A stretch of 64,000 nt of DNA. It comes from a virus. Taxonomy: Duplodnaviria > Heunggongvirae > Uroviricota > Caudoviricetes. The DNA lies in the IMG/VR virus record IMGVR_UViG_3300028898_000252, positions 29,946 through 93,945 of that record; one strand, given 5' to 3'. The position numbers were made by a program, and so were the translations under genes. A model generated the notes under the pieces. It was not told the DNA's origin and did not search any database. It worked only from the letters and a program-made list of their open reading frames with translations. Below are positions 1 to 64,000 of this stretch, piece after piece. Numbering within the stretch: the first letter of the stretch is position 1; every line of letters starts with the position of its first letter.

Positions 1-225
1 CTGGACTGTAATCATCTCCATACTTCGGAACTTTCTTATATTGATATACTTGATGTATTTTTATCATTTTAGTTTCCTTTTATAAACTACTGTAATTAAC
101 AACATGATAAGTTTAAAAGATTTTTTGTTTGACAAAGAAGACGAAATCCCAGAAAAATACTTGAGTCTTGAAAAAAAATAAAACTTGGAATCGAAGATTT
201 TTTATCGAAAAACAATCCAAAACAA

Positions 226-732
226 TTGGATCTTTTAATTCCTCAACTTAAAAACATTATCAAAGATAAGTTTGAGGAATTTGATAAAATTTATACTGTA
301 TATCGTGGAATGGCTTTAAGCCGCAAAGAATTTAAAGAAATTTTCTGGTCTGTATTAACTCCAAAACAAAAAACATTGTTTTATAAAATGGAAGATGGAT
401 TACAAGATCCTGTTGATTTTGAAATCATAAAAGATTTTAAACTTAAACCAAAAAAGGCAAGATATATTCAATCTTGGACTTCTCAAAAAGATGTTGCCCT
501 GAGTTTTACAAGTGGAGGAGAAGTTACCGTGTTGTGTGTTGCCAAAACAGAAACTCCTAATTTGTTTTTTGGAGAACCTGGGGAACTTGTTAAGTTTACC
601 AAAGATGGATTCTCAGAGGAGAAAGAAACAATTTCAATTGGAACAGTTAAGTGTTCTGTTTATTTTGGTCCAAGCGTTGCAAACCTTGGTATTCAAAAAG
701 ATCTTAAAAGCAAGATATTTTCTTCCAAATAA
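226..732 (+). CDS. hypothetical protein; weak resemblance to the R-S-E ADP-ribosyltransferase motif order (YRG, SWTS, acidic patch)
   Basis: 168-aa ORF at the window edge. The true start is uncertain and the track starts at TTG. The motif resemblance is speculative. Confidence 0.45.
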   Translation: MDLLIPQLKNIIKDKFEEFDKIYTVYRGMALSRKEFKEIFWSVLTPKQKTLFYKMEDGLQDPVDFEIIKDFKLKPKKARYIQSWTSQKDVALSFTSGGEVTVLCVAKTETPNLFFGEPGELVKFTKDGFSEEKETISIGTVKCSVYFGPSVANLGIQKDLKSKIFSSK

Positions 733-923
733 GAATCAATATTTACAGTGACACCATTTGCAGTAACAAGGAAAAGGCAGGTGAATAACAATTTCAGCAA
801 GTCCAGATTGATAAATTAGTTTATTGCCGCCTTGAAAAAAAGGTTTATCTTTTTCTCTTTGTCTTTTTCTGAACTCATATCTTTTTTCTGCGTATGGACT
901 CATTGAATCTCTTGTCTTTTTAG

Positions 924-997
924 TGCGAATGATAGGAGTTGAACCTACACTAAACAGTTTCTAAGACTGTTGCCTCTGCCAGTTGGGCTACATTCGC
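924..997 (-). tRNA. tRNA with anticodon UAG (decodes CUN/Leu) but a short class-I variable arm
   Basis: Hand-folded cloverleaf. Acceptor GCGAATG/CATTCGC, anticodon stem ACAGT/ACTGT, loop CTTAGAA, T-arm GTAGG-TTCAACT-CCTAT, discriminator A. The long variable arm expected for bacterial tRNA-Leu is absent. Confidence 0.5.
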
Positions 998-1002
998 AAT
1001 TA

Positions 1003-1323
1003 TTAATAAAACCATTCTAAACCATCTGCTAAAACAACAGATTCATAACCATCATATTCTTCAATTCTAAAAGGACCGTCAATAGTTTGAACTTTTAGTT
1101 GAAAAGCTCCACCCATATAAGGCGGACGAGATGTTGGAAACTTTTCTTTCCAATCTTTTAAAAACTGTTCTTCAAGAATATGGTCTATTTCTTTTCCATT
1201 TTCGATAGCATCAATAAAAGGTTGATATTCAAACATAAACTGTTGTTCTTTTTTTGTTCCACTATACCAAGTGGTCCAACCAGCACCATATCCAGGGCTG
1301 TATAAAATCTTTTTTGTTTTCAT
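1003..1323 (-). CDS. hypothetical protein
   Basis: 106-aa ORF between tRNA genes. Confidence 0.45.
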   Translation of the reverse strand: MKTKKILYSPGYGAGWTTWYSGTKKEQQFMFEYQPFIDAIENGKEIDHILEEQFLKDWKEKFPTSRPPYMGGAFQLKVQTIDGPFRIEEYDGYESVVLADGLEWFY

Positions 1324-1348
1324 TGTTTTTTCTTTTGTTGAATTTTAG

Positions 1349-1420
1349 TTCGGGTAGCAGGATTCGCACCCACATAGCTAGAGTCAAAGTCTAGAGTCCT
1401 AACTGTTGGACGATACCCGA
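1349..1420 (-). tRNA. tRNA-Gln (anticodon UUG), non-canonical T-loop TGCGAAT
   Basis: Acceptor TCGGGTA/TACCCGA is perfect. D-stem GTCC/GGAC. Anticodon stem CTAGA/TCTAG, loop CTTTGAC. The T-loop has G at position 55. Confidence 0.55.
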
Positions 1421-1546
1421 ATAATGCCAGTTTGTTTTTACACAAGATCGCTGGCGTCTTATGGAGATGTTACCATCTCAGTTGGTTTGTATGCCGACTT
1501 TCAATGTATTTTTCTTTTTCCTCCTTGGGATTTTAAAACATGTGAC

Positions 1547-1759
1547 TTACATTCTTCCATAATCATCTTGAAATCGTTTAATATCAGATTCGTCACATGT
1601 TCCATATTGAATTTCAATTATTGTAAGGTCTTCGGTTGCAAGAATTTTATGTTTTTGTAATCTAGGAATAGATATTTGTTTTCCTGCATTAACAGATATT
1701 TCGCTTAGCAAATCAATTTCATCTCCTTGTTTAAGGACACCGCAACCATTTACAACCAC
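1547..1759 (-). CDS. hypothetical small protein
   Basis: 70-aa ORF between tRNA genes. Confidence 0.3.
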   Translation of the reverse strand: MVVNGCGVLKQGDEIDLLSEISVNAGKQISIPRLQKHKILATEDLTIIEIQYGTCDESDIKRFQDDYGRM

Positions 1760-1905
1760 CCAATGTTCATCGCGGCAATTATGAGATTGTAGCGAAATAC
1801 TATGATTAGCTTTTATAAAAAGCTTTTTATTTTAAAATTCAAACCTGTTTCGATTGTTTGAAACCATCCCCAAGGTCTCGTTTCTTTATCATCCATTTTA
1901 TTTTG

Positions 1906-1978
1906 TGCGTCCTCCAAGGATCGAACTCGGGACCAACAGATTAAAAGTCTGCTGCTCTACCAGCTGAGCTAAAGACGC
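1906..1978 (-). tRNA. tRNA-Lys (anticodon UUU)
   Basis: Acceptor GCGTCTT/AGGACGC. D-arm GCTC-AGCTGGTA-GAGC. Anticodon loop CTTTTAA. T-loop TTCGATC. Discriminator A. Confidence 0.8.
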
Positions 1979-1985
1979 ATATGTG

Positions 1986-2378
1986 TCACTCTTTCTTTTT
2001 AATATACCCAGATAAGAAACCATTTTTGTTATCTTCTAGTATTTCAAGAACAGAAAAAATGATTTGAGGTTTCTTGTCTGTTCCGTGATCGTATAAAATG
2101 TTTCCAGAATCAACATCAACACATGCATTGCTGTTACGACCTTCATACACCACATAATAAGTTGATTTCTTTTTCATTACTTGAAAAAGTGTTGATTGAG
2201 TTGGTGATCCAACAAGAAGTTTTCTGCCGCGAAAACAAAGTATAGAACTTTCTTTTGTTTCAAGTTCTTTAAGAACTCGTTTAACAGCATCAAAGACTTT
2301 TTGTCTTGATTTATGTTTCTTTCGAGCTGCGAGAAACTCTCCTGGATTCTTTTTCTTTTCTCTTTTTGAATCTGGCAT
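1986..2378 (-). CDS. hypothetical basic protein
   Basis: 130-aa ORF with a K/R-rich N-terminus, inside the tRNA array. Confidence 0.45.
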   Translation of the reverse strand: MPDSKREKKKNPGEFLAARKKHKSRQKVFDAVKRVLKELETKESSILCFRGRKLLVGSPTQSTLFQVMKKKSTYYVVYEGRNSNACVDVDSGNILYDHGTDKKPQIIFSVLEILEDNKNGFLSGYIKKKE

Positions 2379-2403
2379 TTTATTCTCTACTTGTTGAGTA
2401 TTT

Positions 2404-2479
2404 TGGAGCCCTTTATTGGATTTGAACCAATAACATCCAGTTTACAAAACTGGTGCTCTACCAATTGAGCTAAAAGGGC
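2404..2479 (-). tRNA. tRNA-Thr (anticodon UGU), CCA encoded
   Basis: Acceptor GCCCTTT/AAAGGGC. D-arm GCTC-AATTGGTA-GAGC. Anticodon stem CCAGT/ACTGG, loop TTTGTAA. T-arm ATTGG-TTCAAAT-CCAAT. Discriminator T followed by CCA. Confidence 0.8.
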
Positions 2480-2483
2480 GATA

Positions 2484-2555
2484 TAGCGGGAGGTGGATTT
2501 GAACCATCGTCTCAAGGGTATGAACCTTGCAAGAAAACCACTTCTCCATCCCGCG
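2484..2555 (-). tRNA. initiator tRNA-fMet (anticodon CAU)
   Basis: Architecture matches E. coli tRNA-fMet. 5' CGCGGGA with a 1:72 mismatch (C1:U72). Anticodon stem CAAGG/CCTTG, loop TTCATAC. T-loop TTCAAAT. Confidence 0.65.
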
Positions 2556-2653
2556 ATAGTTTTATTATTTATGGCCACATTCAGTTACGCTCTGATACCT
2601 GAAGTTTTTCAGACTTCCGTGCTGGAACTATCCACACCCTATGGCCGTTTATT

Positions 2654-3004
2654 TTATTCTTCTATATATTCATTAAGAAGATGTTCTGTTAACATAAATG
2701 TAAATTTTTGATGCGTTGATATATCTAACTCATTAATAAAATTCTCATAAACTTTAAGACTGTTGTCACAACTCTCTATACTTTTTTCTGTTTCTTCAAG
2801 TTTCTCTAAAAGAGACTCTGCTTTGTTTTTTAGTTTTCCGTGTACACTAACATTTGAATATTCAAAATATTTTTTAATAACAGAAACAACATAGTCTTTT
2901 GCCCTTAAAGAAAGAACTTCTTCAGAATCAAATGTTCCAAGAAACGTTAGTTTTTCTGAATCGTATTTTGCATATCTTTCGCAAAACAAAGAGTAAAGTT
3001 TCAT
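2654..3004 (-). CDS. hypothetical protein
   Basis: 116-aa ORF. Confidence 0.45.
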   Translation of the reverse strand: MKLYSLFCERYAKYDSEKLTFLGTFDSEEVLSLRAKDYVVSVIKKYFEYSNVSVHGKLKNKAESLLEKLEETEKSIESCDNSLKVYENFINELDISTHQKFTFMLTEHLLNEYIEE

Positions 3005-3019
3005 TTTGGTTTATCCTTT

Positions 3020-3388
3020 TCAAGAAACACTGTTAGCAACACAGATACCATAACTCACACCAAACTTCTTGGCAAGAGCTTTAAGTCGTTGCCGCGTTTT
3101 TCTTTCCACTTTTATTTCTGGAATGGTGTCGTGGTCGCCATCGCCAATGGTAAAGATTTTCGAGGCAGAAACCAAATAAACCGAACCCTCCCCTGTAAAA
3201 GCGTTTCCAGAATGGCTATACCTCAGTCCTTTTTCTTTAAGAAATCCTTCAAATAGATATTCTTCAAGTTTTATCAAAAACTTATGTTTGTCTCCGTCTT
3301 CCGTAAACTTTCTAGGATAAGTTTTTAAAATCTGTTCTTTGGTTACAATAAATCCAAAAAATAATTTTGTTGTGTATGATATGCTCAT
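3020..3388 (-). CDS. hypothetical protein
   Basis: 122-aa ORF. Its stop shares a 4-nt overlap with the start of the upstream NTPase gene. Confidence 0.45.
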   Translation of the reverse strand: MSISYTTKLFFGFIVTKEQILKTYPRKFTEDGDKHKFLIKLEEYLFEGFLKEKGLRYSHSGNAFTGEGSVYLVSASKIFTIGDGDHDTIPEIKVERKTRQRLKALAKKFGVSYGICVANSVS

Positions 3389-4950
3389 GATTGGTATATT
3401 GATTTTTCCGACGTAAAATGAGAAGTTGATTCTTTTTTCTCTTCTTTTTTTCCATCGTGGAAAATAGACCCAACAACTATCTCTGTATCGTTCTTATATG
3501 TAAAAACATGACGTTTTGTTGTTGTTGTTGTTTTACCCCCGAGGGCCTCGTTTTCAAAGGGAAACCAGCGTTGCTTAGTTTCATCTTTTTTAAAAGAAAG
3601 TCTCTTATCAACCTCAGATTTTCCTTTATAAGAAAAGTCTTTTTGAGCTATTTGGATCTGTTTGTTCCAAATTTCTCGAATTTTCTTTTCTTGTTCTTCC
3701 AAGGACATTCCTTTGATATTGATTGTTTCTTCTGGCGTGAACCAATGTTCAGGTCCTTGAGCAAGAGCACCCCCCGCATTTGTAACTTGTTTTGAAATTC
3801 TCGCTCCAAGTTTTCCATTATAGTCTTTGTAACTTATTCTTCCCGCAGCTAGTTCAAAAACTTCTTTATTAGCATAAACCCTTATTTTATGTCCTTTTTG
3901 GTGGTAGTGTGCAACTCTTAAATAAGCTTGCGCAAGTGTTCCATAATTGGGTTCTCCAGGTCTATGATCATGTAAAAATGCCAAATATTGATGAAATCCT
4001 AATTCTGTTGATCTTGTACATGTTTGATTTACTACTAATAAAGTTCTGTTTTTAAATTCTTGAAAATCTGAAACCAAATCTTTATATTGGTCCATCCAAT
4101 CGAATCCATTATAAGCATCAACTGCAAGAATCTTAATATTCTGTTGTGATAGCCTCGCTTGAACTTTTGATTTTCTGAAGGCATTATATAGACCTACGTC
4201 TTTTTCTCCACCAGTTAATCTTAATATTCCTATTGGTTTATCTTGTAAAGTTAACCACCAGTTAATAACTTCTTTTCCATGCTCTGTAAGGTCAGAACCA
4301 TCAAAAAATGAATGTGGCTCAAAAACCAAATCGTTTTCCAAAAACCAACTAGCACCTTTGTATAAAGGATTTGGTTTTAATTCAATTATTTTTGCAACTT
4401 TACCAAAGTCTGAATTTTCGGCTTCTTCGTTTGTTGCTGAATAACATACAAGTTTTATTTTTCGTTCTTTACAAATTTCAAAAATTTTTGAGAAAAGATT
4501 TTTAATTCCTGTTCCATAATCTGATTCGTCAAAATGTATAATCGCATTATTTGGGTTTTCTGTTTGTTTTAACTTTTGCAAAAGATTTCTTGAGTCTTTT
4601 GAAGACGCTAATACAATGACCTCTAATTTATACTGTTTCAATTCTTCAATTTGTTCTTTTGTATCTAGTCGATTTAAAGCTGTAATAAAATAATGTCTAT
4701 TTTGTACATCTTTTTGTGCATATGTTAATGCAACAATTTCAGCTATTTGTCTTTTGCCGCTTTTAACTGGTGCTTTAACTAATACGTTAGAATTATAGTC
4801 TAATGCCTTGGTAATTTCGACCGCACAATCAAACTGTTCTTTTCTATCCTTTTCAAACTCTAAAACATTCCAAGGATGTTGTCTTGGATTATTTTTTTCT
4901 CCTAATTCTGGACGATTATCCCTATACATCGTTGATTTCGTGTCAGTCAT
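3385..4950 (-). CDS. P-loop NTPase with Walker A, Walker B and motif III; terminase-large-subunit-like or SF2-like
   Basis: Walker A APVKSGKRQ. Walker B/DExD IIHFDESDYG. Motif III YSATNE. The 521-aa length and the Walker A-to-B spacing fit a phage terminase large subunit, but this is not proven. Confidence 0.6.
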   Translation of the reverse strand: MTDTKSTMYRDNRPELGEKNNPRQHPWNVLEFEKDRKEQFDCAVEITKALDYNSNVLVKAPVKSGKRQIAEIVALTYAQKDVQNRHYFITALNRLDTKEQIEELKQYKLEVIVLASSKDSRNLLQKLKQTENPNNAIIHFDESDYGTGIKNLFSKIFEICKERKIKLVCYSATNEEAENSDFGKVAKIIELKPNPLYKGASWFLENDLVFEPHSFFDGSDLTEHGKEVINWWLTLQDKPIGILRLTGGEKDVGLYNAFRKSKVQARLSQQNIKILAVDAYNGFDWMDQYKDLVSDFQEFKNRTLLVVNQTCTRSTELGFHQYLAFLHDHRPGEPNYGTLAQAYLRVAHYHQKGHKIRVYANKEVFELAAGRISYKDYNGKLGARISKQVTNAGGALAQGPEHWFTPEETINIKGMSLEEQEKKIREIWNKQIQIAQKDFSYKGKSEVDKRLSFKKDETKQRWFPFENEALGGKTTTTTKRHVFTYKNDTEIVVGSIFHDGKKEEKKESTSHFTSEKSIYQS

Positions 4951-4980
4951 TTTATTACCATAAACTTTTAAAGAAATATC

Positions 4981-5037
4981 AAGAAAGCAAAAAGACTAGT
5001 TTCATTCTCCTTGATTTTAGAAGGAAGTCTTTTTATG
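4981..5037. repeat. tRNA-spacer inverted-repeat element, copy 1
   Basis: AAGAAA(A)CTAG ... TAGAAGGAAGTTT(T)CTTAT. A 9-bp stem AAGAAAACT/AGTTTTCTT flanks a loop of about 28 nt. Confidence 0.6.
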
Positions 5038-5046
5038 GCTTGATAT

Positions 5047-5121
5047 TGGAGCGGCCAGCGAGATTCGAACTCGCAACACTCTGTTTGGAAAACAGAAACT
5101 CTACCGTTGAGTTATGGCCGC
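5047..5121 (-). tRNA. tRNA-Gly (anticodon UCC), CCA encoded
   Basis: Acceptor GCGGCCA/TGGCCGC. D-arm ACTC-AACGGTA-GAGT. Anticodon stem TCTGT/ACAGA, loop TTTCCAA. T-arm GCGAG-TTCGAAT-CTCGC. Confidence 0.8.
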
Positions 5122-5134
5122 AGAAAAAAGTAGG

Positions 5135-5190
5135 AGAGCAAAGAAACTAGTTTTTATAATCCTTTATACTTTAGAAGGAAGTTTCTCTAT
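5135..5190. repeat. tRNA-spacer inverted-repeat element, copy 2
   Basis: Same AAGAAACTAG ... TAGAAGGAAGTTTCT consensus as copy 1. Confidence 0.55.
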
Positions 5191-5454
5191 AGCCTACTAT
5201 GGAAACGTCAATGAACAACAAAACATAAGTTACATGCTTTGCGGCGCTGTTTCATGAGCTTGAACCAATGTCTAGCAACAAAAGAGGGTTTATTTCTTTT
5301 ATTCTAGAGAAAACAGCAAGGGGCATACCTCGATGGAACTCGTACGCCAAGAACATCATTCAAACAGTGTCTCTGTCTTCCATGAACTATAACTTACTTG
5401 AAGTTATTGACGTTCCTAAACCTCAACCCATCTGAGGTTGTACTTTGATACAAG

Positions 5455-5700
5455 AGAGCAAAGAAACTAGATTTCTGAAAAAGGAATAGAAGGAAGTTTC
5501 TTTATCTGTTCTCCAAAACTTACTTAAAATCATTTCTGATTTTAATGTTTGGTTCCTGTTTCTCGGACAAACTGGTTTTTAAACGAAAGTTTAAAAACGA
5601 ACTCTCATCTCCGCAGGCTTTTGATTCTACTTCCATAGAATTGGTTTCCGTGGAACCCACGGTACCTTTTAGCGGTTCCCCCGAGACTTGAACTCGGAAC
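5455..5700. repeat. segmental duplication unit A (about 245 bp; paralog of 6983-7225)
   Basis: Spacer IR element, then the shared stretch ttctccaaaacttac..tttctgattttaatgtttggttcctg..ttctc.gacaa, then gaactctcatctcc.caggcttttgattc, then the hairpin ccgtggaacccacgg followed by TACCTTTTAGCGG, ending at the 3' end of a tRNA. The two copies are about 90% identical. Confidence 0.6.
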
Positions 5701-5745
5701 CTTTTGCTTAACGGGCAAACACTCTACCAGTTGAGTTAGAGAACC
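5673..5745 (-). tRNA. tRNA-Asn (anticodon GUU)
   Basis: Acceptor GGTTCTC/GGGAACC. D-arm ACTC-AACTGGTA-GAGT. Anticodon stem TTTGC/GCAAA, loop CCGTTAA with C at position 33. T-arm CCGAG-TTCAAGT-CTCGG. Confidence 0.7.
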
Positions 5746-5759
5746 ATTTTATTTGTTGG

Positions 5760-5828
5760 TGGGAACCGTTGGATTTGCACCAACATCTCAAGCTTGAGTA
5801 GCCTGTGTTTTGCTTAAACTAAATTCCC
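5760..5828 (-). tRNA. tRNA-like element, degenerate; anticodon loop TACTCAA lacks U33; T-loop TGCAAAT
   Basis: Acceptor GGGAATT/GGTTCCC. A 4-nt D-loop. T-arm GTTGG-TGCAAAT-CCAAC. The anticodon region can also fold as the CTCAAGCTTGAG palindrome. Paralog of 7492-7563. Confidence 0.3.
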
Positions 5829-6102
5829 TTGTTTTGTTTCTGTAAAACAATATCTTTTATTCTTTTGGCCTTTTCCCTGGATGCTCCATAAACAAAAAGA
5901 TAAAAAGAGTTGAAAATGGAGGAATCCAGTACCAAATTGATATTACTATGTTTATGCTTGCCGCGATAAATAAAGTCCAATATCTAAACCTTTTATCTTT
6001 CCATCTTTGAAGAGGACTGCTTACATCTATTGTTGTAATTTTTGGATGTTGCCGCGGAATTTCTATTTTATACGGTTTCCGATATGGATTATCCATTTTA
6101 TT

Positions 6103-6178
6103 TGGTGAACCCGACAGGACTTGAACCTGCAACATTTTGGCTGCAAACCAAACACTCTCCCAATTGAGTTACGAGCCC
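6103..6178 (-). tRNA. tRNA-Ala (anticodon UGC), G3:U70 present, CCA encoded
   Basis: Acceptor GGGCTCG/CGGGTTC carries the G3:U70 Ala identity pair. Anticodon stem TTTGG/CCAAA, loop TTTGCAG. T-arm GCAGG-TTCAAGT-CCTGT. Confidence 0.8.
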
Positions 6179-6183
6179 TTATT

Positions 6184-6708
6184 TTATTGGTAATATTCCT
6201 TTGGTAAACTTACATTTACATTTTTCACTTCAATAATTTCTTTTGCCAAGAAACTTGTATGGCGATAATAGTATACTAAATTACCCATTTCTAAGTCAGA
6301 CCTTTTTACCAAAGTTTTTTCATATTCAATTAATTTTTTAATGGTTGAAAAATTGTTTATATTTTCTTTTAATTCCTTTTGCAAAGTTTTAATAAAACCT
6401 AAACCAACATTAGGATTATTTAAAATATTCCATTTAGCTGTTTTAAGGTCAACTTTACCAGAATAACGATTGCGTTCTCTAAGTGTATAAAAGAAATATT
6501 CTCCATCATCTCTCTTTATACAACAATCTCCACGTCTATATTCATCTTCTCCTCCATAATACGGAAATACTTCTGTTTTAAGAGAATCATCATTGACATT
6601 TTCAATCAAAAAATCAAAACGATTTAAATGCCTTATCAATAATTGTTCAACTATGTCTGTTTCATAGTCAAAGCAATAAATCTCTCCTCCATAGTTTAAC
6701 TGGTACAT
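6184..6708 (-). CDS. hypothetical protein
   Basis: 174-aa ORF between tRNA-Ala and the next tRNA. Confidence 0.5.
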   Translation of the reverse strand: MYQLNYGGEIYCFDYETDIVEQLLIRHLNRFDFLIENVNDDSLKTEVFPYYGGEDEYRRGDCCIKRDDGEYFFYTLRERNRYSGKVDLKTAKWNILNNPNVGLGFIKTLQKELKENINNFSTIKKLIEYEKTLVKRSDLEMGNLVYYYRHTSFLAKEIIEVKNVNVSLPKEYYQ

Positions 6709-6733
6709 CTTTATCTTTTCTTGAGGAATTTAG

Positions 6734-6804
6734 GAGTCAGGAATGGAATCGAACCATTGACCTCGCACTTCCACAGCACGGCTCTACCACTGAGCTACAC
6801 GACT
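6734..6804 (-). tRNA. tRNA-Pro-like (anticodon UGG), imperfect
   Basis: Canonical D-arm GCTC-AGTGGTA-GAGC and T-arm AATGG-TTCGATT-CCATT. The acceptor has one mismatch. The anticodon loop TGTGGAA has G at position 33. There is no spacer nucleotide 26. Confidence 0.4.
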
Positions 6805-6818
6805 CATATAAACACCAA

Positions 6819-6876
6819 GAAAGCAAGAAAACTAGTTTTTTCACCCTTTGAATTTTTAGAAGGAAGTTTTCTTATG
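6819..6876. repeat. tRNA-spacer inverted-repeat element, copy 4
   Basis: agcaagaaaactag ... tagaaggaagttttcttat, lying between tRNA-Pro-like and tRNA-Glu. Confidence 0.6.
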
Positions 6877-6886
6877 GCTTGGTGCT

Positions 6887-6963
6887 TGGTGATCCCAATG
6901 AGATTTGAACTCATATTTCTCATTCTGAAAAAATGGTAGCCTAAACCGTTAGCTGATGGGACC
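6887..6963 (-). tRNA. tRNA-Glu (anticodon UUC), CCA encoded
   Basis: Acceptor GGTCCCA/TGGGATC. Anticodon loop TTTTCAG on a 4-bp stem with one C:A mismatch. T-arm ATGAG-TTCAAAT-CTCAT is perfect. Confidence 0.7.
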
Positions 6964-6982
6964 ATAATAAAACATACAAACG

Positions 6983-7225
6983 AGGAAAGCAAGAAAACTA
7001 GTTTCATTCACATATTGATTTTAGAAAGAAGTTTCCTTATATTGTTCTCCAAAACTTACTCAAAACCATTTCTGATTTTAATGTTTGGTTCCTGCTTCTC
7101 AGACAAGCTGATTATTTCCCAAAAAGGAAATAATGAACTCTCATCTCCACAGGCTTTTGATTCGAAAGTTTTCATTCGAATCGGTTTCCGCGGAACCCGC
7201 AGTACCTTTTAGCGGAGTATGCGAG
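6983..7225. repeat. segmental duplication unit B (paralog of 5455-5700)
   Basis: See unit A. It ends at the 3' end of tRNA-Asp. Confidence 0.6.
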
Positions 7226-7284
7226 AATTGAACTCGCGACGCTCGGATGACAACCGAGTGTTATGACCATTTAACTAATACTCC
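7213..7284 (-). tRNA. tRNA-Asp (anticodon GUC)
   Basis: Acceptor GGAGTAT/ATACTCC is perfect. D-arm GTTA-AATGGTCA-TAAC. Anticodon stem CTCGG/CCGAG, loop TTGTCAT. T-arm GCGAG-TTCAATT-CTCGC. Confidence 0.8.
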
Positions 7285-7432
7285 TAGCAGTCGCCGATTG
7301 TTTTGCACAATCATTTTTGCTTGATTAAACCTTGTCTTATTTATTCGAGCTCGTGTTCCCGATAAAACAAACAAAGTTTGGGTTCATGCACTATTTTGCT
7401 GTTTAAACTAGGCGACTAGTATTGGATACAGG

Positions 7433-7486
7433 AGAGCAAGAAAACTAGATTTCTGAAAATGAATAGAAGGAAGTTTTCTTATTGCC
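7433..7486. repeat. tRNA-spacer inverted-repeat element, copy 6
   Basis: gagagcaagaaaactag ... tagaaggaagttttcttat, immediately downstream of the tRNA-like element at 7492-7563. Confidence 0.55.
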
Positions 7487-7491
7487 TGTAT

Positions 7492-7563
7492 TGGTGAGCC
7501 CCCTTGGATTTGCACCAAAATCTTTCGCATGGGCTGCGAATGTTTCGCTTAAACTATGAGCTC
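7492..7563 (-). tRNA. tRNA-like element, degenerate; anticodon loop AGCCCAT lacks U33; CCA encoded
   Basis: Paralog of 5760-5828, with the same short D-arm GTTT-AAGCG-AAAC and T-loop TGCAAAT. Anticodon stem TTCGC/GCGAA is perfect, but the loop is non-canonical. Confidence 0.3.
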
Positions 7564-8072
7564 TTCTGTTCGCTTAAATTGTCAAAGATCAACTCGTGTG
7601 TTACTTGTTTTGTTTTACCGAGTCTCTTCTTTCCTTCATCTTAGTCACCCTTGAGAGAGTGTCAAGTCGTCTTTTTACGTTGTGTTGAAGGTAGAAGTTA
7701 AATAGTAAGGAAAAATATATTTTCTTGAGTTACAAGAAAAAACTTTTTTGTTTATTTATTTGCTCCAAGCTTCGGACTTGAACCGAAGATTTGGGTATGT
7801 TTTGCCGTTAAACCACTTGGAGTTCCTTGGTTTTTTTAAATGGTCAAGGACCATTCTTGATTTTTTCATATCCTAACAGGAGGGAGATTGAGATTTAGGG
7901 GTTGATTGGTTTTATTTGTATGATTTCTTTTTCCAGGATTTAGTATTTGGCGGTGAAGCCTACCCTGTTTTAGATCACCAGATTGGTCAACCAATCAGCT
8001 GTTTATAGGTTTTCCGTGTAAAGGAATGCCGAGTGGCTACGGCGATATGAAAATCAAGAAAAAAGTTTTAGG

Positions 8073-8663
8073 TTATTGGAAAAGAGAGGAATCAATATCA
8101 AGGTTTAATTCTTTTGAGTTTGCCTCGGCAATTCCAGCTCGAAGGGCAGTTAACTGCGCATTTTTATTTGCGGCGGTTTCAACAATGTCTTTTATTAACA
8201 TCGTACGTTTTGGCCACTCATATTGAGCATTTGTGGCTCCATAGTGAAGTCTTTGGCTATCATAAGGATCTTCTTCTTTTGAAGACTCAGCTTTCCAAAG
8301 TCCTTCCATTCTACCAACGCCACCAATCATTTTGACGGCACTCATCAGTGTCATTCTTTGTTCTTCTCCAAACAAGAAATAAGAAACGGTAATTTGTAAA
8401 TTATATTTGGCTTGGGCCTCTTGAAGAGCACAAATAGAGTTTTCGGTTTTGAGAATATCTTTTTCAATTTCCGAAGGCATTCTCCCTGTTTGGGAAGCTT
8501 TTCGGAAAAATGAGTTTCTGAACTCTCTTAAGAGAGGTTCTTTTCTTGCTTCCCAACGTTTGATAGCTTCTTTTAGTTGATATCCGTTAACTTTCATTTT
8601 TGGTTTCTCTTTCCTTGTCTCTTGCCCCTTCATTCTAAGCACCTGGGGAGTGGTGTCAACCAC
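8073..8663 (-). CDS. hypothetical protein
   Basis: 196-aa ORF, last gene of the minus-strand block. Confidence 0.5.
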   Translation of the reverse strand: MVDTTPQVLRMKGQETRKEKPKMKVNGYQLKEAIKRWEARKEPLLREFRNSFFRKASQTGRMPSEIEKDILKTENSICALQEAQAKYNLQITVSYFLFGEEQRMTLMSAVKMIGGVGRMEGLWKAESSKEEDPYDSQRLHYGATNAQYEWPKRTMLIKDIVETAANKNAQLTALRAGIAEANSKELNLDIDSSLFQ

Positions 8664-8726
8664 CTTTTTTCTTCTCGTTTGTTTTTGAATTAAAATGAAA
8701 TAATATTGTTTCTTGGTTGGAGTGAG

Positions 8727-9179
8727 TTACAGGTCTAACTTATATTTCTCTAAAGAAATTGAATTAAAAAGTTTTGATGGCTGTGTTTTGAAGTCTATTT
8801 GTAATCCACACATAAGAGTCAACTCTTTTCCTTGTTTTGCGGTGTCTGTTTGCCAATAGGTTACCATAACAGGAGAAAGGTTTTTGTTCCAGTGTTTTAT
8901 TGCCGCGATCCAAGTATCCACTGTCTCATTTTTCGATAGTGATTTTCCGTACATTGCCTCAAACAAACCATCTTCTATTTCGACAATAACATCAATGTCT
9001 CTTGGATTAAGAGAACTTAGAATACTTCCAACAAGATATATTTCTTGGTTGTAATATCTTGACCTGATAAATGTTAAGACTTGAACAAGTTTCTTGAGAG
9101 GAATAAAAGAAGATAGGTTTTCTTTTATTGTTGCCTCGCTCAAGGGTGCCCCGCGAGAGAAGCGGCGACAGAGACGCAC
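8727..9179 (-). CDS. minimal nucleotidyltransferase-fold protein (GS-x9-DxD motif)
   Basis: YLVGSILSSLNPRDIDVIVEIED matches the Pol-beta/MNT signature hG[GS]x9-13Dh[DE]h. The annotated N-terminus falls inside a GC-rich element, so the start is uncertain. Confidence 0.5.
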   Translation of the reverse strand: MRLCRRFSRGAPLSEATIKENLSSFIPLKKLVQVLTFIRSRYYNQEIYLVGSILSSLNPRDIDVIVEIEDGLFEAMYGKSLSKNETVDTWIAAIKHWNKNLSPVMVTYWQTDTAKQGKELTLMCGLQIDFKTQPSKLFNSISLEKYKLDL

Positions 9180-9270
9180 CGAGACACGCGGGAGGTTCCA
9201 GAATTATTCTCCAATTCGGGAGGCGGCAACGGTCCCGTGGCTCCGCCGTGTGTCTCCGAAGACTCGTAAA
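9140..9270. other. GC-rich structured element containing CCGCGAGAG and a gagacacgcgg/ccgtgtgtctc stem
   Basis: GC-rich sequence in an AT-rich genome. An 11-bp inverted repeat encloses a loop of about 50 nt. Overlapped by the ends of two ORFs in different frames. Confidence 0.5.
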
Positions 9271-9460
9271 CATATTCGGTTCTTACTTCAATAGGTAAAT
9301 TAAGAATCTTGGCCAAACACCTTTTGCAAACATCTTCGCAGTTGATCAATACAGATGGATTGGTTTTATCTCCTGATTTCATATGAAGATTTATATAACC
9401 GTTTTCTTCTGTGATTATACACCTGCATTTATCGCAGCTGTGTTGTTGGATTAGTGCCAT
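9140..9460 (-). CDS. Zn-ribbon protein (CxxC..CxxC) with a low-complexity C-terminal tail encoded by a GC-rich element
   Basis: SCDKCRC ... CEDVCKRC. The C-terminal 40 aa (GGATGPLPPPELENNSG...) are translated from the GC-rich inverted-repeat element at 9140-9270. Confidence 0.45.
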   Translation of the reverse strand: MALIQQHSCDKCRCIITEENGYINLHMKSGDKTNPSVLINCEDVCKRCLAKILNLPIEVRTEYVYESSETHGGATGPLPPPELENNSGTSRVSRCVSVAASLAGHP

Positions 9461-9464
9461 TGTT

Positions 9465-9899
9465 TTACTCCTTTTTGGTAGATACTGTATCTGTTAGATT
9501 CAAATAAGAAATAAAATTTTCAAGATTTGAAAAAGTAACATATAGATAAAAAATTCCGCCTTCACCTAAAAGTTGAAACTCAACAAAATCCGCAATATCT
9601 GAAATTCTATGATTTAAAATAAGATTAGATTCTTTTACCGAGAATCCTATATTCCTTATATGTTTTAAACTAAAAACACTTGTGCAAGATAACCGTATGT
9701 TTGCCTCCGAAACCAATTCCCAATTTTTTAATTCTCTAATATCTTTGTCCCAAGCATGAATCGATCTTTTTTCAACAAAAAGATCGATATTAAAATCTAT
9801 AGATCCTTTTTCTAAAAGGGTTTTAATTATTTCTTCTGGTTGCTTTGCTGACTGTTTTGTTGTCATTTTGGTTAATCTTCTTTTCTGATTAAGTCCCAA
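9465..9899 (-). CDS. hypothetical protein
   Basis: 144-aa ORF. Confidence 0.5.
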   Translation of the reverse strand: MGLNQKRRLTKMTTKQSAKQPEEIIKTLLEKGSIDFNIDLFVEKRSIHAWDKDIRELKNWELVSEANIRLSCTSVFSLKHIRNIGFSVKESNLILNHRISDIADFVEFQLLGEGGIFYLYVTFSNLENFISYLNLTDTVSTKKE

Positions 9900-11356
9900 A
9901 TATGTTTAAATTCATTTTGTGAATAAGATGAAAGCCTATAACTTTTTCTTTCTGGTTCGTAAGAACTAGGGGCAACTGTTTCAGTTGTTGCATCCACATA
10001 AGCAGAATATTTTCCATCTTTAGTTGTCATTGTTTTGTTCCAGCAGTCAGCTCCAATAACTTCTTTAATTTCTTCTTCAAGATTTTTTGCAAATGTTGTA
10101 TCAATGTTTATTCCGCGATATGGAGTTCTAATTCTTTTTAAGTCACTGTAAGCGTAAAGATGGCAAAGAATTTCTAAAACGTCTTTATTAGATGCTTTAA
10201 CCAAAGATTTTGGTCCTCTTCCAGTGTCTTTATGTCCCAAGAAAGTTACTATTGGATTAAAAGGAAACTCATATAGTTGTTTTATCATTTCAGCAAGTTC
10301 TTGTTTTGAACAAGAACCAACAGGATGTTGCAAACATATTTTGTGGTGGATTGGTGAAATCGTTTCTCCGAGAGAGGTTATAAGATTTTGAATCTCAAGA
10401 ATATCTTTCTTGCTATCAACAGAAAAAGCAAAAGCGCCAACATGATCTTTAATCAGATTAGTTATTAATGGATTTTTTAAAATACTATAATTTTTAGTAG
10501 TAAAGTTTACGGTAAGACCAAGAGAATCATAATACTTTATTATGTCAATAAAATTTGGATGAAGTGTTGGCTCGCCCCCTCCAACCGCAACTTCTAAAAC
10601 TCCAGAATTAAACAGAACTTGTCCAATTTTTTTTATCGTTTCAAATGAAGCGTGTTTTCCTTTTTTTGTTGAATCTTGATAACAATAAGAGCAATCAAAA
10701 GGACAGTAATCAGTAATTTTTAAGTCTACCAATTCTGGTTTTGGTGATGAATTTGGAAGCTCTCCGTTGGAGAACTTTATTTTCATTTTAACTCCAGATT
10801 TTTTATCAAAAATAAGAAAATAATCTCCTGTTTCAAAATATTTTCCAATATAGCCTTCTCCCTTTGGATACTTTTCCAGAAAATATTTTTGATTCCAAAG
10901 CCTAGGGAAAGGAATATTAGCGTTAAAACTTTCTAAATCTGGTGGAGGATTAATTTGAGAAGGTTCGTTATCGTTGCCTCCGTAAATTGCTATGTTTGGA
11001 TTTGAAATCCAATCCACCATTTTTTGAAACCAAACTGGGTGTGGTTCTGTGCCTGTTTCATTTGGAACAACAAACAAGCCCCAAACAGATTCATGATCAA
11101 TATTTCTACCACCAAAATCCCCAGAAAGTTCATGCAACCCATTCCAAGATGAAGCAATTTGTGATTTTAAGTAATCTACTTTTGCCTCTTTTGAAACAAG
11201 TTGAAAGTCTTCCCAATTATAATTTCTCCGACAGGGATTTATATCTTTTAAGAAAGATATGTCTTTATCAAATAAAAGAACTGAGTGAGAACTTGAACTG
11301 TTTGTTGCAAAACCTTCTCGATAGAAGAGAATTCTTGGAGTTGGATTGAATGTCAT
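9872..11356 (-). CDS. radical SAM domain protein
   Basis: CPFDCSYC (CxxxCxxC) followed by AVGGGEPTL. A large N-terminal extension of about 200 aa precedes the domain. Confidence 0.75.
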   Translation of the reverse strand: MTFNPTPRILFYREGFATNSSSSHSVLLFDKDISFLKDINPCRRNYNWEDFQLVSKEAKVDYLKSQIASSWNGLHELSGDFGGRNIDHESVWGLFVVPNETGTEPHPVWFQKMVDWISNPNIAIYGGNDNEPSQINPPPDLESFNANIPFPRLWNQKYFLEKYPKGEGYIGKYFETGDYFLIFDKKSGVKMKIKFSNGELPNSSPKPELVDLKITDYCPFDCSYCYQDSTKKGKHASFETIKKIGQVLFNSGVLEVAVGGGEPTLHPNFIDIIKYYDSLGLTVNFTTKNYSILKNPLITNLIKDHVGAFAFSVDSKKDILEIQNLITSLGETISPIHHKICLQHPVGSCSKQELAEMIKQLYEFPFNPIVTFLGHKDTGRGPKSLVKASNKDVLEILCHLYAYSDLKRIRTPYRGINIDTTFAKNLEEEIKEVIGADCWNKTMTTKDGKYSAYVDATTETVAPSSYEPERKSYRLSSYSQNEFKHIWDLIRKED

Positions 11357-11383
11357 TTTTCTTTCTTTCTCTTTTTAGATTTA

Positions 11384-11884
11384 TCAAAAGGAAGTTGCGG
11401 TTTTTGGAGACTTGGTTTTTATAATTTTAAAATTTGTTCTATCAAGATAAACAAGGATTTCGGGATCACTTTCTTTTTGATAAACTTTATTTAAATTTCT
11501 TTTTTTAAAGAAACTCAAGACCCTTGCACGAAAAGAACGTTTTGGTTTTAAAGCTTCGAATTTTAAATAATTTATATATTCATACGAAACATGATAATAG
11601 CCGCTTTTGCCGCGATTATACAATGTAAATAGATTGCCGTCCCCCTCATGCGGTTTTGAATAAACCACATAGAACAAATCTGTTTCTACAACCAAGTCTT
11701 CTCCACATCTTTCGCACATACACAAAATGAAAGGCGTATAATAATCTTCGAATTCTAAAGGCATAACATAAACAAGTTTAGGGTGTTTGATTGCTAGTTT
11801 GCACCCAAACAGTCTACACGCTAAAGGTTTTTTAGGTTGGCTAGAAACCATCACCAAATCTTTTGACTGATTATCTCTATACAT
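11384..11884 (-). CDS. hypothetical Cys-containing protein
   Basis: 166-aa ORF with paired cysteines (CRLFGC, CMCERC). Confidence 0.5.
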   Translation of the reverse strand: MYRDNQSKDLVMVSSQPKKPLACRLFGCKLAIKHPKLVYVMPLEFEDYYTPFILCMCERCGEDLVVETDLFYVVYSKPHEGDGNLFTLYNRGKSGYYHVSYEYINYLKFEALKPKRSFRARVLSFFKKRNLNKVYQKESDPEILVYLDRTNFKIIKTKSPKTATSF

Positions 11885-11974
11885 GGAAAGCCTTCTGTTG
11901 GTACAAACAAAAAAACTTAACCTCTCGAATAAAGAAGTTAAGTCTTAATTTTAAGACCTTTAAGAAGAAATTAT

Positions 11975-12871
11975 TTATTCTTCTTCGTCTTCATCGTAAT
12001 CACATTCATCATCTTCTTCGTCACAATCACAAAGAAGTCTGCCCTCTGATTCGCTATATTCAAAAATACCATCACATTCTGGGCAATACTCTTCTTTGGT
12101 TTCTTTTTCTGGTTCTGGGCCAGAGGCCATAATTCTTTCACCGTCGGCGAGAAGTTTTTCTTGTCTTGGTGCCGTGATTACTTTTACAACCTTGTATCTA
12201 CAGGTTCTCATTTTACCTTGGTTGTAATCAATTGGCACAGCGACAACATCGGCGGGATCTACTTCTACCTCAACCATATGCCCTTCGCCGCCATAAAATG
12301 AACTATTGGCATAATTCCAGTTTGCCACATGCAAACCAGAAGAACAAGTTTGTGTTGGATCTTCGTCAACTCGTTCTCTTGGCATTTCAAGAACTTTTCC
12401 AGGACTGTTATCAAATGTTCCGCTGTGGTAATCTTTAAAGTCTGTTCTTATTTTTTTATAGGCAATAAAATTGCCGTCTTTTGTAATTGGATGTTTGTTG
12501 GCATCCAAGAAACCAAACAGCTGATCAATTGAAGATACAGATGGGTTTTTGCGAAGTTTGCGGCAAAAGTTTATGAGCGGTGTTATTTCAATTTTTGCAT
12601 TAATAAACTCAAGAAACTTTTGTCCAAGAGAACCGTGAATTTCTTTTCCATCAAGGAAAACTTGGCCATCAACCAAATCAAGCATTCCTTCTGATTTGGT
12701 TTTCATGAAATGGGCAATGCTTACAGCATCTCTAATTGCTGCTTCATTTTTATCTTGTAAAGCTTGCGAAAGGACAGGATACATTCCGTCCGTGTTTAAT
12801 ACGATAAATGGATTTCCGTCTATGTTGACGTTAATGGAACTTTTCGACTTGGTATATGTTATGTTATTCAT
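11975..12871 (-). CDS. hypothetical protein with an acidic, Cys-studded C-terminal tail
   Basis: 298 aa. C-terminus CPECDG...CDCDEEDDECDYDEDEEE. Confidence 0.55.
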   Translation of the reverse strand: MNNITYTKSKSSINVNIDGNPFIVLNTDGMYPVLSQALQDKNEAAIRDAVSIAHFMKTKSEGMLDLVDGQVFLDGKEIHGSLGQKFLEFINAKIEITPLINFCRKLRKNPSVSSIDQLFGFLDANKHPITKDGNFIAYKKIRTDFKDYHSGTFDNSPGKVLEMPRERVDEDPTQTCSSGLHVANWNYANSSFYGGEGHMVEVEVDPADVVAVPIDYNQGKMRTCRYKVVKVITAPRQEKLLADGERIMASGPEPEKETKEEYCPECDGIFEYSESEGRLLCDCDEEDDECDYDEDEEE

Positions 12872-12876
12872 TTTGT

Positions 12877-15117
12877 TTACATCCTACTTAGAATTTTGGG
12901 GCGAACAGGATTTAAATAACCACTTAATTTAATAGAGTCAACTAAGTTAATCAACTCTAACAGTTCAGGTATTCCTCTATAACTACTGCTTCCAGTTTTT
13001 AAAAAAGGAACATTGTACCATTCATCAAATTGTTTTTTAAGTCCAATAATTTTAGAAATCCTGTCTTTAAACTGTGGATCGCCGTAATCTGGTTCTCTGT
13101 CATATTTGTATAAAGCAGCCAAGAGTCTTACTTTTCTAGAAGCTTCAATTTCTTTGTCTTTTAATTCATTTAATTGTTTGAAATATTCTTTTACAAAAGG
13201 TGGAGATTTCGAAAGATATAAAGTTTGTATCTCTTCGTCTATAAGACACCCAAGTCCCGATCTGTTTGTCGAATAACTTGACCCAATATAAGATGGTGTT
13301 AAACGGAGAGAAGACATTTCTTCTCCATATGTTCTTTTAGCAGAAGAGGCATACAACAGATATTGTTTCCATTCGTCTGGAGTATGTTTTTCATACTCTC
13401 CCTGAATAAGTTCTTCTACATGGATTGCCCCTTCTTCTGCCATTAACTCTTCAATTTTTTCTCTTGAGACTTGAGAGGTCTTAAATCCATATATATTATA
13501 TCCAGTGGATGCTCTTAAAAATTCTAGGTCTCCTACTCCGTAATTGAATTTATCAGCATCTTTTCTTTCGGGATGTTTTTCATCGTTAAGAAACACATAC
13601 GCTTTCTTGCCTTTATCTTCGTCAAACACCGCAAGAGAGGATCTTGTGAAAGCTTTGTCTGGCATTGAAAACCCAGACCAGTCACAAGTTTCTTCTGTAA
13701 AGTTTGGAAACCAACAAAGTTTGAAAAACAGGGTTTTTGTAAGAGCTTGTTTTCTTTCTTTAGCATCTAGGAATTTGTAATAGTCTTCGAGTTTATGTGC
13801 CCCGATTTCTTTAAGATACAGTTCTTTTTTCTTCTCTGGCGCAACTGCCCTTGTATTAATCAAACAAATCTTGTTATACATACTTGATGTAATCTTAAGT
13901 TTTTCAAGCATTATAAGCATTGCTTTTTCGACAGTTTTGTTAAACTCTCGTTCAGTTTCAACATATAAAACTTTGGATTCGATCCTGTATGCCGTATCAT
14001 TTCCCTTGGTCATCTTTGTAACATATGGAACACTATAGCAACAGCTGTAAGCTCCATAGGTTGATAACTTGACATATTGTTCTATTAATGGTGTTCCTTT
14101 CCAAGAAAAATTAGATTTATCTAAATAAATGCTAAGTTTATTTTTAATTGAATCAAAGTTGATTACCGCATCAGCGTATGATTCTTGCTTGTCGACTTCG
14201 GTTTGAAGTATTTTTTTAACTTCATCTTCGTAGTTTTTAAGAATTGCTAATATTTTCTTTTTGTTCGCATCGCTTTGTTTTAGAGTTTCTCTGTTTGGAG
14301 AGACTTCAAGTTCTCCAGTTTTGAACTCCATATAAAGATTACAGTTTCCAATTTTAACTAAGTTAAAATCAACCATTGTTTCTTGAATTGGATATTCAAT
14401 TTCATCTAATACTGCATACAAACTTTTTCTGTTATGCGGTTCGATAAACCATCTCGTTCCAGACAATAATGGTTTTACTTTTCTTTGATCAACAGAATTA
14501 AATGCGCTAATATTTTTAAAGGTTGGAGGATTTTTCCAGTGTCTTACCACAGAAGTAGATTCTTTGTGAAACTGATCTATGTCTTTGTTCTTAACTGGAA
14601 CAACTATCTCGGTTCCGTTTTTTTCTGTTGTTGGTTGCTCCGACATTAACTGTAAAATGCCACGTTCGGTTTCGTCTATGATTGCGCAGTAACTTCTTTT
14701 GATTCCATCAATAAAAGTATTGATTATGAAAGAATCTGAATAACCAAACGCAGACTTTGCTCCCAAGCCAAAACCACCTGTTTCAGTATTTGATCCACGT
14801 TTTGTGGAATTGCCATACTGAATAAAAACATTTGACATACGTTCAGGTGAAATTCCTGGGCCGTAATCCCTACATTTCCAGTGCAGGTCGTAAGCAGTTG
14901 GTAATGTAACCAACACCTTAGTTTGTGGCGAGTTAACTTCTCTGTGTGCGTCGCGGGCATTACAAATATACTCTTGAGCAATTGTCCGAATAATATTTGA
15001 ATATAGTTGCCCTCTTAAAAGAGTAAGAACGAAACCAACATCCCCAATGTCGAATTTTTCTTCTTTTTTTACTCCAAAGCTTTCTAGGTTATGATCTTTT
15101 GTCTCAGCAATCTTCAT
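12877..15117 (-). CDS. GHKL-family ATPase (Hsp90/MORC/histidine-kinase-like ATP-binding fold)
   Basis: N-box EYICNARDAH. G1 box DYGPGIS. G2 box ETGGFGLGAKSAFGYS, close to Hsp90 GxFGVGFYSAF. 746 aa. Confidence 0.7.
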   Translation of the reverse strand: MKIAETKDHNLESFGVKKEEKFDIGDVGFVLTLLRGQLYSNIIRTIAQEYICNARDAHREVNSPQTKVLVTLPTAYDLHWKCRDYGPGISPERMSNVFIQYGNSTKRGSNTETGGFGLGAKSAFGYSDSFIINTFIDGIKRSYCAIIDETERGILQLMSEQPTTEKNGTEIVVPVKNKDIDQFHKESTSVVRHWKNPPTFKNISAFNSVDQRKVKPLLSGTRWFIEPHNRKSLYAVLDEIEYPIQETMVDFNLVKIGNCNLYMEFKTGELEVSPNRETLKQSDANKKKILAILKNYEDEVKKILQTEVDKQESYADAVINFDSIKNKLSIYLDKSNFSWKGTPLIEQYVKLSTYGAYSCCYSVPYVTKMTKGNDTAYRIESKVLYVETEREFNKTVEKAMLIMLEKLKITSSMYNKICLINTRAVAPEKKKELYLKEIGAHKLEDYYKFLDAKERKQALTKTLFFKLCWFPNFTEETCDWSGFSMPDKAFTRSSLAVFDEDKGKKAYVFLNDEKHPERKDADKFNYGVGDLEFLRASTGYNIYGFKTSQVSREKIEELMAEEGAIHVEELIQGEYEKHTPDEWKQYLLYASSAKRTYGEEMSSLRLTPSYIGSSYSTNRSGLGCLIDEEIQTLYLSKSPPFVKEYFKQLNELKDKEIEASRKVRLLAALYKYDREPDYGDPQFKDRISKIIGLKKQFDEWYNVPFLKTGSSSYRGIPELLELINLVDSIKLSGYLNPVRPKILSRM

Positions 15118-15213
15118 CTACTATAGCCTTTTATTCTCTCGATACAGCTCAACTGTAACGCTGGCCCTTTAAGTCGTAAAGGGCCATTAACAATTGAAAT
15201 GAGATTATATTAA

Positions 15214-16164
15214 TTACATACTTGATAGGTCGCCAGGATCTTTCCAACAATCTATATCAAGATAAGCAGTAAAATAATCCACCAAGTCTCCAGTATGAAG
15301 GTCTTCTTTTCTCATCCAAAGAAGAAAAGGCTCATCGAAAACAAGAGGATTTTCTTTTGGCCGAATTGATGTTGCGCATCTCGTTACAGCAACAGCCGCG
15401 GCACTTTTAGCTCTTGCACCATGTTCATTTAATTTAAACTTGGTTTGTTGCAGAGCTTGCGACAAACACATTTCTTCTTCTTTCTCAGAAGAATTCAGTT
15501 TTGCCATAAATGACATTCCAAGCAAATAAGATAGATCTGATTCATAGTTTAGATCAATTTTTGGAATTGTTACAGAAGAATAGTTTTGGTATTCTTTTCT
15601 TTTTACGTTAAACATTTCTTCCGCAGAGATTTCTCTCAAGGTTTTAATTTGTTCTGCCGTGAATGGACCTTTTGCAAGGTACATGCTATCCACAAATTTA
15701 TCATTTTTTTGTTTAAGATCAATTCGAGCATAAATTATATCATCAACGAGAAACGTATCGAAAGAATTTGAAATTTTAATTGAGGGATAAGAAGTAACTT
15801 TGCCTTCTTTTGCAACGATCATGTTGGTCGATTGTGCTTTTTCAACCCATTCAACTAATATATCCATAATAGCAGCGGCACCAAAATCTGTTGGATTTTC
15901 AAATTTATCCAACTTGATATCAAATCCATTATCTGATAAAAACTTGTTTATTTCTTCGTGAGAAAACGAGGCAACACATCTCATTTCTTTTTCAGAAAAG
16001 AAATTCAAGTAACCATTTGTAATATATGGTTTATAAATTCCATTTAAGAACTTTCTTTGCTCTGGAATGATATGTTTCCAGGGAGATGTTGCTTTTCCTG
16101 TAAACTCAATTGCAGATTTTAATGCCGCGACAACAGGCGGCATCACAGACACAGATGAACTCAT
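15214..16164 (-). CDS. hypothetical protein
   Basis: 316-aa ORF. Its start overlaps the stop of the upstream gene by 4 nt. Confidence 0.55.
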   Translation of the reverse strand: MSSSVSVMPPVVAALKSAIEFTGKATSPWKHIIPEQRKFLNGIYKPYITNGYLNFFSEKEMRCVASFSHEEINKFLSDNGFDIKLDKFENPTDFGAAAIMDILVEWVEKAQSTNMIVAKEGKVTSYPSIKISNSFDTFLVDDIIYARIDLKQKNDKFVDSMYLAKGPFTAEQIKTLREISAEEMFNVKRKEYQNYSSVTIPKIDLNYESDLSYLLGMSFMAKLNSSEKEEEMCLSQALQQTKFKLNEHGARAKSAAAVAVTRCATSIRPKENPLVFDEPFLLWMRKEDLHTGDLVDYFTAYLDIDCWKDPGDLSSM

Positions 16165-16886
16165 TTTCTTTGTTTGCCTTTCTTGCGATTTTTATTGGAT
16201 TTAACTGCTACCATTCCAAATGGTAGCTTCGGAGCTTCTTTTATTTTTTTAAATTTATCAAACTCGGCAATTACAACTTTTTCAAGAGGGTTTAAAAACT
16301 CTGTTGAGTAAAACCAAACATTTAAATCATTTGCAATTTCTTTAGTTTTTGGACCAAGCTTTTCAAGCTCATAGATCGAAAGTGGATCTATTACATGTTT
16401 TAAACGTAAGTTTTTGTAATTTTCTGGTGGTTTAACTCTACGATAACAGCCAACATCCTTTAAAACATATTTCAAAATTATTTCTTTAATTTTTTCTAGT
16501 TGTGTATAATTTGTAAAAAGAATTTCAAATTCATGACAAATATTAACAAAAGCATTTTGCTGGTTATGTTCATTAACATCAAAATCCTCTTCAACAATAT
16601 CAAGACTAACGGATAGTTTATTTACTGCTTTTTCAATTATCTCTACTAGTTCTGTAGGGTATCCAATAATATTGTCAGACAAAGAATAATATTCAATGGA
16701 AATATAAGGGAAATAGGGATCTATCGCCCTTGCTAGAGGCTCAGCCTTTGCCGCCTCTTCTATTTTCTTAAGTTCTTCTTTAATTTTCTTTTCTAAAGAT
16801 TCTTGTGTTTTTGCCGCGATTTCTTTGCCATTTGGCAACATAGCAGTATATGTTTTTACTATCGTTTCTTTTGTGTTTATTTGCAT
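16161..16886 (-). CDS. hypothetical protein with a K/R-rich C-terminus
   Basis: 241 aa. Ends KSNKNRKKGKQRK. Confidence 0.55.
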   Translation of the reverse strand: MQINTKETIVKTYTAMLPNGKEIAAKTQESLEKKIKEELKKIEEAAKAEPLARAIDPYFPYISIEYYSLSDNIIGYPTELVEIIEKAVNKLSVSLDIVEEDFDVNEHNQQNAFVNICHEFEILFTNYTQLEKIKEIILKYVLKDVGCYRRVKPPENYKNLRLKHVIDPLSIYELEKLGPKTKEIANDLNVWFYSTEFLNPLEKVVIAEFDKFKKIKEAPKLPFGMVAVKSNKNRKKGKQRK

Positions 16887-16908
16887 AACAGCTACTCTAT
16901 TATTTTGA

Positions 16909-18978
16909 TTAAGGAATCAATTCTTGAAGATTGTTTTGTCCAACAAGTTTAACATCTTTTAAGTTTTCTGTTTCAATTGAATCGGAATAAACAAACAATT
17001 CTTGTTGTGTCTCTTTGTTTTGTTTTTCTTTATACAATTCAATTATCTCTCCAATTTTAAAGAAATCTTTTTCAACAATTGATTTAACAAGAAGAGAAGC
17101 GTTCTTTGAATTCTTTTCAACCATTCCCATAAAACTAAAAGAATTTAATGAGAGGTGCATCCATTTAGCGACCCATTTATTTCCGCGGCGCATGAAAACA
17201 AGAGGCAACGAAAGTTGTGATTTTCCTTGCAGTTCAGATTTGAACTTAACAGTTTTTGGTTCGAATGCCAATCCTTTTTCGGATTGATTTCTTTCCATGA
17301 ACCCAAAGAAAACCTCTTTCGCTTCGTCAAACTTCTCTCCAGAAAACACATTAATCTGCGGAATGATATATTCCACATCGCTTGGGATTTGATTTAGTCT
17401 TATGTCGATAAATTCTGATGCACCATTAGGTGCCGATGTTATATCTCCGCTGTGTGTCGCATAAGAGTTTCCTAATCTTGTAAACGAGACTTGCGAGGCT
17501 AAGTTAAAATTCTTATCCAAGAAAATTGTTGATAAGTCGTAATCTGTTCTTATTTGGTTTTGATGCCAATAGATGAAAAATCTAAGGGTGTCAACATCTG
17601 ATATTGGTGTCTCTGATCCAATTGGTAGAATACCAATTCCTCTTGGTTTTAATTTATCAGATGTTGGTAGCGCCACAGTCTCAAGTTCTTTTGAAACCGT
17701 AATTTCTTTATAAGATTTAATTCTTGATTTAAGAACTTCTTTCAAATCTTTGATAACCGTTTCGACAGTGGAAGAATCAATTTTCTCAATTGAATTTTTC
17801 ATTTCAAAATAAGATTTGCCTTTTTTGTTTGTATAAATTTTCATTTTGCCGTTTCTGTTTCTCAAGTGTTGAATTAAAGAAATAATAATCTTGCTCGAAA
17901 AGGATTGATAAAACAATTGAAGTTCGGAAGGAGAAATGTCTTTGTTTTCTCTTAAAACTCTATCCAAGTTTCTTCCCAAAAGCGAAGGATATTCCTTAAA
18001 GAAAGAAAAAATATTTTCCTTGTCTTTTGATAATAACACAGCTTCAAGTTTCGAAGCTACAGTTTGAACTGTCTTCGTATCTCCCCTTATTTCATCAAAG
18101 AAAGTTTTTATAGTTTTGAATTTCGATTCGTGTGGGTGAATTTTTTCACCAATTCTTTTCCACTCTTCTCGATAAGAAAGAGCGTCGGCAATCGAGTTGG
18201 AATTTCTTTCCATTAAAGAATTTAATTCCTTAAATATTGTTTTTCTTAGTTTCCTTGGAAACTTCTTAAACTTTGTTTTTTCTGTTAGAGTAACATCCCC
18301 AGAATTCATCGCTACGACAAACCTTAACAAGTCTGTCGATGTTGAAAACATCATATCAAGACTTCTATCGTGTTTTATTTTGTTTAAAAGTGCTAAATTT
18401 TCTTTAATTGTTGGAGTAAATCCATTTATACTTTCATTAGGAATAAATTCTTCGTGACTTGAAATAAATTCAAGATCATTTGCAGACAAAGGAATAGATG
18501 ACTCTACGAGTTGTTTTGTTCTTAATAAAACTTCTTCTTTAAATGTTAAACCAAGATTTAGCATCTTGAAATATCGAGAATGGTTTTCAATAAACTCTTC
18601 TTTGTTTTTTTGATATTCCTCAAATGTATGAGTTACATTTTTTCCATAAAAACAAAACAGATTAAATAGTTCCATATCGGAAGGATGAAATCCTCCCTTT
18701 TCAAAATTTTGGAAGAATGGATTATAGTTTTTTGTAAGTCCAAGTTTTTCTAAAAGTTTGCTTAGTATAACGTCAAGTTGTTGAATTTCTTCTTTTGAAA
18801 GTTTCTCTGCCCAAAATGTTAACTCTGGAGAAAACGTCCACCCAAATGTCATAAACTTAGTTTGAAGTTGTGAACTTGTTTCTACACTAGAAACATTTCG
18901 TGGCTTAGCTAAGCCAAGCACATCTACAGGAAGTCTTTTTGTTTCTGCAACTAGATTTATAACTGTTTCGATTTTCAT
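16909..18978 (-). CDS. hypothetical large protein
   Basis: 689-aa ORF with no recognisable motif. Confidence 0.6.
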   Translation of the reverse strand: MKIETVINLVAETKRLPVDVLGLAKPRNVSSVETSSQLQTKFMTFGWTFSPELTFWAEKLSKEEIQQLDVILSKLLEKLGLTKNYNPFFQNFEKGGFHPSDMELFNLFCFYGKNVTHTFEEYQKNKEEFIENHSRYFKMLNLGLTFKEEVLLRTKQLVESSIPLSANDLEFISSHEEFIPNESINGFTPTIKENLALLNKIKHDRSLDMMFSTSTDLLRFVVAMNSGDVTLTEKTKFKKFPRKLRKTIFKELNSLMERNSNSIADALSYREEWKRIGEKIHPHESKFKTIKTFFDEIRGDTKTVQTVASKLEAVLLSKDKENIFSFFKEYPSLLGRNLDRVLRENKDISPSELQLFYQSFSSKIIISLIQHLRNRNGKMKIYTNKKGKSYFEMKNSIEKIDSSTVETVIKDLKEVLKSRIKSYKEITVSKELETVALPTSDKLKPRGIGILPIGSETPISDVDTLRFFIYWHQNQIRTDYDLSTIFLDKNFNLASQVSFTRLGNSYATHSGDITSAPNGASEFIDIRLNQIPSDVEYIIPQINVFSGEKFDEAKEVFFGFMERNQSEKGLAFEPKTVKFKSELQGKSQLSLPLVFMRRGNKWVAKWMHLSLNSFSFMGMVEKNSKNASLLVKSIVEKDFFKIGEIIELYKEKQNKETQQELFVYSDSIETENLKDVKLVGQNNLQELIP

Positions 18979-19187
18979 TTTATTTCTTTCCTTTTATTTC
19001 ACTTGTTTTGCTTTATACAAATTTTGATGCAACAACCAAGAGTATCAACAATATCAACGCGCAAAAAATTGACAACAAATATTCTTTATTCAAGGATATA
19101 AACTCCTTTATCTTAAACAAGAGGCTTTTTAGCTTTTGCATGGTGCGGAAGTTTAGCCGCGGTGCGTAGAGTTGTCAAGCACCAAGT

Positions 19188-21551
19188 TTAGTTAATAAAC
19201 TGTGGTACTTTTTCAGATTTTAAATCTATCACTTCTTCATATGCAGAAGATAATTCTTTTTTGGAATTGTCCACACCTTCTAGTTGAATTCTAACACGGT
19301 CTTCAAGATTTGATAATTTTGAAAGCAAGTCAATGTTTTTAACAACATCTTGAACTAGATCAATAACCTCAAGAGTTAGGTCTGTTTCAGATTGAATTCT
19401 AAACTCAGATGCAATTTCACTTAGTAGGTTTTGATACTTCTCGTCAAATTTAGTTTTAAGGAGGTCTATAACAACACCAGAAGCAAACTTAACAATGATT
19501 TTTCCTTTTGAAGAAGCTATGAATTCTTTTAGTTTTTCAATATTTTTAGAGTTGCTCGTTTTTAATGCGTCGAAAAGGAGTTGCTGAGAAACTTGTGATA
19601 TTTTTTCTGTCGCCATTCTTTTTGCAACTTCTTTGGCGTCATTTTTTGCAACCGTTAAAACTTTTGCGGCAACAGCGGTTGTTCCAGAAGAAGGTGTTTT
19701 GAACTTTTCCAGAACTTTGCTGAAATAGTCATTGGCATGTTCTACATGTGAACCATATTCATAGCAATAAGAATCTACAGATTGACCAAGCCCGCCATCA
19801 ACAGCATATAAACGAGAGCGTGTTGTAAAATCGTAGTAGTATGGTCCCTTTTTACAAGATGCCATATCATTTTCAAACTTTGAAACACTCTGTAATTTTT
19901 TACCGATATAAATAAGATTTAAAACAGTTTTTCCGTTTTCTATAAATGTAACTGTCTGAACATTGTTCAAATCTGTATGAGCAATTCCTGTTCCGCCACT
20001 TTCTAATACCTCCATAGCATGAGGAAATGTTTTTAAACCTTTAATCTTTTCGAGAACTTTTTCGTAAGAGAATTCATCTTCATATTCTTCTAAAATAATT
20101 TCTCTCTCTTTTTTAACAAAAGTTTCCCAAGCTTCTTTTGAAGAAAAGAAAATGCCATCAACAGCATATATATTCCCGTTTATCGAATGTTCAATTGCGG
20201 GTCCTAATCTTGAAGATGGAAGTCCTTCCTTGTTATATTTTGAAATGGCATGGAGCACTTTTTCTTTTGAAAATTCTTTTGTTTTAAAATTATACTTCCT
20301 TGGCTCAAAGGTATATGTTTCATTTTTAACATCCAGGTGAAGAACTTCACCTTGTCCGCCAAGTGTGGAAACTTTTTCAATTACTTCTTTAGTGTCTTTA
20401 TAGTTAGTTTTTATAAACTCTTCCGTTATTACCTTACGATATTTTTCAAAACTCTTGTAGTTTTCAAATTCATTTTTTGTAAGCCTCACTCCATTATAAG
20501 CATAATTTAAAGGATTAATTGAATTAATTGCGGGACCATCTTCTCGATGAAGTTCACCATTTTTGAAATGGCATTCAACTCCTTGAATATTACAGATTCC
20601 CGTAAACCCATCGGGGATTTCTTCAAAAGAATTGTAATATTCAAGATTGGAAACTTTTACTTTAACCTCTACTGGTTGAGATTTTTTTGTGTCCAAGGGT
20701 TTTTTTTCTTTAAAGTCTTTTAGCCTTTTTCTTGCAGCAAGAACTTTTTCTTCGGTTTTTTTATATTTTGGTAGAGCTTTCTTAAGCGCAGCCAAAGATT
20801 CATATTCTTGGTTTTCTAAAAAAAACTTTTGAGTTCCATCCGTAAATTCTACAGCTGGTCCATCTTCTCGGTGATAAGAACCATTATTTTTATAATAAGC
20901 ATATTTTAAATAACTATTTGTTTCTGGCAGATAAGTAACCTTGCCGCAAAAATCAGACTCAGCTCTTTTATCAATAATTTTGTCGTAGTTTTTTTCGGTT
21001 GCTGTTAACTCAACAAAAGGTTTTCGCTCTTTCGAAAAAAAGATTTTATCATAAAAGTGTTCAATTTCGTGAATATATGTTTCCTCCACATTTAAATTAT
21101 AACTTGCATCAAAACATGATTTTACTTTGTCATTTTTATCAAATGATATTTCGGATACGTTGATGTTAAAGTCTAGACAGTTTTCTTTATTTTCAACAAG
21201 ATCATCCCAGTTCTCGTAATCCAAAAATTCGACAACAGCTTTTTTGTTTTTCAATGCCTTACCTTGTTCGATAAGACTCAAAATATTTTTTTTGAATTTT
21301 TTATTAAATGAAACTGGCGAATTTTCAGTGTTGCCTAATTTGAAATAAACATACGAAACTTGATCCTTTTCTGGAACCTTTATCTTTTTCCAGCCTGTTG
21401 CTTTAACAAGTAATTCAGGATTCTCAAACATGTCAATTGCTTCCCCTTCATTTGAAGGGTCGATGTTTGCCGCGTCCAGGAACGCAGCTTTTATGGAATC
21501 AATTTTATTTTTTCCAGCTTCACTTGGCATTTTTCTGTTCTCACTTTTCAA
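19188..21551 (-). CDS. large protein of unknown function with embedded MORN-like repeats
   Basis: 787 aa. Contains YYKNNGSYHREDGPAVEF and FKNGELHREDGPAINS, which resemble the paralog-family repeat. Confidence 0.6.
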   Translation of the reverse strand: MKSENRKMPSEAGKNKIDSIKAAFLDAANIDPSNEGEAIDMFENPELLVKATGWKKIKVPEKDQVSYVYFKLGNTENSPVSFNKKFKKNILSLIEQGKALKNKKAVVEFLDYENWDDLVENKENCLDFNINVSEISFDKNDKVKSCFDASYNLNVEETYIHEIEHFYDKIFFSKERKPFVELTATEKNYDKIIDKRAESDFCGKVTYLPETNSYLKYAYYKNNGSYHREDGPAVEFTDGTQKFFLENQEYESLAALKKALPKYKKTEEKVLAARKRLKDFKEKKPLDTKKSQPVEVKVKVSNLEYYNSFEEIPDGFTGICNIQGVECHFKNGELHREDGPAINSINPLNYAYNGVRLTKNEFENYKSFEKYRKVITEEFIKTNYKDTKEVIEKVSTLGGQGEVLHLDVKNETYTFEPRKYNFKTKEFSKEKVLHAISKYNKEGLPSSRLGPAIEHSINGNIYAVDGIFFSSKEAWETFVKKEREIILEEYEDEFSYEKVLEKIKGLKTFPHAMEVLESGGTGIAHTDLNNVQTVTFIENGKTVLNLIYIGKKLQSVSKFENDMASCKKGPYYYDFTTRSRLYAVDGGLGQSVDSYCYEYGSHVEHANDYFSKVLEKFKTPSSGTTAVAAKVLTVAKNDAKEVAKRMATEKISQVSQQLLFDALKTSNSKNIEKLKEFIASSKGKIIVKFASGVVIDLLKTKFDEKYQNLLSEIASEFRIQSETDLTLEVIDLVQDVVKNIDLLSKLSNLEDRVRIQLEGVDNSKKELSSAYEEVIDLKSEKVPQFIN

Positions 21552-21565
21552 CTGTTGCTGTCGAC

Positions 21566-21940
21566 TTAATTTAGATCTGTTGACTTAAATTGTTTTTGGT
21601 CCATAACAGACATACTGTACAACATATAACCTTCGTATTCTTCAAGAAGGTTGTCATAGATTTGTTTTAAAGAATTTTCACACATCATGACAAGTAATTT
21701 ATCTCGAATAAATAAAACCCATTGAGTGTCTACATCCATAAACAACTCTACTGAGTTTGCATACTCCCCATATATTTCTTTGACCAAAAATAAACAAAGT
21801 TCTTTTATTTCCTTGTCTGATTGAAATTCAATTGGAAGTTCTGCCTTTTTGATTATTGTATCTTCCATTTTGATTTTCCTAGTCCTGATTTTTTGCGTCT
21901 TCAAATGCCTAATGTATATGCACGCAACATGGGAAGTCAA
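21566..21940 (-). CDS. hypothetical protein
   Basis: 124-aa ORF. Confidence 0.5.
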   Translation of the reverse strand: MTSHVACIYIRHLKTQKIRTRKIKMEDTIIKKAELPIEFQSDKEIKELCLFLVKEIYGEYANSVELFMDVDTQWVLFIRDKLLVMMCENSLKQIYDNLLEEYEGYMLYSMSVMDQKQFKSTDLN

Positions 21941-21964
21941 GGTGCATAATAAAACTATTATGTC

Positions 21965-22840
21965 TTAAATTTCGATGATTGAAATACTTTTTTCTGGGCA
22001 ACCATACTCAGATGGGCCAGTATAACAACAAAGATTTTCAAGCGGCTGATATTCGGCCTTGTCGTGAGAATGACCACAAAACAGTTGAAACTTTATTTCT
22101 TTGTTTTTTGCCGCCGTTTCCAAAAGCATGTCTCCAAAAAACTTTGAACTAAAACATGGCAACCATTCCTCGTTTGATATAACTCCTTTATGAGTTGAAA
22201 GTTCTCTAAATGGAGGAACGTGAGTTAGCACAATTATTTTTTCTGGAGAGTACGCCGCGACTCCAAAATCAATATCATCTTTTACTTGTCTTGCCGCAAC
22301 TTTAGACAATCTCTTGCATTCTTCTCGCAAAGCAGGAATAGATTTCATTCTAAGTGAATTCAATTCTTCAATAATGTAATAATCGTTCATGTTAACCGTA
22401 GAAGATAAAAATGGAGAATATTCTCCATCATACCAACCATCAGATCCAACAAACAAAGTTTTTGTTGAAGAATCGTAATAAGATTTATTTGTCAGATAGT
22501 GCAAAGTGTTTTTAAATTTCTTTTGTGAAGTTAAAGTTTTAATCTCGTTGTTCACTTTAGAGAAAGATGAATGATAATAATCGTGGTTGCCCAAAATGAA
22601 AAATAATTTCTTTTGATGTTTTTGAAACACATTTCCCATATACTCAATATGAGATTGGATAAATCTTCCAGATGAAATATCTCCAGTTAACAAAACATGT
22701 TTGGCTTCTGTAACAAGAATTTTCTTAAGGAAACTATCAACTTTTGCAAAATGATCCTTTATCATTGCTTCTTCGGTATCGAAAAAAGCAGGAGAGAAAA
22801 GAAAATCTAGGTGAGTATCTGTTATGTGGAGATATTTCAT
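21965..22840 (-). CDS. calcineurin-like metallophosphoesterase
   Basis: All five motifs are present: ITDTHLD (DxH), LLTGDIS (GD), ILGNHDY (GNHD), LTHVPP (H), FCGHSHD (GHxH). Confidence 0.8.
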   Translation of the reverse strand: MKYLHITDTHLDFLFSPAFFDTEEAMIKDHFAKVDSFLKKILVTEAKHVLLTGDISSGRFIQSHIEYMGNVFQKHQKKLFFILGNHDYYHSSFSKVNNEIKTLTSQKKFKNTLHYLTNKSYYDSSTKTLFVGSDGWYDGEYSPFLSSTVNMNDYYIIEELNSLRMKSIPALREECKRLSKVAARQVKDDIDFGVAAYSPEKIIVLTHVPPFRELSTHKGVISNEEWLPCFSSKFFGDMLLETAAKNKEIKFQLFCGHSHDKAEYQPLENLCCYTGPSEYGCPEKSISIIEI

Positions 22841-22854
22841 CTGAGGTCCTGTTT

Positions 22855-23304
22855 CTAGTTTTCTTTTATTTCTTCTTTATTGTTTAACAAAAGTTTCCAG
22901 TCTGCTGATCTTTCTACTGTTTTAATTTGGTTAATGATTTCTTTCGAAGATTTTTCTGCTGTTATCCAAACGGGTAGCTCTTGCTTTTTCGGTTCTCTTT
23001 TAACCGAAAGGAAAACTTCTTTGTTTGTTTCGATTTGAGCTATTGAGAAAATTTTATTAACTCCTTCACTTGGAGAAGTTGGGCCAATTCCTTTTACTGT
23101 TGACTGCATGTCTTTAACAAAATAATTTTTTCCATCTGAACCTTCGAATATAATATCTGTGCCGCCGAATCTGCCGCGGCCAACTAAAGATATCTTTTTG
23201 GTTAACTTGATTTCTTTTGGCTCTCCAGCGAATTTAACAGAAAAACTAGATTTAGACTTTAGTAACTTTAAAACTTCTTTTGCTGTTCTTATCGTTATAC
23301 TCAT
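22855..23304 (-). CDS. hypothetical protein
   Basis: 149-aa ORF. It ends in TAG; readthrough would add only 5 codons before a TGA. Confidence 0.5.
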   Translation of the reverse strand: MSITIRTAKEVLKLLKSKSSFSVKFAGEPKEIKLTKKISLVGRGRFGGTDIIFEGSDGKNYFVKDMQSTVKGIGPTSPSEGVNKIFSIAQIETNKEVFLSVKREPKKQELPVWITAEKSSKEIINQIKTVERSADWKLLLNNKEEIKEN

Positions 23305-23331
23305 GTTTTCTTTCTATTCCACCTTTTCTTT

Positions 23332-23787
23332 TTAGTTTGACTTTTCATTAAGTCTTGAATTTATTTCCTTCAAGGCTTGTCTCATTGTTCCGTGTTTAGC
23401 AATAAACAAATTAAGTACCACTTCTGGTGTTAGATTTGTTATTTCTGTTTCTCCAAAAAGATAATCAACAACTATTTTTGGAGAAGATAGTGTGTGTTCA
23501 GAACACAGTTTCAGAAAATCATATTTCCCATCTTTTTGTCTTTCGACAATTAAAATAAAACCATTTGACCTCATATCGATTCTTGTAAATTTTCCTGCAT
23601 TTAATTTTTTATCTATTGTGTTATTGAATTTAATATGCTCTTTTGTTTTTTTTGCGGTTTCTTTTTCCGTTCCAGTGGATGTTAAGTCAAGCATAAAACT
23701 AGTTTTTGTATCTTGCATGTATATTTTCCTTGTTGATGTTGCTAGAGGCAGTTTGACTTTCGAGCGTTTCGACGTGTTTGATTGCAA
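23332..23787 (-). CDS. hypothetical protein
   Basis: 151-aa ORF. Confidence 0.5.
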   Translation of the reverse strand: MQSNTSKRSKVKLPLATSTRKIYMQDTKTSFMLDLTSTGTEKETAKKTKEHIKFNNTIDKKLNAGKFTRIDMRSNGFILIVERQKDGKYDFLKLCSEHTLSSPKIVVDYLFGETEITNLTPEVVLNLFIAKHGTMRQALKEINSRLNEKSN

Positions 23788-23938
23788 TATAAGCTAAAAT
23801 AGAAAATCCAGCGATTCCAAATAAAATCAAACTCCATATTCCAATCACGAAATATCTTAGCCAAATTTTGAATCTTTCGATTATGTTGTCTGTTAAACCT
23901 TCTGTTTCCATTGCTTCATCCTTTTTTAGTGAAGGCAA
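23699..23938 (-). CDS. small membrane protein
   Basis: 79 aa with two predicted TM helices (IGIWSLILFGIAGFSILAYIAI). Confidence 0.4.
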   Translation of the reverse strand: MPSLKKDEAMETEGLTDNIIERFKIWLRYFVIGIWSLILFGIAGFSILAYIAIKHVETLESQTASSNINKENIHARYKN

Positions 23939-24123
23939 TAAAACTTCAAGTAGAGAAACATAACGTAAATTGTTGTTATGCTCATTGCTAAACCAATAAT
24001 CACACCAATAAAATGAAACAAATAGTGGATACCGATTTGTTTCAACGCTGTGATTATTGCAGTTTTTATCAAAGGTTGCGCCTCTCTGGTCCTAAGTCTA
24101 GGGGCTCGGAAAAGCGGTGTCAA
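23926..24123 (-). CDS. small membrane protein
   Basis: 65 aa, hydrophobic (HYLFHFIGVIIGLAMSITTIYVMFLYL). Confidence 0.4.
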   Translation of the reverse strand: MTPLFRAPRLRTREAQPLIKTAIITALKQIGIHYLFHFIGVIIGLAMSITTIYVMFLYLKFYCLH

Positions 24124-24400
24124 TCCGCGATGTTAGCTCAGTGCATTCGAAAGGAATAATCGCCCCCTTGACACCTAGAGCATCTTATTTACGCTAAACC
24201 TCCCTCGCAACAGCCGTTTTATCCCCTCTCGCGCGCGCGGGCAATTGAAGGCACAAAACGCGACAGTGCGGTTGACAACTAGGTTTTGAGTGGTTCAGCT
24301 AGACCCGTGCAACAAATAATCTCCGCAACTTATTTCTTAAGTGTTTTAACAGTTGTGTTGCTGTTGCATTTGGCAGTAACAATAAAAACAAGAAACAAGA
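24124..24400. promoter_or_regulatory. GC-rich divergent intergenic region with TGTCAA/TTGACA inverted repeat and a CGCGCGCGAGAGGG-type motif
   Basis: GGTGTCAA..(45 nt)..TTGACACC is an 8-bp inverted repeat. ccctctcgcgcgcgcggg is the reverse complement of the CGCGCGAGGG motif family. Second TTGACA at 24274. Confidence 0.45.
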
Positions 24401-24406
24401 TCAAAG

Positions 24407-24646
24407 ATGATAAACATCCTAATACTCATAATTGCTAATCTGTTTTTCATATTAACAATTGGTTCAATGTTGGTAGAAATAAACAATTTAAGTAAAAAGA
24501 AAGAGTTATTAAGAAAAGAAAAAAACCTAGAAGAAGAACAAAATATTGAAGGATTAAGAAACTCAATGATTGTTTATGTTGTTATGGGAACTATAACTTA
24601 TGCTTCGTTTATTAAACTTATCGTAGAAATGTATACAAATAAATAA
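24407..24646 (+). CDS. small membrane protein
   Basis: 79 aa. N-terminal TM helix ILILIIANLFFILTIGSMLV, then a charged coiled region. Confidence 0.45.
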   Translation: MINILILIIANLFFILTIGSMLVEINNLSKKKELLRKEKNLEEEQNIEGLRNSMIVYVVMGTITYASFIKLIVEMYTNK

Positions 24647-24666
24647 GAACGGAAACACAAACAAGA

Positions 24667-25239
24667 ATGAAAAAATACTTTTGCTTTGATACAGAAACAG
24701 GTGGTCTTTCAGAAAGAACAAGTTTGTTAACCCTATACGGGATTATAACAGATGAAAATCTAGAACCCGTAGATTCTATTAGTTTAAAACTAAAACCTTC
24801 AGACGGGGTATTTCTTGTAGAAGGACAGGCATTAGAAATAAACAAAATTAATTTAGATAAACACTCCAGGGTTGCTGACACTTATGAAGTTGGGGCAAAA
24901 AAACTAAAAGATTTTTTGTCAAGACATGTAGAAAACCATACGAGAAAACTTGATATTATTGGCCAGAACGTTATAGAGTTTGATATTCCAAGAGTTAAAA
25001 ACTTTCTCTTGTCTGACGAAGAATTCTCTTTTTATTTTTCGAGAGAAACCAAAGACACAAAGGTGCAAGGAATATTTCTAAAAACACTTGGAATAATTCC
25101 TGGAGATGTTAACTCGTCATTGATAACCCAGCTTAAATTCTTTTTTCCAGATTTAAACCTTGATGGGCACCACGATGCAAAATGGGACACCGAGCACACA
25201 TTAAAACTCTATAAGAAACACGTTTCTATTCTAGAATAG
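24667..25239 (+). CDS. DEDDh 3'-5' exonuclease (DnaQ-like); possible TAG readthrough extension to 25572
   Basis: Exo I CFDTETGGL. Exo II IIGQNVIEFD. Exo III HHDAKWD. The stop is TAG at 25237-25239. The downstream ORF 25273..25572 lies in the same frame with only 11 sense codons between. Confidence 0.75.
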   Translation: MKKYFCFDTETGGLSERTSLLTLYGIITDENLEPVDSISLKLKPSDGVFLVEGQALEINKINLDKHSRVADTYEVGAKKLKDFLSRHVENHTRKLDIIGQNVIEFDIPRVKNFLLSDEEFSFYFSRETKDTKVQGIFLKTLGIIPGDVNSSLITQLKFFFPDLNLDGHHDAKWDTEHTLKLYKKHVSILE

Positions 25240-25547
25240 AGAACAGGTGGTTATTGCCTCTTTACGGAGAAATTGGCGAGCTGTAAGGTGCGGAGTATGT
25301 CAAGCCTAGAACTCCACGATCTAGAATTTGTTTTGGTTCCGCAATCAAACTCCAAAACCAATAATGGCATTGAACAATTTAATGTACTTTTGGAAAATAA
25401 ATTAATTTGTTCGACAATTGAATTGGATGGTAAATGGATCTTGGTTGATACCTTAACGGGGAGAAGTGAAAAGTTTGACTTGCAAGAAAGTCTAGAGAAT
25501 CGAATTCTCGAACTCGCAAACTCCTCAAAGAAAGGAAATCAAAAAAA

Positions 25548-25898
25548 ATGCTTGACACATCTTCTCTCATAAAGGTTGATCCAAGGGGACTAAACACAGA
25601 AAGTTATGATTTAGACTTAATCACAAGTAAAACGTTTTCAAGTGTCCTTTCTGGTCATGCCGCCTCGCTCAAACTTCAAATTGATATTGACCATAAACAA
25701 AATCATGTTGCTTTTGTGGTTGAAGGAAAACCAATTTTGGGTGAACATATGTTAGGTAAAGAAGTTGTTGCCGCGACTTTTATTCCAACAGCAAATGCTT
25801 TGGAGCATTGGAAACTAATCGTTGAAAGACTTATCCACGCTTGGGATTTGATAGCGGCTCCAATTCAAACAAAAGAAGTTCTCAAAGAGAAACTCTGA
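25548..25898 (+). CDS. hypothetical protein
   Basis: 116-aa ORF. Confidence 0.45.
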   Translation: MLDTSSLIKVDPRGLNTESYDLDLITSKTFSSVLSGHAASLKLQIDIDHKQNHVAFVVEGKPILGEHMLGKEVVAATFIPTANALEHWKLIVERLIHAWDLIAAPIQTKEVLKEKL

Positions 25899-25916
25899 AA
25901 AAGAAAGAACAAACAC

Positions 25917-26294
25917 ATGGAAACAAAGCTGTCAAAAACTCTGATCGCTTTTCTGAATAAATTCCAGAAAGAAATCGAAAAAGGTCTCCATGTGTACGGA
26001 TACAAAGCAATACACTTATCAACAAAAGACCTGAAGAATTTCCACGATATTCTTGAAGAGATTAAAAACTTTTTTTCGGAGAAAGAAATAAGGTGTGAGT
26101 TTACACCTTCTGATAATTTCATTTCATTTTGCTGGGTAGTGCCTGCGAATATTGCTCGTAAAGATGCCTTTGAAAACACACAAGGAACTAATGTTACCGA
26201 AAAACTTTCATATTTTAAAAAATATGAGACGCACGAACGACCAAACAAACAAATTCCTCGGGATGTGTGCCTTGTGCGTTTTGGAATAGGATGA
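25917..26294 (+). CDS. hypothetical protein
   Basis: 125-aa ORF. Confidence 0.5.
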   Translation: METKLSKTLIAFLNKFQKEIEKGLHVYGYKAIHLSTKDLKNFHDILEEIKNFFSEKEIRCEFTPSDNFISFCWVVPANIARKDAFENTQGTNVTEKLSYFKKYETHERPNKQIPRDVCLVRFGIG

Positions 26295-26303
26295 ACTAAA
26301 AAA

Positions 26304-26726
26304 ATGGCGAAAGTAGAAATCGTAAAACAAGACTTATTTGATGCTTCAAACCTTGTAATAGGTCACGGAGCAAACACAAAAGGTGTTATGGGTGCAGGTA
26401 TAGCTAGAGTTTTTAGAAAGCTATACAAAAACAATTACATTGCTTATCTTGAATCTTGTGTCGCAGGGACATTTTGTCCAGGTGGAATTCTTATTGTAAA
26501 AGAAAAAGAAAGACTGATTGTAAACATTGCATCACAGGATTTCCCTGGTCCTTGTGCAAAACTTGAATGGATTGAACAAGGATTAGCTAAGTGCGCGGCA
26601 AATGAAATTAAATCAATTGCTCTTCCCTGGATTGGGTGTGGAATTGGTGGACTTAAAAGGGAAGACGTTCAAAAAGTTTTAGAAGATTCTCCTCTCGATT
26701 ATATTAAAGTTTGCGAAGTTGACTAA
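26304..26726 (+). CDS. macrodomain protein, DarG/TARG1-like (ADP-ribose hydrolase family)
   Basis: GHGANTKGVMGAGIARVF matches the NTxGVMGKGIA motif. IALPWIGCGIGGL matches the IAxPxIGCGLGG motif of the TARG1/DarG macrodomain clade. 140 aa. Confidence 0.75.
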   Translation: MAKVEIVKQDLFDASNLVIGHGANTKGVMGAGIARVFRKLYKNNYIAYLESCVAGTFCPGGILIVKEKERLIVNIASQDFPGPCAKLEWIEQGLAKCAANEIKSIALPWIGCGIGGLKREDVQKVLEDSPLDYIKVCEVD

Positions 26727-26757
26727 CTGACCAACTCTCTAAAAAGGAAGAAATGAA

Positions 26758-27672
26758 ATGAACCTAAAATCTCAAAAAGAGCTACACGTTGAATTTCTTC
26801 CTTTTCAAAAACTTATAGACTATATTAAAATCGGCGATGCTCTTGGAATGGGATTTGAGTATACTTCAGATAAATTTATAAAAGAAAATCTTTGGAAAGA
26901 AAATACTTTGCCAAAATTTATTCAACATCCATATTGGGCAACCCTTACCCCAGGAATGTATACAGACGATTCTCAAATGAGTATTGCACTTATTAAGTTA
27001 ATGTTAGAAGAAGAAACAACTGAATGGTTTGATGATCGAGTTGTCGGAAGATACTTTCTTTCTGAATTTAAATCAAGCCCTAGACAGGGATATTCGACTG
27101 GTTTGTATAAAGTTTTGTCTACTTCAAAAACAACAAATGAATTTTTGGAACAGATTGCCGCGTTTGGAAAGTCTTCAAAAAATGGCGGCTGTATGAGAGC
27201 TGTCCCAATTGGTTTATTACCTGATTTGGAAATGGTAAAAAAATTTGTAAGATTCCAAGCGGAAACAACCCATTCAGGAACAGGCGTCGATGCAGCAGAA
27301 ATGATTGCTGTTGCGGCATTTGGATTGAAATATAAACTAACAGAAAAAGATAACAAAGTTGATGTTTATGGTTGGGTGAAAAATAACACTTCTTATTTTC
27401 CAGAAATTATCAAAGAACTTAAAAGAGTTGAAGGCTCAAATAATCTCGGTTTATTAACTTCAATTTCAGTGCTAAAATTATTTAGTGAATTTGATTTGAG
27501 GTTAGGATTACATGAACTGATAAGAAGGTGTATTCTTTTAGGTGGAGACACAGATACGGTTGCCGCGATTGCGGCGGGGTTATATGGATGTTGGATACTT
27601 TCAAAAAGTAAAAAACAAAGAAGGGTTTCTTATATAAAAGAAATTAAACCATTGATAAGGTTTGTAAAATGA
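26758..27672 (+). CDS. ADP-ribosylglycohydrolase (ARH/DraG family)
   Basis: GDALGMGFE. YTDDSQMSIAL. GGCMR. GGDTDTVAAIAAGLYG, the classic ARH metal-binding motifs. Confidence 0.85.
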   Translation: MNLKSQKELHVEFLPFQKLIDYIKIGDALGMGFEYTSDKFIKENLWKENTLPKFIQHPYWATLTPGMYTDDSQMSIALIKLMLEEETTEWFDDRVVGRYFLSEFKSSPRQGYSTGLYKVLSTSKTTNEFLEQIAAFGKSSKNGGCMRAVPIGLLPDLEMVKKFVRFQAETTHSGTGVDAAEMIAVAAFGLKYKLTEKDNKVDVYGWVKNNTSYFPEIIKELKRVEGSNNLGLLTSISVLKLFSEFDLRLGLHELIRRCILLGGDTDTVAAIAAGLYGCWILSKSKKQRRVSYIKEIKPLIRFVK

Positions 27673-27756
27673 TTACAACTATCGACATACTTTTATGCGG
27701 AATGTTTTCGACACTTGGTTCGCTGTTAATTTTGACACATAAAACACTCAAATAAC

Positions 27757-28338
27757 ATGACTACAACTACACACCAAACAAACGAAGAAAACCTATTGCA
27801 AGAATTTGCCGAATTTAGAAAAGAAGAAGCAATTGAGCTGTTGAAAAATTTATTTAAAGCTTATTTTGCCGCAAATAAAAACTATACTTTTGTTGTTGTT
27901 GAGCATAATAGCCCAAAAGATAAAATAAAATTAAAATTCTTTTCTGTTGATCTGGAATCGGAAATGGAAAAAAATTACTATTATATTTCAGATAAAATTG
28001 GGGATAGGCATTTCGCTGCCGATACCTCGGATGAGGTAATTCAACTTCTTCATCCATTCAAACCTGAATCAGTTGAGATTTCTATTCCGCATTATTTGCT
28101 CGCGGAGCCAACAAAGTTTAAATCTAGAACTTGGATAAATTTCCTAAGATATGGGAGGACTTTTTTCCAAAAAGGAAAAGTTATATCTCCGTATAGAAGA
28201 CTTTCTCATAAAGGTGATGGATTAGATATTTTTGTAGATCATAACAGCCTGCTAACTGCTTTTACAGATAATGGATCAATTTTTGATAATAAAGGAAAAT
28301 ACTATAGAGGAATAGATTATGTCAAACTCTCTACCTGA
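27757..28338 (+). CDS. hypothetical protein
   Basis: 193-aa ORF. Confidence 0.5.
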   Translation: MTTTTHQTNEENLLQEFAEFRKEEAIELLKNLFKAYFAANKNYTFVVVEHNSPKDKIKLKFFSVDLESEMEKNYYYISDKIGDRHFAADTSDEVIQLLHPFKPESVEISIPHYLLAEPTKFKSRTWINFLRYGRTFFQKGKVISPYRRLSHKGDGLDIFVDHNSLLTAFTDNGSIFDNKGKYYRGIDYVKLST

Positions 28339-28891
28339 AACAAAACTAAGTTTGGAAGAAATAGAAACTGTTAAAGAAATTAAAAAAATAAAAGAAATGG
28401 CAGATGATCTTATTAAAAACACAGTTAGAATGGTTTTTGATAAAAAACCAAAATTAACATATCTTTCCCTTTCTCATTCTCAAAAATATTATTCTTTAAG
28501 TGTGTTAGAATCAGAACTTTCTATGGATCAAATTATAGATCTCGCAATTGAAGATTTGGGTACATATCCATGTAGGAAATACAAAATTGCCGATCCTAAA
28601 ACCACTAGAACTGATGAGATGAAAATTCAAGACTATAAACTATTATGTAATCGTAGAACCGATCCACCTACCACTTATATTGATATAGAAAATTATTTTA
28701 AATGGACTCAAATTAATCCAAACAATAGATCTCTTTCCGAAAAGAACTTTCCAAAAAAAGATGGGTATGACTTATTTAAGTTGTTTAATACCGAACTAGC
28801 AGTCTTTTCTAGGATTTCAGAATTAGACCACTTGGTTTTTGATAGAAACCTAAATACAATAGATTTAAAACTTGTGGTGGAAAAACTATGA
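28319..28891 (+). CDS. hypothetical protein
   Basis: 190-aa ORF. Overlaps the upstream gene by 20 nt. Confidence 0.5.
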   Translation: MSNSLPETKLSLEEIETVKEIKKIKEMADDLIKNTVRMVFDKKPKLTYLSLSHSQKYYSLSVLESELSMDQIIDLAIEDLGTYPCRKYKIADPKTTRTDEMKIQDYKLLCNRRTDPPTTYIDIENYFKWTQINPNNRSLSEKNFPKKDGYDLFKLFNTELAVFSRISELDHLVFDRNLNTIDLKLVVEKL

Positions 28892-29508
28892 TCGACCAAG
28901 AAAACACATTTTCAACAGACATTGAACAACAGTTGAACCTGTCTATTTTAGACATAAAAAATTTTGCTAATACAGCAGTTTCTAAATATCTAGATGGAAT
29001 CTTCGAACTGAATCCAGATATTCAATTTATCTATTTTTTATTAGATGGCGATTACGACGAAGAAACAATATCAGTCTATTTGATAGAATCTGAGTTTGAA
29101 ACAATAGTAGATGAATGTTTTACTGAGTTTAAAAGAAGTTTTGGTTCTAGAAGAACAAGCAAAGATTTTATTACAATAAACTGCCAACACCCTCTTTCAA
29201 AAGAAATTCATAAGTTTTGGTATCCAGTTGCCCTTCATGAGTTATATGATGGAATTTTACCAATTCCAGTTGAAAATATAATTTCACGTTTAAAATACGA
29301 ACTTCGTACTCCTAGTAAAAGAGAAACTCATCACGATGATGGTTTAGATATTTTAAAACAAAGGGCAATAGAAATAAAAAAAATACTTGATTTTACAAAT
29401 ACTGGATATGAAACTTTTTACCATAGATCTGGAAAACAATACTCTGGATTTTCTTACGAGATTGGCCCAACCGTTAAAGTTAAAAACTTTGGAGTTAAAA
29501 AACTGTAA
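28888..29508 (+). CDS. hypothetical protein
   Basis: 206-aa ORF. 4-nt overlap with the upstream gene. Confidence 0.5.
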   Translation: MIDQENTFSTDIEQQLNLSILDIKNFANTAVSKYLDGIFELNPDIQFIYFLLDGDYDEETISVYLIESEFETIVDECFTEFKRSFGSRRTSKDFITINCQHPLSKEIHKFWYPVALHELYDGILPIPVENIISRLKYELRTPSKRETHHDDGLDILKQRAIEIKKILDFTNTGYETFYHRSGKQYSGFSYEIGPTVKVKNFGVKKL

Positions 29509-29540
29509 ATCCATTCAAACAAAACGAAAGGAATTCTAAA

Positions 29541-29678
29541 ATGGAATATGAACATAACAAGGAGTCTCCAAAAACAATCTCCGAGGTTGTTATTGGACTA
29601 ATGACAGGAACTATTGCGATTGGAATTCTTTGTGTATTATATATTCTTGTAAAACTTGCGAAAGCTGTATTCCTATGA
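29541..29678 (+). CDS. small membrane protein, 45 aa, not in the ORF track
   Basis: MEYEHNKESPKTISEVVIGLMTGTIAIGILCVLYILVKLAKAVFL. Its TGA stop overlaps the ATG of the next gene. Confidence 0.3.
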   Translation: MEYEHNKESPKTISEVVIGLMTGTIAIGILCVLYILVKLAKAVFL

Positions 29679-30124
29679 AAGAAACTTTTTCTGTTTCTGT
29701 AACAGGTCACCGCGATTTGTTTCACGATGAAAAAGAAATAGAAAAAAAGTTTTTGAATTTTATTGATATTCAAAAAGGGTTAAATCCCGACAAAGAAATT
29801 GTTGTAAACACAGGAATGGCAGTAGGATTTGATCTTCTTGTTGCCGAGATTTGTCTAAAACAAGGAATAAAATATAACGCCATATTGCCTTTTGAAGATC
29901 ATCTTAAAACCAATGAAATCTTTTGCTTGTTAAAAGAAGCGGCAAACAAAGTTGTGGTGGTCTCAGAAGGACCATATGCGAAATACAAATATTTTATAAG
30001 AGATGTTTGGTTGGTTGATAATGCAAATGTCTTATTTGCATACTTGATTAAACCAGGAAAAAGTGGAACACGATTAACAGTTGAAGAAGCAATAAAAAAG
30101 AAAAAAGAGGTTATTTACTTCTGA
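29675..30124 (+). CDS. SLOG/YpsA-like (DUF1273-like) protein
   Basis: N-terminal MKETFSVSVTGHRDLF and TGMAVGFD resemble the YpsA/DUF1273 SLOG family. The track start 29630 is probably too early. Confidence 0.5.
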   Translation: MKETFSVSVTGHRDLFHDEKEIEKKFLNFIDIQKGLNPDKEIVVNTGMAVGFDLLVAEICLKQGIKYNAILPFEDHLKTNEIFCLLKEAANKVVVVSEGPYAKYKYFIRDVWLVDNANVLFAYLIKPGKSGTRLTVEEAIKKKKEVIYF

Positions 30125-30309
30125 TGAAAACAATTTTTAAATTTATAATAATTTTTTGTTTGGCAACGCTTTTCAATTTATTACTTGCCCTTTTTGGACA
30201 CGTTTATTTTAGATTTGATGTTATTAATTCCTTTATCGCTTTGATATTATTGGAAATGGTTTTTTTGTTTTATCAAAAAGAAATGGAAACTGTATATCAT
30301 GGAAAATAA
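30124..30309 (+). CDS. small membrane protein
   Basis: 61 aa with two hydrophobic helices. Confidence 0.35.
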   Translation: MKTIFKFIIIFCLATLFNLLLALFGHVYFRFDVINSFIALILLEMVFLFYQKEMETVYHGK

Positions 30310-30511
30310 TTCAAAAGTAAAAGGATTATATCGGGTTATTTTTACAGAAAAGTCTACAAAGAAAAAAAACATTATTGATGTTTTTGCTGTTGATAAAACA
30401 ATGGCAATAGACATTGCAAAAAACGAACTCTTTGACGGAACAGTTTTTATTGCAAAAGGTTCTAATCTTTCTGTTTCTGTTAAAGAATTAACAATCGACA
30501 AAGCTGATTAG
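30299..30511 (+). CDS. hypothetical small protein ending in a TAG-TAA tandem
   Basis: 70 aa. TAG at 30509-30511 is immediately followed by TAA at 30512-30514. Confidence 0.4.
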   Translation: MENNSKVKGLYRVIFTEKSTKKKNIIDVFAVDKTMAIDIAKNELFDGTVFIAKGSNLSVSVKELTIDKAD

Positions 30512-30537
30512 TAAAATAAACAAAGGAACAAAACACA

Positions 30538-30927
30538 ATGACTCACTAGGTAAAAAATAAACTATATGTCGTAACAAGAGAAGACCTTGGACTTCAATAT
30601 CAAATTCCACAAGTGGCACACGCTGTGGCAGAATTCGCACTAAGAAATAAAATAAAGTTTGAGGAATGGAATTCTGGTGGTTTGGGATCTTTGGTAGTTG
30701 TTGCCGCGAAAAACGAAGAACAACTATTTCAATTTAAAGCAAAACTAGAAAAAGAAAATCAAATTTATTATGGATTCTATGAACCAGATATTGGTTATAG
30801 TTTGACTGCTTTAGCAATAGAACCATCGGATAAAGTAAAGAAACTTTGTTCGGGAATGCCTTTAGCGGGCAAACTTTCAAAAGAAACACTAAACCTAAAA
30901 TTAATTTTGACATAGTTGATAAAATGA
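30538..30927 (+). CDS. Pth2-like peptidyl-tRNA hydrolase with in-frame TAG at codon 4 (and TAG at 30913)
   Basis: ATG(30538) ACT CAC TAG(30547) GTA AAA AAT AAA CTA TAT GTC GTA ... gives MTH*VKNKLYVVTREDLGLQYQIPQVAHAVAEF, matching the Pth2 N-terminal strand and SHA motif. No alternative start codon lies between the TAG and the conserved strand. If TAG at 30913 is read through, the gene ends TGA at 30925-30927 in an ATGA overlap with the HD gene. Confidence 0.55.
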
Positions 30928-31316
30928 TGGAAACAGAACAAGCAAAAGATGTTTCTATCCTTCAGCATGGATTACAAGTTTGTGATAAACTTTTTAATTT
31001 AATAATTCCTGCACTTAACTCTGATGTTACTGAAATCAAATTTCCTAATTGGTTTATCGAAAATAAAAGATTTATTCTTGAAAATCTTCCTTCTGAATAT
31101 ATTTTAAGAAAATATGCCATTTTTCATGATGTTGGAAAACCTTATTGTTTAGAGCACGACGAAGAAGGAAAAAGACATTTTCCAAATCATGCTGAATACT
31201 CTTTCCAAAAATATTTGGAGTTGTTTCCAAATGAAAAAGAGATAGCTGAGTTAATAAGAAACGATATGGTCGTTCATATTTTAAAAGATCATGGAGTTGA
31301 AAATTTTTCAAAATAA
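30924..31316 (+). CDS. HD-domain phosphohydrolase
   Basis: AIFHDVGKP and HFPNHAE are HD-domain His/Asp motifs. The start was reassigned to the ATG at 30924. Confidence 0.65.
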   Translation: MMETEQAKDVSILQHGLQVCDKLFNLIIPALNSDVTEIKFPNWFIENKRFILENLPSEYILRKYAIFHDVGKPYCLEHDEEGKRHFPNHAEYSFQKYLELFPNEKEIAELIRNDMVVHILKDHGVENFSK

Positions 31317-31474
31317 AAACTGTATAACTCATTTGGTTGTTGGTCTAGCTGAGATTTACGCTAATGCTGAAATGTTTGGTGGGGTCGAGTCGGAATCTTT
31401 TAAGATCAAGTATAAGCAGCTCGAACGAAGAGGTGGTGCAATTATCTCTGTGCTAAAGCAGAAGAGATAACGCG

Positions 31475-31503
31475 TTGACAGCTTCGCGGAGGTTGCTTAC
31501 ACT
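31475..31503 (+). promoter_or_regulatory. sigma70-type promoter for the suppressor tRNA
   Basis: -35 TTGACA (31475-31480), 17-nt spacer, -10 TACACT (31498-31503). The tRNA 5' end at 31510 sits at the predicted start site. Confidence 0.6.
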
Positions 31504-31509
31504 TCTCGC

Positions 31510-31581
31510 GTTTCGCTAGTTCAGCGGTAGAACGGCGGGCTCTAAACCTGCAAGTCATAGGTTCGATTCCTATGCGGAGCA
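31510..31581 (+). tRNA. amber suppressor tRNA (anticodon CUA, reads UAG)
   Basis: Acceptor GTTTCGC/GCGGAGC with two G:U pairs. D-arm GTTC-AGCGGTA-GAAC. Anticodon stem GCGGG/CCTGC, loop CTCTAAA with U33 and A37. T-arm ATAGG-TTCGATT-CCTAT. Discriminator A. No CCA encoded. Confidence 0.8.
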
Positions 31582-31610
31582 CAAACAAAAACATAAAAAG
31601 GAAAACAAGA

Positions 31611-32525
31611 ATGCAAACAAGACTCTTCTGTGGTTTGGCGATTGCTGTGTTGGCTGCCGCGTGTGAAACAGTATCTCCTGGGGAAGTTGCCGTTTTAGTT
31701 GATACTGGAACAGTTAAAGGCGTATATCCTCCAGGACTTTATTACGATGGCCCAATGATGGAATTTCACAAACTTTCAACGAGAGCTCAATCATTTGATA
31801 TGATTGGTGCCCCAACTCAAAATCAAAACCATGAACGTTCTGGTGAAGGTACTGTTACTGTTTTAACTCGGGACCAATTAAGTGTTGGTCTCGATTGCAC
31901 GGTTCAATTTCACTTAAACAGCGACCACGCCTTACCTGTGTTTATTAAGTTTGGCGAAAACTATGCACAAACAGTTGTTCACACTCCTGTCAGAGCTGCG
32001 GTAAGGGATAGCGCAGGTAGGTTTAACGCTCTCGATCTTTCAAACCGAAGAGAAGAGTTACAACAAACCCTCGAATTAGAAATTCGAAATAAGATTCATA
32101 CACTGTTGTCTCAGCAAAGAGTTTCAACAAATGCGATCATCTTGGATTCTGTTTTGATTCGAAATATTGATCTACCAAATTCTCTCGATGAAAGTATTGT
32201 GGCATTGCAGCGAGAAAGAATGCAAACGCAACAGAGACAACAAGCTGCCTTAACCGCGCAGCAAGATGCTGTGCGGCAAATGGCAGACATTCGAGGACAA
32301 TCAGAACGAAATATTTTAGCAGCGGAAACTGCCGCTAGAACAAGACGAATCGAATCAGAATCTATTGCCGCGGCAAACAGAACAATTGCCGCTTCACTTA
32401 CTCCAGAACTTTTGCGTCTTCGAGCAATCGAGGCACAAAAAGAAGTCTTGGGAAGTAATCAGACTCGAACGGTATTTATGCCTCCAAATATGTCACTTTT
32501 CAACCTTGGAAATATCCAACAATAA
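31611..32525 (+). CDS. SPFH/band-7 (HflC/K-like) lipoprotein, GC-rich gene
   Basis: Lipobox LAAAC after a signal peptide. The motif run GEVAVLVDTG..V.G.Y.PGL.Y..P, ...TRDQL.V.LD..V.FHL and ...VRAAVRDSAG fits an SPFH domain. GC content is much higher than the neighbouring genes. The track start 31572 overlaps the tRNA and was moved to 31611. Confidence 0.7.
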   Translation: MQTRLFCGLAIAVLAAACETVSPGEVAVLVDTGTVKGVYPPGLYYDGPMMEFHKLSTRAQSFDMIGAPTQNQNHERSGEGTVTVLTRDQLSVGLDCTVQFHLNSDHALPVFIKFGENYAQTVVHTPVRAAVRDSAGRFNALDLSNRREELQQTLELEIRNKIHTLLSQQRVSTNAIILDSVLIRNIDLPNSLDESIVALQRERMQTQQRQQAALTAQQDAVRQMADIRGQSERNILAAETAARTRRIESESIAAANRTIAASLTPELLRLRAIEAQKEVLGSNQTRTVFMPPNMSLFNLGNIQQ

Positions 32526-32544
32526 CAAGAAAGAAGGAAAGAAA

Positions 32545-32943
32545 ATGGAAAACAACGAAACCCAAACAGTCGAACAAACTCCAGCGCAAACAACCGAAGC
32601 GGTTCGCCGCTTTTATATGCGCAGCGGAAAGCGCACCGTAACCGTCTCCTACAGAAGAACCGAAGGAAACAAATACGAATATGCTTTTTCGGCAAACCGC
32701 GTTACAACGGGATCAAATACCGCTGTTGACCTTTACAACAAGAAACTTGGCAAGGAAATTGCCGAAGGTCGCCTTTCCAGCGGGCGACATTGTTTTCAAA
32801 TCGAAGTCAAAGACATGAAAATGATCCATGTCGAAATTGCCCAACAAATGGCTGAAAACACAACCAAAGAAGGAACCAAGGAATTGGTTCCAAAACCAAT
32901 CAAAACTGTTGCGCGAGACTATCTTGCTTCGCACAAAAAGTAA
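32545..32943 (+). CDS. hypothetical protein, GC-rich
   Basis: 133 aa starting MENNETQ. The track start 32365 is an artefactual extension overlapping the SPFH gene. Confidence 0.5.
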   Translation: MENNETQTVEQTPAQTTEAVRRFYMRSGKRTVTVSYRRTEGNKYEYAFSANRVTTGSNTAVDLYNKKLGKEIAEGRLSSGRHCFQIEVKDMKMIHVEIAQQMAENTTKEGTKELVPKPIKTVARDYLASHKK

Positions 32944-32987
32944 TCGAAAATTACTCGCGGAGCAAACCAAAAAGGCTGACTGACAAT

Positions 32988-33530
32988 GTGTTGGTCGGCC
33001 TTTTTGACTTTAAGGAGCAGAAAATGAAAACCCCATACCGAAAAAATGAATTGCTTATGGTTCCAAAGTCAAAAGAATCGCACAACTATTTTTGTAAATG
33101 GTTTGGTTGTAGAATAAGTAAACAAACAATTCCAACAGGAATTTATTTGCTTCAACTTAAAGAAAAACAATTTGTTTTTTCTTTCCAAACTTGTGCAATA
33201 TGTGGAAGAGAATATGCAAAACCATTTCATTCAAATGAGTTTATTCAACTTTTTCATTATAAAAATTCTTCAAATTGGAAATTTGTAAAATTTGATTACA
33301 AAGCCGATGATATTGTATTGCTAACGAAAAATAACAATTATGATGAATATGAAGCTGAAGTGAGACATATTTCTCATGTTTCAGAGATAAAAAATCTAGA
33401 ATTTAATCATTTTTGGTTTAATATTCTTTGCGCAAACATTGGATGCAACTATCAAAATTTTGTTAATGAATATGAAATTGTTTTAATGAAAAAATGTAAA
33501 CGGTGCGAAAAATTTATTCAAGAAAAATAA
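32988..33530 (+). CDS. hypothetical Cys-rich protein
   Basis: 180 aa with several CxxC pairs (CKWFGC, CAICGRE, CKRCEKF). Confidence 0.5.
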   Translation: MLVGLFDFKEQKMKTPYRKNELLMVPKSKESHNYFCKWFGCRISKQTIPTGIYLLQLKEKQFVFSFQTCAICGREYAKPFHSNEFIQLFHYKNSSNWKFVKFDYKADDIVLLTKNNNYDEYEAEVRHISHVSEIKNLEFNHFWFNILCANIGCNYQNFVNEYEIVLMKKCKRCEKFIQEK

Positions 33531-33546
33531 AAATAGAAGTTTTAAA

Positions 33547-34182
33547 ATGAAAACCATAAAACTGAAAAACAATGAATTGATTCCTGAATACTATACAGGA
33601 ATTGTTGAATGGGAACCTGGAACAAAATGTTGGTTCAAAGAAGGAAAAAGACATAGAATAGATGGACCAGCAAACGAATACTTTGACGGATCAAAAGAAT
33701 GGTGGATTGAAGGAAAACTTCACAGAATAGATAGCCCCGCTGTTGAATATGCAGATGGAACAAAATGTTGGTTCAAAGAAGGAAAATATCATCGAACAGA
33801 TGGTCCTGCTGTTGAATATGCAGATGGAACAAAACAATGGTGGGTTGAAGGGAAACTTCATAGATTTGATGGTCCTGCTATTGAATGGGCAAATGGATCA
33901 AAATATTGGTATAAAGATGGATTACTTCACAGATTCGATGGTCCTGCTTGCGAATATAAAGATGGATTAAAAGAATGGTATGTTGATAATAAACTCTATT
34001 CCACTTTTGAATTGGAAATCTATGTCGAAAAACTTATTTTCCTCGGGAAAGAAAAAGGCAACCATAACCTGTGTTGGTTAAAGTTTTTAACAGAAAATCA
34101 AGGAATCAAAGAGTTCCCTATTATTTCAGGAATGGAAAAAAATTTAATATTTAAAGAAATTTTCGTTTACTTGGAAATATAA
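33547..34182 (+). CDS. MORN-like repeat paralog family protein (5 repeats)
   Basis: Tandem 23-aa repeats WFKEGK.HR.DGPA.EY.DGTK plus the C-terminal module IFLGKEKGNHNLCWLKFLTENQGIKEFPIISGME. Confidence 0.7.
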   Translation: MKTIKLKNNELIPEYYTGIVEWEPGTKCWFKEGKRHRIDGPANEYFDGSKEWWIEGKLHRIDSPAVEYADGTKCWFKEGKYHRTDGPAVEYADGTKQWWVEGKLHRFDGPAIEWANGSKYWYKDGLLHRFDGPACEYKDGLKEWYVDNKLYSTFELEIYVEKLIFLGKEKGNHNLCWLKFLTENQGIKEFPIISGMEKNLIFKEIFVYLEI

Positions 34183-34377
34183 AAAATGAAAACTTTCTTC
34201 GTTATAGTTGATGATAAACCAGATTCTCAAATACAAACAAAGAATGTGTTTGAAGGATATAAAGAAGTTTTAAAAAAAGAAACAAAAGGTAAAATTCAAC
34301 TTATTGAAAAATCTTATTTTTTGGTGTGGTCTAAACAAAAAATAAAATAACAAAAGGATATAAACAAAAAAACAAAA

Positions 34378-35046
34378 ATGACAAATGCGATGTTGGTGTT
34401 AAAAACAAATAATTCAAAACTTGGTGGTGTTGCCGCGACTTATAGTTCAATTGATTCTTCTTGCCCGACTAGTTGCGCTTTAAAAGATAATGGATGTTAT
34501 GCTCAACTTGGTTTTGTTGGAATTCATACATCAAAACTAAATAAAAAGAAATCAACTCCAAGAGAAGTTGCAAGAGAAGAAGCAAAACAAATTAAACAAG
34601 CTATTAAAGAAGAAAAGAATACAAAACCATTGCGGTTGCACGTTGCAGGAGATTGCCGCACAAACGAAGCAGCAGCCATATTAGCCGAGGCAACAAAAGA
34701 ATGGGGCTATCCAGTATGGACTTATACACACGCCTGGAAAGATGTTTCTCGTTCTAGTTGGGGCAATAAGGTTTCTGTTCTTGCCTCGGTTGACAACATA
34801 AAAGAAATAAAATCGGCAAGAAGAAAAGGTTATGCTCCTGCTATCATTGTTGATAAATTTTTATCAAAAAAAGCATATGAGTTTAATGGATTTAAATTAA
34901 TTCCTTGTCCAAATCAAACTCATGAAAATATAACTTGTGAAAAGTGTAAACTTTGTTGGAACGATAAAAAACTTAAAACTCTAAATGCTGTTATTGGATT
35001 CGAAGCTCATGGTGCAAAAAGAAAATCTCTGCCAGTGATAAAATGA
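34378..35046 (+). CDS. hypothetical protein with the N-terminal Cys motif SCPTSC...GCYA
   Basis: 222 aa embedded in the MORN array. Not a MORN paralog. Confidence 0.5.
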   Translation: MTNAMLVLKTNNSKLGGVAATYSSIDSSCPTSCALKDNGCYAQLGFVGIHTSKLNKKKSTPREVAREEAKQIKQAIKEEKNTKPLRLHVAGDCRTNEAAAILAEATKEWGYPVWTYTHAWKDVSRSSWGNKVSVLASVDNIKEIKSARRKGYAPAIIVDKFLSKKAYEFNGFKLIPCPNQTHENITCEKCKLCWNDKKLKTLNAVIGFEAHGAKRKSLPVIK

Positions 35047-35453
35047 AAACAAAAGAAGACACAATAAAGATTATAGAATCTTCGGATGGAACAAAACAAT
35101 GGTATAAAGAAGGAAAATGTCATCGAGAGGATGGACCCGCGATTGAATGGGCAGGAGGGGCGAAAGAATGGTATATTGGAGGAAAACGCCACAGAATAGA
35201 TGGACCAGCTTTTGAAAATCCAGACGGAACAAAAGAATGGTGGGTTGGTGGAAAAGAATACTCGGACACAATTTATGTAAGAAACAAAATTTTTCTTGGA
35301 AAAGAAAAAGGAAAGTTTGGGATTGAGTGGTTAAAGTTTTTAACAGAAACAGGAATTGAAGAATATCCTCTTATTCCTGGTATGAATTATGAATTTGTTC
35401 AAAGATATGACCTCCAATCATTTTTAACTACGCAGGAGAATGTTTTAAAATGA
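35043..35453 (+). CDS. MORN-like repeat paralog family protein
   Basis: Repeats WYKEGKCHREDGPAIEW and WYIGGKRHRIDGPAFEN plus the LKFLTETGIEEYPLIPGM module. ATGA overlap with the upstream gene. Confidence 0.7.
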   Translation: MKTKEDTIKIIESSDGTKQWYKEGKCHREDGPAIEWAGGAKEWYIGGKRHRIDGPAFENPDGTKEWWVGGKEYSDTIYVRNKIFLGKEKGKFGIEWLKFLTETGIEEYPLIPGMNYEFVQRYDLQSFLTTQENVLK

Positions 35454-35884
35454 AACATCTTAAACTAAAAGATAATGAAAAAATTCCCAAACATTTTACA
35501 GGAATTGTTGAATGGGCAAGTGGATTGAAAGAATGGTTTAAAAAAGGAAAACATCATCGACTTGATGGACCTGCAATTGAATGGGTAAATGGAGATAAAC
35601 AATGGCTTAAAGAAGGAAAAACTCATAGAGTAGACGGACCAGCTATTGAACTTTCAGGTGGATATAAAGAATGGTGGATTGATAATAAATCAATAAAAAA
35701 AGAAATCGATATTTCAAATAAAATTTTTCTTGGAAAAGAAAACGGAAAGTATAAGATTGAGTGGTTAAAGTTTCTAACAGAAACAGGAATTGAAGAATAT
35801 CCTCTTGTTCCTGGTATGCCTCCTTATCAATTTAGAATTTTTAAAGACATATCTCTCGACGAACTCTTAAAAGTAGGTGTTTGA
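35450..35884 (+). CDS. MORN-like repeat paralog family protein
   Basis: Same repeat and C-terminal module. ATGA overlap. Confidence 0.7.
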   Translation: MKHLKLKDNEKIPKHFTGIVEWASGLKEWFKKGKHHRLDGPAIEWVNGDKQWLKEGKTHRVDGPAIELSGGYKEWWIDNKSIKKEIDISNKIFLGKENGKYKIEWLKFLTETGIEEYPLVPGMPPYQFRIFKDISLDELLKVGV

Positions 35885-36495
35885 TGGAAACAATTGATCT
35901 ATGGACAAAAACCACACAATTTCCTAAAAACTTTACAGGAATTGTTAAACGTGAAAACTTTCTTGAGATTTATTATAAAAATGGAAGTATTCATCGTAAA
36001 GATGGCCCCGCTTATATATCAAAATATATGTACAATAATCTAAAAAATTTTACTTATATTTGGTATAAAAAAGGAAAAAAACATAGAATTGGTGGTCCAG
36101 CGGTTGAAATTTGGGATGGTTCAAAAGAATGGTGGGTTAATAATAAAAAACATAGAATAGCTGCTCCTGCGGTTGTTGGAGTAGATGGATATAGAGAATG
36201 GTGCATTAATGGAAAATGGCACAGAACAGATGGGCCAGCTATTGAATTTGAAAACGGAGATAAATATTGGTATTTAAATAATAAACTCTGTTTTGAAAAA
36301 ACGGACATACCTATTCTTTTAAAAAAGAATATGTTTCTCAATATGGAAAGAGGAAAATATGATTTGTTTTGGTTAAGGTTCTTAACAGAAGACCAAGGAA
36401 TAAAAGAATTTCCAATGATTCCTGGAATACGTGAATTCATGTTGTCTATGGACTCTGAATTAAAAGATTATTTTGATGAGTGTGGATGGGTATAA
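35881..36495 (+). CDS. MORN-like repeat paralog family protein
   Basis: Four repeats plus the LRFLTEDQGIKEFPMIPGI module. ATGA overlap. Confidence 0.7.
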   Translation: MMETIDLWTKTTQFPKNFTGIVKRENFLEIYYKNGSIHRKDGPAYISKYMYNNLKNFTYIWYKKGKKHRIGGPAVEIWDGSKEWWVNNKKHRIAAPAVVGVDGYREWCINGKWHRTDGPAIEFENGDKYWYLNNKLCFEKTDIPILLKKNMFLNMERGKYDLFWLRFLTEDQGIKEFPMIPGIREFMLSMDSELKDYFDECGWV

Positions 36496-37034
36496 ACATG
36501 GAAACAATAAAGATTTTATCAGGGACTCAACTTCCTAAAAACTTTACAGGGATTGTGGAGTATCCGTGTAATGTTAAGATTTATTATAAAAATGGAAGTA
36601 TTCATCGTAAAGATGGCCCTGCTTATACTCGAAATGAAATCGACCCATTTGGATACGATAGATATGTGAAATGTTGGTATAAAAACGGAAAACTTCATAG
36701 AATAGATGGTCCAGCTGTTGAACAATCCTACTTCAATTTAAAAGAATGGTATATTAATGGAAAACATCCAATAGACAGACCAGCCCAATCAAGATACGGA
36801 AGTTTTTATTGGTTTTATGAAAAAAGATATTGGCATATAAATGACTTAATTCATTTGTTTGATAAAGGAATTTTTCTTGGAGGAGAAAAAAGAAAATATG
36901 GAATTACCTGCTTTTTGTTTCTAACAGAACATAATGGAATTCGAGAATTTCCCATAATGGGCGGAATGAAACAAGAACTTCTTAATCTTTGGAAATTTGA
37001 TCTGGTTTTAAAACTAGAGGAGTATAAACTATAA
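36480..37034 (+). CDS. MORN-like repeat paralog family protein (divergent)
   Basis: Repeats YYKNGSIHRKDGPAY and WYKNGKLHRIDGPAVE plus the C-terminal EFPIMGGM module. Confidence 0.65.
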   Translation: MWMGINMETIKILSGTQLPKNFTGIVEYPCNVKIYYKNGSIHRKDGPAYTRNEIDPFGYDRYVKCWYKNGKLHRIDGPAVEQSYFNLKEWYINGKHPIDRPAQSRYGSFYWFYEKRYWHINDLIHLFDKGIFLGGEKRKYGITCFLFLTEHNGIREFPIMGGMKQELLNLWKFDLVLKLEEYKL

Positions 37035-37038
37035 CATC

Positions 37039-37509
37039 ATGACAAACCTAAATGTAGTAGTAAGAAAACGTGGTAGACCACCTGGAAGTAAAAACAAGAA
37101 AACCGCGGGCGATGTGAAACCTAGTCCCGCGGTTATTGCCTCGGCGGTCGACTCAGGAATAATTCCAAAAAAGCGAGGGAGACCACCGAAGAATCCCCAA
37201 GCAGCCGCGGCACCAAAACCAGAATTTATCCCACAAGAGATTCCAGTTTTAGAATCTAAATTGGTTTCGATTATAAATAAACCAAAAGAAGAGACCAAGG
37301 TTCAAGAACCGAAAAGTTATAAACAGTTTGAAGTTGGAGATAGAGTTAAAAAAATAACAACAGGAGATGTTGGATATGTTAAAGTACACAAGCCAGGTAC
37401 CAGGTATGTTTACGTTAATTGGGGTGGGGATTATATGGATTTTGTTGCGGCTGACTTACTAGAACTAGTAAACATACCAGCTTCAAAAAGGCAAAAAAAG
37501 AATGAGTGA
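37039..37509 (+). CDS. AT-hook DNA-binding protein
   Basis: Two AT-hooks, KRGRPPGSKNKK and KRGRPPKNPQ, then a C-terminal SH3/KOW-like segment. Confidence 0.65.
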   Translation: MTNLNVVVRKRGRPPGSKNKKTAGDVKPSPAVIASAVDSGIIPKKRGRPPKNPQAAAAPKPEFIPQEIPVLESKLVSIINKPKEETKVQEPKSYKQFEVGDRVKKITTGDVGYVKVHKPGTRYVYVNWGGDYMDFVAADLLELVNIPASKRQKKNE

Positions 37510-37515
37510 TTGTGA

Positions 37516-37953
37516 ATGGAAACTTTAAAACTAAAACTTAACGAATATATTCCTGACAACTTTACAGGAATTGTTGAAGCTGAAAATGGAGCCATAGTAT
37601 GGCTTAAAAATGGAAAAAAACATCGAGAAAACGGGCCAGCAGCTGAGTGGGCAAATGGAAACAAATATTGGTATATTGAAGGAAAACGCCACAGAATAGA
37701 TGGTCCAGCAGTTGAACATCCAGATGGATATAAAGAATGGTGACTCGACGGAATTCGCTATACAAACAATAACTTTTCCACCGAAGGAAAGATTTTTTTA
37801 GGAACTGAGATCGGGAAATATGGACTTGAATGGTTAAAGTTCATGACAGAAAATAAAATCGAAGAATTTCCTATTATTCCAGGTCGGGAATTAAAAATAG
37901 TTCATTCTTTTACGGTTGAAGAATATAAAACGTTTATAGAAAGCAACAAATGA
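37516..37953 (+). pseudogene. MORN-like paralog interrupted by in-frame TGA at a conserved Trp (37741-37743)
   Basis: ...GYKEW-TGA-LDGIRY... Intact paralogs read KEWW at this position, so a TGG to TGA change is likely. The frame continues to the C-terminal module and a TGA at 37951-37953 that overlaps the next start. Confidence 0.6.
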
Positions 37954-38294
37954 AAACTTTAAAACTAAACTTTGGAGATGTATTTCCCGACAATTATACG
38001 GGAATTGTTGAAGTTTTTAGCGGAACAAAAGAATGGTGGGTTGAAGGTAAACTTCATAGAACGGACGGACCAGCAATTGAATGGGGCGAAAACATAACAT
38101 CTTGTTATATAGATGAATTTGTGTACACAGAGGAAATCTTAGATTCTTTAATTAAAGAATCGATATTTCTTGGAATTGAAAAAGGCAAGCACGGTCTTGA
38201 GTGGATTAAGCTTTTAACAGAAAATGGAGGAATTTGTGAAATCCCTAATTTTAAAAAACTGAAAGAATCTGATATAAAGAAAGGTATAATATAA
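37950..38294 (+). CDS. MORN-like repeat paralog family protein (single repeat)
   Basis: WWVEGKLHRTDGPAIEW plus the LEWIKLLTENGGICEIP module. Confidence 0.6.
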   Translation: MKTLKLNFGDVFPDNYTGIVEVFSGTKEWWVEGKLHRTDGPAIEWGENITSCYIDEFVYTEEILDSLIKESIFLGIEKGKHGLEWIKLLTENGGICEIPNFKKLKESDIKKGII

Positions 38295-38295
38295 A

Positions 38296-38877
38296 ATGAT
38301 AAAAAAAACAATGTCTTTGTTTCTTATTGCCGCGATTGGATGCTCCTCTATTCAGCGGCCTCAAACAAGCTCTCTTGAATATCCAGTGGCTACGATTCCA
38401 GCAACACATGAATCAGAATTTAATTCTGTTTTGGATGCCTCGGTTGTTCCGATATCCGATGCCTCAACTTTGTTCTCTTTACCAGAAGGAAGCAGAATTA
38501 TTGCGGTGAGAGAAGGTGGCACCGCGCCGTATAGCGGCGTTCTGTTTAATAACGTTGCCGCCGCGGGTCTTGAAGTTGAAATAAGAGCTCAGCAAAGAAC
38601 ATGTCAAGTTAATTCTCTTTATGAAAGACAACAACTTGCAGCGACTGCAATAAGAGATATTGAATCCTTAAGAAACACAATTTCGACACAGCAGCGTACA
38701 TATTCACTTTTAATTGAAAACAGAAACAGAACTATCTTTCAATATGAAACTTATTCGAATTCTCTTAGAAGACAAACAGAGGGAGAAGTTGGAAGAATTG
38801 TTGGGTTTACTATTGGTGGGATAGTTTTGGGGGCAATCGTGACAGGTTTAATTGTTGGTTTCTTTCCAAGGAACTAA
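38296..38877 (+). CDS. lipoprotein with a C-terminal TM anchor
   Basis: Signal and lipobox LIAAIGCSS. C-terminal IVGFTIGGIVLGAIVTGLIVGFF. Confidence 0.55.
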   Translation: MIKKTMSLFLIAAIGCSSIQRPQTSSLEYPVATIPATHESEFNSVLDASVVPISDASTLFSLPEGSRIIAVREGGTAPYSGVLFNNVAAAGLEVEIRAQQRTCQVNSLYERQQLAATAIRDIESLRNTISTQQRTYSLLIENRNRTIFQYETYSNSLRRQTEGEVGRIVGFTIGGIVLGAIVTGLIVGFFPRN

Positions 38878-38919
38878 AATTTGCAATCTAATTATTTTTG
38901 AATTTAAAAGAGGTATTAT

Positions 38920-39201
38920 ATGGATATTAAAGTTCCTTTATTAAAACAAAGTGATGGAAGACCATCTGCCAGTTTTACAATGGTTTTTTTGGCGTTTAAT
39001 GTTTGTCTATTATGGTTGTTTCTTTCTATAATAGAAGGACTTGGACCAATAAAAGTCAGAGCTTTCGATTCAGGTCAAGCAATGGCGTTTTTAGCACCTT
39101 TGCTTGGATTATATTTTGGAAGGCGCTATACCGATCCAAAAACAGCTTTATCAAATGAAGTTGCGGATCAAAAAGATCCTGAACCAGCGAAGTCTGAATG
39201 A
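38920..39201 (+). CDS. small membrane protein
   Basis: 93 aa with a TM segment FTMVFLAFNVCLLWLFLSII. Confidence 0.45.
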   Translation: MDIKVPLLKQSDGRPSASFTMVFLAFNVCLLWLFLSIIEGLGPIKVRAFDSGQAMAFLAPLLGLYFGRRYTDPKTALSNEVADQKDPEPAKSE

Positions 39202-39250
39202 TAAGTTACTACATATTAAGAGAGAGATAGATTTATAACGGAAATAAAAA

Positions 39251-40927
39251 ATGGCTAAAATAAAATTAAACACAAAAGAAGAATTCTTTGCTTATGCCAA
39301 AAAAGTTCTCAAAGAAGAAATTCTTCGATTACAAGAAGCAAAAGCAGAAGAAAAAATAAAAGCAAAACAACTTCCTGTGGATGATACAACTCCAGAGCAA
39401 GAAATGAAACGCCTCGATAAAAAACAAAAACAAGCTGACGTTCGTAACGAACTTGAATCTTCTGATGCGGTTTGGACAAATGCTGGATTCGAAAAAAGAC
39501 AACCAACTCCTCCAACCTCAAAACTAAAAGATCCAAAAACTCCTGAGTTCGCCGATGTTTATCCAAAAGGTGGAAAAGCAAGAGATCTTTCTGTTCATAT
39601 GAAAGATCTTCCTGTTAAAGATGATGAAGAGGATCCAAAACTCGGAGTTGAAAAGCGCGGTAAAGGCATCGAAGGATTCGACCGAACAGCGGCTCAACGT
39701 AAAGCCGAACCTTTAAGAGTTGATGTTGCTGATGCCCCTGAATACACCGAAGAGCGCGGCTATAGAAACCTAAGAGACTATAAAAATTATCTCGGCAGAA
39801 TGCTCTTAACTCCATCTGTTGGATTTGATAAGAAAAACCACAGAATGCTTGTTTCTGCAACAAATACAGAAACGGGTGAAGTAGAAGATTCAATGCTCGA
39901 AGACTTAAGTGCAGAGGCACTTATAAATTTAGCAATGCAAAACCCATCTCTTCTTAATCCAAAGACAGGATCTTTTGAAGCGTTCTTAAAAGATGTTCGC
40001 GGAGATACCCCAGTTGCAGATATGTACGATCCAGAAATGGACCGAGACAAATTTACATTTGAACTTGGAGATATTGTTCCAGGAGCTTCAACCAAAAAAG
40101 AAAAAGATGGTTACTACGGAAAAGAAAAAGATCGTCTTGATCTAACACAAGAAGAAACTGCCGATGCTCTCGGTATATCGCAAGCCGAAGTTTCAAACGC
40201 AGAAATTAGTGCGCTTAGAAAACAAGCAAATATGTACAACAACTCTTATATGAGAGCTGCCGAACTTCAATCAGCAAAACTAGCTGATATAGTAGCCGAT
40301 TTTATGCTTGAATATAGAGATCAGTTAACTATTGACAATGTTGAACAATTCAAGTTTGCTTTTGGAGAATTTTTAAGACTTTTAATTACCAAAGGTATGG
40401 TTGGTCAATATATTAAATCTCAAGTTTCTAGTGGAAAAATTGGCGGAATTAAATTTGATGCAGATTTACTCACCAATCTCTACGCGAATATTGAAGAATT
40501 CGATGCAAGAATAAAAGAAATTCAAGGAAATCCAAAACTTGTAAATCCTAAATCTAAATTCGATAAGACTCTTCTTCTGTTTGCAAAGCAACCAGCTGTT
40601 GTAGAACTTATGATTGAAGAATATAATGGTTTAGTTGATTTATTTGAACACGCTGCTGAGTTGTTTTTAACTTACGGTTTAGATGAAGATGGTAACTTTG
40701 ACTATGCTGGGTTTGATGACGAAATTTTCCGCGAACGCCTCACAAACTATATTGCGGCGGATGCAGAAGGTTTATATGGTCATAAAGAAAAAGTTGCGAG
40801 TAAAGCCGAACCAAAAATACACACAACGCCAGAACTTGAACGCGATATTCGCAGTAGGTTAAGAGCCAGAAATAGAGAACAAGATGCTCTCAGGGCTCAA
40901 AGAGAAAAAGCAAAAAAAAATAAGTAA
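39251..40927 (+). CDS. hypothetical protein with a charged coiled N-terminus
   Basis: 558 aa, no recognisable motif. Possibly structural or scaffold. Confidence 0.6.
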   Translation: MAKIKLNTKEEFFAYAKKVLKEEILRLQEAKAEEKIKAKQLPVDDTTPEQEMKRLDKKQKQADVRNELESSDAVWTNAGFEKRQPTPPTSKLKDPKTPEFADVYPKGGKARDLSVHMKDLPVKDDEEDPKLGVEKRGKGIEGFDRTAAQRKAEPLRVDVADAPEYTEERGYRNLRDYKNYLGRMLLTPSVGFDKKNHRMLVSATNTETGEVEDSMLEDLSAEALINLAMQNPSLLNPKTGSFEAFLKDVRGDTPVADMYDPEMDRDKFTFELGDIVPGASTKKEKDGYYGKEKDRLDLTQEETADALGISQAEVSNAEISALRKQANMYNNSYMRAAELQSAKLADIVADFMLEYRDQLTIDNVEQFKFAFGEFLRLLITKGMVGQYIKSQVSSGKIGGIKFDADLLTNLYANIEEFDARIKEIQGNPKLVNPKSKFDKTLLLFAKQPAVVELMIEEYNGLVDLFEHAAELFLTYGLDEDGNFDYAGFDDEIFRERLTNYIAADAEGLYGHKEKVASKAEPKIHTTPELERDIRSRLRARNREQDALRAQREKAKKNK

Positions 40928-41171
40928 AAAAATACTTGAAATTGTAAAATGTATACAAGATCCAACACGGAACTAAAATTTAACTCTAAAGCAGATAAAG
41001 AAAGTTTCGTTGTTGGATTTTTGTCATTGTATCACGACAAATCTTGTTGTCTTGAACTTGTCAATAAATCCAACACGACTTTAGAAATTTGTTTTTTTGG
41101 TTCCTTAGATAAAAATTTATTACAAGAGATAGAAGAATTATATGGCAGTGTACTAGTATTTAATACAGACA

Positions 41172-41987
41172 ATGCCAATAAACATCTCTAATCTTCAGAA
41201 ACTATTTGAACTTGCTGCGGAAGAGGCTGCTCAACAACAACCTCCTGCAAATAGTTCTCCTGCGCCTGTTGCCGCGACTGAAGCTACGCCACAGGCAACT
41301 CAACCAGCACAAGTTAATCCACAAAGTCAAACAGGTGGACAAGCTATTTCAGTTGAAAAAATTATTGATCATCTTAATGGAATCAGAAGCGGCAAAAGCT
41401 TTAATGATCCATTAATTTTTACAGCAATAACAAATATATTTAATGGACTTTCTTCTTCCGAGAAAGCTGTTCTGGATAAAGCTTTGTCTCAACTCGATAA
41501 ATCAATTGAACAAATTACAAAACAACAATCCCCACCAAATCCAAACAACCAAGAAATAAAAACTCCAGCAGTTCAACCACAGTTTGGAAATCAAACAATG
41601 TCTTCCGCGGCAACTCCATTACAAGGTCCTCAACAAGCACAGCAAATGGCTTCAAATTCTCCAGTTGTTGGAATGATGGGTGGATTACTTGCAGAAGAAT
41701 CTATATCTCTCAAAAACCTTCATGAATCGGTTAATCGACCAAATAAAACAACAGTTGTTATAAATGGAGAAGAAGTACCTTTCGGATCAGAAACTCATAA
41801 AGGACAACTTGTTATTGTTCTTCAAGGATTGGAAGATCTTAAAAACTGCTATCGAAAAGGTTCAAGTACCCGCTACACACTCGCTGGGGCCTGTCAGAAA
41901 GTCAGAAAAATTCTGAAAGACACTTCCGTTCGTGGTGCCGTCGATGGTGCCGAGCACAGCGATCCCAATTCAGAAATTGTTTCTTGA
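41172..41987 (+). CDS. hypothetical Q/P-rich protein
   Basis: 271 aa. Low-complexity N-terminal half. GC-rich 3' end. Confidence 0.5.
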   Translation: MPINISNLQKLFELAAEEAAQQQPPANSSPAPVAATEATPQATQPAQVNPQSQTGGQAISVEKIIDHLNGIRSGKSFNDPLIFTAITNIFNGLSSSEKAVLDKALSQLDKSIEQITKQQSPPNPNNQEIKTPAVQPQFGNQTMSSAATPLQGPQQAQQMASNSPVVGMMGGLLAEESISLKNLHESVNRPNKTTVVINGEEVPFGSETHKGQLVIVLQGLEDLKNCYRKGSSTRYTLAGACQKVRKILKDTSVRGAVDGAEHSDPNSEIVS

Positions 41988-42024
41988 GCCATACAGAGCT
42001 GTTTAGGTGCTCTGTCAACACCCC

Positions 42025-42053
42025 TTGACTAAGGTTCGTTGTGGCGATATACT
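42025..42053 (+). promoter_or_regulatory. sigma70-type promoter upstream of the gene at 42094
   Basis: -35 TTGACT (42025-42030), 17-nt spacer, -10 TATACT (42048-42053). A GTCAAcaccccTTGAC inverted repeat overlaps the -35. Confidence 0.55.
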
Positions 42054-42093
42054 AACCCCGTTCACGAAAGTTAATCAGGTAGTATAAAACAAA

Positions 42094-42711
42094 ATGGATA
42101 AATCGCAAATGAGAGAGGCTTTAAAAGCCGCAAAAGATTCTTTACCTAAAAACATTACAGTCATAATCAAAAACGAAAAAGATTCTTCCCCTAGAACGGT
42201 TGTTTCTATAATAAAAGAAATTACTGTAGGAAAAGGATATAAAGGATCTTACACAGCTAAGTTAGAATCTGGAGACATTATCAGTTCAATGGCCAGTGAT
42301 AGTGTCATTTCAATGACAATTGATGGAAATGTCTTCGACAAGGAACAAGAAAAGAAAGTCTATAACCAAAAACCTCTTATTGATGAGACCGTTGCCAAAA
42401 ATTTACTGACTGTTTTTTCGAGCCTTAAAAAAGATGATATCATAAAAATAACATCAACAGAAAATAGATTTAATCAAGAATTTAAAGTTCTTAATACTGA
42501 ACTTGTTCACGCTCCATTTAAACAGTGCAAAATTTCAGTTCAGAAACCAGACGGTAACGGACCAATAGCAACATTCCTATCTAGAAGAGATTCGGGAATA
42601 ATTCAAAATTGTGTTGTTGTGCCGCCAGTGATACAAATCACAGAAGAAATAAATGAACAAGAATCGGACGAAGAAGACGAAGAATTTGATGCAAGTCTTA
42701 TTGCCGATTAA
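42094..42711 (+). CDS. hypothetical protein with an acidic C-terminus
   Basis: 205 aa. Ends EQESDEEDEEFDASLIAD. Confidence 0.55.
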   Translation: MDKSQMREALKAAKDSLPKNITVIIKNEKDSSPRTVVSIIKEITVGKGYKGSYTAKLESGDIISSMASDSVISMTIDGNVFDKEQEKKVYNQKPLIDETVAKNLLTVFSSLKKDDIIKITSTENRFNQEFKVLNTELVHAPFKQCKISVQKPDGNGPIATFLSRRDSGIIQNCVVVPPVIQITEEINEQESDEEDEEFDASLIAD

Positions 42712-42720
42712 GAGTGATTT

Positions 42721-43806
42721 TTAACCTTTAAAAATTCTTGATCCAGGAGGAGGAAGATTTGGTCTTCCCGAAGAATGTTGTTGCATTGGTCTAACTTGGT
42801 CATTCATAAAACCACGTTGTTGAACTTGATTCATTTGTTGTTTTTCGACAACGAATGTTTGACCTCTTGAATCGGCAACTTCAAATACCTCTTTTATAAA
42901 TTGAGGATTGTTGTTTATTACTCCAATGTCTATTCTTGCTTGTTCATTTTGAATAATAAAGGTCTTAAATGACCGTCCAGTAGGAGTTAGCATTCCGTGG
43001 CTAACAGCGTTGTATTGGATTATAGGGCGTGCCAAATGACACGGTAGTGGCATTCCAGCTGTATCCAATATCTTATAAACAAAAGCACCTTCTCTAACAG
43101 CGGTTGTTTGTGGTTGTGGGTTGTTAAATTGTTGAAGTGGTGTAGCTTCTGTTAAAAGTTGCCTTTTTTGTTCTACATTTTCTCCATGAAGAAATTTAGT
43201 TTTTCCAGAGGCTAGTCCGTTAACGATTGTTGAAGCAACTTGTTGTTGTTGATGATTTAAATTTCTCATAAGGGCATCGGCAGAGTCGGGTTGTCCCCAT
43301 TTTCTTGTTATGTGTTCGCCAATCTGTCTGGTCTGTTCTTTAAATGAATTTCCAGCATCGTCTCCAAGATCAACCATTGAAGCATACTTTTTAACTTCTC
43401 TTGATGGTGCCCATTCGTTTATTCCATACATTTGCAAGTGAGCAGGAACTCCTTGTTTATAGTGTTGTAAAACAGCTTTATGATAATTCCTCGCAGCAGA
43501 AATTGCTTCAGGTGTGTTTTCCATTCCAAGTTTTGCTGCAAGTTGAGCATTTTTAAAACTCTCCATCTCTTCAACAGATTTTCCATTTATTGTTAATGGA
43601 TTACCGTGATGATCGAAAGTCATTTTGGTGTCGAGTTCTGGATTGAATCTTTTCCCATTATTGTTTTGTTGGGGCGGTGCATTATAGTATTGAGGTTGAG
43701 GTCTCGATTGCTCATAAAGCATTTCTCGTTTCCTTTTTTCAATTAACTGTCTATATGCTAAGTCAGCATTAAACTGCATCTGTTGTTCATCATTATTATT
43801 TGACAT
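42721..43806 (-). CDS. hypothetical Q/N-rich protein
   Basis: 361-aa ORF. Confidence 0.55.
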   Translation of the reverse strand: MSNNNDEQQMQFNADLAYRQLIEKRKREMLYEQSRPQPQYYNAPPQQNNNGKRFNPELDTKMTFDHHGNPLTINGKSVEEMESFKNAQLAAKLGMENTPEAISAARNYHKAVLQHYKQGVPAHLQMYGINEWAPSREVKKYASMVDLGDDAGNSFKEQTRQIGEHITRKWGQPDSADALMRNLNHQQQQVASTIVNGLASGKTKFLHGENVEQKRQLLTEATPLQQFNNPQPQTTAVREGAFVYKILDTAGMPLPCHLARPIIQYNAVSHGMLTPTGRSFKTFIIQNEQARIDIGVINNNPQFIKEVFEVADSRGQTFVVEKQQMNQVQQRGFMNDQVRPMQQHSSGRPNLPPPGSRIFKG

Positions 43807-43858
43807 ATTATTTATACGTTTAATAATAACTATAGTTTTAATTTAATAAAATGTTAGG

Positions 43859-44791
43859 TTATGAATTCGCAAGCAAGTGTTTTACTCTTGTAAGTTCGGT
43901 TGCAGCACGTTCTTTTGCGTGTCTCCATACACCTTTCTTATAAGTTGTTCCAACCTTAACAGGAAATACTTTTTCCAGGTCTTCATCCGACAAAGAAGAT
44001 AATTCATTTTCGATTTTTTTAAGTTCGTTTATTAGCTCTTCAATAGTTTGAAGTCTTCGTTTTTGAACTGAAATTTTTCTTTCTTCAATTTCTTTAAGAG
44101 AAGATTCTAATCCATCGGCAATATCTTGAATTGTTCTTAAGAAGGATGCCCGTTTTTTTTGTATCGACCCTCGGTATTCCTCGACCTCGCCTGTTTCTGG
44201 GTTTATTCTCGCTTTGCCGCCGTCGGAGGCAACCACCACCCTACCTGGGTAGTGGCGACGTTTGTGCCTATAATCGTCAATTCCTAGGGCTCTCTCGGCA
44301 GCGTCGACACCAGCGTCATACTTCGCTTTGAAGGCAGGCAAAACTTGTTTATAATAATTCAGCTTTTCCTTCGCCCCTGGGAGGATGTGCGGGGCGAGGT
44401 TGTTAATATCGCTGGAGTACAACATGTCAAAAGTCTTCATCTCTCGATATTTCATTACATCGTCTTTTGACATTACCCTATTGTTTACCATCCACTCTTC
44501 TTGAATCGTAAGAGGTTCTTTCATGGCTTTAAGAAACACTTTTGATTTTGGATCAATGTTTGGGTCAACAAAAGATGAAAGGTCTCCATAGGTTTCTCCA
44601 GAAAGACCTTTCCAAAAAGCTCTAAAATAATCTCCAATTCCTTCATCGATAGATTCATCAAAAATCATTGCCGCAAGTTTTGGTGCGTTATCGGTTTTCT
44701 CTCCAGGTTTGTCTAAATAAGTGTTTTTAACACGCTTAGAATTAGAAGGCTTGTGTGGACCTTTTTTTAGATCTTCTTTATCGTTTGACAT
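43859..44791 (-). CDS. hypothetical protein containing an internal GC-rich segment
   Basis: 310 aa. Nucleotides 44150-44410 are conspicuously GC-rich compared with the rest of the gene. Confidence 0.55.
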   Translation of the reverse strand: MSNDKEDLKKGPHKPSNSKRVKNTYLDKPGEKTDNAPKLAAMIFDESIDEGIGDYFRAFWKGLSGETYGDLSSFVDPNIDPKSKVFLKAMKEPLTIQEEWMVNNRVMSKDDVMKYREMKTFDMLYSSDINNLAPHILPGAKEKLNYYKQVLPAFKAKYDAGVDAAERALGIDDYRHKRRHYPGRVVVASDGGKARINPETGEVEEYRGSIQKKRASFLRTIQDIADGLESSLKEIEERKISVQKRRLQTIEELINELKKIENELSSLSDEDLEKVFPVKVGTTYKKGVWRHAKERAATELTRVKHLLANS

Positions 44792-44820
44792 AACTTTCGC
44801 TTATTAACTAGAATTAAAAT

Positions 44821-45210
44821 ATGTCAATTAAAATAAAAAAGAATACAGTTTTAAAACCGAAAAGAAAACCTTACACATTCACCATTGACTGCTTTGAAGC
44901 GATAGAAGAGTTTACGACGCAAGAATATAATAAAGAGGAAGATGCTGACGATGAAAATCCTTTTTATGGATTTTATGCCTCGACTTATTATACGGAAAAC
45001 AAAAAGGAATTACAAAAAATAAAAAAAGAAGGCAAACCTTTTAGTTTGGCCTTCTTTGTTGATGAAGAAGTTGAATTACTATTAATTGAAGAAGATAGAA
45101 AATATGAATCTTGGAGAGTGTTGGTTACAAAAATAAAAAACTCAAAACCTCTTGCGAGTTTTGAGTGTTATATAAAATCACTTGTTTTATCAAACCTATT
45201 CGATGATTAA
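44821..45210 (+). CDS. hypothetical protein
   Basis: 129-aa ORF. Confidence 0.45.
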   Translation: MSIKIKKNTVLKPKRKPYTFTIDCFEAIEEFTTQEYNKEEDADDENPFYGFYASTYYTENKKELQKIKKEGKPFSLAFFVDEEVELLLIEEDRKYESWRVLVTKIKNSKPLASFECYIKSLVLSNLFDD

Positions 45211-46616
45211 CAATCATCATCATCGAGTGTAATGTTTGCGGAGCGCATGATTTTCTTTCTTTGAGATATTGCCCCGAGAACTTTGTCAATATCCTTTTCT
45301 TCGATTAAGTAGAATTCAACCCATTCCTTAATGTAAGCTTGAGTCATTCCTTTGACAGCTTTTACGAGCTTCTCAAGATGTTCTTGATTTGGGTTTGGTT
45401 CTCCAAGTTTTTCGACCAAAAGTCTTTTGATAAAATCAAGACGTTGTACTTCATCAGGTTCTTTGAATTGAATAATCTCGTCAACTCTACCTGGACGAAG
45501 CATTGCTGCATTTAATTTCTTGATATCGTTAACAGTCATCATAACTGTTGTTTTGTGTTCCATTGTTTTTAATGACTCTAAGATATAGAGAAATGTTTGA
45601 TTTTGATCTAAACCTGTAATAAAGTGATCTACGTCATCTAGTACAATTAAGTCTGCCCCAATTTTTAAACAAAACTGCTTCAACATTTTATTTTCATTAA
45701 ACTGCTTAATAAAGCTGCTGTCTATTTTTAACACTCTTCCAGAAGTTCTGTTTGCAAGTGTTAACACAAACAAACTTTTTCCTGTTCCTGGAGGACCCCA
45801 CAACATAATAGTTCTTTGCATGTTTTTGTTCTTAAATCTTTTGATTCTTGATTCAAGATCAGCAATAAAAGGTTCATCAACCAAATAATGTTTTTGGTCA
45901 TGTCCTTGAGAAACTGGGGATATTTGTAGGTTGCCGTTATTATCTGCGAACAAGTGAAGTTTGTTGCTTACCTTGTCAAACAAAACGTTGATAATGCTGA
46001 AGTAGTCGTCGCCTTTTTTGAAGGCGAAAACATCCTCGAACGCGCCTCTCGAAAGAGATGATTTACCACTAGATGATTTTGAGTTCGCGAGCGTTTCTTG
46101 ATTTGAAATCGCAATAATTGGAATTAACTTTCCCTTAACATTAAAAATATATTCAATAACATATTCGTTTTTATTCAAGGTGCCCAAAACTTTAACACTA
46201 TCCGCAAAGTTTGCCACGGTTGGCAAATAAGCAGAAGTGAATTCATCATCAACCAAAACATCGAAATCAGGTTTCTTGTCTTCAATTAAAGACTTAAAGT
46301 CCCAATGTGGATCTTCAATGTCATTATGACGAGAATTCAAAATTTGGTTAAACAACCCGTTTGCTTTTGTCGCAATTTGAATTGGAGTGTCTAGTGCGTT
46401 TGGAGTAAACTCTGAATACTCTTCCACTTTCTCGATGGCTTGTTTAAATTTATATCTCTGCATTCTAAATCTTTTCGGAAGAAACCTTGTGGAAAGAAAA
46501 TACATCCCAGCTATTATTCCAAAGATTGCAAGTTGCGCGAGTATCTTTACCCACACAGTTTTGAAATAAGTGATTATTTCACTCAGAACCCACTTTATTA
46601 GTCGCATAGCGCACAT
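45207..46616 (-). CDS. AAA+ ATPase with an N-terminal TM segment
   Basis: Walker A LWGPPGTGKS. Walker B DLIVLDDVDH. N-terminal helix ILAQLAIFGIIAGMYFL. Confidence 0.75.
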   Translation of the reverse strand: MCAMRLIKWVLSEIITYFKTVWVKILAQLAIFGIIAGMYFLSTRFLPKRFRMQRYKFKQAIEKVEEYSEFTPNALDTPIQIATKANGLFNQILNSRHNDIEDPHWDFKSLIEDKKPDFDVLVDDEFTSAYLPTVANFADSVKVLGTLNKNEYVIEYIFNVKGKLIPIIAISNQETLANSKSSSGKSSLSRGAFEDVFAFKKGDDYFSIINVLFDKVSNKLHLFADNNGNLQISPVSQGHDQKHYLVDEPFIADLESRIKRFKNKNMQRTIMLWGPPGTGKSLFVLTLANRTSGRVLKIDSSFIKQFNENKMLKQFCLKIGADLIVLDDVDHFITGLDQNQTFLYILESLKTMEHKTTVMMTVNDIKKLNAAMLRPGRVDEIIQFKEPDEVQRLDFIKRLLVEKLGEPNPNQEHLEKLVKAVKGMTQAYIKEWVEFYLIEEKDIDKVLGAISQRKKIMRSANITLDDDDC

Positions 46617-46644
46617 TGATAGCCGCGCGAGGGCGCGGTGTCAA
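46616..46644 (-). promoter_or_regulatory. candidate sigma70-type promoter abutting the AAA+ gene start, overlapping a CCGCGCGAGGGCGCGG hairpin
   Basis: Minus strand: -35 TTGACA (46644-46639), 17-nt GC-rich spacer containing the palindrome CCGCGC-GAGG-GCGCGG, -10 TATCAA (46621-46616). The -10 overlaps the first ATG, so translation would be leaderless or start at Met4. Confidence 0.4.
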
Positions 46645-46696
46645 GGCTATGCAAGAATCCAAATAAAAAAGTTATATTAAAAAGAAAAAATATTTT

Positions 46697-46987
46697 ATGA
46701 ATTATATATACAGATTATACATGTTATTTCAGTTATTTGAAAGATCTGCAGAATTTATAGAAAAAAAATTAGAAAAAAACCAACAGTTAGAATTGAAAAA
46801 ATATATTTTGGTTTATTCTGATGATATTAATGAATTTCAATCATCTGTTAAAAGAATAAAAAAAGCAGACCCAGGTTTAAAAGAAATTACAAAAGTAACT
46901 CTGTCCAAACCAAATGTTGTTAGATCTTCCGAGATCGAATTTTTACCTTGCACAGATAAAGACAAAATAAATTTAATGAAATCTTAA
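46697..46987 (+). CDS. hypothetical protein
   Basis: 96-aa ORF. Confidence 0.4.
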   Translation: MNYIYRLYMLFQLFERSAEFIEKKLEKNQQLELKKYILVYSDDINEFQSSVKRIKKADPGLKEITKVTLSKPNVVRSSEIEFLPCTDKDKINLMKS

Positions 46988-47011
46988 ATTCTAGTTGACA
47001 TTTTTAAAACT

Positions 47012-47311
47012 ATGAATAACTTTTCATCAATGGAAAACAAGCAAAACAAAATCGAACCGCCTTCTTTCTTAAAGGCTTCTTCTATCAAAAAAGAAGAAAC
47101 AGTTCTTAAAAAGAAAACCAAACAACCAAAAACAATATTTTTTGAAAAATACGCAGAACTTTTTAATGGGACATTAGTCAAAATAACTCACGAATACGAT
47201 AATGATATGTTTATCGGAGATGTTCTTTCCGAGTACAGCGAAAAGTGTATTGGAACAATGTATTTCCCAAAAAGCTACGTCAAATCTTTTGAAGAAATAA
47301 GTGTAAAATAA
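47012..47311 (+). CDS. hypothetical protein
   Basis: 99-aa ORF. Confidence 0.4.
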   Translation: MNNFSSMENKQNKIEPPSFLKASSIKKEETVLKKKTKQPKTIFFEKYAELFNGTLVKITHEYDNDMFIGDVLSEYSEKCIGTMYFPKSYVKSFEEISVK

Positions 47312-47314
47312 CTC

Positions 47315-48226
47315 ATGAAACCAGCTATAACAGAAAACGGCAAATTCAAAAAGAAACAGAAAGCAATAAATCAATCTTATGGTGGAGAAGAAGATGAAAA
47401 GCTTTTTATGGAATACCACGCAAGTAAAGTATACGACCAAAAAGGCAACCTAGAAAAAAGCAATGAAAAACTTAGAAACCAATTAACCCTCAGAAATCAA
47501 AAACTTGTTAATACTTTTATTTCCCTTATTGGAAATAAAAACAAAGTAGTGGTGAGAAAATATAAAGAAGATCTATTTCAAGAAGGTTTAATTGGATTAT
47601 CAAAGGCAATAGAACATTTTGATCCAACAAGAGGAATAAGGTTTTCGACATATGCAGGACACTGGGTTCTCCAGGCAATTACTTCTTATATCGCAAAACA
47701 ACAATTCGTTGTTGCCATCCCTACCCAGCTTAGATTAGCGTCGAATAAAATTCTTTCTTTTATGAAAGAGAATAAAAAAGAAACAACAGAAGAAATTTCT
47801 TTTGAAGAAAAAGAAGAACTTAAAAAACAATATAAAATACCAGAAAAAATATATCTTGATGCTGTAAAAGAAATAAAATCGGGATTTAATTCTTCAAACG
47901 TTTACAACACAATGGATAAAAGAATTGTTTATTTTGAACAGCCTTTGACGACTATTGCCTCGTCTTCTGCTCAGACAGATTCTTCATTTACTTATGAGCG
48001 GTTTTTAAAAGATAATGACGTTAATGTTTCTTATAACGAACCAATTTCATTATTAAACGAAACCCAAAGTTTAATTTCAACAAGTGAAGATGTGGTTTCT
48101 GCTGTCCATAAAACACTGCTAGAACTTGATCCACTTAAAAGATTAATTTTAATATTGAGGTTCATGGGAATAAAAAATATAGAAAACGAAAAGGAAATAG
48201 AATCAATTGGAACTCAAACAATATGA
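47315..48226 (+). CDS. sigma-70 family RNA polymerase sigma factor (regions 2 to 4.1 recognisable)
   Basis: GLIGLSKAIEHFDPTRGIRFSTYAGHWVLQAITSYI matches sigma70 region 2.1-2.4. The C-terminus LKRLILILRFMGI..EIESIGTQ resembles region 4.1. The ORF stops before a region 4.2 recognition helix. Confidence 0.8.
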   Translation: MKPAITENGKFKKKQKAINQSYGGEEDEKLFMEYHASKVYDQKGNLEKSNEKLRNQLTLRNQKLVNTFISLIGNKNKVVVRKYKEDLFQEGLIGLSKAIEHFDPTRGIRFSTYAGHWVLQAITSYIAKQQFVVAIPTQLRLASNKILSFMKENKKETTEEISFEEKEELKKQYKIPEKIYLDAVKEIKSGFNSSNVYNTMDKRIVYFEQPLTTIASSSAQTDSSFTYERFLKDNDVNVSYNEPISLLNETQSLISTSEDVVSAVHKTLLELDPLKRLILILRFMGIKNIENEKEIESIGTQTI

Positions 48227-48521
48227 AAAATACGTTACTGTAACGGAAGGAATGGATTACAGAACAATTTCAAAAGAACTTTTAAAACTTGGAGTGAACT
48301 TAAAACACGCAACAGTTAGGAACATAACCGAAAAAACAATGCCCGTGTTTTTAGATGCCTTCATCGAAAATGCAGGATTTGATCAAGAAAAAATAAACAA
48401 AGAAACCGTTTTAAAAACAGTTCAATTCTATGATAATCTAATTGAAATCATTGGTAAAGTAATTGCAAAAAATCCAGATCTCGTAAAAACAACAATAAAG
48501 GAAATAAAAGACTCAAAATGA
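48207..48521 (+). CDS. small HTH-like protein resembling sigma region 4.2 (true start probably the ATG at about 48252)
   Basis: TISKELLKLGVNLKHATVRNITEK resembles TLEEIGKxLGVSRERVRQIExKA. Overlaps the sigma gene in a different frame. Confidence 0.45.
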   Translation: MELKQYEKYVTVTEGMDYRTISKELLKLGVNLKHATVRNITEKTMPVFLDAFIENAGFDQEKINKETVLKTVQFYDNLIEIIGKVIAKNPDLVKTTIKEIKDSK

Positions 48522-48850
48522 AAAATGTATCATTTGGAAGAAAATATGACAAGAGAGATACAAAAGAAGGTATGCCTCTAGAAAGATTTCTTGAAAGACG
48601 AAAACTTGAATTATCTGAATGGTTAAGTGATAATAAAATAAAATCTGTAACAGATGCCGAAGAAAAGGTTAAAACTTTAGGTATTTGCATTACCTCTAAG
48701 AGCTTGAAAGACATAATTGACTATTTTGAAAAACCGATTTCCTTCGATACTCCGAATCCCCAACCTCTGTTAGAAACGAATTTGGAATTGCCCCTAGAAA
48801 AACCAAAAAAGAAAAAAGCACCTTCCGACGCTTCACCTGAAACCCTATAA
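48518..48850 (+). CDS. hypothetical protein
   Basis: 110-aa ORF. Confidence 0.45.
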   Translation: MKNVSFGRKYDKRDTKEGMPLERFLERRKLELSEWLSDNKIKSVTDAEEKVKTLGICITSKSLKDIIDYFEKPISFDTPNPQPLLETNLELPLEKPKKKKAPSDASPETL

Positions 48851-49156
48851 CCTACTCCCATCACCAACCAATACTTTCTGTCAAGTGGCTATTATTTTTT
48901 GTCTGTCGCTTTCTTTGTGGTCACTACACTAAGAGGGTCTGGGAGGGAAGGATTATTTCTTATTATCTTCTATAGACTGATTAGTACTAATCTCGGTGGA
49001 GTTATTAGGATTAGTAAGACCTATTACTAATGAACTAATCAGGTCATCTACGTCTTTGGCCTCTTGAGGAAAATTCTCTTTAAGTTCTTTTATCAAAGGG
49101 AGTTCTTTAATTTCTAAGAGGAGGTTCTCTGGTTTTAAATTCATTATGAGTTGATA

Positions 49157-50731
49157 TTAATATATATTCGACTCTTCTGTATAGCTTCCTGGAAATTTCA
49201 TTTTAGCTACTAGGTCTTGAGGTCTAATGTTGTCAGGTTCTTTTCCTGAAGGTGTTATGAGCCATAACACTTTTGCTTGTAGTGGTTCAAGTTCTGGAGC
49301 ATATCCATCTGTTAAAATTACAACCCATCTCCAGTTTCTTTTTTGCTGTGTTGGATCTTCTATAAACTTTTTTATGGCATTGAAGTCTGTGCCGCCTGAT
49401 CTTGTTCTTTTCCAAGAATATGCTAAGTTGTTTTTCCAAACAACATGAGAAGAAACATCTACTTCTGTATCAAAGTTATAAACATCTACCTCAATGATTT
49501 TTGCACAATTTGCCGCTTGAGCAAATGCAAGTTGTACTTCATCATTTGACATGGACCCAGATTGATCGATAAAAAACGCAATTGGCTGAGATGTTCTTTT
49601 CTTTTCTCCAGGTAACATCATTGGAAGTTTTTTAGAAATTTTACGATATGTACTTTCATGGTCTTGAATTCTGCACTGACCAATTGCATTTTCAAGAAGC
49701 ATTCTCCAATCAACAGGAGATTCTGCCGCAATTTTTCCCATCACTTCTTTAATTGCAGCACTCATAGAGCCCCAGCTGTTTTGTTTAGAGGCTGCATTAA
49801 GAGCTTCTTTAATATGATTTCTCATATTGGACTTGACCTCTTCTCTAATTTCTTTAGGAAGATCTTCCCAATTATGAGAATCAAATCCTGTAAGACCATT
49901 TAGTTTATCTCCACAGCCATTTAAAAAGATTTTTACTTTTCTTCCATTTCCTTCCCCTTCTTTTTTATTTTTAGATTCTTGATTTTTTAGAAAGTCTTTT
50001 ATTTTATTGAAATAAAACACAGTGGTTTGCAGTTGCGGTAACGTAGCAACAAACTCCGCAAATTCTTCGTTTTCTATGTTTGGTTTTCGGCCTGGGTAAA
50101 ATCCTACTTCTAAAGGAAACAGCGCAATATCAGGATTCATATTTTCTGTTGCCGCTAAAATCATCGAGTTAATCGCCAAGTCCATCGCAATATTTGCGAT
50201 GTGCATTTCATAAACATCTTGAGATAATATCGTTCTATCAGTTAAGTGACCTAACAAGGTGTGCAACACTTCGTGAATAAACAAGAAAGCAATTTCTTTA
50301 TAAGGTTTATTAGTTGATGAAGTGATAATTTGTCCCGTTATTTTATCTTTATATTTGCCACAAAGTTCAGCATCAATAAATTCGGGGTTATACCCAAGGA
50401 TATAAGTTATCCTTCCAGTTTCTTTATAAAACTCATAATCGAATTTAACATATGCAGTCTGCTCTTTCCAGTCTTCTTTGATTATAAATCTATTAATAAT
50501 TCTTCCATAAAAAGGTTCTTGCACAAAGAATACATTGAGTAACCATTTGATATAGCTGTAATCCTTGTTTGGATCTCTTTTGTATTCTTTTTTCGAGAGG
50601 CTTTCCCCGTGTTGATTTTCTGTAAGTTCTTTGTCCATCGTTTTCTGCCTTTTTAAAGTTGCTAGTTTCGTCCATAGCCTACACACGCGCGTGCAAATTG
50701 TCAAGGTCCGCGCGAGGGAGTGTGTTGACAC
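49157..50731 (-). CDS. metallopeptidase-like (HExxH) plus VWA-domain protein, DUF2201/CoxE-like partner of the MoxR ATPase
   Basis: HEVLHTLLGH (HExxH). IAFFIDQSGSMSNDE (VWA MIDAS motif). The track starts at GTG 50731. The likely ATG is near 50640 (MDKELTENQ). Confidence 0.7.
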   Translation of the reverse strand: MSTHSLARTLTICTRVCRLWTKLATLKRQKTMDKELTENQHGESLSKKEYKRDPNKDYSYIKWLLNVFFVQEPFYGRIINRFIIKEDWKEQTAYVKFDYEFYKETGRITYILGYNPEFIDAELCGKYKDKITGQIITSSTNKPYKEIAFLFIHEVLHTLLGHLTDRTILSQDVYEMHIANIAMDLAINSMILAATENMNPDIALFPLEVGFYPGRKPNIENEEFAEFVATLPQLQTTVFYFNKIKDFLKNQESKNKKEGEGNGRKVKIFLNGCGDKLNGLTGFDSHNWEDLPKEIREEVKSNMRNHIKEALNAASKQNSWGSMSAAIKEVMGKIAAESPVDWRMLLENAIGQCRIQDHESTYRKISKKLPMMLPGEKKRTSQPIAFFIDQSGSMSNDEVQLAFAQAANCAKIIEVDVYNFDTEVDVSSHVVWKNNLAYSWKRTRSGGTDFNAIKKFIEDPTQQKRNWRWVVILTDGYAPELEPLQAKVLWLITPSGKEPDNIRPQDLVAKMKFPGSYTEESNIY

Positions 50732-50773
50732 GCGCGCCAGAGTGGTTAACCTGTGCCGAGGTAAATCGACAAA
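50680..50773. promoter_or_regulatory. GC-rich divergent control region between the VWA gene and the MoxR gene, carrying CCGCGCGAGGG
   Basis: cacacgcgcgtg palindrome. TTGTCAAGG tccgcgcgaggg agtgtg TTGACA cgcgcgcc. -35-like hexamers on both strands. Confidence 0.5.
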
Positions 50774-52057
50774 ATGACATATGTAACATGCGACATAGAA
50801 ACAGCAAAGCAGATTGCTTTGTTACAAGATCCGAATCAAGCTGTTTTATTTCTCGGGCCACACGGAGTTGGCAAATCGCAGATTGTTTATCAAATAGCTG
50901 CCGCGTTAAGAGAAGATATTTATAAAGATCCCATTGTTTGTACTACAATTGGAGCCCTTCTAAAAGAAGAAGGTAAAATGGGTGATCTGATTGCACAAAA
51001 CAATGGTGTTTGGGGCTACGAATTAGGCATCCCCGTAATTGAACGAAGACTCTCACAAGTTGGAGAAGGTGAATTAACTGGAGTGCCTCGTATTGCAGAA
51101 AATGATTTGCTTAAGAGAGAAACAACGAAGTTTACTCAAATGGATTTTATGGGCGTCACATATGAATTCCCAGTAATTTTATTTTTCGATGAATTGAACC
51201 GAGCTTTTCCAAGCTTAAGACAAGCAACATTTCAAATTGCAGATTCGAAAATCTTTTTGGGAAACAGACTTCATAAAAAAACTCGCGTGTTTGTTGCCGC
51301 GAACGTTGGGCCGATGTATCAAGCAGATAATTTCGACATTGCAGAATTTTCTCGATATGCTGTTATTGGAGCTCAATATGATTCCGAGGCATGGTTAAAA
51401 TGGGCAGGAAAACCCGAGAACAAAATTCACTCACTTGTAGTAGAGTTTATTACCAAAGAACCCACTGCTCTTTATACAGACGATAAGAAGTTTTCAACAA
51501 ACACAAAATCCACAGATCCTAGAGCTTGGGCAAAAATTGGAAATTTGATGACCAGAATGGAAGAAGAAAAAACTCTGGGCGATATGGTTACAAACATCTC
51601 TAGATTTAAAATGCTTGTTTCGTCAATCATTGGCCCGATTGAAGGTGCGAAGTTTGCGGAATACTGCAAAGAAAATATCTTCTTCTTTGGAGTCAGGGAC
51701 ATATTTACGCACTGGCCTGTTGTCAAAGAACAAATTGAAAGATCAACAAAAAACGCAGACAGAAAAACAAAAATAATTTATGAACTTTGCCATAAACTTA
51801 GCGACTCGCTAGAGTCCAGTCACGAATACTGGTTTAGCGAACAAGAAATGTTCTATAAAAACATTTCTTTGTTTCTTGACGAAGTTCCAAACGAGCTCTT
51901 ATCCCAGCTTAGCCAAAAAGTTCTGAGACTCAGAAATGACCAATCGACCAAAGAAAAGGCAACAGAGAAATCTGTCTTAATTAAAATCTTTGATAACGTT
52001 ATCAAACCTAGAGCCAGAAAATTTTTATCAAACGATAAAAATGGAATACCCTCGTAA
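50774..52057 (+). CDS. MoxR-like AAA+ ATPase
   Basis: Walker A FLGPHGVGKSQ. Walker B VILFFDELNRAFPSLRQATFQIAD, a MoxR/AAA_5-like signature. Confidence 0.8.
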   Translation: MTYVTCDIETAKQIALLQDPNQAVLFLGPHGVGKSQIVYQIAAALREDIYKDPIVCTTIGALLKEEGKMGDLIAQNNGVWGYELGIPVIERRLSQVGEGELTGVPRIAENDLLKRETTKFTQMDFMGVTYEFPVILFFDELNRAFPSLRQATFQIADSKIFLGNRLHKKTRVFVAANVGPMYQADNFDIAEFSRYAVIGAQYDSEAWLKWAGKPENKIHSLVVEFITKEPTALYTDDKKFSTNTKSTDPRAWAKIGNLMTRMEEEKTLGDMVTNISRFKMLVSSIIGPIEGAKFAEYCKENIFFFGVRDIFTHWPVVKEQIERSTKNADRKTKIIYELCHKLSDSLESSHEYWFSEQEMFYKNISLFLDEVPNELLSQLSQKVLRLRNDQSTKEKATEKSVLIKIFDNVIKPRARKFLSNDKNGIPS

Positions 52058-52063
52058 GAGATT

Positions 52064-52102
52064 TTTATTTAACCTCAATATTTATTTTTGAGGTTAAATA
52101 AA
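52064..52102 (+). terminator. perfect hairpin downstream of the MoxR gene
   Basis: TTAACCTCAA-tatttattt-TTGAGGTTAA, extendable to about 15 bp. The flanks are A/T-rich rather than a clean U-run. Confidence 0.35.
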
Positions 52103-52108
52103 CTATAA

Positions 52109-52375
52109 ATGCCTACTCCATATTTACCACTAAACTTTAACGTTACATCGTCTGTAAGCGTTCAAAACGTTGCTGATGAAAACGGAACAGTTTCTACATA
52201 TGTCTGGTTGCGCGCTACAACTGTTGCTCAAAAAGGAATGCAATTCCGTATGGGCAGCACAGAAAATCCAGACGTTGTTTTGAAACTTACAAGCACAGCA
52301 ATTATTCCTGCTCTAACAAGTGCTCTTTCTAGCGCACTTCAAAACAGCGGTGTTGCTGGTTCTTGGCCACTGTAA
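52109..52375 (+). CDS. hypothetical small protein
   Basis: 88-aa ORF with a good ATG. Confidence 0.4.
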   Translation: MPTPYLPLNFNVTSSVSVQNVADENGTVSTYVWLRATTVAQKGMQFRMGSTENPDVVLKLTSTAIIPALTSALSSALQNSGVAGSWPL

Positions 52376-52478
52376 TCAAAGTAATCATTATTTTCAAGCA
52401 TTGCTTAAAATAACAAGAGGGACTAACTTAGAGATAAGTGGTCCCTCTTCTCTTTTGCGGACTCTTGAGGTAAAAAAC

Positions 52479-53081
52479 ATGGAAGAAAATCAAAATATAA
52501 AAGCGGAAATAATGACAGCTAGTGGAATTTTAGTTGATGTTTTAAATATCAAAGTAGAAGATATAAACATATACGACATAGCAACATCTTTAGCTCACAC
52601 TTGTTTTGCAGGCGGACATGTTAAAAAACTTTATACAAATGCTCAACATTCAATTTATGTTTCTCACTACGCAGGACTAGACTCTAGTATTGATAAATCA
52701 GATAGGAAAACAATATGGATCGAGCAAATGCGGGGATTGTTACATGATGCCGCGGAAGCTTATACAGTTGATATAAGAACACCTCTTAAACGACTTGAAA
52801 CATTTAAAGGATTAGTCGAATTAGAAAATAAAATTTCTGATAAAATAGCAGAAAGATTTGGTTTGGATTCTTTACATTCTGCCGCCGTTAAACGCGCTGA
52901 TACATACGTTAGGGCTCAAGAAATGAGAGACTTTATGGCAAAACCAAAATATGAACTTCCTCCAACAGATATTCGGGTAACTCAAAAACCATTTGACTAC
53001 AATATAAAAGCAATGGACCCAAAAAGAGCAAAAGAAGAGTTCATAAAACGTTTTGTCTACTTGCAAAATAATAAACCATGA
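52479..53081 (+). CDS. HD-domain hydrolase (YfbR-like)
   Basis: SLAHTCFAGGH ... LLHDAAEAYTVDI is an H...HD..E pattern. The start was moved from track 52320 to the ATG at 52479 (MEENQNIK). Confidence 0.5.
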   Translation: MEENQNIKAEIMTASGILVDVLNIKVEDINIYDIATSLAHTCFAGGHVKKLYTNAQHSIYVSHYAGLDSSIDKSDRKTIWIEQMRGLLHDAAEAYTVDIRTPLKRLETFKGLVELENKISDKIAERFGLDSLHSAAVKRADTYVRAQEMRDFMAKPKYELPPTDIRVTQKPFDYNIKAMDPKRAKEEFIKRFVYLQNNKP

Positions 53082-53102
53082 GTTACTCATTGTCTTCAAA
53101 CA

Positions 53103-54056
53103 ATGAATCTTGAAGACTTCCTGAAAAACTTAAATGTTAATAATGACTTCTATCGAAGTATAGATTTTCTCTCAAAACCAAAATATGAAGAACTAAAACT
53201 TTCGTTAGCAAGTAATAAAAGTTTTTCTGATTATTCAAGAGAATTTAATTGGTTTACAATATATTCTTCTATCAACATAGAGAAATATAAATCCGAAACA
53301 AAAACATTTGTTCCTGCAAGAAAATATGGAAATAGACTCTATACCTGGAGACTAAACCAAATGGACTATTACAGGGGCGATAAATATTCAGAGCCGATAA
53401 AAATTGGTTCTGAATTTTTTTTGTTTTATAATGAATACGGAAAGCCAACAAGAGCTCTACTCGAAAATAAACTTATTGAAAATGTAGGTTATAACTCTTT
53501 TAAACTTACAGACGAAAATCAATATTCTCAAACATTAACAGAACAAGATATTGAAAATGCAAAAAATGGATACTTTCAATATTTAGAAATTTTTGATTCA
53601 AAACCTTTTAAAGCAAAAGAACTTGAAAATTTTAATTTTATCTTTTATGGAAATTCTCCAATAATAGAAAAAAACGAGATTATTTTTTGGGCAGAAAGAA
53701 ATGGATTTGTAAATCATTCAAAGAAACCAAAACAGAACAAAAAGAATGTTCTTGTTTGTTTATCAGAATTTCCTTATTCAAGAAAAGCCTTGTTGAAAAC
53801 AAAAATTCCGCAAGGTTTAAAACATAACACGGCGAGAATTTCTTATAAAGATTTCATTAACATTGCTTATAACATTGCTTATAAACAAGATTTTGTTTTC
53901 TCCTGGAATTCTTTAAAACGAGAAAGAGTTAAACTTTTAACCGAGTATAAATCTTTTTTTGAGGATGAAAAGAATTTTAATAAAAATCAAAGGCGGCTAA
54001 CAAAACAAATTGTTGAAGAACTTGAAATTCAAATTGAAGAATTAAACTTGTTTTAA
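53103..54056 (+). CDS. hypothetical protein
   Basis: 317-aa ORF. Overlaps the first minus-strand MORN gene by 15 nt. Confidence 0.5.
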   Translation: MNLEDFLKNLNVNNDFYRSIDFLSKPKYEELKLSLASNKSFSDYSREFNWFTIYSSINIEKYKSETKTFVPARKYGNRLYTWRLNQMDYYRGDKYSEPIKIGSEFFLFYNEYGKPTRALLENKLIENVGYNSFKLTDENQYSQTLTEQDIENAKNGYFQYLEIFDSKPFKAKELENFNFIFYGNSPIIEKNEIIFWAERNGFVNHSKKPKQNKKNVLVCLSEFPYSRKALLKTKIPQGLKHNTARISYKDFINIAYNIAYKQDFVFSWNSLKRERVKLLTEYKSFFEDEKNFNKNQRRLTKQIVEELEIQIEELNLF

Positions 54057-54470
54057 AAAAGTAAACAGTATTTCAAAGTTTTTATATTGTTCCATTCCAG
54101 AAATAATAGGAAACTCTTGGATTCCTCTTTCTGTTAAGAACCTTATCCAATCAAGATCATATTTGCCTTTTTCTTTGCCAAGAAAAATACCAGTATTTAA
54201 CCAGTGTTCCAAATCTTTATAACTTAGATATACACTGTCTATATACCAAAGTTTGGTACCACCAGGCATTTCAATCGCTGGACCATCTATTCGGTGCCGT
54301 TTGTCTTCAATCCACCATTCTTTATCTCCATCTGAATGTTCAACAGCTGGTCCATCTTCTCGATGAATTTTACCCTCTTTATACCAAGCTTTAGTTCCAT
54401 TATAAAATTCAATAACACCAGTATAGTTTTTAGGAATCTCGGCAGATGAATTTAGTTTCAAAACTTCCAT
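54042..54470 (-). CDS. MORN-like repeat paralog family protein
   Basis: Repeats WYKEGKIHREDGPAVEH and WWIEDKRHRIDGPAIEM plus LDWIRFLTERGIQEFPIISGME. Confidence 0.7.
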   Translation of the reverse strand: MEVLKLNSSAEIPKNYTGVIEFYNGTKAWYKEGKIHREDGPAVEHSDGDKEWWIEDKRHRIDGPAIEMPGGTKLWYIDSVYLSYKDLEHWLNTGIFLGKEKGKYDLDWIRFLTERGIQEFPIISGMEQYKNFEILFTFLKQV

Positions 54471-54480
54471 TTATAGCTTT

Positions 54481-54837
54481 TTAAGCTCCAAGTTTTTCGA
54501 AAATAACTTTAAATTCTTCGTCCTCTCTCATTCCAGGAATAATAGGAAACTCTTGGATTCCTCTTTCTGTTAAGAACTTTAACCAATCAAGGTTATGGAT
54601 GCCTTTTTCTATCTTTAAAAAAAGAGTATTTTCTATTAATTGATTTAATGTAAATGGATGATACATGAAATCATCTATATACCAATACTTGTCTCTATTT
54701 CGATATTCACAAGCAGGGCCATCTATTCGGTGAAAATTTCCATCTTTATACCAATACTTAATTCCTGATTCATATTCTGCAATCCCTGTATAGTTCCTAG
54801 GGATACATTCATTACCTTTTAATTTAATCGTTTCCAT
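54481..54837 (-). CDS. MORN-like repeat paralog family protein
   Basis: Same repeat and C-terminal module. Confidence 0.7.
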   Translation of the reverse strand: METIKLKGNECIPRNYTGIAEYESGIKYWYKDGNFHRIDGPACEYRNRDKYWYIDDFMYHPFTLNQLIENTLFLKIEKGIHNLDWLKFLTERGIQEFPIIPGMREDEEFKVIFEKLGA

Positions 54838-54840
54838 CTT

Positions 54841-55003
54841 TATTTTTCCTTTTTCTTCTTATTTTATATCAAAAACCCTGCAATTTCCAAACACATGAAT
54901 TCAAAAAAGGCAATTTGCGGAATTTCCCTAGATATTTTATACTTTCTCCTAGATGGAAAGTCAAAAATTTTTTCAACATTTCCCATCTTTTTTGGAGAAG
55001 AAT
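54841..55003. repeat. conserved upstream intergenic cassette, copy A
   Basis: ttttatatcaaaaaccctgcaatt...gaatttccctagatattttatactttctcctagatggaaagtc...aagaattcaagtt. Near-identical to 57808-58009. Shares its first half with 56196-56384. Confidence 0.55.
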
Positions 55004-55381
55004 TCAAGTTTTGAATAAATCTATTAAAAACAGTTTTAATTCTTGAGAAGCATCTCTAGATTCTTCCATTCCTTTAATATAAGGAAACTCTATAATCCCT
55101 TCATTTTCTGTTAAAAACTTTAGCCAATCAAGGTTATGGATGCCTTTTTCTTTTCCAAGAAATATATATTTTTTATAATATCTTTCTAAAGTTGTAACAT
55201 TGTATGGCATACTGCTAATCCACCATTCTTTATTTCCGTTATCTATTTCAACAGCTGGACCATCTTCTCGATGCCATTTTCTTTCTTTGTACCAAAATTT
55301 AGCTTTCATTGCTTTATGTTCAATAATTCCTGTAAAGTTTTCAGGAACTTCTGTAAACGAATTCACTTCTATTATGTTCAT
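55004..55381 (-). CDS. MORN-like repeat paralog family protein
   Basis: Same repeat and C-terminal module. Confidence 0.7.
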   Translation of the reverse strand: MNIIEVNSFTEVPENFTGIIEHKAMKAKFWYKERKWHREDGPAVEIDNGNKEWWISSMPYNVTTLERYYKKYIFLGKEKGIHNLDWLKFLTENEGIIEFPYIKGMEESRDASQELKLFLIDLFKT

Positions 55382-55731
55382 GGTGAAATGATCTCATCCA
55401 TTCTTGTTTTCAGTAAAGGACTCACATCCTCCATCCCAGGAATAACAGGAAACTCTTTTATTCCTTGGTCTTTTGTCAAAAACTTTAACCAATATAGGTT
55501 ATATTTGCCCTTTTTGGTTTCAAGAAAAAGGGCAGAAATAAACATTTCTTCCAAATCATATATTTCATATCTAACTCCATCAATAAACCATTCTTTTGAA
55601 CCAACTCTCCATTCAATCGCAGGTCCATCTTCTCGATGCCTTTTTCCATTTTTAAACCATTCTTTGTCTCCATAATTGGTTGGAATCATTCCTGTAAAGT
55701 TTTGTCCAACTGTTAACCCTATTATGCTCAT
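55378..55731 (-). CDS. MORN-like repeat paralog family protein
   Basis: Same repeat and C-terminal module. 4-nt overlaps with neighbours. Confidence 0.7.
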   Translation of the reverse strand: MSIIGLTVGQNFTGMIPTNYGDKEWFKNGKRHREDGPAIEWRVGSKEWFIDGVRYEIYDLEEMFISALFLETKKGKYNLYWLKFLTKDQGIKEFPVIPGMEDVSPLLKTRMDEIISP

Positions 55732-56195
55732 AACCCAATTTCCTTCATCTCTTTTTCTGTTAAAAATTCTTTAAGCAAAGAAAAGAACAGTCTCTCTGTT
55801 TCCATTCCTTTAATATAAGGAAACTCTTGAATTCCTTGATTTACTGTCAAAAACTTTAGCCAATATAAATCATATTTTCCTTTTTCTTTTCCAAGAAAGA
55901 TCGAATCTTTAAAAAGCATTTTTAAAATCATGGAGTGATAGAAAGATCCTTCGAGATGCCATTCTTTTGTTCCGTTTGCGTATTCACAAGCGGGACCATC
56001 TAATCTATGACATTTTCCATCAATCCACCATTCTTTATCTCCATTAGCCTGTTCAATGGCTGGCCCATCTACTCTATGGGGAAACCCATCCTGAAACCAT
56101 ATTTTTGTTCCTAGTGGATATTCAACAATCCCTGTAAAGTTTTCAGGGCACAACTCATCAACTTTTAATTTAAGCGTTTCTGTTTTCGTTTTCAT
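55728..56195 (-). CDS. MORN-like repeat paralog family protein
   Basis: Three repeats plus YWLKFLTVNQGIQEFPYIKGME. Confidence 0.7.
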   Translation of the reverse strand: MKTKTETLKLKVDELCPENFTGIVEYPLGTKIWFQDGFPHRVDGPAIEQANGDKEWWIDGKCHRLDGPACEYANGTKEWHLEGSFYHSMILKMLFKDSIFLGKEKGKYDLYWLKFLTVNQGIQEFPYIKGMETERLFFSLLKEFLTEKEMKEIGL

Positions 56196-56384
56196 TACCT
56201 TTCTTTCTTTCCTTATTTTATATCAAAAACCCTGTAATTCTCAAACACACGAATTCAAGTTTTTGAATTCTTCGGTTTTCCAGGGTTTTTGATTTATACC
56301 CCTGGGATTTTGGATAAAACTCATGTTCATTTTCTCGCATGTTTTGTGTTCAAGAATTCAAGTTTAAGAGAAATGAGGTTTTCT
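56196..56384. repeat. conserved upstream intergenic cassette, copy B (variant)
   Basis: ATATCAAAAACCCTG ... CAGGGTTTTTGATTTAT 15-bp inverted repeat. GAATTCAAGTTTTTGAATTC palindrome. Confidence 0.5.
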
Positions 56385-56768
56385 CTAGATCTCAAGTGAA
56401 AGTTTACGAAAAGCTTTCTTAAAAAGAGGATCGGTTTCCATTCCTGGAATAATAGGATACTCTTCAACTCCATCTTCTGTTAGAAACTTTATCCATCTAA
56501 GGTCATACTTTCCTTTTTCGATCCCAAGAAAAATTGATGAATTGATTGTGCTACATAATATATTACCAAAATAGTAAACTCCATCAACCCACCAATATCT
56601 TTCTCCATTTCCATATTCTACAGCTGGACATTCTACAGCTGGTCCATCTATTCTGTGAGCCCTTCCTTCTTTATACCAATACTTTGACCGTGTACTGGTA
56701 TAATACACAATTCCCGTATAGTTTTTAGGAATCATTTCACCTGGATTATTCATGTTTATAATTTCCAT
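56385..56768 (-). CDS. MORN-like repeat paralog family protein
   Basis: Repeat with the internal micro-duplication GPAVECPAVEYG, plus the C-terminal module. Confidence 0.65.
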   Translation of the reverse strand: MEIINMNNPGEMIPKNYTGIVYYTSTRSKYWYKEGRAHRIDGPAVECPAVEYGNGERYWWVDGVYYFGNILCSTINSSIFLGIEKGKYDLRWIKFLTEDGVEEYPIIPGMETDPLFKKAFRKLSLEI

Positions 56769-56885
56769 TTAAAACCCTTATAACGCCTTTCTTTTCCCAA
56801 CGAGGGAATGTTCGTTTTTTTGATTTTAATGCCCTGCTGAGCCGTATAAATAAAGTGAATAAATGTCTGGGAATTTCCTTGATGA

Positions 56886-57452
56886 TCATAAATCAGTCGC
56901 GGCAACATCTAAAAAAACTTCTTCTCCAACCAAAGAATTCAATTCTTGAATTGATCTTAAAATATTATTATCCTCTCTCATTCCTGGAATGAGAGGATAT
57001 TCTTTAATTCCTCCTTCTGTTAAAAACTTTAACCAATATAGATCATATCTGCCTTTCTCTTTCCCAATATACAAAGAATTGAATACAAGAAAATTTAGTA
57101 CACTATAACCAACTAAGTCGCCATTAACAAACCATTCTTTATATCCATTTATCCCAACAATAGCAGGTCCATCCGTTCTATGAAGTTTTCCTTTAATATA
57201 CCAATATTTGTCTCCATTTATTCTTTCGATAGCTGGACCGTCTTCTCGGTGAAGTTTATCTTCTTTATACCAGTTTTTACTTCCATTTTCCCATTCAATT
57301 ATTCCTGTATAGTTGTCGGGAATATATCCACTAAGTTTCAGTTTCAAAACTTCCATGACTGTTTTCATTTCTCTTTCATGTAGAACAAATCTTCTTAATC
57401 CAATCCCAAAGCTCTTTATCAGTTTCCATTCCAGGAATAATAGGAAACTCAA
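56886..57452 (-). CDS. MORN-like repeat paralog family protein (true start probably near 57368, MKTVMEV)
   Basis: Three repeats plus YWLKFLTEGGIKEYPLIPGM. The N-terminal 28 aa in the track are probably extension. Confidence 0.65.
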   Translation of the reverse strand: MSFLLFLEWKLIKSFGIGLRRFVLHEREMKTVMEVLKLKLSGYIPDNYTGIIEWENGSKNWYKEDKLHREDGPAIERINGDKYWYIKGKLHRTDGPAIVGINGYKEWFVNGDLVGYSVLNFLVFNSLYIGKEKGRYDLYWLKFLTEGGIKEYPLIPGMREDNNILRSIQELNSLVGEEVFLDVAATDL

Positions 57453-57807
57453 TTATCCCACCCACGCCTAAAACATAAATCCATTCTAAACCATACTTGC
57501 CTATCTCTTTCTTAAGAAAGAGATTTCCATCCAGCATCTCTTTATCGTATTCTTTTCCATCAACACCCCAAATAACAAACCCAGTTTTCCATTCAACGGC
57601 AGGTCCATCTATTCGGTGTAATAATCCATCAACCCACCATTCTTTAGCCCACCATTCTTTTTCTCTATCTTCATATTCCACAGCTGGGTTGTTAATTCTA
57701 TGTCTTTTTCCATCTTTAAACCAATATTTATATCCCGAGTTAAATATAACAATTCCTGTATAATCACTAGGAACTTGGCCCATGTTTTCCAGCTTTATTA
57801 TTTCCAT
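57376..57807 (-). CDS. MORN-like repeat paralog family protein
   Basis: Same repeat and C-terminal module. Confidence 0.7.
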   Translation of the reverse strand: MEIIKLENMGQVPSDYTGIVIFNSGYKYWFKDGKRHRINNPAVEYEDREKEWWAKEWWVDGLLHRIDGPAVEWKTGFVIWGVDGKEYDKEMLDGNLFLKKEIGKYGLEWIYVLGVGGIIEFPIIPGMETDKELWDWIKKICST

Positions 57808-58009
57808 TTGTTTCTCTTTCCATTGATTGGTTTTATATCAAAAACCCTGCAATTCCGAAACACATGAATTCAAAAACATCGTTTTATGGAATTTCCCTAG
57901 ATATTTTATACTTTCTCCTAGATGGAAAGTCAAAATTTTTTTCAATATTTCCCATCTTTTTTGGAAAAGAATTCAAGTTGAAGTTTAATCGCGGCAACAC
58001 CCACAAAAC
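57808..58009. repeat. conserved upstream intergenic cassette, copy C
   Basis: Near-identical to 54841-55003. Confidence 0.55.
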
Positions 58010-58438
58010 TCATAACAAAGAAATCAATCTCTTAATCTCTTCATAATCTTTCATCCCTAAAACAATAGGAAACTCTTCTATTCCTTCTTCTGTTAAAAAC
58101 TTAACCCATTCAATACCATATTTGCCTTTCTCTAATCCCATATAAGCTGCATACTTTGTATAAAAATCAAAATCGATTAAATCAAAACATCGAATATCCT
58201 CAACCCACCACTCTTTTGTTCCATTTGTTCGTTCAATTGCTGGGCCATCTATCCTATGACATTTTCCATCGGCCCACCATTCTTTTGTTCCATCCCAAAC
58301 CTCAATAGCTGGTCCATCTTCTCGATGGAGTTTACCCTCTTTATACCAAATTTTAGTCCCAATTTCATACTCAATTATTCCTGTATAATTCCCCGAAACA
58401 GCAACCCCAGCTTTTAACTTTAAAACCTCCATAGACAT
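58010..58438 (-). CDS. MORN-like repeat paralog family protein
   Basis: Three repeats plus IEWVKFLTEEGIEEFPIVLGM. Confidence 0.7.
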   Translation of the reverse strand: MSMEVLKLKAGVAVSGNYTGIIEYEIGTKIWYKEGKLHREDGPAIEVWDGTKEWWADGKCHRIDGPAIERTNGTKEWWVEDIRCFDLIDFDFYTKYAAYMGLEKGKYGIEWVKFLTEEGIEEFPIVLGMKDYEEIKRLISLL

Positions 58439-58454
58439 TTATCCTTCCACAACC

Positions 58455-58985
58455 TCAATCCATAACCCCTAATTCTTCCAATATCCCTTTGCAAATTTCT
58501 TTCTCTTCCATTCCTTTAATATAAGGAAACTCTTCAATCCCATTCTTATCCGTTAAAAACTTCATCCACTTAATACCATACTTTCCTATCTCATACCCAA
58601 AGTATAAAGAAGTGTCAAAAAGCATTCTTAAGCTAATTGCAGAAACCTCCTTGCTCTCAAGATAAAATGCTGTATATCCCGAGTTCACTTCAATAGCATA
58701 TCCATAAGGATTATGCAACTTTCCTTCTTTATACCATCTCTTTTCTCTATAGGTTATATCAAAAGTTTCAAATGCTGGGCCGCCTTCTCGATGAAGTAAT
58801 CCTTTCTTATACCAATATTTTCCCGCAACACCACCACCCATTTTCTCCGAAATAATCATTCCCGTGAAACCCATCCTCACACCACTTATATTGGGTTTTA
58901 ACCTTATAACCCTGTGTTTTGGCATCTTTTTTATTTGTCCTTTCTTAACAAATAAACCCACTCCACCAATACTCACCTTAGCCAC
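58455..58985 (-). CDS. MORN-like repeat paralog family protein (start probably near 58925)
   Basis: Repeats plus IKWMKFLTDKNGIEEFPYIKGME. The N-terminal 20 aa are likely extension. Confidence 0.65.
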   Translation of the reverse strand: MAKVSIGGVGLFVKKGQIKKMPKHRVIRLKPNISGVRMGFTGMIISEKMGGGVAGKYWYKKGLLHREGGPAFETFDITYREKRWYKEGKLHNPYGYAIEVNSGYTAFYLESKEVSAISLRMLFDTSLYFGYEIGKYGIKWMKFLTDKNGIEEFPYIKGMEEKEICKGILEELGVMD

Positions 58986-58989
58986 TCTA

Positions 58990-59110
58990 TCCGCACCGTC
59001 AACCCCTCCCTCTCTCTTTCCTACTTTAATTCCACTTTATTCCTCCTTCCACCTTCCCCCACTCCACAACCCCGCTACCCTCCACTTGCTGAATTAATTT
59101 CACATTGACC
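58990..59110 (+). repeat. polypyrimidine (C/T-rich) tract of about 120 nt
   Basis: ccccaccaatactcacc ... ccctccctctctctttcctactttaattccactttattcctccttccaccttccccc. A strong strand-composition anomaly inside the largest intergenic gap of the MORN array. Confidence 0.6.
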
Positions 59111-59277
59111 TTGCTCTAACTTATCGAAACTCTTGAACTATTCGTTGCGGTAGTTGACGCCCAACTGTTGCCCGTGTGTGTTGGTTCCCAAGACCAAAAA
59201 TTGAAACTAAAAGAAATTAAATGAAATGTTTGAGAAAGTAAAATTTTGAAGAAAAAGTTGAAAGAGTGAAATGTATC

Positions 59278-59477
59278 AAACCATGTGAAGAATTTAACAA
59301 GAATTTAATAGAAAATTAATCAAATTAATGAAGGTTTAACCATATGAGTTTTAATAGAAAATTAATCAAATTAATGAAGGTTTAACCAAATAGAAACCAT
59401 GTGAAGAATTTAACAAGAATTTAATAGAAAATTAATCAAATTAATGAAGGTTTAACCAAATAGAAACCAAATAGAAA
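59278..59477. repeat. tandem direct repeats (about 36-70 nt units, 3 copies)
   Basis: aatagaaaattaatcaaattaatgaaggtttaacca occurs three times. The longer unit aaaccatgtgaagaatttaacaagaattt...ccaaatagaaa occurs twice. ccaaatagaaa is reiterated. Confidence 0.75.
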
Positions 59478-59515
59478 GAAGTTTCAACCATGATATATCT
59501 TAACCAAGAAGAGAG

Positions 59516-60013
59516 TCAAGAGTTATAGGAATGGATTAACAACTTCTTAAAGTTTTTGTCTTGGTTCATACCTGGAATAAGAGGAAATTCTTCTATTCCT
59601 TCTTCTGTTAAGAACCTTAACCAAGGTAGGTTATGGTTGCCTTTTTCTGTTCCGAGATAAACAGCAAATTGAATTAAGTAAGAAAGTATTGCAGGAGCAT
59701 AATACATTCCTTCGATCCACCATTCTTTTTCTCCGTTTGGTAATTCAATAGCAGGACCATCAACTCTATGTCGTTTTCCCTCTTTATACCAATGTTTTTC
59801 TCCATTTGGGTATTCAATAGCTGGACCATCCTCTCGATGAGGTTTTCCTTCCTTGTACCAATATTTTGTTCCATCTGCGAATTCAACTGCTGGAGCATTC
59901 AATCTATGAAACGATCCTTCTTTATACCATTGTTTTGTTCCGTGTTCCCATTCAACAATTCCAGTAAACTTATTGGGAATATTTTCTTCATCTTTAAGTT
60001 TTATGGTATTCAT
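59516..60013 (-). CDS. MORN-like repeat paralog family protein (4 repeats)
   Basis: Same repeat and C-terminal module. Confidence 0.7.
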   Translation of the reverse strand: MNTIKLKDEENIPNKFTGIVEWEHGTKQWYKEGSFHRLNAPAVEFADGTKYWYKEGKPHREDGPAIEYPNGEKHWYKEGKRHRVDGPAIELPNGEKEWWIEGMYYAPAILSYLIQFAVYLGTEKGNHNLPWLRFLTEEGIEEFPLIPGMNQDKNFKKLLIHSYNS

Positions 60014-60405
60014 GGTATTGTTGCCCCGACTATTTGATTACGAAGACTTTTAAACAACTCCTGAAATGTTTTTAATTCCTCCATTCCAGGAACTATAGGA
60101 AACTCTTGGATTCCTTCTTCTTCTGTTAAGAACCTTAACCAATCAAGATCATATTTTCCTTTTTCGGTTCCAAGAAAGATTGAGAATTCAATAAGATTTT
60201 TTAATAGTCTATGGCCATAAAGAATTCCTTCGATCCACCATATTTTTGATCCATCAAAGTATTCGTTTGCTGGACCATCTATTCTATGTCTTTTTCCTTC
60301 TTTGAACCAACATTTAGATCCATTGCTACGGATAGCAATTCCTGTATACTTATCTGGAACTTCCGTAAATGAGATTACTTTTATTATGGTTTGTTGTTGA
60401 TTCAT
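60010..60405 (-). CDS. MORN-like repeat paralog family protein
   Basis: Same repeat and C-terminal module. ATGA overlap. Confidence 0.7.
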   Translation of the reverse strand: MNQQQTIIKVISFTEVPDKYTGIAIRSNGSKCWFKEGKRHRIDGPANEYFDGSKIWWIEGILYGHRLLKNLIEFSIFLGTEKGKYDLDWLRFLTEEEGIQEFPIVPGMEELKTFQELFKSLRNQIVGATIP

Positions 60406-60803
60406 GGTGATGTTGCCTCGATTATTTTGGCTTGTTTAAGCATCTCGACCGAGGCTTTAAACCACGGATCTGTTTCCATTCCAGGTATAATAGGAAACTT
60501 TTCGAATCCTTCTTCTGTCAAAAATGTTAGCCAATATAGGTTATAGTCGTCTTTTTCAGTTTTAATATAAATCCCGTCCTTTATCATCGTAAAAACACAC
60601 AACCAGGTATATTCTTCTCCATCAATCCACCATTCTTTATGACCAGTTGCCCATTCTCTTGCAGGTCCATCTTCTCGGTGGAGTAATCCATCTCTGTAAT
60701 AAAATTTAGATTGATTTTCGTTAATCGCAATACCAGTAAAGTTTTCTGGTATTTTTTCTCCAACTTTTAGTTGGAAAATGTTTCGCTGTTTTATTTGACT
60801 CAT
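60402..60803 (-). CDS. MORN-like repeat paralog family protein
   Basis: Same repeat and C-terminal module. ATGA overlap. Confidence 0.7.
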   Translation of the reverse strand: MSQIKQRNIFQLKVGEKIPENFTGIAINENQSKFYYRDGLLHREDGPAREWATGHKEWWIDGEEYTWLCVFTMIKDGIYIKTEKDDYNLYWLTFLTEEGFEKFPIIPGMETDPWFKASVEMLKQAKIIEATSP

Positions 60804-61246
60804 ATTGAGGTTGCCCCCGCCAATTGATCAATTTTAAAAAATAATTCATTATATTCTTGATCGATTTCCATTCCTGGAATAACCGCGAATTCTTCAATTC
60901 CTGTTTCTGTTAAGAATTTAAACCAATATAAATCATATTTTCCTTTTTCTTTCCTAAGATATATTGCGGTTTCAAAAAGATATTCTAGGTAATAAACATT
61001 ATAAACACTTTTATTAATCCACCATTCTTTATGTCCACTGGAATATTCAATTGCTGGTCCATCTACTCTATGAAGTTTATCTTCAATCCACCATTCTTTT
61101 GTTCCGCCTAGATATTCCACAGCTGGTCCATCTATTCTGTGAAGTTTGTCATTTTTGTACCAATACTTATTTCCATTTTCCGATTCAATAATTCCTGTAA
61201 AATTGCTTGGGGCAATTTCATGTTTTTTCAGTTTTATTGTTTTCAT
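60800..61246 (-). CDS. MORN-like repeat paralog family protein
   Basis: Same repeat and C-terminal module. Confidence 0.7.
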   Translation of the reverse strand: MKTIKLKKHEIAPSNFTGIIESENGNKYWYKNDKLHRIDGPAVEYLGGTKEWWIEDKLHRVDGPAIEYSSGHKEWWINKSVYNVYYLEYLFETAIYLRKEKGKYDLYWFKFLTETGIEEFAVIPGMEIDQEYNELFFKIDQLAGATSI

Positions 61247-61248
61247 TT

Positions 61249-61680
61249 TTATATTCCTAAAGTTTCGAATAGTTGTTTGAAACTTTCATCTTTATCCATC
61301 CCTGGAATGATCGGAAACTCCTTAATTCCTTGGGTTTCTGATAAAAACTTTAACCAATAAAGGTTATATTTTCCTTTTTCTTTCCCGAGAAAAATAGATG
61401 TTTTAATCAAGTGAGAAAGCATTTCAGGAGCATAACATTCATCTTGAATGTACCATTCGTTAACTCCATTTGCATATTCAATTGCTGGACCATCTAATCT
61501 ATGAATTAACCCTTCTACATACCAACAATTAGTTTTATTGTCATTATATTCAGCAGCTGGGCCATTTTCTCTATGAAGCAATCCTTCTTTATACCAAAAC
61601 TTGGTTCCATCTACATGTTCTACAATTCCTGTATAATTTGATGGGGGCTCTTGATTTTCTTTTAGTTTTAAGGTATTCAT
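61249..61680 (-). CDS. MORN-like repeat paralog family protein
   Basis: Same repeat and C-terminal module. Confidence 0.7.
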   Translation of the reverse strand: MNTLKLKENQEPPSNYTGIVEHVDGTKFWYKEGLLHRENGPAAEYNDNKTNCWYVEGLIHRLDGPAIEYANGVNEWYIQDECYAPEMLSHLIKTSIFLGKEKGKYNLYWLKFLSETQGIKEFPIIPGMDKDESFKQLFETLGI

Positions 61681-62126
61681 GGTATTGGTGCCGTTTTTGT
61701 TTCTTTATCAAGACTTTCAAACGAGATTTTAAGCTCTTCATATTGCCACATACCAGGAATAATTGGGAATTCATAAATTTCATCTTCTGTTAAGAATCTT
61801 AGCCATTCAAGATTGAACTTACTTTTTTCTTTTCCAAGATAAACAGATGTTTGAATGAGCTCGTCTAGCAACGTACAGTTAAAAATATTATCATCGATCC
61901 ACCATTCTTTTGATCCATCACTCCACTCAATCGCTGGGCCGTCTATTCGGTGCCGTTTATCTTCTATATACCAAAGTTTTGTGCCGTTTAACCATTCAAT
62001 AGCAGGACCATCAGTTCGATGATATTTTCCTTCTTTAAGAAATACTTTGTTTCCGTCTTCGTATTCCACAATACCTGTAAAGTTTTTTGGAATTTGTCTT
62101 CTGGAAGTTATTTTTAGCATATTCAT
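61677..62126 (-). CDS. MORN-like repeat paralog family protein
   Basis: Same repeat and C-terminal module. ATGA overlap. Confidence 0.7.
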   Translation of the reverse strand: MNMLKITSRRQIPKNFTGIVEYEDGNKVFLKEGKYHRTDGPAIEWLNGTKLWYIEDKRHRIDGPAIEWSDGSKEWWIDDNIFNCTLLDELIQTSVYLGKEKSKFNLEWLRFLTEDEIYEFPIIPGMWQYEELKISFESLDKETKTAPIP

Positions 62127-62148
62127 GCTGTTGCTGCCCCGAATGTTT

Positions 62149-62616
62149 TTATTGAGCTGAAGACCTTATAATGGACTGAATGGAATCAGGGAGAGAGGAA
62201 ACAAACTTATTGATATACCTTAAAGAATATGGATAACCTGGGAGGATAGGGTGTTCAGTAATTCCTTGTTCTGTTAGAAACAAAAGCCAGGGAATGTTAT
62301 ATTTTCCGTTTGGCTCGGCAGAAAGAAAGATAGAATTGGATAACAAGATTTCAATAGTTTTGGAGCCATGATAGTGGTTATCGTCTATATACCAAAATTT
62401 GGCTCCATGTTGATATTCAATTGCTGGGCCATCGATTCTATGAAGTAAGCCTTCTTTATACCAAAACTTATCTCCATTATCCCATTCACAAGCAGGACCA
62501 TCTATTCGATGTTGTTTTCCTTCTTTATACCAATATTTGGTTCCATTTTCCCATTCAATAATTCCTGTATAGTATTCTGGAATAGGTTCTTCATTTTTCA
62601 GTTTTATCGTATTCAT
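62149..62616 (-). CDS. MORN-like repeat paralog family protein
   Basis: Same repeat and C-terminal module. Confidence 0.7.
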   Translation of the reverse strand: MNTIKLKNEEPIPEYYTGIIEWENGTKYWYKEGKQHRIDGPACEWDNGDKFWYKEGLLHRIDGPAIEYQHGAKFWYIDDNHYHGSKTIEILLSNSIFLSAEPNGKYNIPWLLFLTEQGITEHPILPGYPYSLRYINKFVSSLPDSIQSIIRSSAQ

Positions 62617-63116
62617 GTTATTGGTGTCGTTTTGATTTCATCAAGATTTTGAAATAGTTCCCTAAACCATAAGGCGTTGTGCATTCCAGGAATAATTGGA
62701 AATTCTTCAATTCTTTGTTCTGTTAGGAACTTTAACCAACATAAGTTATATTTGCCGTTTTCTTTTCCAAGAAAAAGGAAATAGTTGATAAATTTTTCTA
62801 GATCCGACTGGTTATAGAATTTTCCTTCAATCCACCATTCTTTTATCCCATCATTCCATTCGACTGCTGAACCATCTATTCTATGAAGTTTTCCTTTTTC
62901 ATACCAGAGTTTTGATCCATTTGCGTATTCAATAGCTGGACCATCTATTCTGTGAAGTTTTCCTTCTTTATACCAGAATTTTGCTCCGTCTGCCCATTCA
63001 ACAGCTGGTCCATCTTCTCTGTGGAGTAATCCATCTTTATACCAATATTTGGTTCCATTTTCCCATTCAACAATTCCTGTATATTTTTCACTATTTTTTG
63101 GTTTCAAAATTTTCAT
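62613..63116 (-). CDS. MORN-like repeat paralog family protein (4-5 repeats)
   Basis: Same repeat and C-terminal module. ATGA overlap. Confidence 0.7.
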   Translation of the reverse strand: MKILKPKNSEKYTGIVEWENGTKYWYKDGLLHREDGPAVEWADGAKFWYKEGKLHRIDGPAIEYANGSKLWYEKGKLHRIDGSAVEWNDGIKEWWIEGKFYNQSDLEKFINYFLFLGKENGKYNLCWLKFLTEQRIEEFPIIPGMHNALWFRELFQNLDEIKTTPIT

Positions 63117-63119
63117 GCT

Positions 63120-63563
63120 TTATGTCCCTAAAGTTTTTAGGAGGAGTGGTTTAAAATTTTCATCTTTTTCCATTCCTGGTATGATTGGAAACTCTTCGAC
63201 CCCATTTTCTGATAAAAATTTTAACCAATATAAGTTATATTTGCCCTTTTCGGTTCCTAAATAAATCATATTATCTATATGATGTTTTAGAATTTTAGCA
63301 CTCATGATATTTCCATCAATATGCCATCGATTTTTATACTTGTTTTGATATTCAACTGCTGGGCCATCGAGTCGATGCCACAATCCATTTTTGTACCAAC
63401 ATTTGGTTCCATCTGAATATTCAACCGCAGGACCATCTTCTCGGTGAATCATTCCTTTTTTTCTCCATTCCTTGGTTCCATTTTCCCGTTCAACAATTCC
63501 TGTATAGTATTCTGGAATAGGTTCTTCGTTTTTCAGTTTTAATGTTGTTTGTTGTTGGTTCAT
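63120..63563 (-). CDS. MORN-like repeat paralog family protein
   Basis: Same repeat and C-terminal module. Confidence 0.7.
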   Translation of the reverse strand: MNQQQTTLKLKNEEPIPEYYTGIVERENGTKEWRKKGMIHREDGPAVEYSDGTKCWYKNGLWHRLDGPAVEYQNKYKNRWHIDGNIMSAKILKHHIDNMIYLGTEKGKYNLYWLKFLSENGVEEFPIIPGMEKDENFKPLLLKTLGT

Positions 63564-63943
63564 GTTATTGATGCCGCGATCGTTTTTTGGTTAAGGGATT
63601 CAAACAAAGTTTTAAATTCTTTGCATTCTTCCATTCCTGGAACAATGGGAAACTCTTGGATTCCTTGATTTTCTGTTAGGAACCTTAAACAACACAGGTT
63701 ATGGTTGCCTTTTTCGGCTCCAAGATAAATCGCTTTTTGAATTAGTTCAAAAAGTTTTTTGACATTATTTTCTTTTCCTTCAATCCACCATTGTTTATAT
63801 CCATCTGAAAATTCACAAGCAGGACCATCTAATCTATGAAGTTTTCCTTCTTTATACCAATATTTTGGTCCATTTTCCCATTCGATAATTCCTGTATAGT
63901 GTTCAGGAACATGTTCTTTTAGTTTTAGTTTTATTGTTTTCAT
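63560..63943 (-). CDS. MORN-like repeat paralog family protein
   Basis: Same repeat and C-terminal module. ATGA overlap. The array probably continues beyond the window end. Confidence 0.7.
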   Translation of the reverse strand: MKTIKLKLKEHVPEHYTGIIEWENGPKYWYKEGKLHRLDGPACEFSDGYKQWWIEGKENNVKKLFELIQKAIYLGAEKGNHNLCCLRFLTENQGIQEFPIVPGMEECKEFKTLFESLNQKTIAASIT

Positions 63944-64000
63944 TTTTATTTATTTGTTTTTTTGTGTGCTACATTTGTAGTTTTAAATGGTCATAATAAG

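Follow-up and report, generated by a model that had tools for sequence, protein, structure and literature searches.

Theta ribozymes sit at the 3' ends of phage tRNAs in gut phages (PMC10879173), and the DNA-modifying enzyme Mom uses Gly-tRNAGly (PMC13219725). Replacement of UUC by UGC or UGU in the T-loop is a hallmark of non-proteogenic tRNAGly (PMC7826273). Among cultured phages, tRNA-Leu genes of only 74–76 nt have been annotated in Enterococcus phage EFDG1 ('tRNA-Leu-TAG') and in Mycobacterium phage Rey, the record for the latter not stating the anticodon.

The 64,000-nucleotide stretch of viral DNA analyzed here (the window) contains a real tRNA gene cluster belonging to a very large, low-GC phage. 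The size assignment rests on the rIIA and rIIB homologs encoded in the window and on a 521-aa protein that is on record on contigs of 0.2–1 Mb and has homologs on contigs of 300–500 kb. The region comprises 11 genuine tRNA genes, one of them initiator-type, a handful of small ORFs and four tRNA-shaped RNAs whose anticodon arms are aberrant, substituted or absent. Beyond these, it encodes a ~160-nt structured RNA in duplicate and a candidate structured RNA of ~250 nt. It also holds six copies (IR1–IR6) of a two-tier hairpin of ~65–75 nt, every one on the tRNA-sense strand. The best joint explanation, which on balance we favor, is that the region serves the expression of tRNAs and small RNAs from hairpin-punctuated precursors, and that three of the tRNA-shaped RNAs (W1–W3) are non-decoding mimics.

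The tRNA gene cluster

ARAGORN called 12 tRNAs on the minus strand between positions 923 and 7284, and the Rfam tRNA covariance model accepted the same 12 with 39–75 bits (gathering score, 29). This agreement upholds an earlier note on the same DNA, which had described a minus-strand tRNA array with its own initiator. The genuine genes, all on the minus strand and called by ARAGORN, are tRNA-Leu(UAG) (923–997, 75 nt; Rfam 61.7 bits), tRNA-Gln(UUG) (1348–1420; 55.7 bits), tRNA-Lys(UUU) (1905–1978; 66.7 bits), tRNA-Thr(UGU) (2404–2479; 75.4 bits), tRNA-Met(CAU) (2484–2555; 49 bits), tRNA-Gly(UCC) (5047–5121; 68.3 bits), tRNA-Asn(GUU) (5672–5745; 62.3 bits), tRNA-Ala(UGC) (6103–6178; 58.9 bits; G3:U70), tRNA-Pro(UGG) (6733–6804; 39 bits), tRNA-Glu(UUC) (6887–6963; 46.1 bits) and tRNA-Asp(GUC) (7212–7284; 67.8 bits). 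CCA is encoded in tRNA-Thr, tRNA-Gly, tRNA-Ala and tRNA-Glu, and is lacking in tRNA-Pro and in four tRNAs that share a CUAAAA trailer (tRNA-Leu, tRNA-Gln, tRNA-Asn and tRNA-Asp), the trailer of the last two reading CUAAAAGG.

The initiator-type tRNA-Met(CAU) lies 5 nt upstream of tRNA-Thr and displays a C1xU72 mismatch, A11:U24 and two of the three anticodon-stem G:C pairs. Its alignment with the E. coli metZ initiator tRNA, which shares the CGCGGG start, A11:U24 and the UUCAAAU T-loop, bears out the initiator with a C1:U72 mismatch that had been proposed. The UAG tRNA had been described as having a short variable loop and as possibly charged with an amino acid other than Leu. The variable loop is indeed short (5 nt), but mischarging is not indicated, because short tRNA-Leu genes occur in cultured phages and this one combines A73 with a Leu-type D arm (3-bp stem and long D loop). 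Neither this short tRNA-Leu(UAG) nor the initiator-type tRNA is unusual for a phage.

The 521-aa ORF (3385–4950, minus strand) is located inside the array, downstream of IR6. P-loop and DExD-like motifs can be discerned in its product by eye, and searches against Pfam, PHROG and PDB returned no match. A module consisting of a tRNA-like RNA, a tRNA-Asx, the ~160-nt element and a hairpin is present in two copies with 76–88% identity, in agreement with the earlier suggestion that the array grew by unit duplication.

Structured RNAs fused to tRNA 3' ends

The ~160-nt structured RNA occurs on the minus strand as element A (5515–5672), directly after the tRNA-Asn discriminator base, and as its paralog element B (7051–7212; fold z-score −3.8), directly after tRNA-Asp. 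The two, 81–88% identical, preserve their helices through differing sequences and represent a duplicated structured RNA joined to each tRNA at its 3' end. The hairpin previously noted to abut two tRNA 3' ends does exist, though as the opening helix of this element and not as a standalone structure.

Elements A and B are highly structured and start immediately after the discriminator base of tRNAs that lack CCA, the position held by theta ribozymes (PMC10879173). This raises the question of whether they free the tRNA-Asn and tRNA-Asp 3' ends by self-cleavage, as ribozymes of the HDV-like theta class would. We consider this very unlikely. No Rfam ribozyme family matches them, even at E ≤ 5, and by eye they could not be threaded onto an HDV-like nested double pseudoknot or a hammerhead core. 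Moreover, the CUAAAA trailer is also found after tRNA-Leu and tRNA-Gln, neither of which is joined to such an element, and a near-identical strain (L003) carries an unrelated 110-nt stem-closed element in place of element B. Strain L003 differs from the window by whole cassettes, with units swapped or inserted precisely at tRNA ends and hairpin borders. It also preserves the pairing of the ~250-nt non-coding structured RNA candidate (5199–5452, minus strand; fold z-score −3.2) located between IR4 and IR5, where GGCGUAC is changed to GGUAUAC opposite GUAUGCC.

Spacer hairpins

Pattern searches support the earlier description of an inverted-repeat spacer present six times between the tRNAs: a two-part pattern matches five of the six copies, with 0.00 matches expected by chance. 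All copies are on the minus strand inside 4972–7491, and none is found elsewhere in the 64 kb. IR1 (7426–7491; fold z-score −5.3) directly follows the CCA of W2, IR3 (6810–6886) extends from the tRNA-Glu CCA to 9 nt upstream of tRNA-Pro, IR5 (5129–5198) ends 7 nt before tRNA-Gly, and IR6 (4975–5046) starts at the tRNA-Gly CCA and precedes the 521-aa ORF. IR2 (6984–7050) and IR4 (5453–5514) follow elements B and A, respectively, with weak and shifted outer stems (GGAGA/UUUCC and GGAGA/UCUCU). Where the upstream RNA encodes CCA, the hairpin base starts 0–2 nt past it, and at IR1, IR3 and IR5 only 7–9 nt separate the hairpin end from the following tRNA or tRNA-like RNA.

The same fold is predicted for all six hairpins (z-scores −1.3 to −5.3). 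In their alignment, pairing holds in 92% of cells and both sides have changed in 8 of 17 pairs, reflecting few events since the six are paralogs from one genome, with no homolog in 50,697 phage records or IMG/VR. None of 500 shuffles matches this level of pairing, and slid controls reach 43–58%. Read from the opposite strand, the G-U variants, like the invariant closing U-G pair, would turn into A-C mismatches. The spacer stems thus stay paired through compensatory and G-U changes that fit the tRNA-sense transcript alone.

Short multicopy inverted repeats adjoined by strain indels could in principle be MITE or IS remnants, or DNA recombination sites, devoid of RNA function. The evidence makes this extremely improbable: the six copies share a single orientation within 2.5 kb, their outer stems vary in sequence and retain complementarity, their G-U pairs suit only the transcript strand, reading the six copies revealed no target-site duplications, and the database searches above returned no relatives. 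We therefore read the spacers as precursor-processing punctuation rather than as IS or MITE remnants, an origin the earlier note had named as an alternative.

Proposed transcription and processing of the array

A sigma-70-like promoter, TTGACA-16-TAAGAT (7638–7665, minus strand; 10 of 12 matches), is located ~65 nt upstream of W2 and is, from its sequence, a candidate start for the array transcript. Long precursors would be transcribed, possibly from this promoter, and each hairpin would act as punctuation, its base juxtaposing the 3' end of one RNA and the 5' leader of the next. An RNase III-type double-strand-specific endonuclease may then cut at the hairpins, with RNase P completing the 5' ends. 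The 3' ends would be produced by exonucleases in CCA-encoding RNAs and by an RNase Z-type cut in CCA-less ones. A search of the about 95 ORFs yielded no gene for RNase III, RNase Z or a CCA-adding enzyme, so these activities must be assumed to come from the host.

The spacers had earlier been interpreted as processing or termination signals; their position fits processing, but termination is a poor fit. A broader possibility, which we regard as unlikely, is that the hairpins act in transcription as attenuators, terminators or promoter stem-loops similar to the T4 PeSL, so that each unit is transcribed on its own. U-rich tracts follow IR5, IR3 and IR6, making partial attenuation possible, and the sigma-factor-like protein encoded in the window leaves room for further phage promoters. 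The conserved 3' half of the hairpins, CTAGTTTTCTTGCTYTC, contains a TGCTT motif, which we take to resemble the T4 MotA box, and hairpin-bounded cassettes vary between strains. Against this, the stems contain internal loops, are rich in A and U, and were not called by a terminator scan. The 7–9 nt before the next tRNA at IR1, IR3 and IR5 provide no space for a −10 box and start site, nor could a sigma-70 or MotA-type promoter be placed there. In addition, changes in the conserved 3' arm are matched by changes in the 5' arm, behavior not expected of a promoter.

The preferred reading of the hairpins as processing punctuation has a parallel in contig L018 (30% GC), in which a tRNA-CCA is directly followed by a two-tier hairpin, a 6–9-nt U-rich stretch and the next tRNA. 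The outer pairs of this hairpin (NNNUAACG...CGUUANNN) covary and its sequence is unrelated to IR1–IR6, suggesting an independent analogue.

tRNA-like RNAs and a possible link to non-proteogenic tRNAs

W1, W2 and W3 are related tRNA-shaped RNAs on the minus strand. W1 (5757–5828; models R1, 85 bits, and R2, 55 bits) has the D arm UAGUUUAAGCAAAAC, a UGCAAAU T-loop, the anticodon loop UACUCAA with A33 (UACCCAA in strain L003) and A73-CCA. It was called 'Glu-CUC' by ARAGORN and scores 45 bits with Rfam; we reject its assignment as tRNA-Glu and place it in an apparently non-decoding tRNA-like family. W2 (7492–7563; R1, 79 bits; R2, 46.9 bits) shares the W1 D arm and T-loop and A73-CCA, has the loop AGCCCAU with G33, and was not called by ARAGORN or by Rfam, even at E ≤ 10. 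W3 (7285–7417; R1, 40.7 bits; z-score −4.7) abuts tRNA-Asp and combines a perfect 7-bp acceptor stem and a UGCAAAA T-loop with a ~75-nt hairpin replacing the anticodon arm. Besides W3, model R1 picks up the truncated tRNA-like stub that had been reported (7759–7822, minus strand; 24 bits), which consists of an acceptor stem, a D arm and a canonical T arm without an anticodon arm and is followed by an AU-rich hairpin and a U-run.

The W family cloverleaf covaries at a level reached by none of 500 shuffles, with anticodon loops of 4–7 nt across members, and W1 and W2 match a family present also in unrelated phages. The G55 loops (TGCRAAT) that the earlier note attributed to tRNA-Gln, W1 and W2 are present, but the abnormal anticodon loop it ascribed to tRNA-Gln is not: this tRNA (T-loop UGCGAAU, no GG in the D-loop, U1:A72) has a normal 7-nt loop.

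W1–W3 may be non-decoding mimics descended from tRNA-Gly. A further proposal, possible though doubtful, is that they, possibly together with the G55 tRNA-Gln, serve as non-proteogenic tRNAs donating amino acids to a phage transferase; a host synthetase would charge them, and the UGC T-loop and defective anticodon loop would bar EF-Tu and the ribosome. The UGC hallmark is present in W1–W3, and CCA is encoded in W1, W2 and most relatives, while absent from many true tRNAs of the array. Genomic context elsewhere points the same way: a family member on contig L014 lies 18 nt past a Mom gene, cultured Psychrobacter phage Y8A has two tandem G55 copies after a Mom-like gene, and at 41 of 80 Mom loci a tRNAGly-like gene on the same strand shows G1:C72, C2:G71, U73 and CCA. 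These Mom-locus RNAs hold the full tRNAGly identity set, position 55 varies among them, and irregular anticodon loops or T-loops without U55 occur in many.

In W1 and W2, however, A73 in place of U73 and the lack of C2:G71 mean that the bacterial Gly identity set is missing. DTD is reported to be far more active on Gly-tRNAAla than on Gly-tRNAGly, mainly through the discriminator base (PMC6097841), a preference that would leave Gly on a tRNA with A73 open to attack by DTD. The W1 loop varies by strain at its central base (CUC or CCC), no Mom, Fem or GNAT gene was found in the window or in the 10 kb beyond its left end, and R2, a model built from Mom-locus members only, scores W1 (55 bits) no higher than ordinary tRNA-Gly (53–60 bits). 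The donor proposal addresses what the tRNA-like members do and is compatible with hairpin-punctuated processing, and the role it assigns to W1–W3 would be comparable to those of staphylococcal NP-tRNAGly with Fem enzymes and of Gly-tRNAGly with Mom.

The tRNA array and its source phage

ARAGORN called 12 tRNA genes between positions 923 and 7284, all on the minus strand, and the Rfam tRNA covariance model accepted the same 12 with scores of 39–75 bits against a gathering score of 29. The one-strand array that an earlier note had folded by hand is thus upheld by both methods, with W1, one of the tRNA-like RNAs of the array, among the calls, and the eleven tRNAs counted in that note were all accepted by the covariance model. 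The tRNA(CAU) gene at 2484–2555, which had been proposed to supply the element with its own fMet tRNA, begins CGCGGG, carries the C1xU72 mismatch and an A11:U24 pair, and aligns over its full length with the Escherichia coli initiator tRNA metZ at 82% column identity. Its anticodon stem (A29:U41, G30:C40, G31:C39) retains two of the three G:C pairs expected in a bacterial initiator, and by these sequence features it is an initiator-type tRNA, as had been claimed. Initiator tRNAs borne by phages are ordinary.

Bacterial tRNA-Leu has a long variable arm, whereas the tRNA-Leu(UAG) gene at 923–997 spans 75 nt with a variable loop of only 5 nt. The short loop had been read correctly, but the accompanying suggestion that this tRNA might be charged with another amino acid found no support: A73 is retained, as is a D arm of the Leu type (3-bp stem, long D loop), and genes of 74–76 nt annotated as tRNA-Leu occur in Enterococcus phage EFDG1 ("tRNA-Leu-TAG") and Mycobacterium phage Rey (in a record without anticodon). 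Another phage-like contig, L017, carries a short tRNA-Leu beside a relative of W1. Judged from sequence, the short tRNA-Leu(UAG) is a recurrent phage tRNA type with no sign of a new charging identity.

The window matches exactly a Logan contig of 61 kb and a contig from a metagenome assembly at NCBI, and searches of the window and the array against 50,697 GenBank phage records (megablast, blastn) returned tRNA bodies only. The 521-aa protein encoded within the array, which has no sequence match in Pfam, PHROG or PDB, is recorded on contigs of 0.2–1 Mb, and its homologs at 30–65% identity lie on contigs of 300–500 kb. With a G+C content of 32–37% and genes for rIIA-like, rIIB-like, radical-SAM, ADP-ribosylglycohydrolase, sigma-70 region-2 and HNH endonuclease proteins, the window derives from a very large, uncultured, low-GC phage. 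Loci encoding relatives of the 521-aa protein at 50–65% identity (L004–L013) contain no equivalent array and no match to the spacers or to the ~160-nt elements A and B described below. A tRNA array is expected in such a large phage, and the core of the finding, a giant-phage tRNA array, is of a known kind. Three features stand above the routine: a covarying hairpin at CCA ends, with an independent analogue in an unrelated contig and a mechanism that we infer; ~160-nt RNAs fused to two tRNAs; and G55 tRNA mimics with a link to Mom-associated tRNAGly-like genes.

Several further observations concern the wider window. Serpin-like, ADP-ribosylglycohydrolase, Macro, weakly PTH2-like, SPFH and sigma-70 region-2 proteins are encoded by its ORFs (e.g. 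15214–16164, 26758–27672, 47315–48226). Because a CUA-anticodon tRNA of the amber-suppressor type is present at 31510–31582 on the plus strand (Rfam, 60 bits), stop-codon recoding was considered and rejected for the window, where the standard code fits; TAG is the stop of only 5 of its 83 long ORFs, and genes outside the window may be recoded. Some 7 kb past the left end of the window, the array strand carries a class-II tRNA-Ser(AGA) (L109, 3284–3371). At 1547–1897 (minus strand), a cupin-like gene (MDDKETRPWGWF...HNCRDEHWVVVNG...) is broken by a −1 frameshift at an A5 run near 1818–1822, a break that may stem from an error in sequencing, from decay to a pseudogene or from programmed slippage.

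A covarying hairpin as proposed punctuation of the array

The earlier note had described an inverted-repeat spacer occurring six times between tRNAs. Half-site searches confirmed this number, placing all six copies (IR1–IR6) on the minus strand within 4972–7491 and finding nothing convincing elsewhere in the 64 kb; a two-part pattern recovered five of the six, and shuffled sequences gave none. When aligned on the tRNA-sense strand (alignment A2), the six copies share one common predicted fold, in which an outer stem of 6–10 bp is followed by an internal loop, asymmetric with 3 nt facing 4 nt, by an inner stem (UAAGAAAACU/AGUUUUCUUG) of invariant 10-bp length, and by an apical part of 4–5 bp with the conserved CUUCCUUCUA. 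Pairing extends to 92% of cells in the alignment of the six copies, with changes on both sides in 8 of the 17 pairs; none of 500 shuffles reached this level, and pairing dropped to 43–58% when the partner was slid by 1–3 columns. The outer stems diverge widely (CACCAAG/CUUGGUG, AUAUCAAG/CUUGAUAU, AGUAGG/CCUACU, AUACAGG/CCUGUAU), and the inner stem varies by A-U to G-C exchanges and G-U pairs; the U-G pair that closes is invariant. Since these G-U and U-G pairs would be A-C mismatches on the opposite strand, the structure belongs to the tRNA-carrying transcript.

The covariation and the transcript-strand G-U pairs argue against remnants of an IS or MITE family, the origin that the earlier note had held open for the spacers. 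The copies are confined to the array in a single orientation, their stems covary instead of being conserved, no dispersed copies occur in the 64 kb, target-site duplications were absent on inspection of the copies, and an exact-pattern scan of IMG/VR gave 0 matches, as did the BLAST comparison with the phage records. A pure promoter is likewise disfavored, because it would not covary with upstream sequence. A sigma-70 or T4 MotA-type promoter within the spacer was also rejected, the spacing to the tRNA 5' ends being too small to hold a −10 box plus a start site; a scan for promoters and terminators placed a single good sigma-70-like match (TTGACA-16-TAAGAT) at 7665–7638, 5' of the first unit. 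The spacers had further been suggested to be processing or termination signals. Termination found no support: none of the six appeared among terminator-like candidates, and their stems are AU-rich with internal loops, whereas an intrinsic terminator requires a G+C-rich stem and a U-run. Partial attenuation is nevertheless kept as a possibility because U-rich tracts follow three of the copies. As for processing, the predicted, covarying stems offer what an RNase III-type site calls for, namely a coaxial RNA duplex of some 20 bp between cistrons.

The positions of the hairpins were read off the sequence. IR6 starts at the CCA of tRNA-Gly and IR3 at that of tRNA-Glu, while IR1 follows immediately after the CCA of W2, a second tRNA-like RNA; IR5, IR3 and IR1 end 7, 9 and 8 nt, respectively, 5' of the next tRNA or tRNA-like RNA, and IR6 lies upstream of the 521-aa ORF. 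The same design in a different sequence is present in L018, an unrelated 30%-GC contig found via the tRNA-like family, whose units run from a tRNA or tRNA-like RNA through CCA, a two-tier hairpin (NNNUAACG...CGUUANNN) and 6–9 U-rich nt to the next tRNA. In the L018 hairpin, too, the outer pairs covary and the internal loop is asymmetric, and it carries a UUCAUC motif. The L018 array (3237–3860) consists of odd tRNAs and tRNA-like RNAs, including a relative of W1, an 'Asn-AUU' with G33 and another member with a 5-nt loop and the T-loop UGAAAAU.

The hairpins would probably act as punctuation within a long precursor. At its base, each would hold one RNA's 3' end close to the 5' leader of the RNA that follows; an RNase III-type endonuclease specific for double strands would cut there, by analogy with the T7 early region and rRNA operons, and RNase P together with 3' trimming would complete maturation. 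The occurrence of covarying hairpins at CCA ends in two unrelated arrays points to a general solution for maturing dense tRNA arrays. Large-phage tRNA clusters are usually read only as a supply for codon usage or anti-defence, and the present array suggests two further layers, the hairpins and a family of tRNA mimics.

Cassette exchange and duplication

The array was also proposed to grow by unit duplication. A module composed of a tRNA-like RNA, a tRNA-Asx, a ~160-nt element and a hairpin occurs twice in the window (repeat families D1, D5, D7 and D8), and the near-identical strain L003, whose flanks are 99.7% identical to the window, shows four differences within the array. Element B, the ~160-nt RNA 3' of tRNA-Asp, is swapped for an unrelated, stem-closed element of ~110 nt after tRNA-Asp (L003 5103–5212); the junction of IR2 and tRNA-Glu is the exact insertion point of a 255-aa ORF that has no match in Pfam and may encode a homing endonuclease (L003 5388–6155); a different tRNA-Ala (L003 6398–6520) stands in place of ORF174, tRNA-Ala and ORF92; and a single change lies in the loop of W1. 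The strain differences thus begin and end where tRNAs end or hairpins border their neighbors. The duplicated module and these cassette differences at unit borders support growth by unit duplication and extend it to exchange.

A non-coding stretch of 250 nt at 5199–5452 carries two L003 differences, by which GGCGUAC opposite GUAUGCC becomes GGUAUAC; as both keep the pairing, this stretch is probably another structured RNA. Two more non-coding stretches on the minus strand, 2560–2650 and 7565–8072, have long-range complementarity (e.g. GGCCAU...AUGUGGCC 5' of the initiator tRNA) and no Rfam match, and may represent further small RNAs.

Structured RNAs fused to tRNA-Asn and tRNA-Asp

A hairpin had been reported to abut two tRNA 3' ends. 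It is present, but it is only the first helix of a duplicated element of ~160 nt, found as element A (5515–5672) after tRNA-Asn and element B (7051–7212) after tRNA-Asp, with 81–88% identity between the two. Both begin one base past the discriminator of their tRNA, and both tRNAs lack an encoded CCA and have the trailer CUAAAAGG. A CUAAAA trailer is also found 3' of tRNA-Leu and tRNA-Gln, neither of which is followed by an element of this type. Four helices are kept in A and B by different sequences, for example GUUUUUAAAC/GUUUAAAAAC against AUUAUUUCC/GGGAAAUAAU and CCGUGG/CCACGG against CUGCGG/CCGCGG, and the predicted folds, with z-scores of −3.1 and −3.8, are series of simple hairpins.

Neither element matched any Rfam family, ribozymes included (E≤5, region 1–9000), and an exact-pattern scan of IMG/VR for A and B gave 0 matches; the alternative 110-nt element of L003 likewise had no Rfam match at permissive thresholds. 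By position, which resembles that of additional stable RNAs in the tRNA cluster of T4, A and B are regarded as small structured RNAs that would be released from the precursor. Assignment to HDV-like, hammerhead, T-box or RNase P RNAs was rejected by eye, as the conserved cores do not fit. Self-cleavage in the manner of theta ribozymes, minimal HDV-like ribozymes that adjoin phage tRNAs (PMC10879173), is a minor alternative. It shares with A and B a structured RNA abutting a phage tRNA 3' end, and the window phage has a CUA-anticodon tRNA; however, A and B are about three times longer, lack an HDV-like fold or Rfam match, and follow Asn and Asp tRNAs rather than Met, Sup or Leu.

Rfam searches at permissive thresholds over 1–9000 and 7280–8080 returned only tRNAs and one sub-threshold preQ1-like match. 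The latter is a preQ1-I-riboswitch-like pseudoknot at 7821–7860 (minus strand), directly 5' of a tRNA-like stub, and was rejected as a preQ1-I riboswitch (26.3 bits against a gathering score of 39, and a loop of 6 nt, not 11). A and B follow the two tRNAs of the queuosine family (Asn, Asp), which may be coincidence.

A family of probably non-decoding tRNA mimics

The T-loop TGCRAAT, with G55, had been noted in tRNA-Gln and in two tRNA-like elements, and was read in all three: as UGCGAAU in tRNA-Gln and as UGCAAAU in W1 (5757–5828) and W2 (7492–7563). W1 and W2 have identical D arms (UAGUUUAAGCRAAAC) and identical T arms (GGUGCAAAUCC), and both end in A73-CCA. A 7-nt loop with U33, U54-U55-C56 and G18-G19 characterizes canonical decoding tRNAs; W1 and W2 depart from this set, with A33 and G33, respectively, and a D-loop, AAGCA, without G18-G19. 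The acceptor stem of W1 has G1:C72, G2:C71 and G3:C70 with A73, and its triplet is CUC (CCC in L003); that of W2 has G1:C72, A2:U71 and G3:C70 with A73, and its triplet is CCC. W1 scored 45 bits with the Rfam tRNA model and was called 'Glu-CUC' by ARAGORN. W2 was detected by neither ARAGORN nor Rfam, even at E≤10.

A two-arm pattern search found the same design in phage-like contigs of 30–64% G+C (L014/L015, L016 with two copies, L017, L018 and L019). In this W family, where the search pattern itself fixes the D arm and T-loop, the acceptor and anticodon-arm stems of the members outside the window covary, with 14 of 21 pairs changed on both sides (0 of 500 shuffles), and the "anticodon" loops measure 4–7 nt (4–6 nt in members set against the canonical 7-nt loop). 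Such free covariation of the stems, together with loops of 4–7 nt, indicates that the members elsewhere are not decoders. R1, a model of the family, added a third window member, W3 (7285–7417), in which the acceptor stem is perfect, the T-loop reads UGCAAAA and the anticodon arm is replaced by a 75-nt hairpin; W3 abuts tRNA-Asp. R1 also recovered at 7759–7822 the truncated stub that had been recognized by hand.

A search with the family pattern in one representative genome per species gave one weak match only, probably by chance, BLAST of W1 against cultured phages found only stem-level similarity to normal tRNA-Phe, and L014 had no Rfam match at permissive thresholds. W1–W3 probably derive from tRNA-Gly; the true tRNA-Gly(UCC) of a related phage has the D arm UAGUUUAAAGGUAAAAC. 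Two relatives of the window phage (521-aa protein 59–64% identical) also carry G55 T-loops: in L005 (5790–5860) a 'tRNA-Ser(cga)' with the T-loop UGCAAAU and the D-loop type of the window tRNA-Gln, and in L009 (10060–10155) a tRNA-like RNA with the T-loop UGCAAAC and a long insertion. Members of the W family are missed or mislabelled by standard tRNA finders, and their T-loop is that of the one tRNA class known to be set aside for non-ribosomal use.

tRNAGly-like genes linked to Mom

In L014, the W-family element lies 18 nt 3' of a Mom-family gene (PF25680, E = 7e-51), and the D arm and T-loop of W1 and W2 are exactly those of this Mom-adjacent element. The bacterial GlyRS identity set comprises G1:C72, C2:G71, G3:C70 and U73. 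High-GC members of the W family have all four, with CCC or UCC in short loops. In 2026 Mom was shown to take glycine from Gly-tRNAGly and attach it to adenine N6 in DNA (PMC13219725). We searched 80 Mom loci taken from IMG/VR (L025–L104) with R1, which matched in 41, always on the mom strand; the loci being mutually related, this does not amount to 41 independent events. Sixteen matches fell within 50 nt downstream of mom, 11 within 1 kb downstream and 14 at 1.2–2.5 kb upstream. All 23 distinct Mom-linked sequences have G1:C72, C2:G71, U73 and CCA, their often irregular loops contain UCC or CC, and position 55 is G, C, A or U. ARAGORN called some of them tRNA-Gly(tcc) and others "tRNA-???" with 2- or 4-nt anticodons, and missed many.

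The association extends to a cultured phage, Psychrobacter phage vB_PmaS_Y8A (OQ059336.1, ~7786–7926), which has two tandem G55 copies in an unannotated gap after a Mom-like gene (L105 3138–3205 and 3210–3278). Three other cultured phages with Mom homologs have no such element within 2.5 kb. The Mom paper does not mention a linkage to tRNAGly-like genes, and in its discussion the host tRNAGly is the resource harvested by Mom (PMC13219725); a jumbo-phage survey discussing Mom draws no link to tRNA genes. The association of Mom with degenerate tRNAGly-like genes thus appears to be unreported. By analogy with non-proteogenic tRNAs, these genes may act as non-proteogenic glycine donors. If so, some phages would bring their own glycine carrier for DNA hypermodification, sparing the host tRNAGly pool, and "odd" phage tRNAs would be worth screening as cofactors of aminoacyl-tRNA-dependent enzymes.

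Possible roles of W1–W3

The defining feature of non-proteogenic tRNAGly in Staphylococcus is a T-loop in which UGC or UGU takes the place of UUC, so that position 55 has no pseudouridine; this tRNA binds EF-Tu poorly and feeds the Fem peptidoglycan transferases (PMC7826273). W1, W2, W3 and tRNA-Gln all have the UGC form. By this analogy W1–W3, and possibly the G55 tRNA-Gln, would be phage-made non-proteogenic tRNAs, charged by a synthetase of the host, excluded from the ribosome and donating amino acids to a phage transferase encoded elsewhere, but we consider such a carrier role unlikely. W1 and W2 lack the Gly identity set (NCC, G1:C72, C2:G71, G3:C70, U73), having A73 and no C2:G71. By the account in PMC6097841, DTD is much more active on Gly-tRNAAla than on Gly-tRNAGly, with the discriminator base as the main determinant, and glycine on an A73 tRNA would accordingly be expected to be exposed to DTD. 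Between strains, W1 varies at the central base of its loop. R2, a model built from Mom-linked members only, gave W1 55 bits, level with ordinary tRNA-Gly (53–60 bits; 53.2 for the window tRNA-Gly), and W2 46.9, compared with 48.1 for the window tRNA-Thr and 72–74 for L016 and L019. Finally, tblastn and Pfam searches detected no Mom, Fem or GNAT gene in the window or the 10 kb past its left end, so that within this range W1 and W2 have no Mom gene on the same strand within ~2.5 kb. Given these five points, W1–W3 are filed as non-decoding tRNA mimics, which the Mom link explains only partly. They could instead offer RNase P, RNase Z or the CCA-adding enzyme a handle on the precursor, a possibility raised because the conserved parts are exactly the acceptor and the T and D "elbow".

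Comparison with known systems

The T4 tRNA cluster, which harbors a homing-endonuclease gene, comprises eight tRNAs and the stable RNAs species 1 and 2 and is transcribed as polycistronic precursors matured by host RNases. The window array resembles it in combining one-strand phage tRNAs with additional small stable RNAs and with ORFs that are small or mobile, and rIIA and rIIB are present in both phages. Unlike the T4 cluster, it has units punctuated by a covarying hairpin, several non-decoding G55 mimics and a ~160-nt RNA fused to two tRNAs, and its sequence similarity to known phages is confined to tRNAs.

The early region of T7 and rRNA operons have RNase III processing stems that separate neighboring RNAs. 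Like these, the spacers are hairpins that recur between cistrons, span about two helical turns, have a lower and an upper stem set apart by an asymmetric internal loop, and lie where the predicted cut would separate adjacent RNAs, but they are AU-rich, unrelated in sequence and flanked by tRNAs whose CCA abuts the stem. Promoter-early stem-loop (PeSL) shuffling cassettes of the T4 type are similar in that repeated stem-loops border small cassettes that vary among close phages; in the window, however, neither the hairpins nor the sequence after them can accommodate a sigma-70 promoter, and the stems covary as RNA.

W1 and W2 resemble staphylococcal non-proteogenic tRNAGly in their UGC T-loop, a D-loop without G18-G19 and a cytosine-rich, Gly-type triplet, a likeness that implies exclusion from translation. 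They differ from it in A73, the absence of C2:G71, a purine at position 33, CCC or CUC in place of UCC, and the lack of a Fem-type enzyme nearby. With the Mom-linked elements they share irregular anticodon loops and, in many cases, a base other than U at position 55, but those elements carry the full Gly identity set (G1:C72, C2:G71, U73 and CCA), which W1 and W2 do not.

Follow-up and report, generated by a model that had tools for sequence, protein, structure and literature searches.

The short GC-rich words found in this stretch of AT-rich (34% GC) phage DNA probably belong to promoters, all of one sigma-70-type class, whose spacers, upstream flanks and start-site regions they form. The phage is a member of an uncultivated jumbo-phage lineage, and we draw this reading from comparison of its sequence with that of its relatives. 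Promoter elements were among the roles that a sequence-only reading had put forward for these words, and that proposal now looks essentially right. Computation over the whole 64,000-nucleotide stretch analysed (the window) shows that the motif exists, that it is commoner than chance allows, how it is placed and oriented with respect to genes, and that orthologous sites conserve it, promoters in orthologous positions being present in relatives whose proteins are 72, 66, 55 and 51% identical.

According to our model, each promoter would sit in a GC- and CpG-rich island reaching from about -47 to +5, and at three places two or more promoters would stand back to back and fire outwards; this arrangement, combined with the self-complementary CGCGCG, would give the regions their palindromic TGTCAA...TTGACA look. 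The class would serve several genes within co-directional blocks as well, along with a tRNA cluster and a suppressor tRNA, and some of its promoters may start transcription at, or within a few nt of, the ATG, yielding leaderless mRNAs. We infer that the GCGTG element and the GC-rich spacer are signals of the promoter class rather than binding sites of a separate regulator.

Architecture and statistics of the proposed promoter class

The promoters share the consensus gGG-TTGACA-N10/11-GCGTG-NN-TAnnnT, the hexamers being 16 or 17 nt apart at every one of the 37 sites retained. A PWM built from 19 regex-seed sites in the window and its relatives matched the window 13 times with the threshold set at 14 bits, where Markov nulls gave 0-1 matches, and 10 times with it set at 18 bits, where they gave none. 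Five high-scoring sites (19178-, 24123-, 24272+, 31475+ and 46644-) lie outside the training set, and all five are intergenic and share the orientation of the next gene. The roughly ten listed window sites are each aimed at a gene or a tRNA (five of them away from the sites singled out in the sequence-only reading), with the start codon mostly 0-60 nt from the predicted transcription start. Five of these roughly ten promoters occupy co-directional positions, so the class is not limited to divergent block boundaries.

The -35 box is a perfect TTGACA at nine of ten listed window sites and TTGACG at the other. Within the -10, the column frequencies are 0.89 for T-12, 0.95 for A-11 and 0.97 for T-7, the inner positions being unconserved (hence TAnnnT); other conserved columns are T-34 (0.97), G-17 (0.86), T-16 (0.78) and G-15 (0.86). 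The -10 hexamers match TATAAT poorly, and a generic sigma-70 scan missed most sites of the class while finding no more sites in total than in shuffles; TTGACA as a word is likewise not enriched in the window (48 observed, 56 expected). GC content runs at 0.5-0.69 from -47 to +5, compared with 0.34 for the genome, CpG density is greatest at -22 to -18, and alternating purine-pyrimidine runs in the spacers average 7.4 nt (longest, 17 nt) as opposed to 5.0 nt in shuffles.

All seven CGCGCG hexamers of the 64 kb window fall within three divergent intergenic regions: region A (24.1-24.4 kb), region B (46.6 kb) and region C (50.65-50.77 kb), the last with boxes that start at 50686, 50709 and 50731 (22-23 nt apart). 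The proposed placement of every site at a divergent or turning point of transcription holds for these regions but not for the site near 9152, which is inside a co-directional minus-strand block. The 11-mer CCGCGCGAGGG, for which shuffles give an expectation of 0.00 copies, does occur as two exact copies, as proposed, but at 46623-46633 and 50708-50718 instead of 46627 and 50730; allowing for the islands' own dinucleotide content, the chance of any two islands sharing an 11-mer is p ~0.016. The variant reported at 24226 is present at 24224-24241, reading CCCGCGCGCGCGAGAGGGG on the minus strand. TTGACA/TGTCAA boxes do flank the words, but the positions given as 24135/24185 and 50709/50735 were off: the boxes lie at 24118-24123 (minus), 24168 (plus), 24272 (plus), 46639-46644 (minus), 50699-50704 (minus) and 50725-50730 (plus).

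Predicted promoters at the divergent regions and within blocks

Region C holds two predicted promoters back to back, their -35 boxes separated by a 20-bp gap in which one exact CCGCGCGAGGG (50708-50718, plus strand) is located. The minus-strand promoter (50676-50704; 34.6 bits) faces a VWA/DUF2201 gene and consists of TTGACA at 50704-50699, the 17-nt spacer ATTTGCACGCGCGTGTG and TAGGCT at 50681-50676; the same architecture is found at the orthologous site in L001, L002 and L005, and the likely ATG of the gene (50638) is 31 nt from the predicted start, with an AGG-type ribosome-binding site. The plus-strand promoter (50725-50752; 32.7 bits) faces a MoxR-like AAA ATPase gene (50774-52057) whose ATG, preceded by GAGG, is 15 nt from the predicted start; it is made up of TTGACA, the 16-nt spacer CGCGCGCCAGAGTGGT and TAACCT, and has orthologous counterparts in L002, L005 and L007. 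When the 116-nt region is compared between the window and L001 (98% protein identity), all five substitutions fall in the two spacers, leaving the -35, GTG and -10 unchanged.

In region B, the predicted promoter of an AAA ATPase gene (46616-46644, minus strand; 23.2 bits) joins TTGACA at 46644-46639 to TATCAA at 46621-46616 through the spacer CCGCGCCCTCGCGCGGC, which contains the second copy of CCGCGCGAGGG as well as a hairpin at 46623-46638. This hairpin is the palindrome CCGCGC-GAGG-GCGCGG noted in the sequence-only reading, and DNA folding bears it out (z = -3.1). The ATG at 46607-46605 is likely the start codon, which would make the mRNA leaderless. In L007, L008 and L009 the orthologous promoters have an ATG 7-9 nt past the -10 and no Shine-Dalgarno sequence; the encoded N-termini line up at IKW. 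Across five genomes, six sites have an ATG that opens a long ORF only 1-4 nt from the predicted start, again without a Shine-Dalgarno sequence, and this proximity implies leaderless mRNAs.

Region A is more complex. Its leftward predicted promoter (24095-24123, minus strand; 17.6 bits), which the generic sigma-70 scan also matched, has TTGACA at 24123-24118, a 17-nt spacer and TAGACT at 24100-24095, with the conserved block GCTAACATCGCGGA upstream of it; neither of the hexamers nor this block varies among the window, L010 and L011. The rightward predicted promoter (24272-24300, plus strand; 25.9 bits), at the head of an operon from 24407, comprises TTGACA, a 17-nt spacer ending in GAGTGGT and TCAGCT; it too is outside the training set and conserved in L010 and L011. 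Between them, at 24168-24195 (plus strand), is a TTGACA box whose status as a promoter is uncertain: the box and the upstream AATAATCG are conserved, while the -10 (TACGCT) is poorly conserved and the site scores 12.0 bits.

The best-conserved non-coding block of region A is CTCTCGCGCGCGCGGGCAAT (24226-24245), the site of the 24226 variant, which ends 27 nt upstream of the 24272 -35 and, like a 14-nt block upstream of the 24123 promoter, is near-invariant in the window, L010 and L011; no partner protein or symmetry was identified for either block. On the minus strand, 24226-24245 reads as a weak promoter (TTGCCC-N17-TAAAAC, 8.8 bits), and folding gave no stable hairpin there. Strongly conserved yet a poor fit to the promoter model, this block may point to a second role for some of the GC-rich words, and may itself be an operator.

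The remaining promoters of the class lie away from these regions. One (31475-31503, plus strand; 20.1 bits, non-training), with TTGACA, the spacer GCTTCGCGGAGGTTGCT and TACACT, is predicted to drive a suppressor tRNA (anticodon CTA, 31510-31582), its predicted start coinciding with the tRNA 5' end; in L012 the orthologous tRNA follows a promoter of the form TTGACC-N16-TATACT that is rich in CGCG. Four others are predicted on the minus strand: at 7638-7665 (23.5 bits; identical in L015), heading the minus-strand tRNA cluster; at 8632-8659 (30.4 bits), for the gene 8073-86xx, with its ATG 28 nt from the predicted start; at 19150-19178 (19.6 bits, non-training), for the gene 16909-18978 inside a co-directional block; and at 58975-59002 (30.6 bits), in a paralogue array upstream of 58455-589xx.

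Probable reading of the promoters and known counterparts

It is likely that the promoters are read by the primary sigma factor of the host rather than by a phage sigma factor, since the -35 box and the spacing are canonical and the sigma factor encoded by the phage has no detectable -35-reading region 4; the class would then probably consist of early promoters. That phage protein (47315-48226) matched region 2 only in Pfam, with no Sigma70_r4 match there or in the next ORF, although a remote region 4 could escape such a search. By eye, it also lacks what we take to be the residues that read the -35 and the TG in E. coli sigma-70.

A reading that we consider unlikely is that this sigma-70-family protein, perhaps together with the adjacent small protein (48207-48521), reads the promoters as a middle or late class whose GCGTG-TAnnnT signature sets it apart from AT-rich host-type promoters. 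Its gene lies a few hundred bases from region B and adjoins it in all relatives, GCGTG at -19 to -15 is no standard sigma-70 feature, and the sigma operon has AT-rich DNA upstream with no promoter of the class, as would be expected if it were expressed first. Against this stand not only the canonical TTGACA and spacing, paired with a sigma factor without detectable region 4, but also the genes driven, which are typically early ones (tRNAs, a macro-domain/ADP-ribosylglycohydrolase operon, ATPases).

Promoters read by host sigma-70/sigma-A are well known from the early genes of phages (T4 early, T5, lambda PL/PR). The class described here resembles them in its TTGACA -35, 16-17 nt spacer and -10 with A at -11 and T at -7, and in its placement at the heads of early-type operons, divergent back-to-back pairs included. 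It differs in having a GC/CpG-rich spacer, upstream flank and start region within a 34% GC genome, a TAnnnT -10, GCGTG at -19 to -15 and several predicted leaderless mRNAs.

Extended -10 (TGn) promoters and the TRTG motif of the Gram-positive -16 region share with this class a TG just upstream of the -10 and weak -10 hexamers. Here, however, the conserved TG (-16/-15) is part of the longer GCGTG and lies two bases, not one, before the -10, unlike the TG at -15/-14 of an extended -10, and a perfect -35 is kept, something that classical extended -10 promoters often lack. This TG, one base further from the -10 than in the classical case, could mean that the reading apparatus is non-standard.

TANNNT -10 promoters and abundant leaderless transcripts are features of mycobacteria, and the Caulobacter sigma-73 consensus is TTGACGS-N10-14-GCTANAWC. 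Both recall the present class in the minimal TAnnnT, the GC-rich context, the G/C-T right before TA, the TTGAC(A/G) -35 and the leaderless starts; those genomes, however, are high in GC, whereas the promoters described here form GC-rich islands in an AT-rich phage genome. Stringently controlled rRNA and tRNA promoters of the E. coli rrnB P1 type have GC-rich discriminators, and here as well the sequence from the -10 to the start is GC-rich and two of the window's predicted promoters face tRNA genes; unlike in the rrnB P1 type, the spacer and the sequence upstream of the -35 are GC-rich as well.

A still more doubtful proposal is that the GC/CpG-rich island is itself the functional signal, marking out a dedicated promoter set with GC-rich alternating purine-pyrimidine spacers and a non-canonical GCGTG contact, possibly read by a region-4-less phage sigma factor or a phage-modified polymerase; the outcome would be a class that responds to supercoiling or escapes the silencers of AT-rich DNA. 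If GC-rich spacers do tune these promoters (for example to supercoiling or growth state, or so as to evade silencing), the lineage would, speculatively, provide a naturally occurring system in which the effects of spacers and discriminators could be studied. The promoter model is in any case usable for a jumbo-phage lineage with no cultured relative, and makes it possible to annotate, in the phage and its relatives, where operons begin, which genes are leaderless and which start codons are the true ones.

The GC-rich words as elements in their own right

In an AT-rich phage genome, a GC-rich word standing alone can simply mark a promoter, which calls for caution before such words are named mobile elements or operators. 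The discrete family of CCGCGCGAGGG-type elements that had been proposed was not supported, the position of the 11-mer relative to promoters differing between islands (at 46.6 kb it is part of the spacer, at 50.7 kb it precedes both -35 boxes). The 11-mer is kept only in the 98%-identical strain L001 and is absent from L002, L005 and L007-L009, with unrelated GC-rich sequence in its place at 72-55% identity; what is conserved across relatives is the promoter architecture and the GC/CpG richness rather than the 11-mer.

These same observations leave an operator role for CCGCGCGAGGG without support, as it is neither conserved beyond the 98% strain nor fixed in position. More broadly, we think it improbable that CGCGCG-type words are operators of a phage or host DNA-binding regulator, overlapping the promoters and controlling the divergent units. 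The 22-23 nt spacing of the boxes in region C, the recurrence of TTGC(A/C)CGCGCG in regions A and C of several relatives, and conservation of 24226-24245 and of the 14-nt block upstream of 24123 beyond the needs of the promoter model all speak in favor of such operators. However, the CGCGCG words vary in position relative to the -35 and -10 from promoter to promoter, no longer common word was found, and the substitutions between the window and L001 hit precisely the CGCGCG words within the spacers, which purifying selection on an operator would have spared.

We reject as very improbable the idea that the words are REP- or MITE-like mobile elements spreading promoters through the genome, a role suggested by short, partly palindromic GC-rich words in an AT-rich genome, by the two identical 11-mers and by a TnpB/IS605 gene in the 98% relative: there are no copies longer than 11 nt (similarity between islands ends at 9-11 nt), no terminal repeats or target duplications, and no copies in related contexts in 14-mer and 20-mer scans of IMG/VR, and the islands occupy the same orthologous gene junctions down to ~50% identity. 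Equally improbable are chance GC-rich sequence, given zero copies expected in shuffles, and intrinsic terminators at block boundaries, despite the stable hairpin at 46623-46638 and despite an unrelated family of AT-rich phages in IMG/VR in which CGCGCGCGGGCAAT folds into a hairpin with a T-run after it, since the three regions are divergent (where transcript ends are not expected), no T-run follows the 46623-46638 hairpin, a terminator scan has no entry for it, and relatives conserve these sequences as promoters. Rfam covariance models run over the whole window found only tRNAs at gathering score, with nothing credible at 8900-9500 or 24050-24450.

The proposed family member near 9152 is a separate matter. 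It matches CCGCGCGAGGG only with two mismatches and has no CGCGCG, and we rejected the segment 9130-9263 (minus strand) from the family as GC-rich coding DNA with no PWM match. This segment encodes the Gly/Pro-rich C-terminal end of a small zinc-ribbon-like protein (9140-9460). L016, a relative with ~50% identity, has conserved this tail, TEYVYESSxxHGGxTGPxPPPELENNS, and the DNA differences between the two fall mostly at third codon positions.

GC-rich words and the predicted promoter class that holds them

As far as sequence and conservation can tell, this AT-rich jumbo phage has a conserved class of sigma-70-type promoters, some of which give leaderless transcripts, and the GC-rich words of the window (GC content 34%) are parts of them. 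The sequence-only reading had treated the words as a family of CCGCGCGAGGG elements, a feature that is real but was wrongly framed. There are exactly two copies of this 11-mer, at 46623 and 50708 (4 and 22 nt from where they had first been placed), with 0 expected, and the longer variant described near 24226 is indeed present (24224-24241). All of the window's CGCGCG hexamers (7/7) are confined to intergenic DNA between divergent genes, in three regions named A (24124-24406), B (46608-46696) and C (50639-50773); a place at a divergent or turning point had also been claimed for a fourth site, 9130-9263, which lies in a co-directional block. The TTGACA and TGTCAA boxes said to flank the words do lie beside them, at somewhat different positions. 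The words had been called improbable by chance, and an 11-mer common to any two islands has p ~0.016 even when the shuffles keep to the dinucleotide content of the islands themselves; a chance origin is ruled out by the 0 expected copies, the confinement of CGCGCG to three regions and the behavior of the weight matrix described below.

In regions A-C, both strands carry TTGACA, 16-17 nt and a TAnnnT hexamer, oriented outwards to each flanking gene. A stricter seed pattern (TTG..., 10-12 nt, GTG, 2 nt, (T/C)AnnnT) yields 19 GC-rich sites across the window and related contigs. Trained on these, a two-block weight matrix detects 13 sites of the window at ≥14 bits, versus 0-1 in Markov-chain nulls, and 10 at ≥18 bits, versus 0. 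Five strong window sites, named by -35 edge and strand (19178-, 24123-, 24272+, 31475+ and 46644-), were outside the training set, and 5/5 lie between genes and point the same way as the gene that follows. Aligned on the -10 hexamer, the class consensus is gGG-TTGACA-N10/11-GCGTG-NN-TAnnnT, with a GC content of 0.5-0.69 between about -47 and +5, versus 0.34 for the genome, and a maximum of CpG density at -22 to -18. From this consensus and profile it follows that the words make up spacers (46623-46638, 50682-50698 and 50731-46), the stretch 50708-50718 that separates two back-to-back -35 boxes, and the upstream flank of such promoters. Of the roles suggested for them, that of promoter elements is essentially right. 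They look palindromic because two promoters of the same class stand in opposite orientation and because CGCGCG is self-complementary. A generic sigma-70 consensus scan finds sites no more numerous than in shuffles and misses most of the class, and we found no description of this promoter type in the literature.

A regulator site is possible at particular blocks, though not at the 11-mer. Neither the block 24226-24245 (CTCTCGCGCGCGCGGGCAAT) nor the 14 nt that precede the 24123 promoter are accounted for by the promoter model, yet both are conserved as well as the boxes; the word TTGC(A/C)CGCGCG is found again in regions A and C of several relatives; and region C has three CGCGCG boxes spaced 22-23 nt. 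Alternating purine-pyrimidine runs are long (mean 7.4 nt versus 5.0 in shuffles, with 0/5000 shuffles reaching 7.4), mostly as a consequence of the conserved GCGTG-YR-TA core. The REP- or MITE-like repeats once suggested do not fit copies that never exceed 11 nt and keep orthologous positions. Terminators are ruled out by the divergent regions and the absence of a T-run, and known RNAs were also excluded as the identity of the islands.

The fourth site has no CGCGCG, lies inside a co-directional block and is coding sequence, not an element. A small zinc-ribbon-like protein (CxxC...CxxC; 9140-9460, minus strand) has its tail, TEYVYESSxxHGGxTGPxPPPELENNS, encoded in the stretch 9130-9263, and the GC-rich Gly/Pro part of this tail, HGGxTGPxPPPELENNS, is conserved. 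The TEYVYESS...ELENNS tail is kept in a relative with a 49% identical radical-SAM protein, DNA differences from that relative are concentrated at third codon positions, and 9120-9275 folds no more stably than shuffles. In the window, the end of this gene overlaps the start of a nucleotidyltransferase-like gene (8727-9179).

A 20-base region-A pattern had no matches in an IMG/VR scan, and the 14-mer CGCGCGCGGGCAAT had mostly GC-rich chance matches plus one unrelated AT-rich phage family (contigs L025, L037, L059, L067, L068, L078, L086, L089, L100, L127 and L137). In that family CGCGCGCGGGCAAT is conserved within the near-palindrome ATTGCCTCGCGCGCGGGCAAT, a hairpin before a T-run on the other strand, and adjoins GTGACA...TGTCAC inverted repeats; because of the T-run, the hairpin looks like a terminator. 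The sharing of the word with the window was put down to coincidence rather than homology.

Conservation and predicted starts

Relatives at 72, 66 and 55% protein identity retain the divergent pair of region C, in which TTGACA and TAnnnT enclose a GC-rich spacer that ends in GCGTG or GAGTG; at the place of the 11-mer they carry unrelated GC-rich sequence. Region B of the related contigs L007, L008 and L009 shows TTGAC(A/G)-N16/17-TA(A/T)(C/G)AT with CGCG-rich spacers, and in region A, aligned between the window's phage and contigs L010 and L011, the leftward promoter and the second rightward one have invariant -35 and -10 boxes. Over 116 nt of region C, all of the substitutions (5/5) between the window and L001, a strain with 98% protein identity, fall in two spacers; the exact spacer sequence is thus free to change and the boxes are not.

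The AAA ATPase gene (45207-46607, minus strand; orthologues at L007 5862, L008 5721 and L009 about 5790) has no Shine-Dalgarno sequence in 4/4 genomes, and the aligned N-terminus M..IKW...EI..YF sets its ATG 7-9 nt past the -10 hexamer. Its mRNA appears to be leaderless, and the start at 46616 in the ORF list is probably three codons too long; likewise, the start codon of the VWA gene is probably the ATG at 50638 and not the GTG at 50731. Evidence that the predicted starts are real comes from a total of six sites in five genomes (two of these sites, both in contig L017, outside the training set) where an ATG that opens a long ORF is 1-4 nt away; from the 31475 promoter, for which the start is predicted at the first base of a tRNA; and from the GGAG- or GAGG-type ribosome-binding sites of genes with longer leaders.

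Probable reader of the promoters

We lean toward the host primary sigma factor as the reader of these promoters, since their -35 box and spacing are those read by primary sigma factors, the phage's own sigma lacks a recognizable region 4, and the genes driven by the class have early-type functions. Against this reading, the conserved TG lies one base farther from the -10 box than in the classical extended -10, and the sigma operon has no promoter of this class. The phage sigma (47315-48226, plus strand) is an unlikely reader. It resembles RpoD/SigA/RpoS in region 2 and, weakly, in region 3, with no match to region 4 in it or the adjacent ORF even at E = 10, and no convincing second motif for it emerged from k-mers in the DNA upstream of the remaining genes. 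The small ORF that follows (48207-48521, plus strand) overlaps the sigma end in all relatives and has, by eye, a helix-turn-helix-like stretch (YRTISKELLKLGVNLKHATVRNI) with no Pfam match; a split sigma with region 4.2 on this ORF found no Pfam support and was set aside.

Phage, tRNAs and neighboring features

The window encodes rIIA/rIIB homologues, a radical-SAM enzyme, a VWA/DUF2201 protein, a MoxR-like ATPase, a second AAA ATPase and a sigma-70-family protein, as well as 12 tRNAs plus a CTA-anticodon suppressor tRNA. Neither cultured phages nor IMG/VR gave close relatives, by DNA or by protein; syntenic contigs came solely from metagenome protein clusters (three protein searches and twelve contig look-ups). 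Samples SRR34217540, SRR32119647 and SRR24742789 contain contigs that are nearly identical or related to it. Because of the gene content, this lack of close relatives and the occurrence of distant homologues of the window ATPase on 290-340 kb contigs, we take the window to come from an uncultivated jumbo phage and to be its non-structural part. The full genome of this phage probably measures about 300 kb. A metagenome scan with the radical-SAM protein gave distant loci only, and a GTDB genome scan for host clues gave three uninformative 31-34% matches in unrelated MAGs (Flavobacteriales, Patescibacteria and Planctomycetia).

The suppressor tRNA (31510-31582, plus strand), which reads UAG, has its own promoter, and its orthologue in L012, a 51%-identity relative (3083-3155), has its own CGCG-rich promoter upstream. 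TAG ends 3/86 window ORFs of ≥80 aa, with TAA ending 50 and TGA 33; read-through at 25237, the sole in-frame TAG junction checked, was rejected because relatives carry TAA. Two minus-strand tRNA-like sequences just downstream of the 7665 promoter (about 7515-7590 and 7765-7830) have a T-arm and acceptor end (...GGTGCAAATCCAAGGGGGCTCACCA and ...GGTTCAAGTCCGAAGCTTGGAGCA) and are not called by ARAGORN or Rfam. The 98%-identical contig L015 carries in its tRNA region a TnpB/IS605-family gene (14488-15780), flanked by duplicated tRNA-adjacent sequence and absent from the window; in contig L016, a TnpB-like gene adjoins the radical-SAM gene.

At 54042-63943, the minus strand holds an array of at least 17 tandem paralogous genes (120-190 aa, mutual identity 35-60%), without family assignment, that is also present in L005, L007 and L008. 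Within it, at 59200-59500, lies a 530-nt AT-rich gap, possibly an iteron-like or origin-like region, with direct repeats (TGGTTTCTATTTGGTTAAACCTTCATTAATTTGATTAATTTTCTATTAAA...; roughly 60-100 nt); the only period detected by TRF is a weak one of 20 nt. GC skew is very strong at 57-59 kb (-0.41 to -0.55), and immediately upstream of the 59002 promoter there is a G-run-rich tract, GGTGGAGGGTAGCGGGGTTGTGGAGTGGGGGAAGGTGGAAGGAGG (59040-59090), whose minus strand is the G-rich one.

Follow-up and report, generated by a model that had tools for sequence, protein, structure and literature searches.

A macrodomain gene of a large phage (positions 26304..26726, + strand; 140 aa, standalone) is followed on the same strand, after 31 nt, by a gene for an ARH-family ADP-ribosylglycohydrolase (26758..27672, + strand; 304 aa). 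The two proteins are best read as independent ADP-ribose erasers of complementary chemistry, made to undo the ADP-ribosylation imposed by host defences, a reading to which we assign a probability of about one half. Judging from its sequence and by analogy with characterized relatives, the macrodomain is most likely an orphan, AdfM-like DNA de-ADP-ribosylase, and the gene pair is plausibly a fairly ordinary counter-defence kit. Both open reading frames, at these lengths, had been recognized in an earlier sequence-only reading of this DNA.

The window, which is the whole stretch of 64,000 nucleotides analysed here, contains rIIA and rIIB homologues, an array of 12 tRNAs and further matches to PHROG, which back the phage setting that had been assumed for the gene pair. 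The phage invests heavily in tRNA, having 13 tRNA genes with PTH2-like and HD-domain ORFs close by. The source phage is uncultured, large and low in GC. A megablast search with positions 25000-29000 against 50,697 phage genomes gave 0 matches, and the lineage is known from metagenome contigs alone, among them one of 33 kb that is 99% identical and a related one of 57 kb. Promoter and terminator sites between 23.5 and 31.7 kb are no more numerous than in shuffled sequence. Read-through of a TAG codon by a phage suppressor tRNA, fusing an exonuclease ORF to the next ORF, was considered and rejected; the arrangement is probably a coincidence, because the two ORFs are out of frame in relatives.

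The macrodomain and its active site

The macrodomain scores 38.5 bits with Pfam Macro (PF01661), whose cut-off is 22, a match well outside chance, and has the macro alpha/beta fold. It belongs to the ALC1-like (DarG/TARG1) class, being nearer to DarG, TARG1, Poa1p and BT1257 than to the MacroD, viral, PARG or macroH2A macrodomains. Profile comparison with PDB sequences gave MtbDarG (7e-37), TaqDarG (4e-33), TARG1 (9e-24), T. africanus DarG (5e-23), Poa1p (3e-12, over the N-terminal half only) and SCO6735 (2.5e-11). The nearest solved relative by both sequence and fold is DarG, with TARG1 and Poa1p among the top fold matches, and the placement in the TARG1/DarG clade made by the sequence-only reading is therefore upheld by sequence profile and fold alike. 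The PADLOC DarG profile (2.3e-26) and NCBIfam antitoxin_DarG (6e-23) match in their macro part only. Among PHROG families the protein matches phrog_335 (E = 7e-31), which is annotated 'phosphatase'.

Against the DarG equivalog (NCBIfam NF048014) the macrodomain scores 81.6 bits, the cut-off being 250, and the alignment spans profile positions 2-134 of 338, the protein itself stopping at 140 aa. DarG of the DarTG2 system (TaqDarG 5M31/5M3E, MtbDarG 5M3I) has Asn22 and the phosphate-binding loops in common with the window protein, but the latter is without the C-terminal DarT-binding domain and without a neighbouring DarT, no ART or DarT (DUF4433) gene being found among the approximately 89 ORFs scanned in the window. 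Identification as a DarG antitoxin was rejected because Gln78 occupies the position of the catalytic lysine and the DarT-binding domain is missing.

Both of the loops cited in the sequence-only reading are present, although neither has exactly the sequence given there. The first, comprising Asn24 and the loop G27-x-M-G-A-G32, reads N24-T-K-G-V-M-G-A-G-I-A, with Ala31 where the lysine of DarG had been written. The second, I110-G-C-G-I-G-G116, lies in I-A-L-P-W-I-G-C-G-I-G-G, with Ile where Leu had been written. The residue that matters most was overlooked; it is Gln78, which aligns with the catalytic lysine of DarG (K80) and TARG1 (K84); Asp125 of TARG1 aligns with Gly115. Absence of the catalytic residues had been named as grounds for abandoning the proposal, and formally they are absent, TARG1 Lys84 and Asp125 and DarG Lys80 being replaced by Gln78 and Gly115. 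By analogy, this substitution does not mean that the macrodomain is inactive, because its Gln-type relative SCO6735 acts on thymidine-linked ADP-ribose and requires the glutamine to do so.

SCO6735 of S. coelicolor removes thymidine-linked ADP-ribose from DNA and neutralises DarT; its Gln85 lies at the K80/K84 position, and the Q85A mutation abolishes activity while N27S nearly does so (PMC9411070). The same arrangement is found in the window macrodomain, with Gln78 at the DarG K80 position and Asn24 as the supporting residue (compare Gln85 and Asn27), the equivalence being transitive, by way of that paper's own alignment of SCO6735 to DarG and TARG1. SCO6735 (PDB 5E3B) is likewise ALC1-like and without both TARG1 catalytic residues. 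It differs in being a cellular protein with a modest profile match, in the greater length of its mobile loop, which bears Lys89 and Lys93, and in having Lys34 where the window macrodomain family has Ala31. Gln78 and Asn24 are kept across 23 macrodomain homologues. Among the best 150 cluster representatives nearest to the macrodomain, Asn occurs in 150 and Gln at position 78 in 149, making this sequence neighbourhood almost uniformly of the lysine-less Asn/Gln type.

Counter-defence against DarT-type DNA ADP-ribosylation, as put forward in the sequence-only reading, has direct phage precedent in PhiKZ AdfM (PMC13309987) and T4 Tk.4 (bioRxiv 10.1101/2025.11.20.689424). The PhiKZ protein, gp104, strips DarT2-made ADP-ribose off DNA. 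It resembles the window macrodomain in being DarG2-like, orphan and without a DarT-binding domain, but it is of the Lys type, keeping the catalytic lysine (K78, in P-T-K-D-N-W-R) where the window protein has Gln78 (A-S-Q-D-F-P-G). The identity between the two is 27%. PhiKZ AdfM enters the phage nucleus, whereas nothing suggests the same for the window macrodomain.

Knockout of T4 Tk.4, also called AdfM (anti-DarT factor macro), sensitises T4 to DarTG2, the activity having been demonstrated genetically and for T4 only. Tk.4 and the window protein are alike in size (about 140-155 aa) and in being standalone phage macrodomains whose genes lie amid small accessory genes, and they share an H-G-x-N...M-G-x-G loop, an (S/T)-Q-x-x-P-G-P motif and a P-x-I-G-x-G-I-G loop. 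The T-Q-x-x-P-G-P motif of Tk.4 places Gln at the DarG lysine position, as in the window macrodomain. The two proteins are 25% identical, and the tk.4 gene does not adjoin any ARH gene, unlike the window pair. Tk.4 is also labelled 'phosphatase', yet acts against DarTG2. The AdfM family is defined by function, and kinship to it was assessed here by homology, PhiKZ AdfM scoring 86 bits and T4 AdfM 65 bits against the window macrodomain family profile. ICP1 AdfB was set aside as a comparator; the paper on it attributes its action to direct contact with DarT, and nowhere introduces it as a macrodomain.

Because Tk.4 is matched at 25% identity and 65 bits, and SCO6735 at 2.5e-11, the glutamine common to these two proteins and the window macrodomain may have arisen by convergence or may act on another substrate. 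Among the loci examined, no DarT lies beside Gln-type cellular macrodomain homologues, the neighbours being either unrelated or of the TA/RNase kind (PIN, HepT); one locus (L098) encodes a fusion of a Gln-type macrodomain with NADAR.

In the mechanism proposed here, the macrodomain, as a DarG2-related enzyme of the Asn/Gln catalytic type, would most likely recognise the ADP-ribose that a modified thymidine carries when the phage DNA is single-stranded. Asn24 would keep Gln78 in position, Gln78 would set the orientation of the distal ribose, and the N-glycosidic bond would be broken by an activated water. Such cleanup of thymidine would restore replication in hosts with DarTG2-type systems.

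The ARH-family hydrolase

The second protein reaches 106.3 bits with Pfam ADP_ribosyl_GH (PF03747), for which the cut-off is 26.2, so that this match too is well outside chance. The motif set described in the sequence-only reading is complete, consisting of G26-D-A-L-G30, Y68-T-D-D-S-Q-M74 and G262-G-D-T-D-T267. The AF2 model of the protein is all-helical (pLDDT 96.1), and the top 36 Foldseek matches obtained with it are all ARH3. The profile likewise matches ARH3 best (4e-46, compared with 3e-31 for MJ1187, 2e-29 for DraG, 4e-22 for Tri1 and 2e-17 for ARH1). The scores for the DraG equivalog (TIGR02662; 42.6 bits, cut-off 337) and the Tri1 equivalog (NF041672; 13.8 bits, cut-off 490) fall short by a wide margin. 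The protein had been described as typical of Arg-ADP-ribose hydrolases, a description at odds with these profiles; on the evidence of its sequence and model it is ARH3-like, not DraG- or ARH1-like.

Residue equivalences to human ARH3 were derived from HMMER alignments and a conservation table. Glu41, Thr76-Asp77-Asp78, His182 and D314/T315/D316/T317 of ARH3, a eukaryotic serine-ADPr/PAR/O-acetyl-ADPr hydrolase (ADPRHL2/ADPRS), correspond to E34, T69/D70/D71, H172 and D264/T265/D266/T267. Every catalytic and metal-binding residue of ARH3 is kept with little or no variation across 30 ARH homologues, D70, D71, D264 and D266 being the same in all of them. The window enzyme differs from ARH3 in being viral and approximately 45 residues shorter, with an identity of about 20-24% and TM-scores of only about 0.6.

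The protein is thus predicted to be an active, binuclear-metal hydrolase of the ARH3-like type. It would remove O-linked or phosphate-linked ADP-ribose, the candidates being serine-type linkages, ribose-ribose linkages and the ADP-ribosylated phosphate ends of nucleic acids. Complementary chemistry has a parallel in SCO6735, which is inactive on 5'-phosphate ADP-ribose of RNA and DNA, and SCO5809, an ARH-like protein that does act on the phosphate ends of RNA (PMC11833690). The family is scarce in phages, being found in 8 of 50,697 deposited genomes, and no functional study of a phage member was found in the literature.

Gene neighbourhood

The macrodomain and ARH genes are syntenic in related phages, at 51-58% identity, together with a gene for a small DprA/SLOG-like protein (29630..30124, + strand). 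The latter matches PF02481, phrog_289 and ShosA, each weakly, and its true start is probably Met16 at 29675. Its orthologues lie directly 3' of ARH in three relatives (L004, L012 and L001), with PF02481 matches down to 1e-6 and a weak match to cpYpsA, and two further homologues (P0147 and P0153) carry PF02481. The SLOG-like gene, a conserved downstream neighbour of ARH, is a putative member of the same ADP-ribose-processing gene group. Three ORFs between ARH and the SLOG-like gene (27757-29508) have no family matches and are weakly similar to each other. The ORFs flanking the pair likewise match no family, and for the small ones among them neither PADLOC nor NCBIfam was informative.

The linkage between the macrodomain and ARH is loose. 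In one relative (L012) an HTH protein takes the place of the macrodomain beside ARH, no ARH lies near the distant macrodomain homologues, and no macrodomain lies near the distant viral ARH of L013. Among 71 other, unrelated viral ARH loci a macrodomain is present within about 2 kb of ARH in just four; three of these macrodomains can be aligned at the Gln78 position, and all three are Gln-type. Nothing thus shows that the two genes work as one module, as had been proposed earlier; adjacency is kept only within one syntenic phage lineage, is lost in one relative, and recurs tightly in just those four other loci.

Neighbourhoods of ADP-ribose-processing genes in large phages have been described previously by Iyer, Burroughs, Anantharaman & Aravind 2022 (PMC9503650). 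The window resembles those in their survey in grouping Macro, ARG and a SLOG-like gene among small accessory genes of a large phage. That survey stresses Macro-NADAR-SLOG combinations, however, and of its jumbo phages only about 5% have an ARG. An ARH3-like ARG with a Gln-type macrodomain as its immediate neighbour is uncommon, as the viral ARH loci counted above (4 of 71) indicate.

Alternative substrates and biological significance

The interpretation as two erasers of host-imposed ADP-ribosylation has to be weighed against three others. It is possible, if on the unlikely side, that the macrodomain, ARH and SLOG-like protein process soluble ADP-ribose metabolites, breaking down small immune signals or toxins that derive from ADPr (for example Thoeris cyclic ADPR isomers, His-ADPR, ADPr-1''-phosphate or O-acyl-ADPr) and thereby silencing NAD-based signalling defences. 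ARH3 cleaves O-glycosidic ribose-ribose bonds and O-acetyl-ADPr, and its bond class is the same as that of 1''-2' and 1''-3' gcADPR; its chemistry suits these bonds of the Thoeris signals. The DprA/SLOG-like gene is a conserved neighbour of ARH, the L098 fusion joins a Gln-type macrodomain to NADAR, and the fold matches TARG1 and Poa1p act on small ADPr esters and phosphates. A role of this kind was predicted for phage Macro, SLOG and NADAR neighbourhoods by Iyer et al. (PMC9503650), whose argument, drawn from gene context, that the substrates of phage macrodomains are mostly soluble ADPr derivatives and not macromolecules stands against a DNA-repair function. The same survey argues, however, that ARG domains prefer macromolecular substrates, and both experimentally tested phage macrodomains of the ALC1-like class act against DarTG2. 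In the literature searched, degradation of Thoeris signals is not demonstrated for any ARH or ALC1-like macrodomain; phages are known to counter these signals with sponges and RyR-domain enzymes, and the paper on RyR-domain counter-defence mentions neither an ARH nor a macrodomain. For the NAD counter-defence NARP3, the abstract names only a PnuC-like transporter and a NadR-like enzyme. That the ARH3-like enzyme, the Gln-type macrodomain and the SLOG-like protein should form a cooperative three-enzyme pathway for dismantling ADPR-based immune signals is improbable.

The erasers might also limit or reverse modifications made by an ADP-ribosyltransferase of the phage itself (Alt/ModA/ModB-like), for instance to shield phage proteins or to time the host takeover, an alternative that had been raised in the sequence-only reading and that we consider doubtful. 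Arginine is the target of the best-known phage ARTs, T4 Alt and Mod among them, whereas the window ARH is ARH3-like and not Arg-specific. Control of the phage's own ART finds no support here, because no ADP-ribosyltransferase was found in the window; the Tpt1/KptA, sirtuin, NADAR, Nudix and NAD-salvage Pfam families also had no match among the approximately 89 ORFs scanned, and in the related contigs shown no gene was called as an ART. Large myoviruses often carry ARTs and macrodomains together, with early expression (PMC9503650), and an ART gene could lie outside the window, because the latter represents only 64 kb of a larger genome. It is very unlikely that the macrodomain is a Poa1p-like ADP-ribose-1''-phosphate phosphatase, cleaning up after RNA repair by removing the by-product of a Tpt1-type 2'-phosphotransferase acting on tRNAs cut by host anticodon nucleases. 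The 'phosphatase' label of phrog_335 would agree with such a function, as would the abundance of tRNA genes and the PTH2-like and HD-domain ORFs near them, the fusion of a distant ARH homologue (P0140) to Tpt1/KptA, and the PNKP and RlaP RNA-repair genes that lie about 5 kb away from one distant macrodomain homologue (L005). However, no Tpt1, RNA ligase, PNKP or 2H phosphoesterase was found in the window, the Poa1p profile match is 25 orders of magnitude weaker than that of DarG, and the label is an inherited one, carried equally by the anti-DarTG2 protein Tk.4.

That phages use orphan antitoxin-like erasers (AdfN and AdfM) as a counter-defence against DarTG systems has been recognised only recently. 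On the preferred interpretation, that of two independent erasers, the locus adds a divergent, AdfM-like macrodomain to the known phage erasers. A rule by which a macrodomain without the DarG/TARG1 lysine is inactive would misjudge the Gln clade, because the Gln-type SCO6735 is active. The less ordinary half of the pair is the ARH3-like hydrolase, rare as it is among phages. Its substrate would show which further host ADP-ribosylation needs to be erased, whether O-linked, at phosphate ends or on signalling molecules. If the three-enzyme pathway were true, it would be the first enzymatic, signal-degrading role of the ARH family in phage counter-defence, and would extend that role beyond the repair of ADP-ribosylated DNA.

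The gene pair and its phage setting

The macrodomain (140 aa; 26304-26726, +) and the ADP-ribosylglycohydrolase, or ARH (304 aa; 26758-27672, +), are encoded on one strand with a 31-nt gap between them. The macrodomain matches Pfam Macro (38.5 bits, cut-off 22) and phrog_335 (7e-31), and the ARH matches Pfam ADP_ribosyl_GH (106.3 bits, cut-off 26.2) and phrog_6572 (2e-20). The phage is large, with a GC content of about 33%. Its identity as a phage is supported by rIIA and rIIB homologues, 12 clustered tRNA genes plus one CUA-anticodon tRNA, a DEDDh exonuclease, a Band_7 protein and a sigma-70-like protein. A megablast of 25000-29000 found no nucleotide-level similarity among 50,697 deposited phage genomes.

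The rII region (11975-15117, -) encodes a 746-aa rIIA homologue (phrog_612, 2.5e-79) and a 298-aa rIIB-like homologue (phrog_609, 1.3e-68). In T4-like phages the rIIA and rIIB products are linked to exclusion and defence evasion. The tRNA array occupies 923-7284 (-). The separate CUA-anticodon tRNA (31510-31582, +), an amber suppressor called 'Pyl' by ARAGORN, is situated just upstream of the Band_7 gene, and only 8 of the 97 predicted ORFs in the window end in TAG. One of these, the exonuclease ORF (24667-25239, +), shares its frame with the ORF that follows (25273-25572, +), and suppressor-tRNA read-through would give a product of 301 aa. This arrangement is probably a coincidence, because the two ORFs are out of frame in related contigs.

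About 20 small, tightly packed ORFs of 117-188 aa on one strand (54042-63943, -) look like a paralogous gene array. An alignment of them with the other unscanned small ORFs of the window has the repeat-like consensus G.K.W.K.G..HR.DGPA.E...W, which recalls MORN-variant repeats; one ORF of the combined set matches DUF6745. Accessory genes at 9872-11356 (-), 15214-16164 (-), 16909-18978 (-) and 49157-52057 include a radical SAM protein, a serpin-like protein, a TerD-like domain within a 689-aa protein, and a VWA/DUF2201 metallopeptidase-like gene divergent beside an AAA ATPase.

Clade and active site of the macrodomain

The sequence-only reading assigned the macrodomain to the TARG1/DarG clade. 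This assignment is correct, since sequence, profile, structure and library matches concur. In single-sequence searches of the PDB, TaqDarG (3.9e-13) and MtbDarG (1.5e-9) were best and TARG1 came next. A profile of 23 homologues, run against PDB sequences, ranked MtbDarG (7e-37), TaqDarG (4e-33), TARG1 (9e-24) and T. africanus DarG (5e-23) ahead of BT1257 (9e-13), Poa1p (3e-12) and SCO6735 (2.5e-11). The AlphaFold model has high confidence (pLDDT 96.7), and Foldseek placed TaqDarG, TARG1 and MtbDarG at the top ranks, with equally high fold similarity to Poa1p and BT1257. The best library matches were PADLOC DarG (2.3e-26) and NCBIfam antitoxin_DarG (6e-23). Nevertheless, the protein is not itself DarG: the NCBIfam match, at 81.6 bits, stays below the cut-off of 250 and is confined to the N-terminal macro part (positions 2-134 of 338), the protein has no DarT-binding domain, and no DarT gene lies near it in the window.

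The catalytic signature of the clade was not recovered. In every alignment the P-T-K-K of DarG and I-T-K-K of TARG1, which carry K80 and K84, pair with A-S-Q-D, so that the lysine position is occupied by Gln78; Asp125 of TARG1 aligns to Gly115. The motifs quoted earlier were nearly right but had two wrong letters, one being the DarG lysine that the window protein lacks; the actual motifs are NTKGVMGAGIA and IALPWIGCGIGG. Among the 23 homologues both Gln78 and Asn24 are conserved. Scanning all 1.84 billion cluster representatives with HMMER gave 22,231 relatives at E <= 1e-3, and among the best 150 of these Gln occupies position 78 in 149 and the Asn is present in all 150. By these alignments, the missing lysine is a feature of the clade and no one-off. 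A scan of bacterial and archaeal genomes found the Gln type in the seven closest loci plus two more; most of these encode standalone proteins of about 150 aa, and one encodes a fusion to NADAR. A further 70 loci have the Lys-type motif P-T-K-x-H-W, and the majority of their products carry a C-terminal extension of the kind typical of DarG-like proteins.

The NADAR fusion, from a Terriglobia MAG (L098:4986-5945, +; PF08719, 1e-27), would join the eraser folds of DarG2 and DarG1 in one protein. Another homologue (P0154, 435 aa) has two tandem macrodomains of this class, in which Glu and Lys stand in place of Gln78.

A characterised Gln-type relative is SCO6735 of S. coelicolor, an ALC1-like macrodomain that neutralises DarT and clears ADP-ribose from thymidines in DNA (PMC9411070). 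Its Gln85 occupies the position of Gln78; Q85A abolishes activity, N27S nearly does so, and the proposed mechanism is water-mediated, with the Gln positioning the distal ribose (PMC9411070). Among phages, deletion of T4 Tk.4 sensitises T4 to DarTG2, for which reason Tk.4 was named an anti-DarT factor macro, AdfM (2025 preprint, bioRxiv 10.1101/2025.11.20.689424). When aligned, its N-L-Y-T-Q-F-Q-P-G-P is the same motif as in the window protein. The other published AdfM, PhiKZ gp104, clears from DNA in vitro the ADP-ribose that DarT2 attaches (PMC13309987) and is Lys-type, whereas the window protein is Gln-type. Both AdfMs match the family profile significantly (PhiKZ 86 bits, T4 65 bits), with identities to the window protein of only 25-27%. 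The macrodomain is thus best read, from homology, as a putative orphan, AdfM-like, Gln-type DNA ADP-ribosylglycohydrolase, and these precedents make the counter-defence role proposed earlier plausible.

An ARH3-like hydrolase

The motifs GDALG, YTDDSQM and GGDTDT cited for the ARH are all present, but the Arg-specific type proposed with them was not borne out. The single sequence matched ARH3 at 1e-12 and DraG at 1e-3. A 30-sequence family profile, run against PDB sequences, ranked ARH3 first (4e-46), followed by MJ1187 (3e-31), DraG (2e-29), Tri1 (4e-22) and ARH1 (2e-17). The top 36 PDB matches of the confident model (pLDDT 96.1) in Foldseek were all ARH3, and the DraG and Tri1 equivalog models fell below cut-off by large margins. 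HMMER alignments onto human ARH3 map E41 to E34, T76/D77/D78 to T69/D70/D71, H182 to H172, and D314/T315/D316/T317 to D264/T265/D266/T267. D27, E34, Y68, D70, D71, H172, D264 and D266 are invariant among the 30 homologues, and T69 nearly so. The ranking, the conserved residues and the failed equivalog models together indicate that the protein is an ARH3-like enzyme, probably active. ARH3 acts on O-glycosidic linkages: Ser-ADPr, PAR ribose-ribose bonds and O-acetyl-ADPr.

The ARH family is rare in phages: tblastn over 50,697 phage records found it in 8 and the macrodomain in 826, in agreement with the ~5% of jumbo phages carrying ARG reported by Iyer et al. (PMC9503650). The literature on phage ADPr/NAD counter-defence yielded no functional work on an ARH from a phage. 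A distant ARH homologue (P0140) is fused to an RNA 2'-phosphotransferase (Tpt1/KptA, PF01885).

Linkage and possible roles of the pair

Related metagenomic phages (macrodomains 51-58% identical) retain the order exonuclease, small ORFs, macrodomain, ARH, short ORF and DprA/SLOG-like gene, some with a 132-aa ORF inserted between macrodomain and ARH. In the window the ARH and the SLOG-like gene are separated by three consecutive ORFs of ~190-206 aa (27757-29508, +), which are only weakly similar to each other and match no family; they are missing from that slot in three related contigs (L001, L004, L012).

An IMG/VR scan with the ARH profile gave 71 viral loci, all at <=34% identity and many on contigs of several hundred kb. 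A macrodomain of the same profile lies within 10 kb in 6 of them and within ~2 kb in 4; every ARH-linked macrodomain alignable at Gln78 is Gln-type. Less than one 2-kb linkage would be expected by chance, on a rough estimate that assumes one macrodomain in about half of large phages and a ~300-kb genome, so that the recurrence gives modest support to a non-random association. The pair cannot be called an established module, as was suggested earlier. The conserved-order contigs all come from one syntenic lineage, more distant macrodomain homologues are standalone, and no macrodomain lies near the distant viral ARH L013. In the related contig L012 a protein of 269 aa with a sigma-70 region 4/HTH motif (4166-4975, +) takes the place of the macrodomain while the ARH and SLOG-like gene are retained, which looks like a cassette replacement. 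Cooperation of the two proteins is weakly supported and obligate coupling is not supported.

We give a probability of roughly 0.5 to the two proteins being independent erasers with complementary chemistry. In published assays SCO6735 cleaves thymidine-ADPr and not 5'-phosphate-linked ADPr, and the ARH-like SCO5809 cleaves phosphate-end ADPr on RNA (PMC11833690). A phage with both enzymes could reverse base ADP-ribosylation of its own DNA by a DarT2-like toxin, and could also strip ADP-ribose that other host ARTs attach, through O- or phosphate linkages, to proteins or to the ends of nucleic acids. The SLOG-like gene (29630-30124, +) fits the ADPr-processing neighbourhoods that Iyer et al. catalogued in large phages in 2022 (PMC9503650), which favours a link between the genes. 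On their view of such neighbourhoods, its product would act jointly with the macrodomain and ARH on soluble ADPr signals or toxins; this is rather unlikely here. Control of a phage-encoded ART, the alternative offered in the sequence-only reading, is improbable, no ART having been found among the ~89 window ORFs scanned. A Poa1p-like clean-up of Appr-1''-p following RNA repair is very improbable: neither Tpt1 nor an RNA ligase was found in the window scan, and the family profile matches Poa1p far less well than MtbDarG (3e-12 vs 7e-37).

That phages use orphan DarG2-like macrodomains against DarTG2 has already been published (bioRxiv 10.1101/2025.11.20.689424; PMC13309987; 2025-2026), as has the clustering of ADPr-processing genes in large phages (PMC9503650), so that the macrodomain is a divergent addition to a known type. 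That its close relatives are uniformly of the lysine-less Asn/Gln type is a useful clarification, and the ARH3-like hydrolase beside it is the less ordinary element of the locus.
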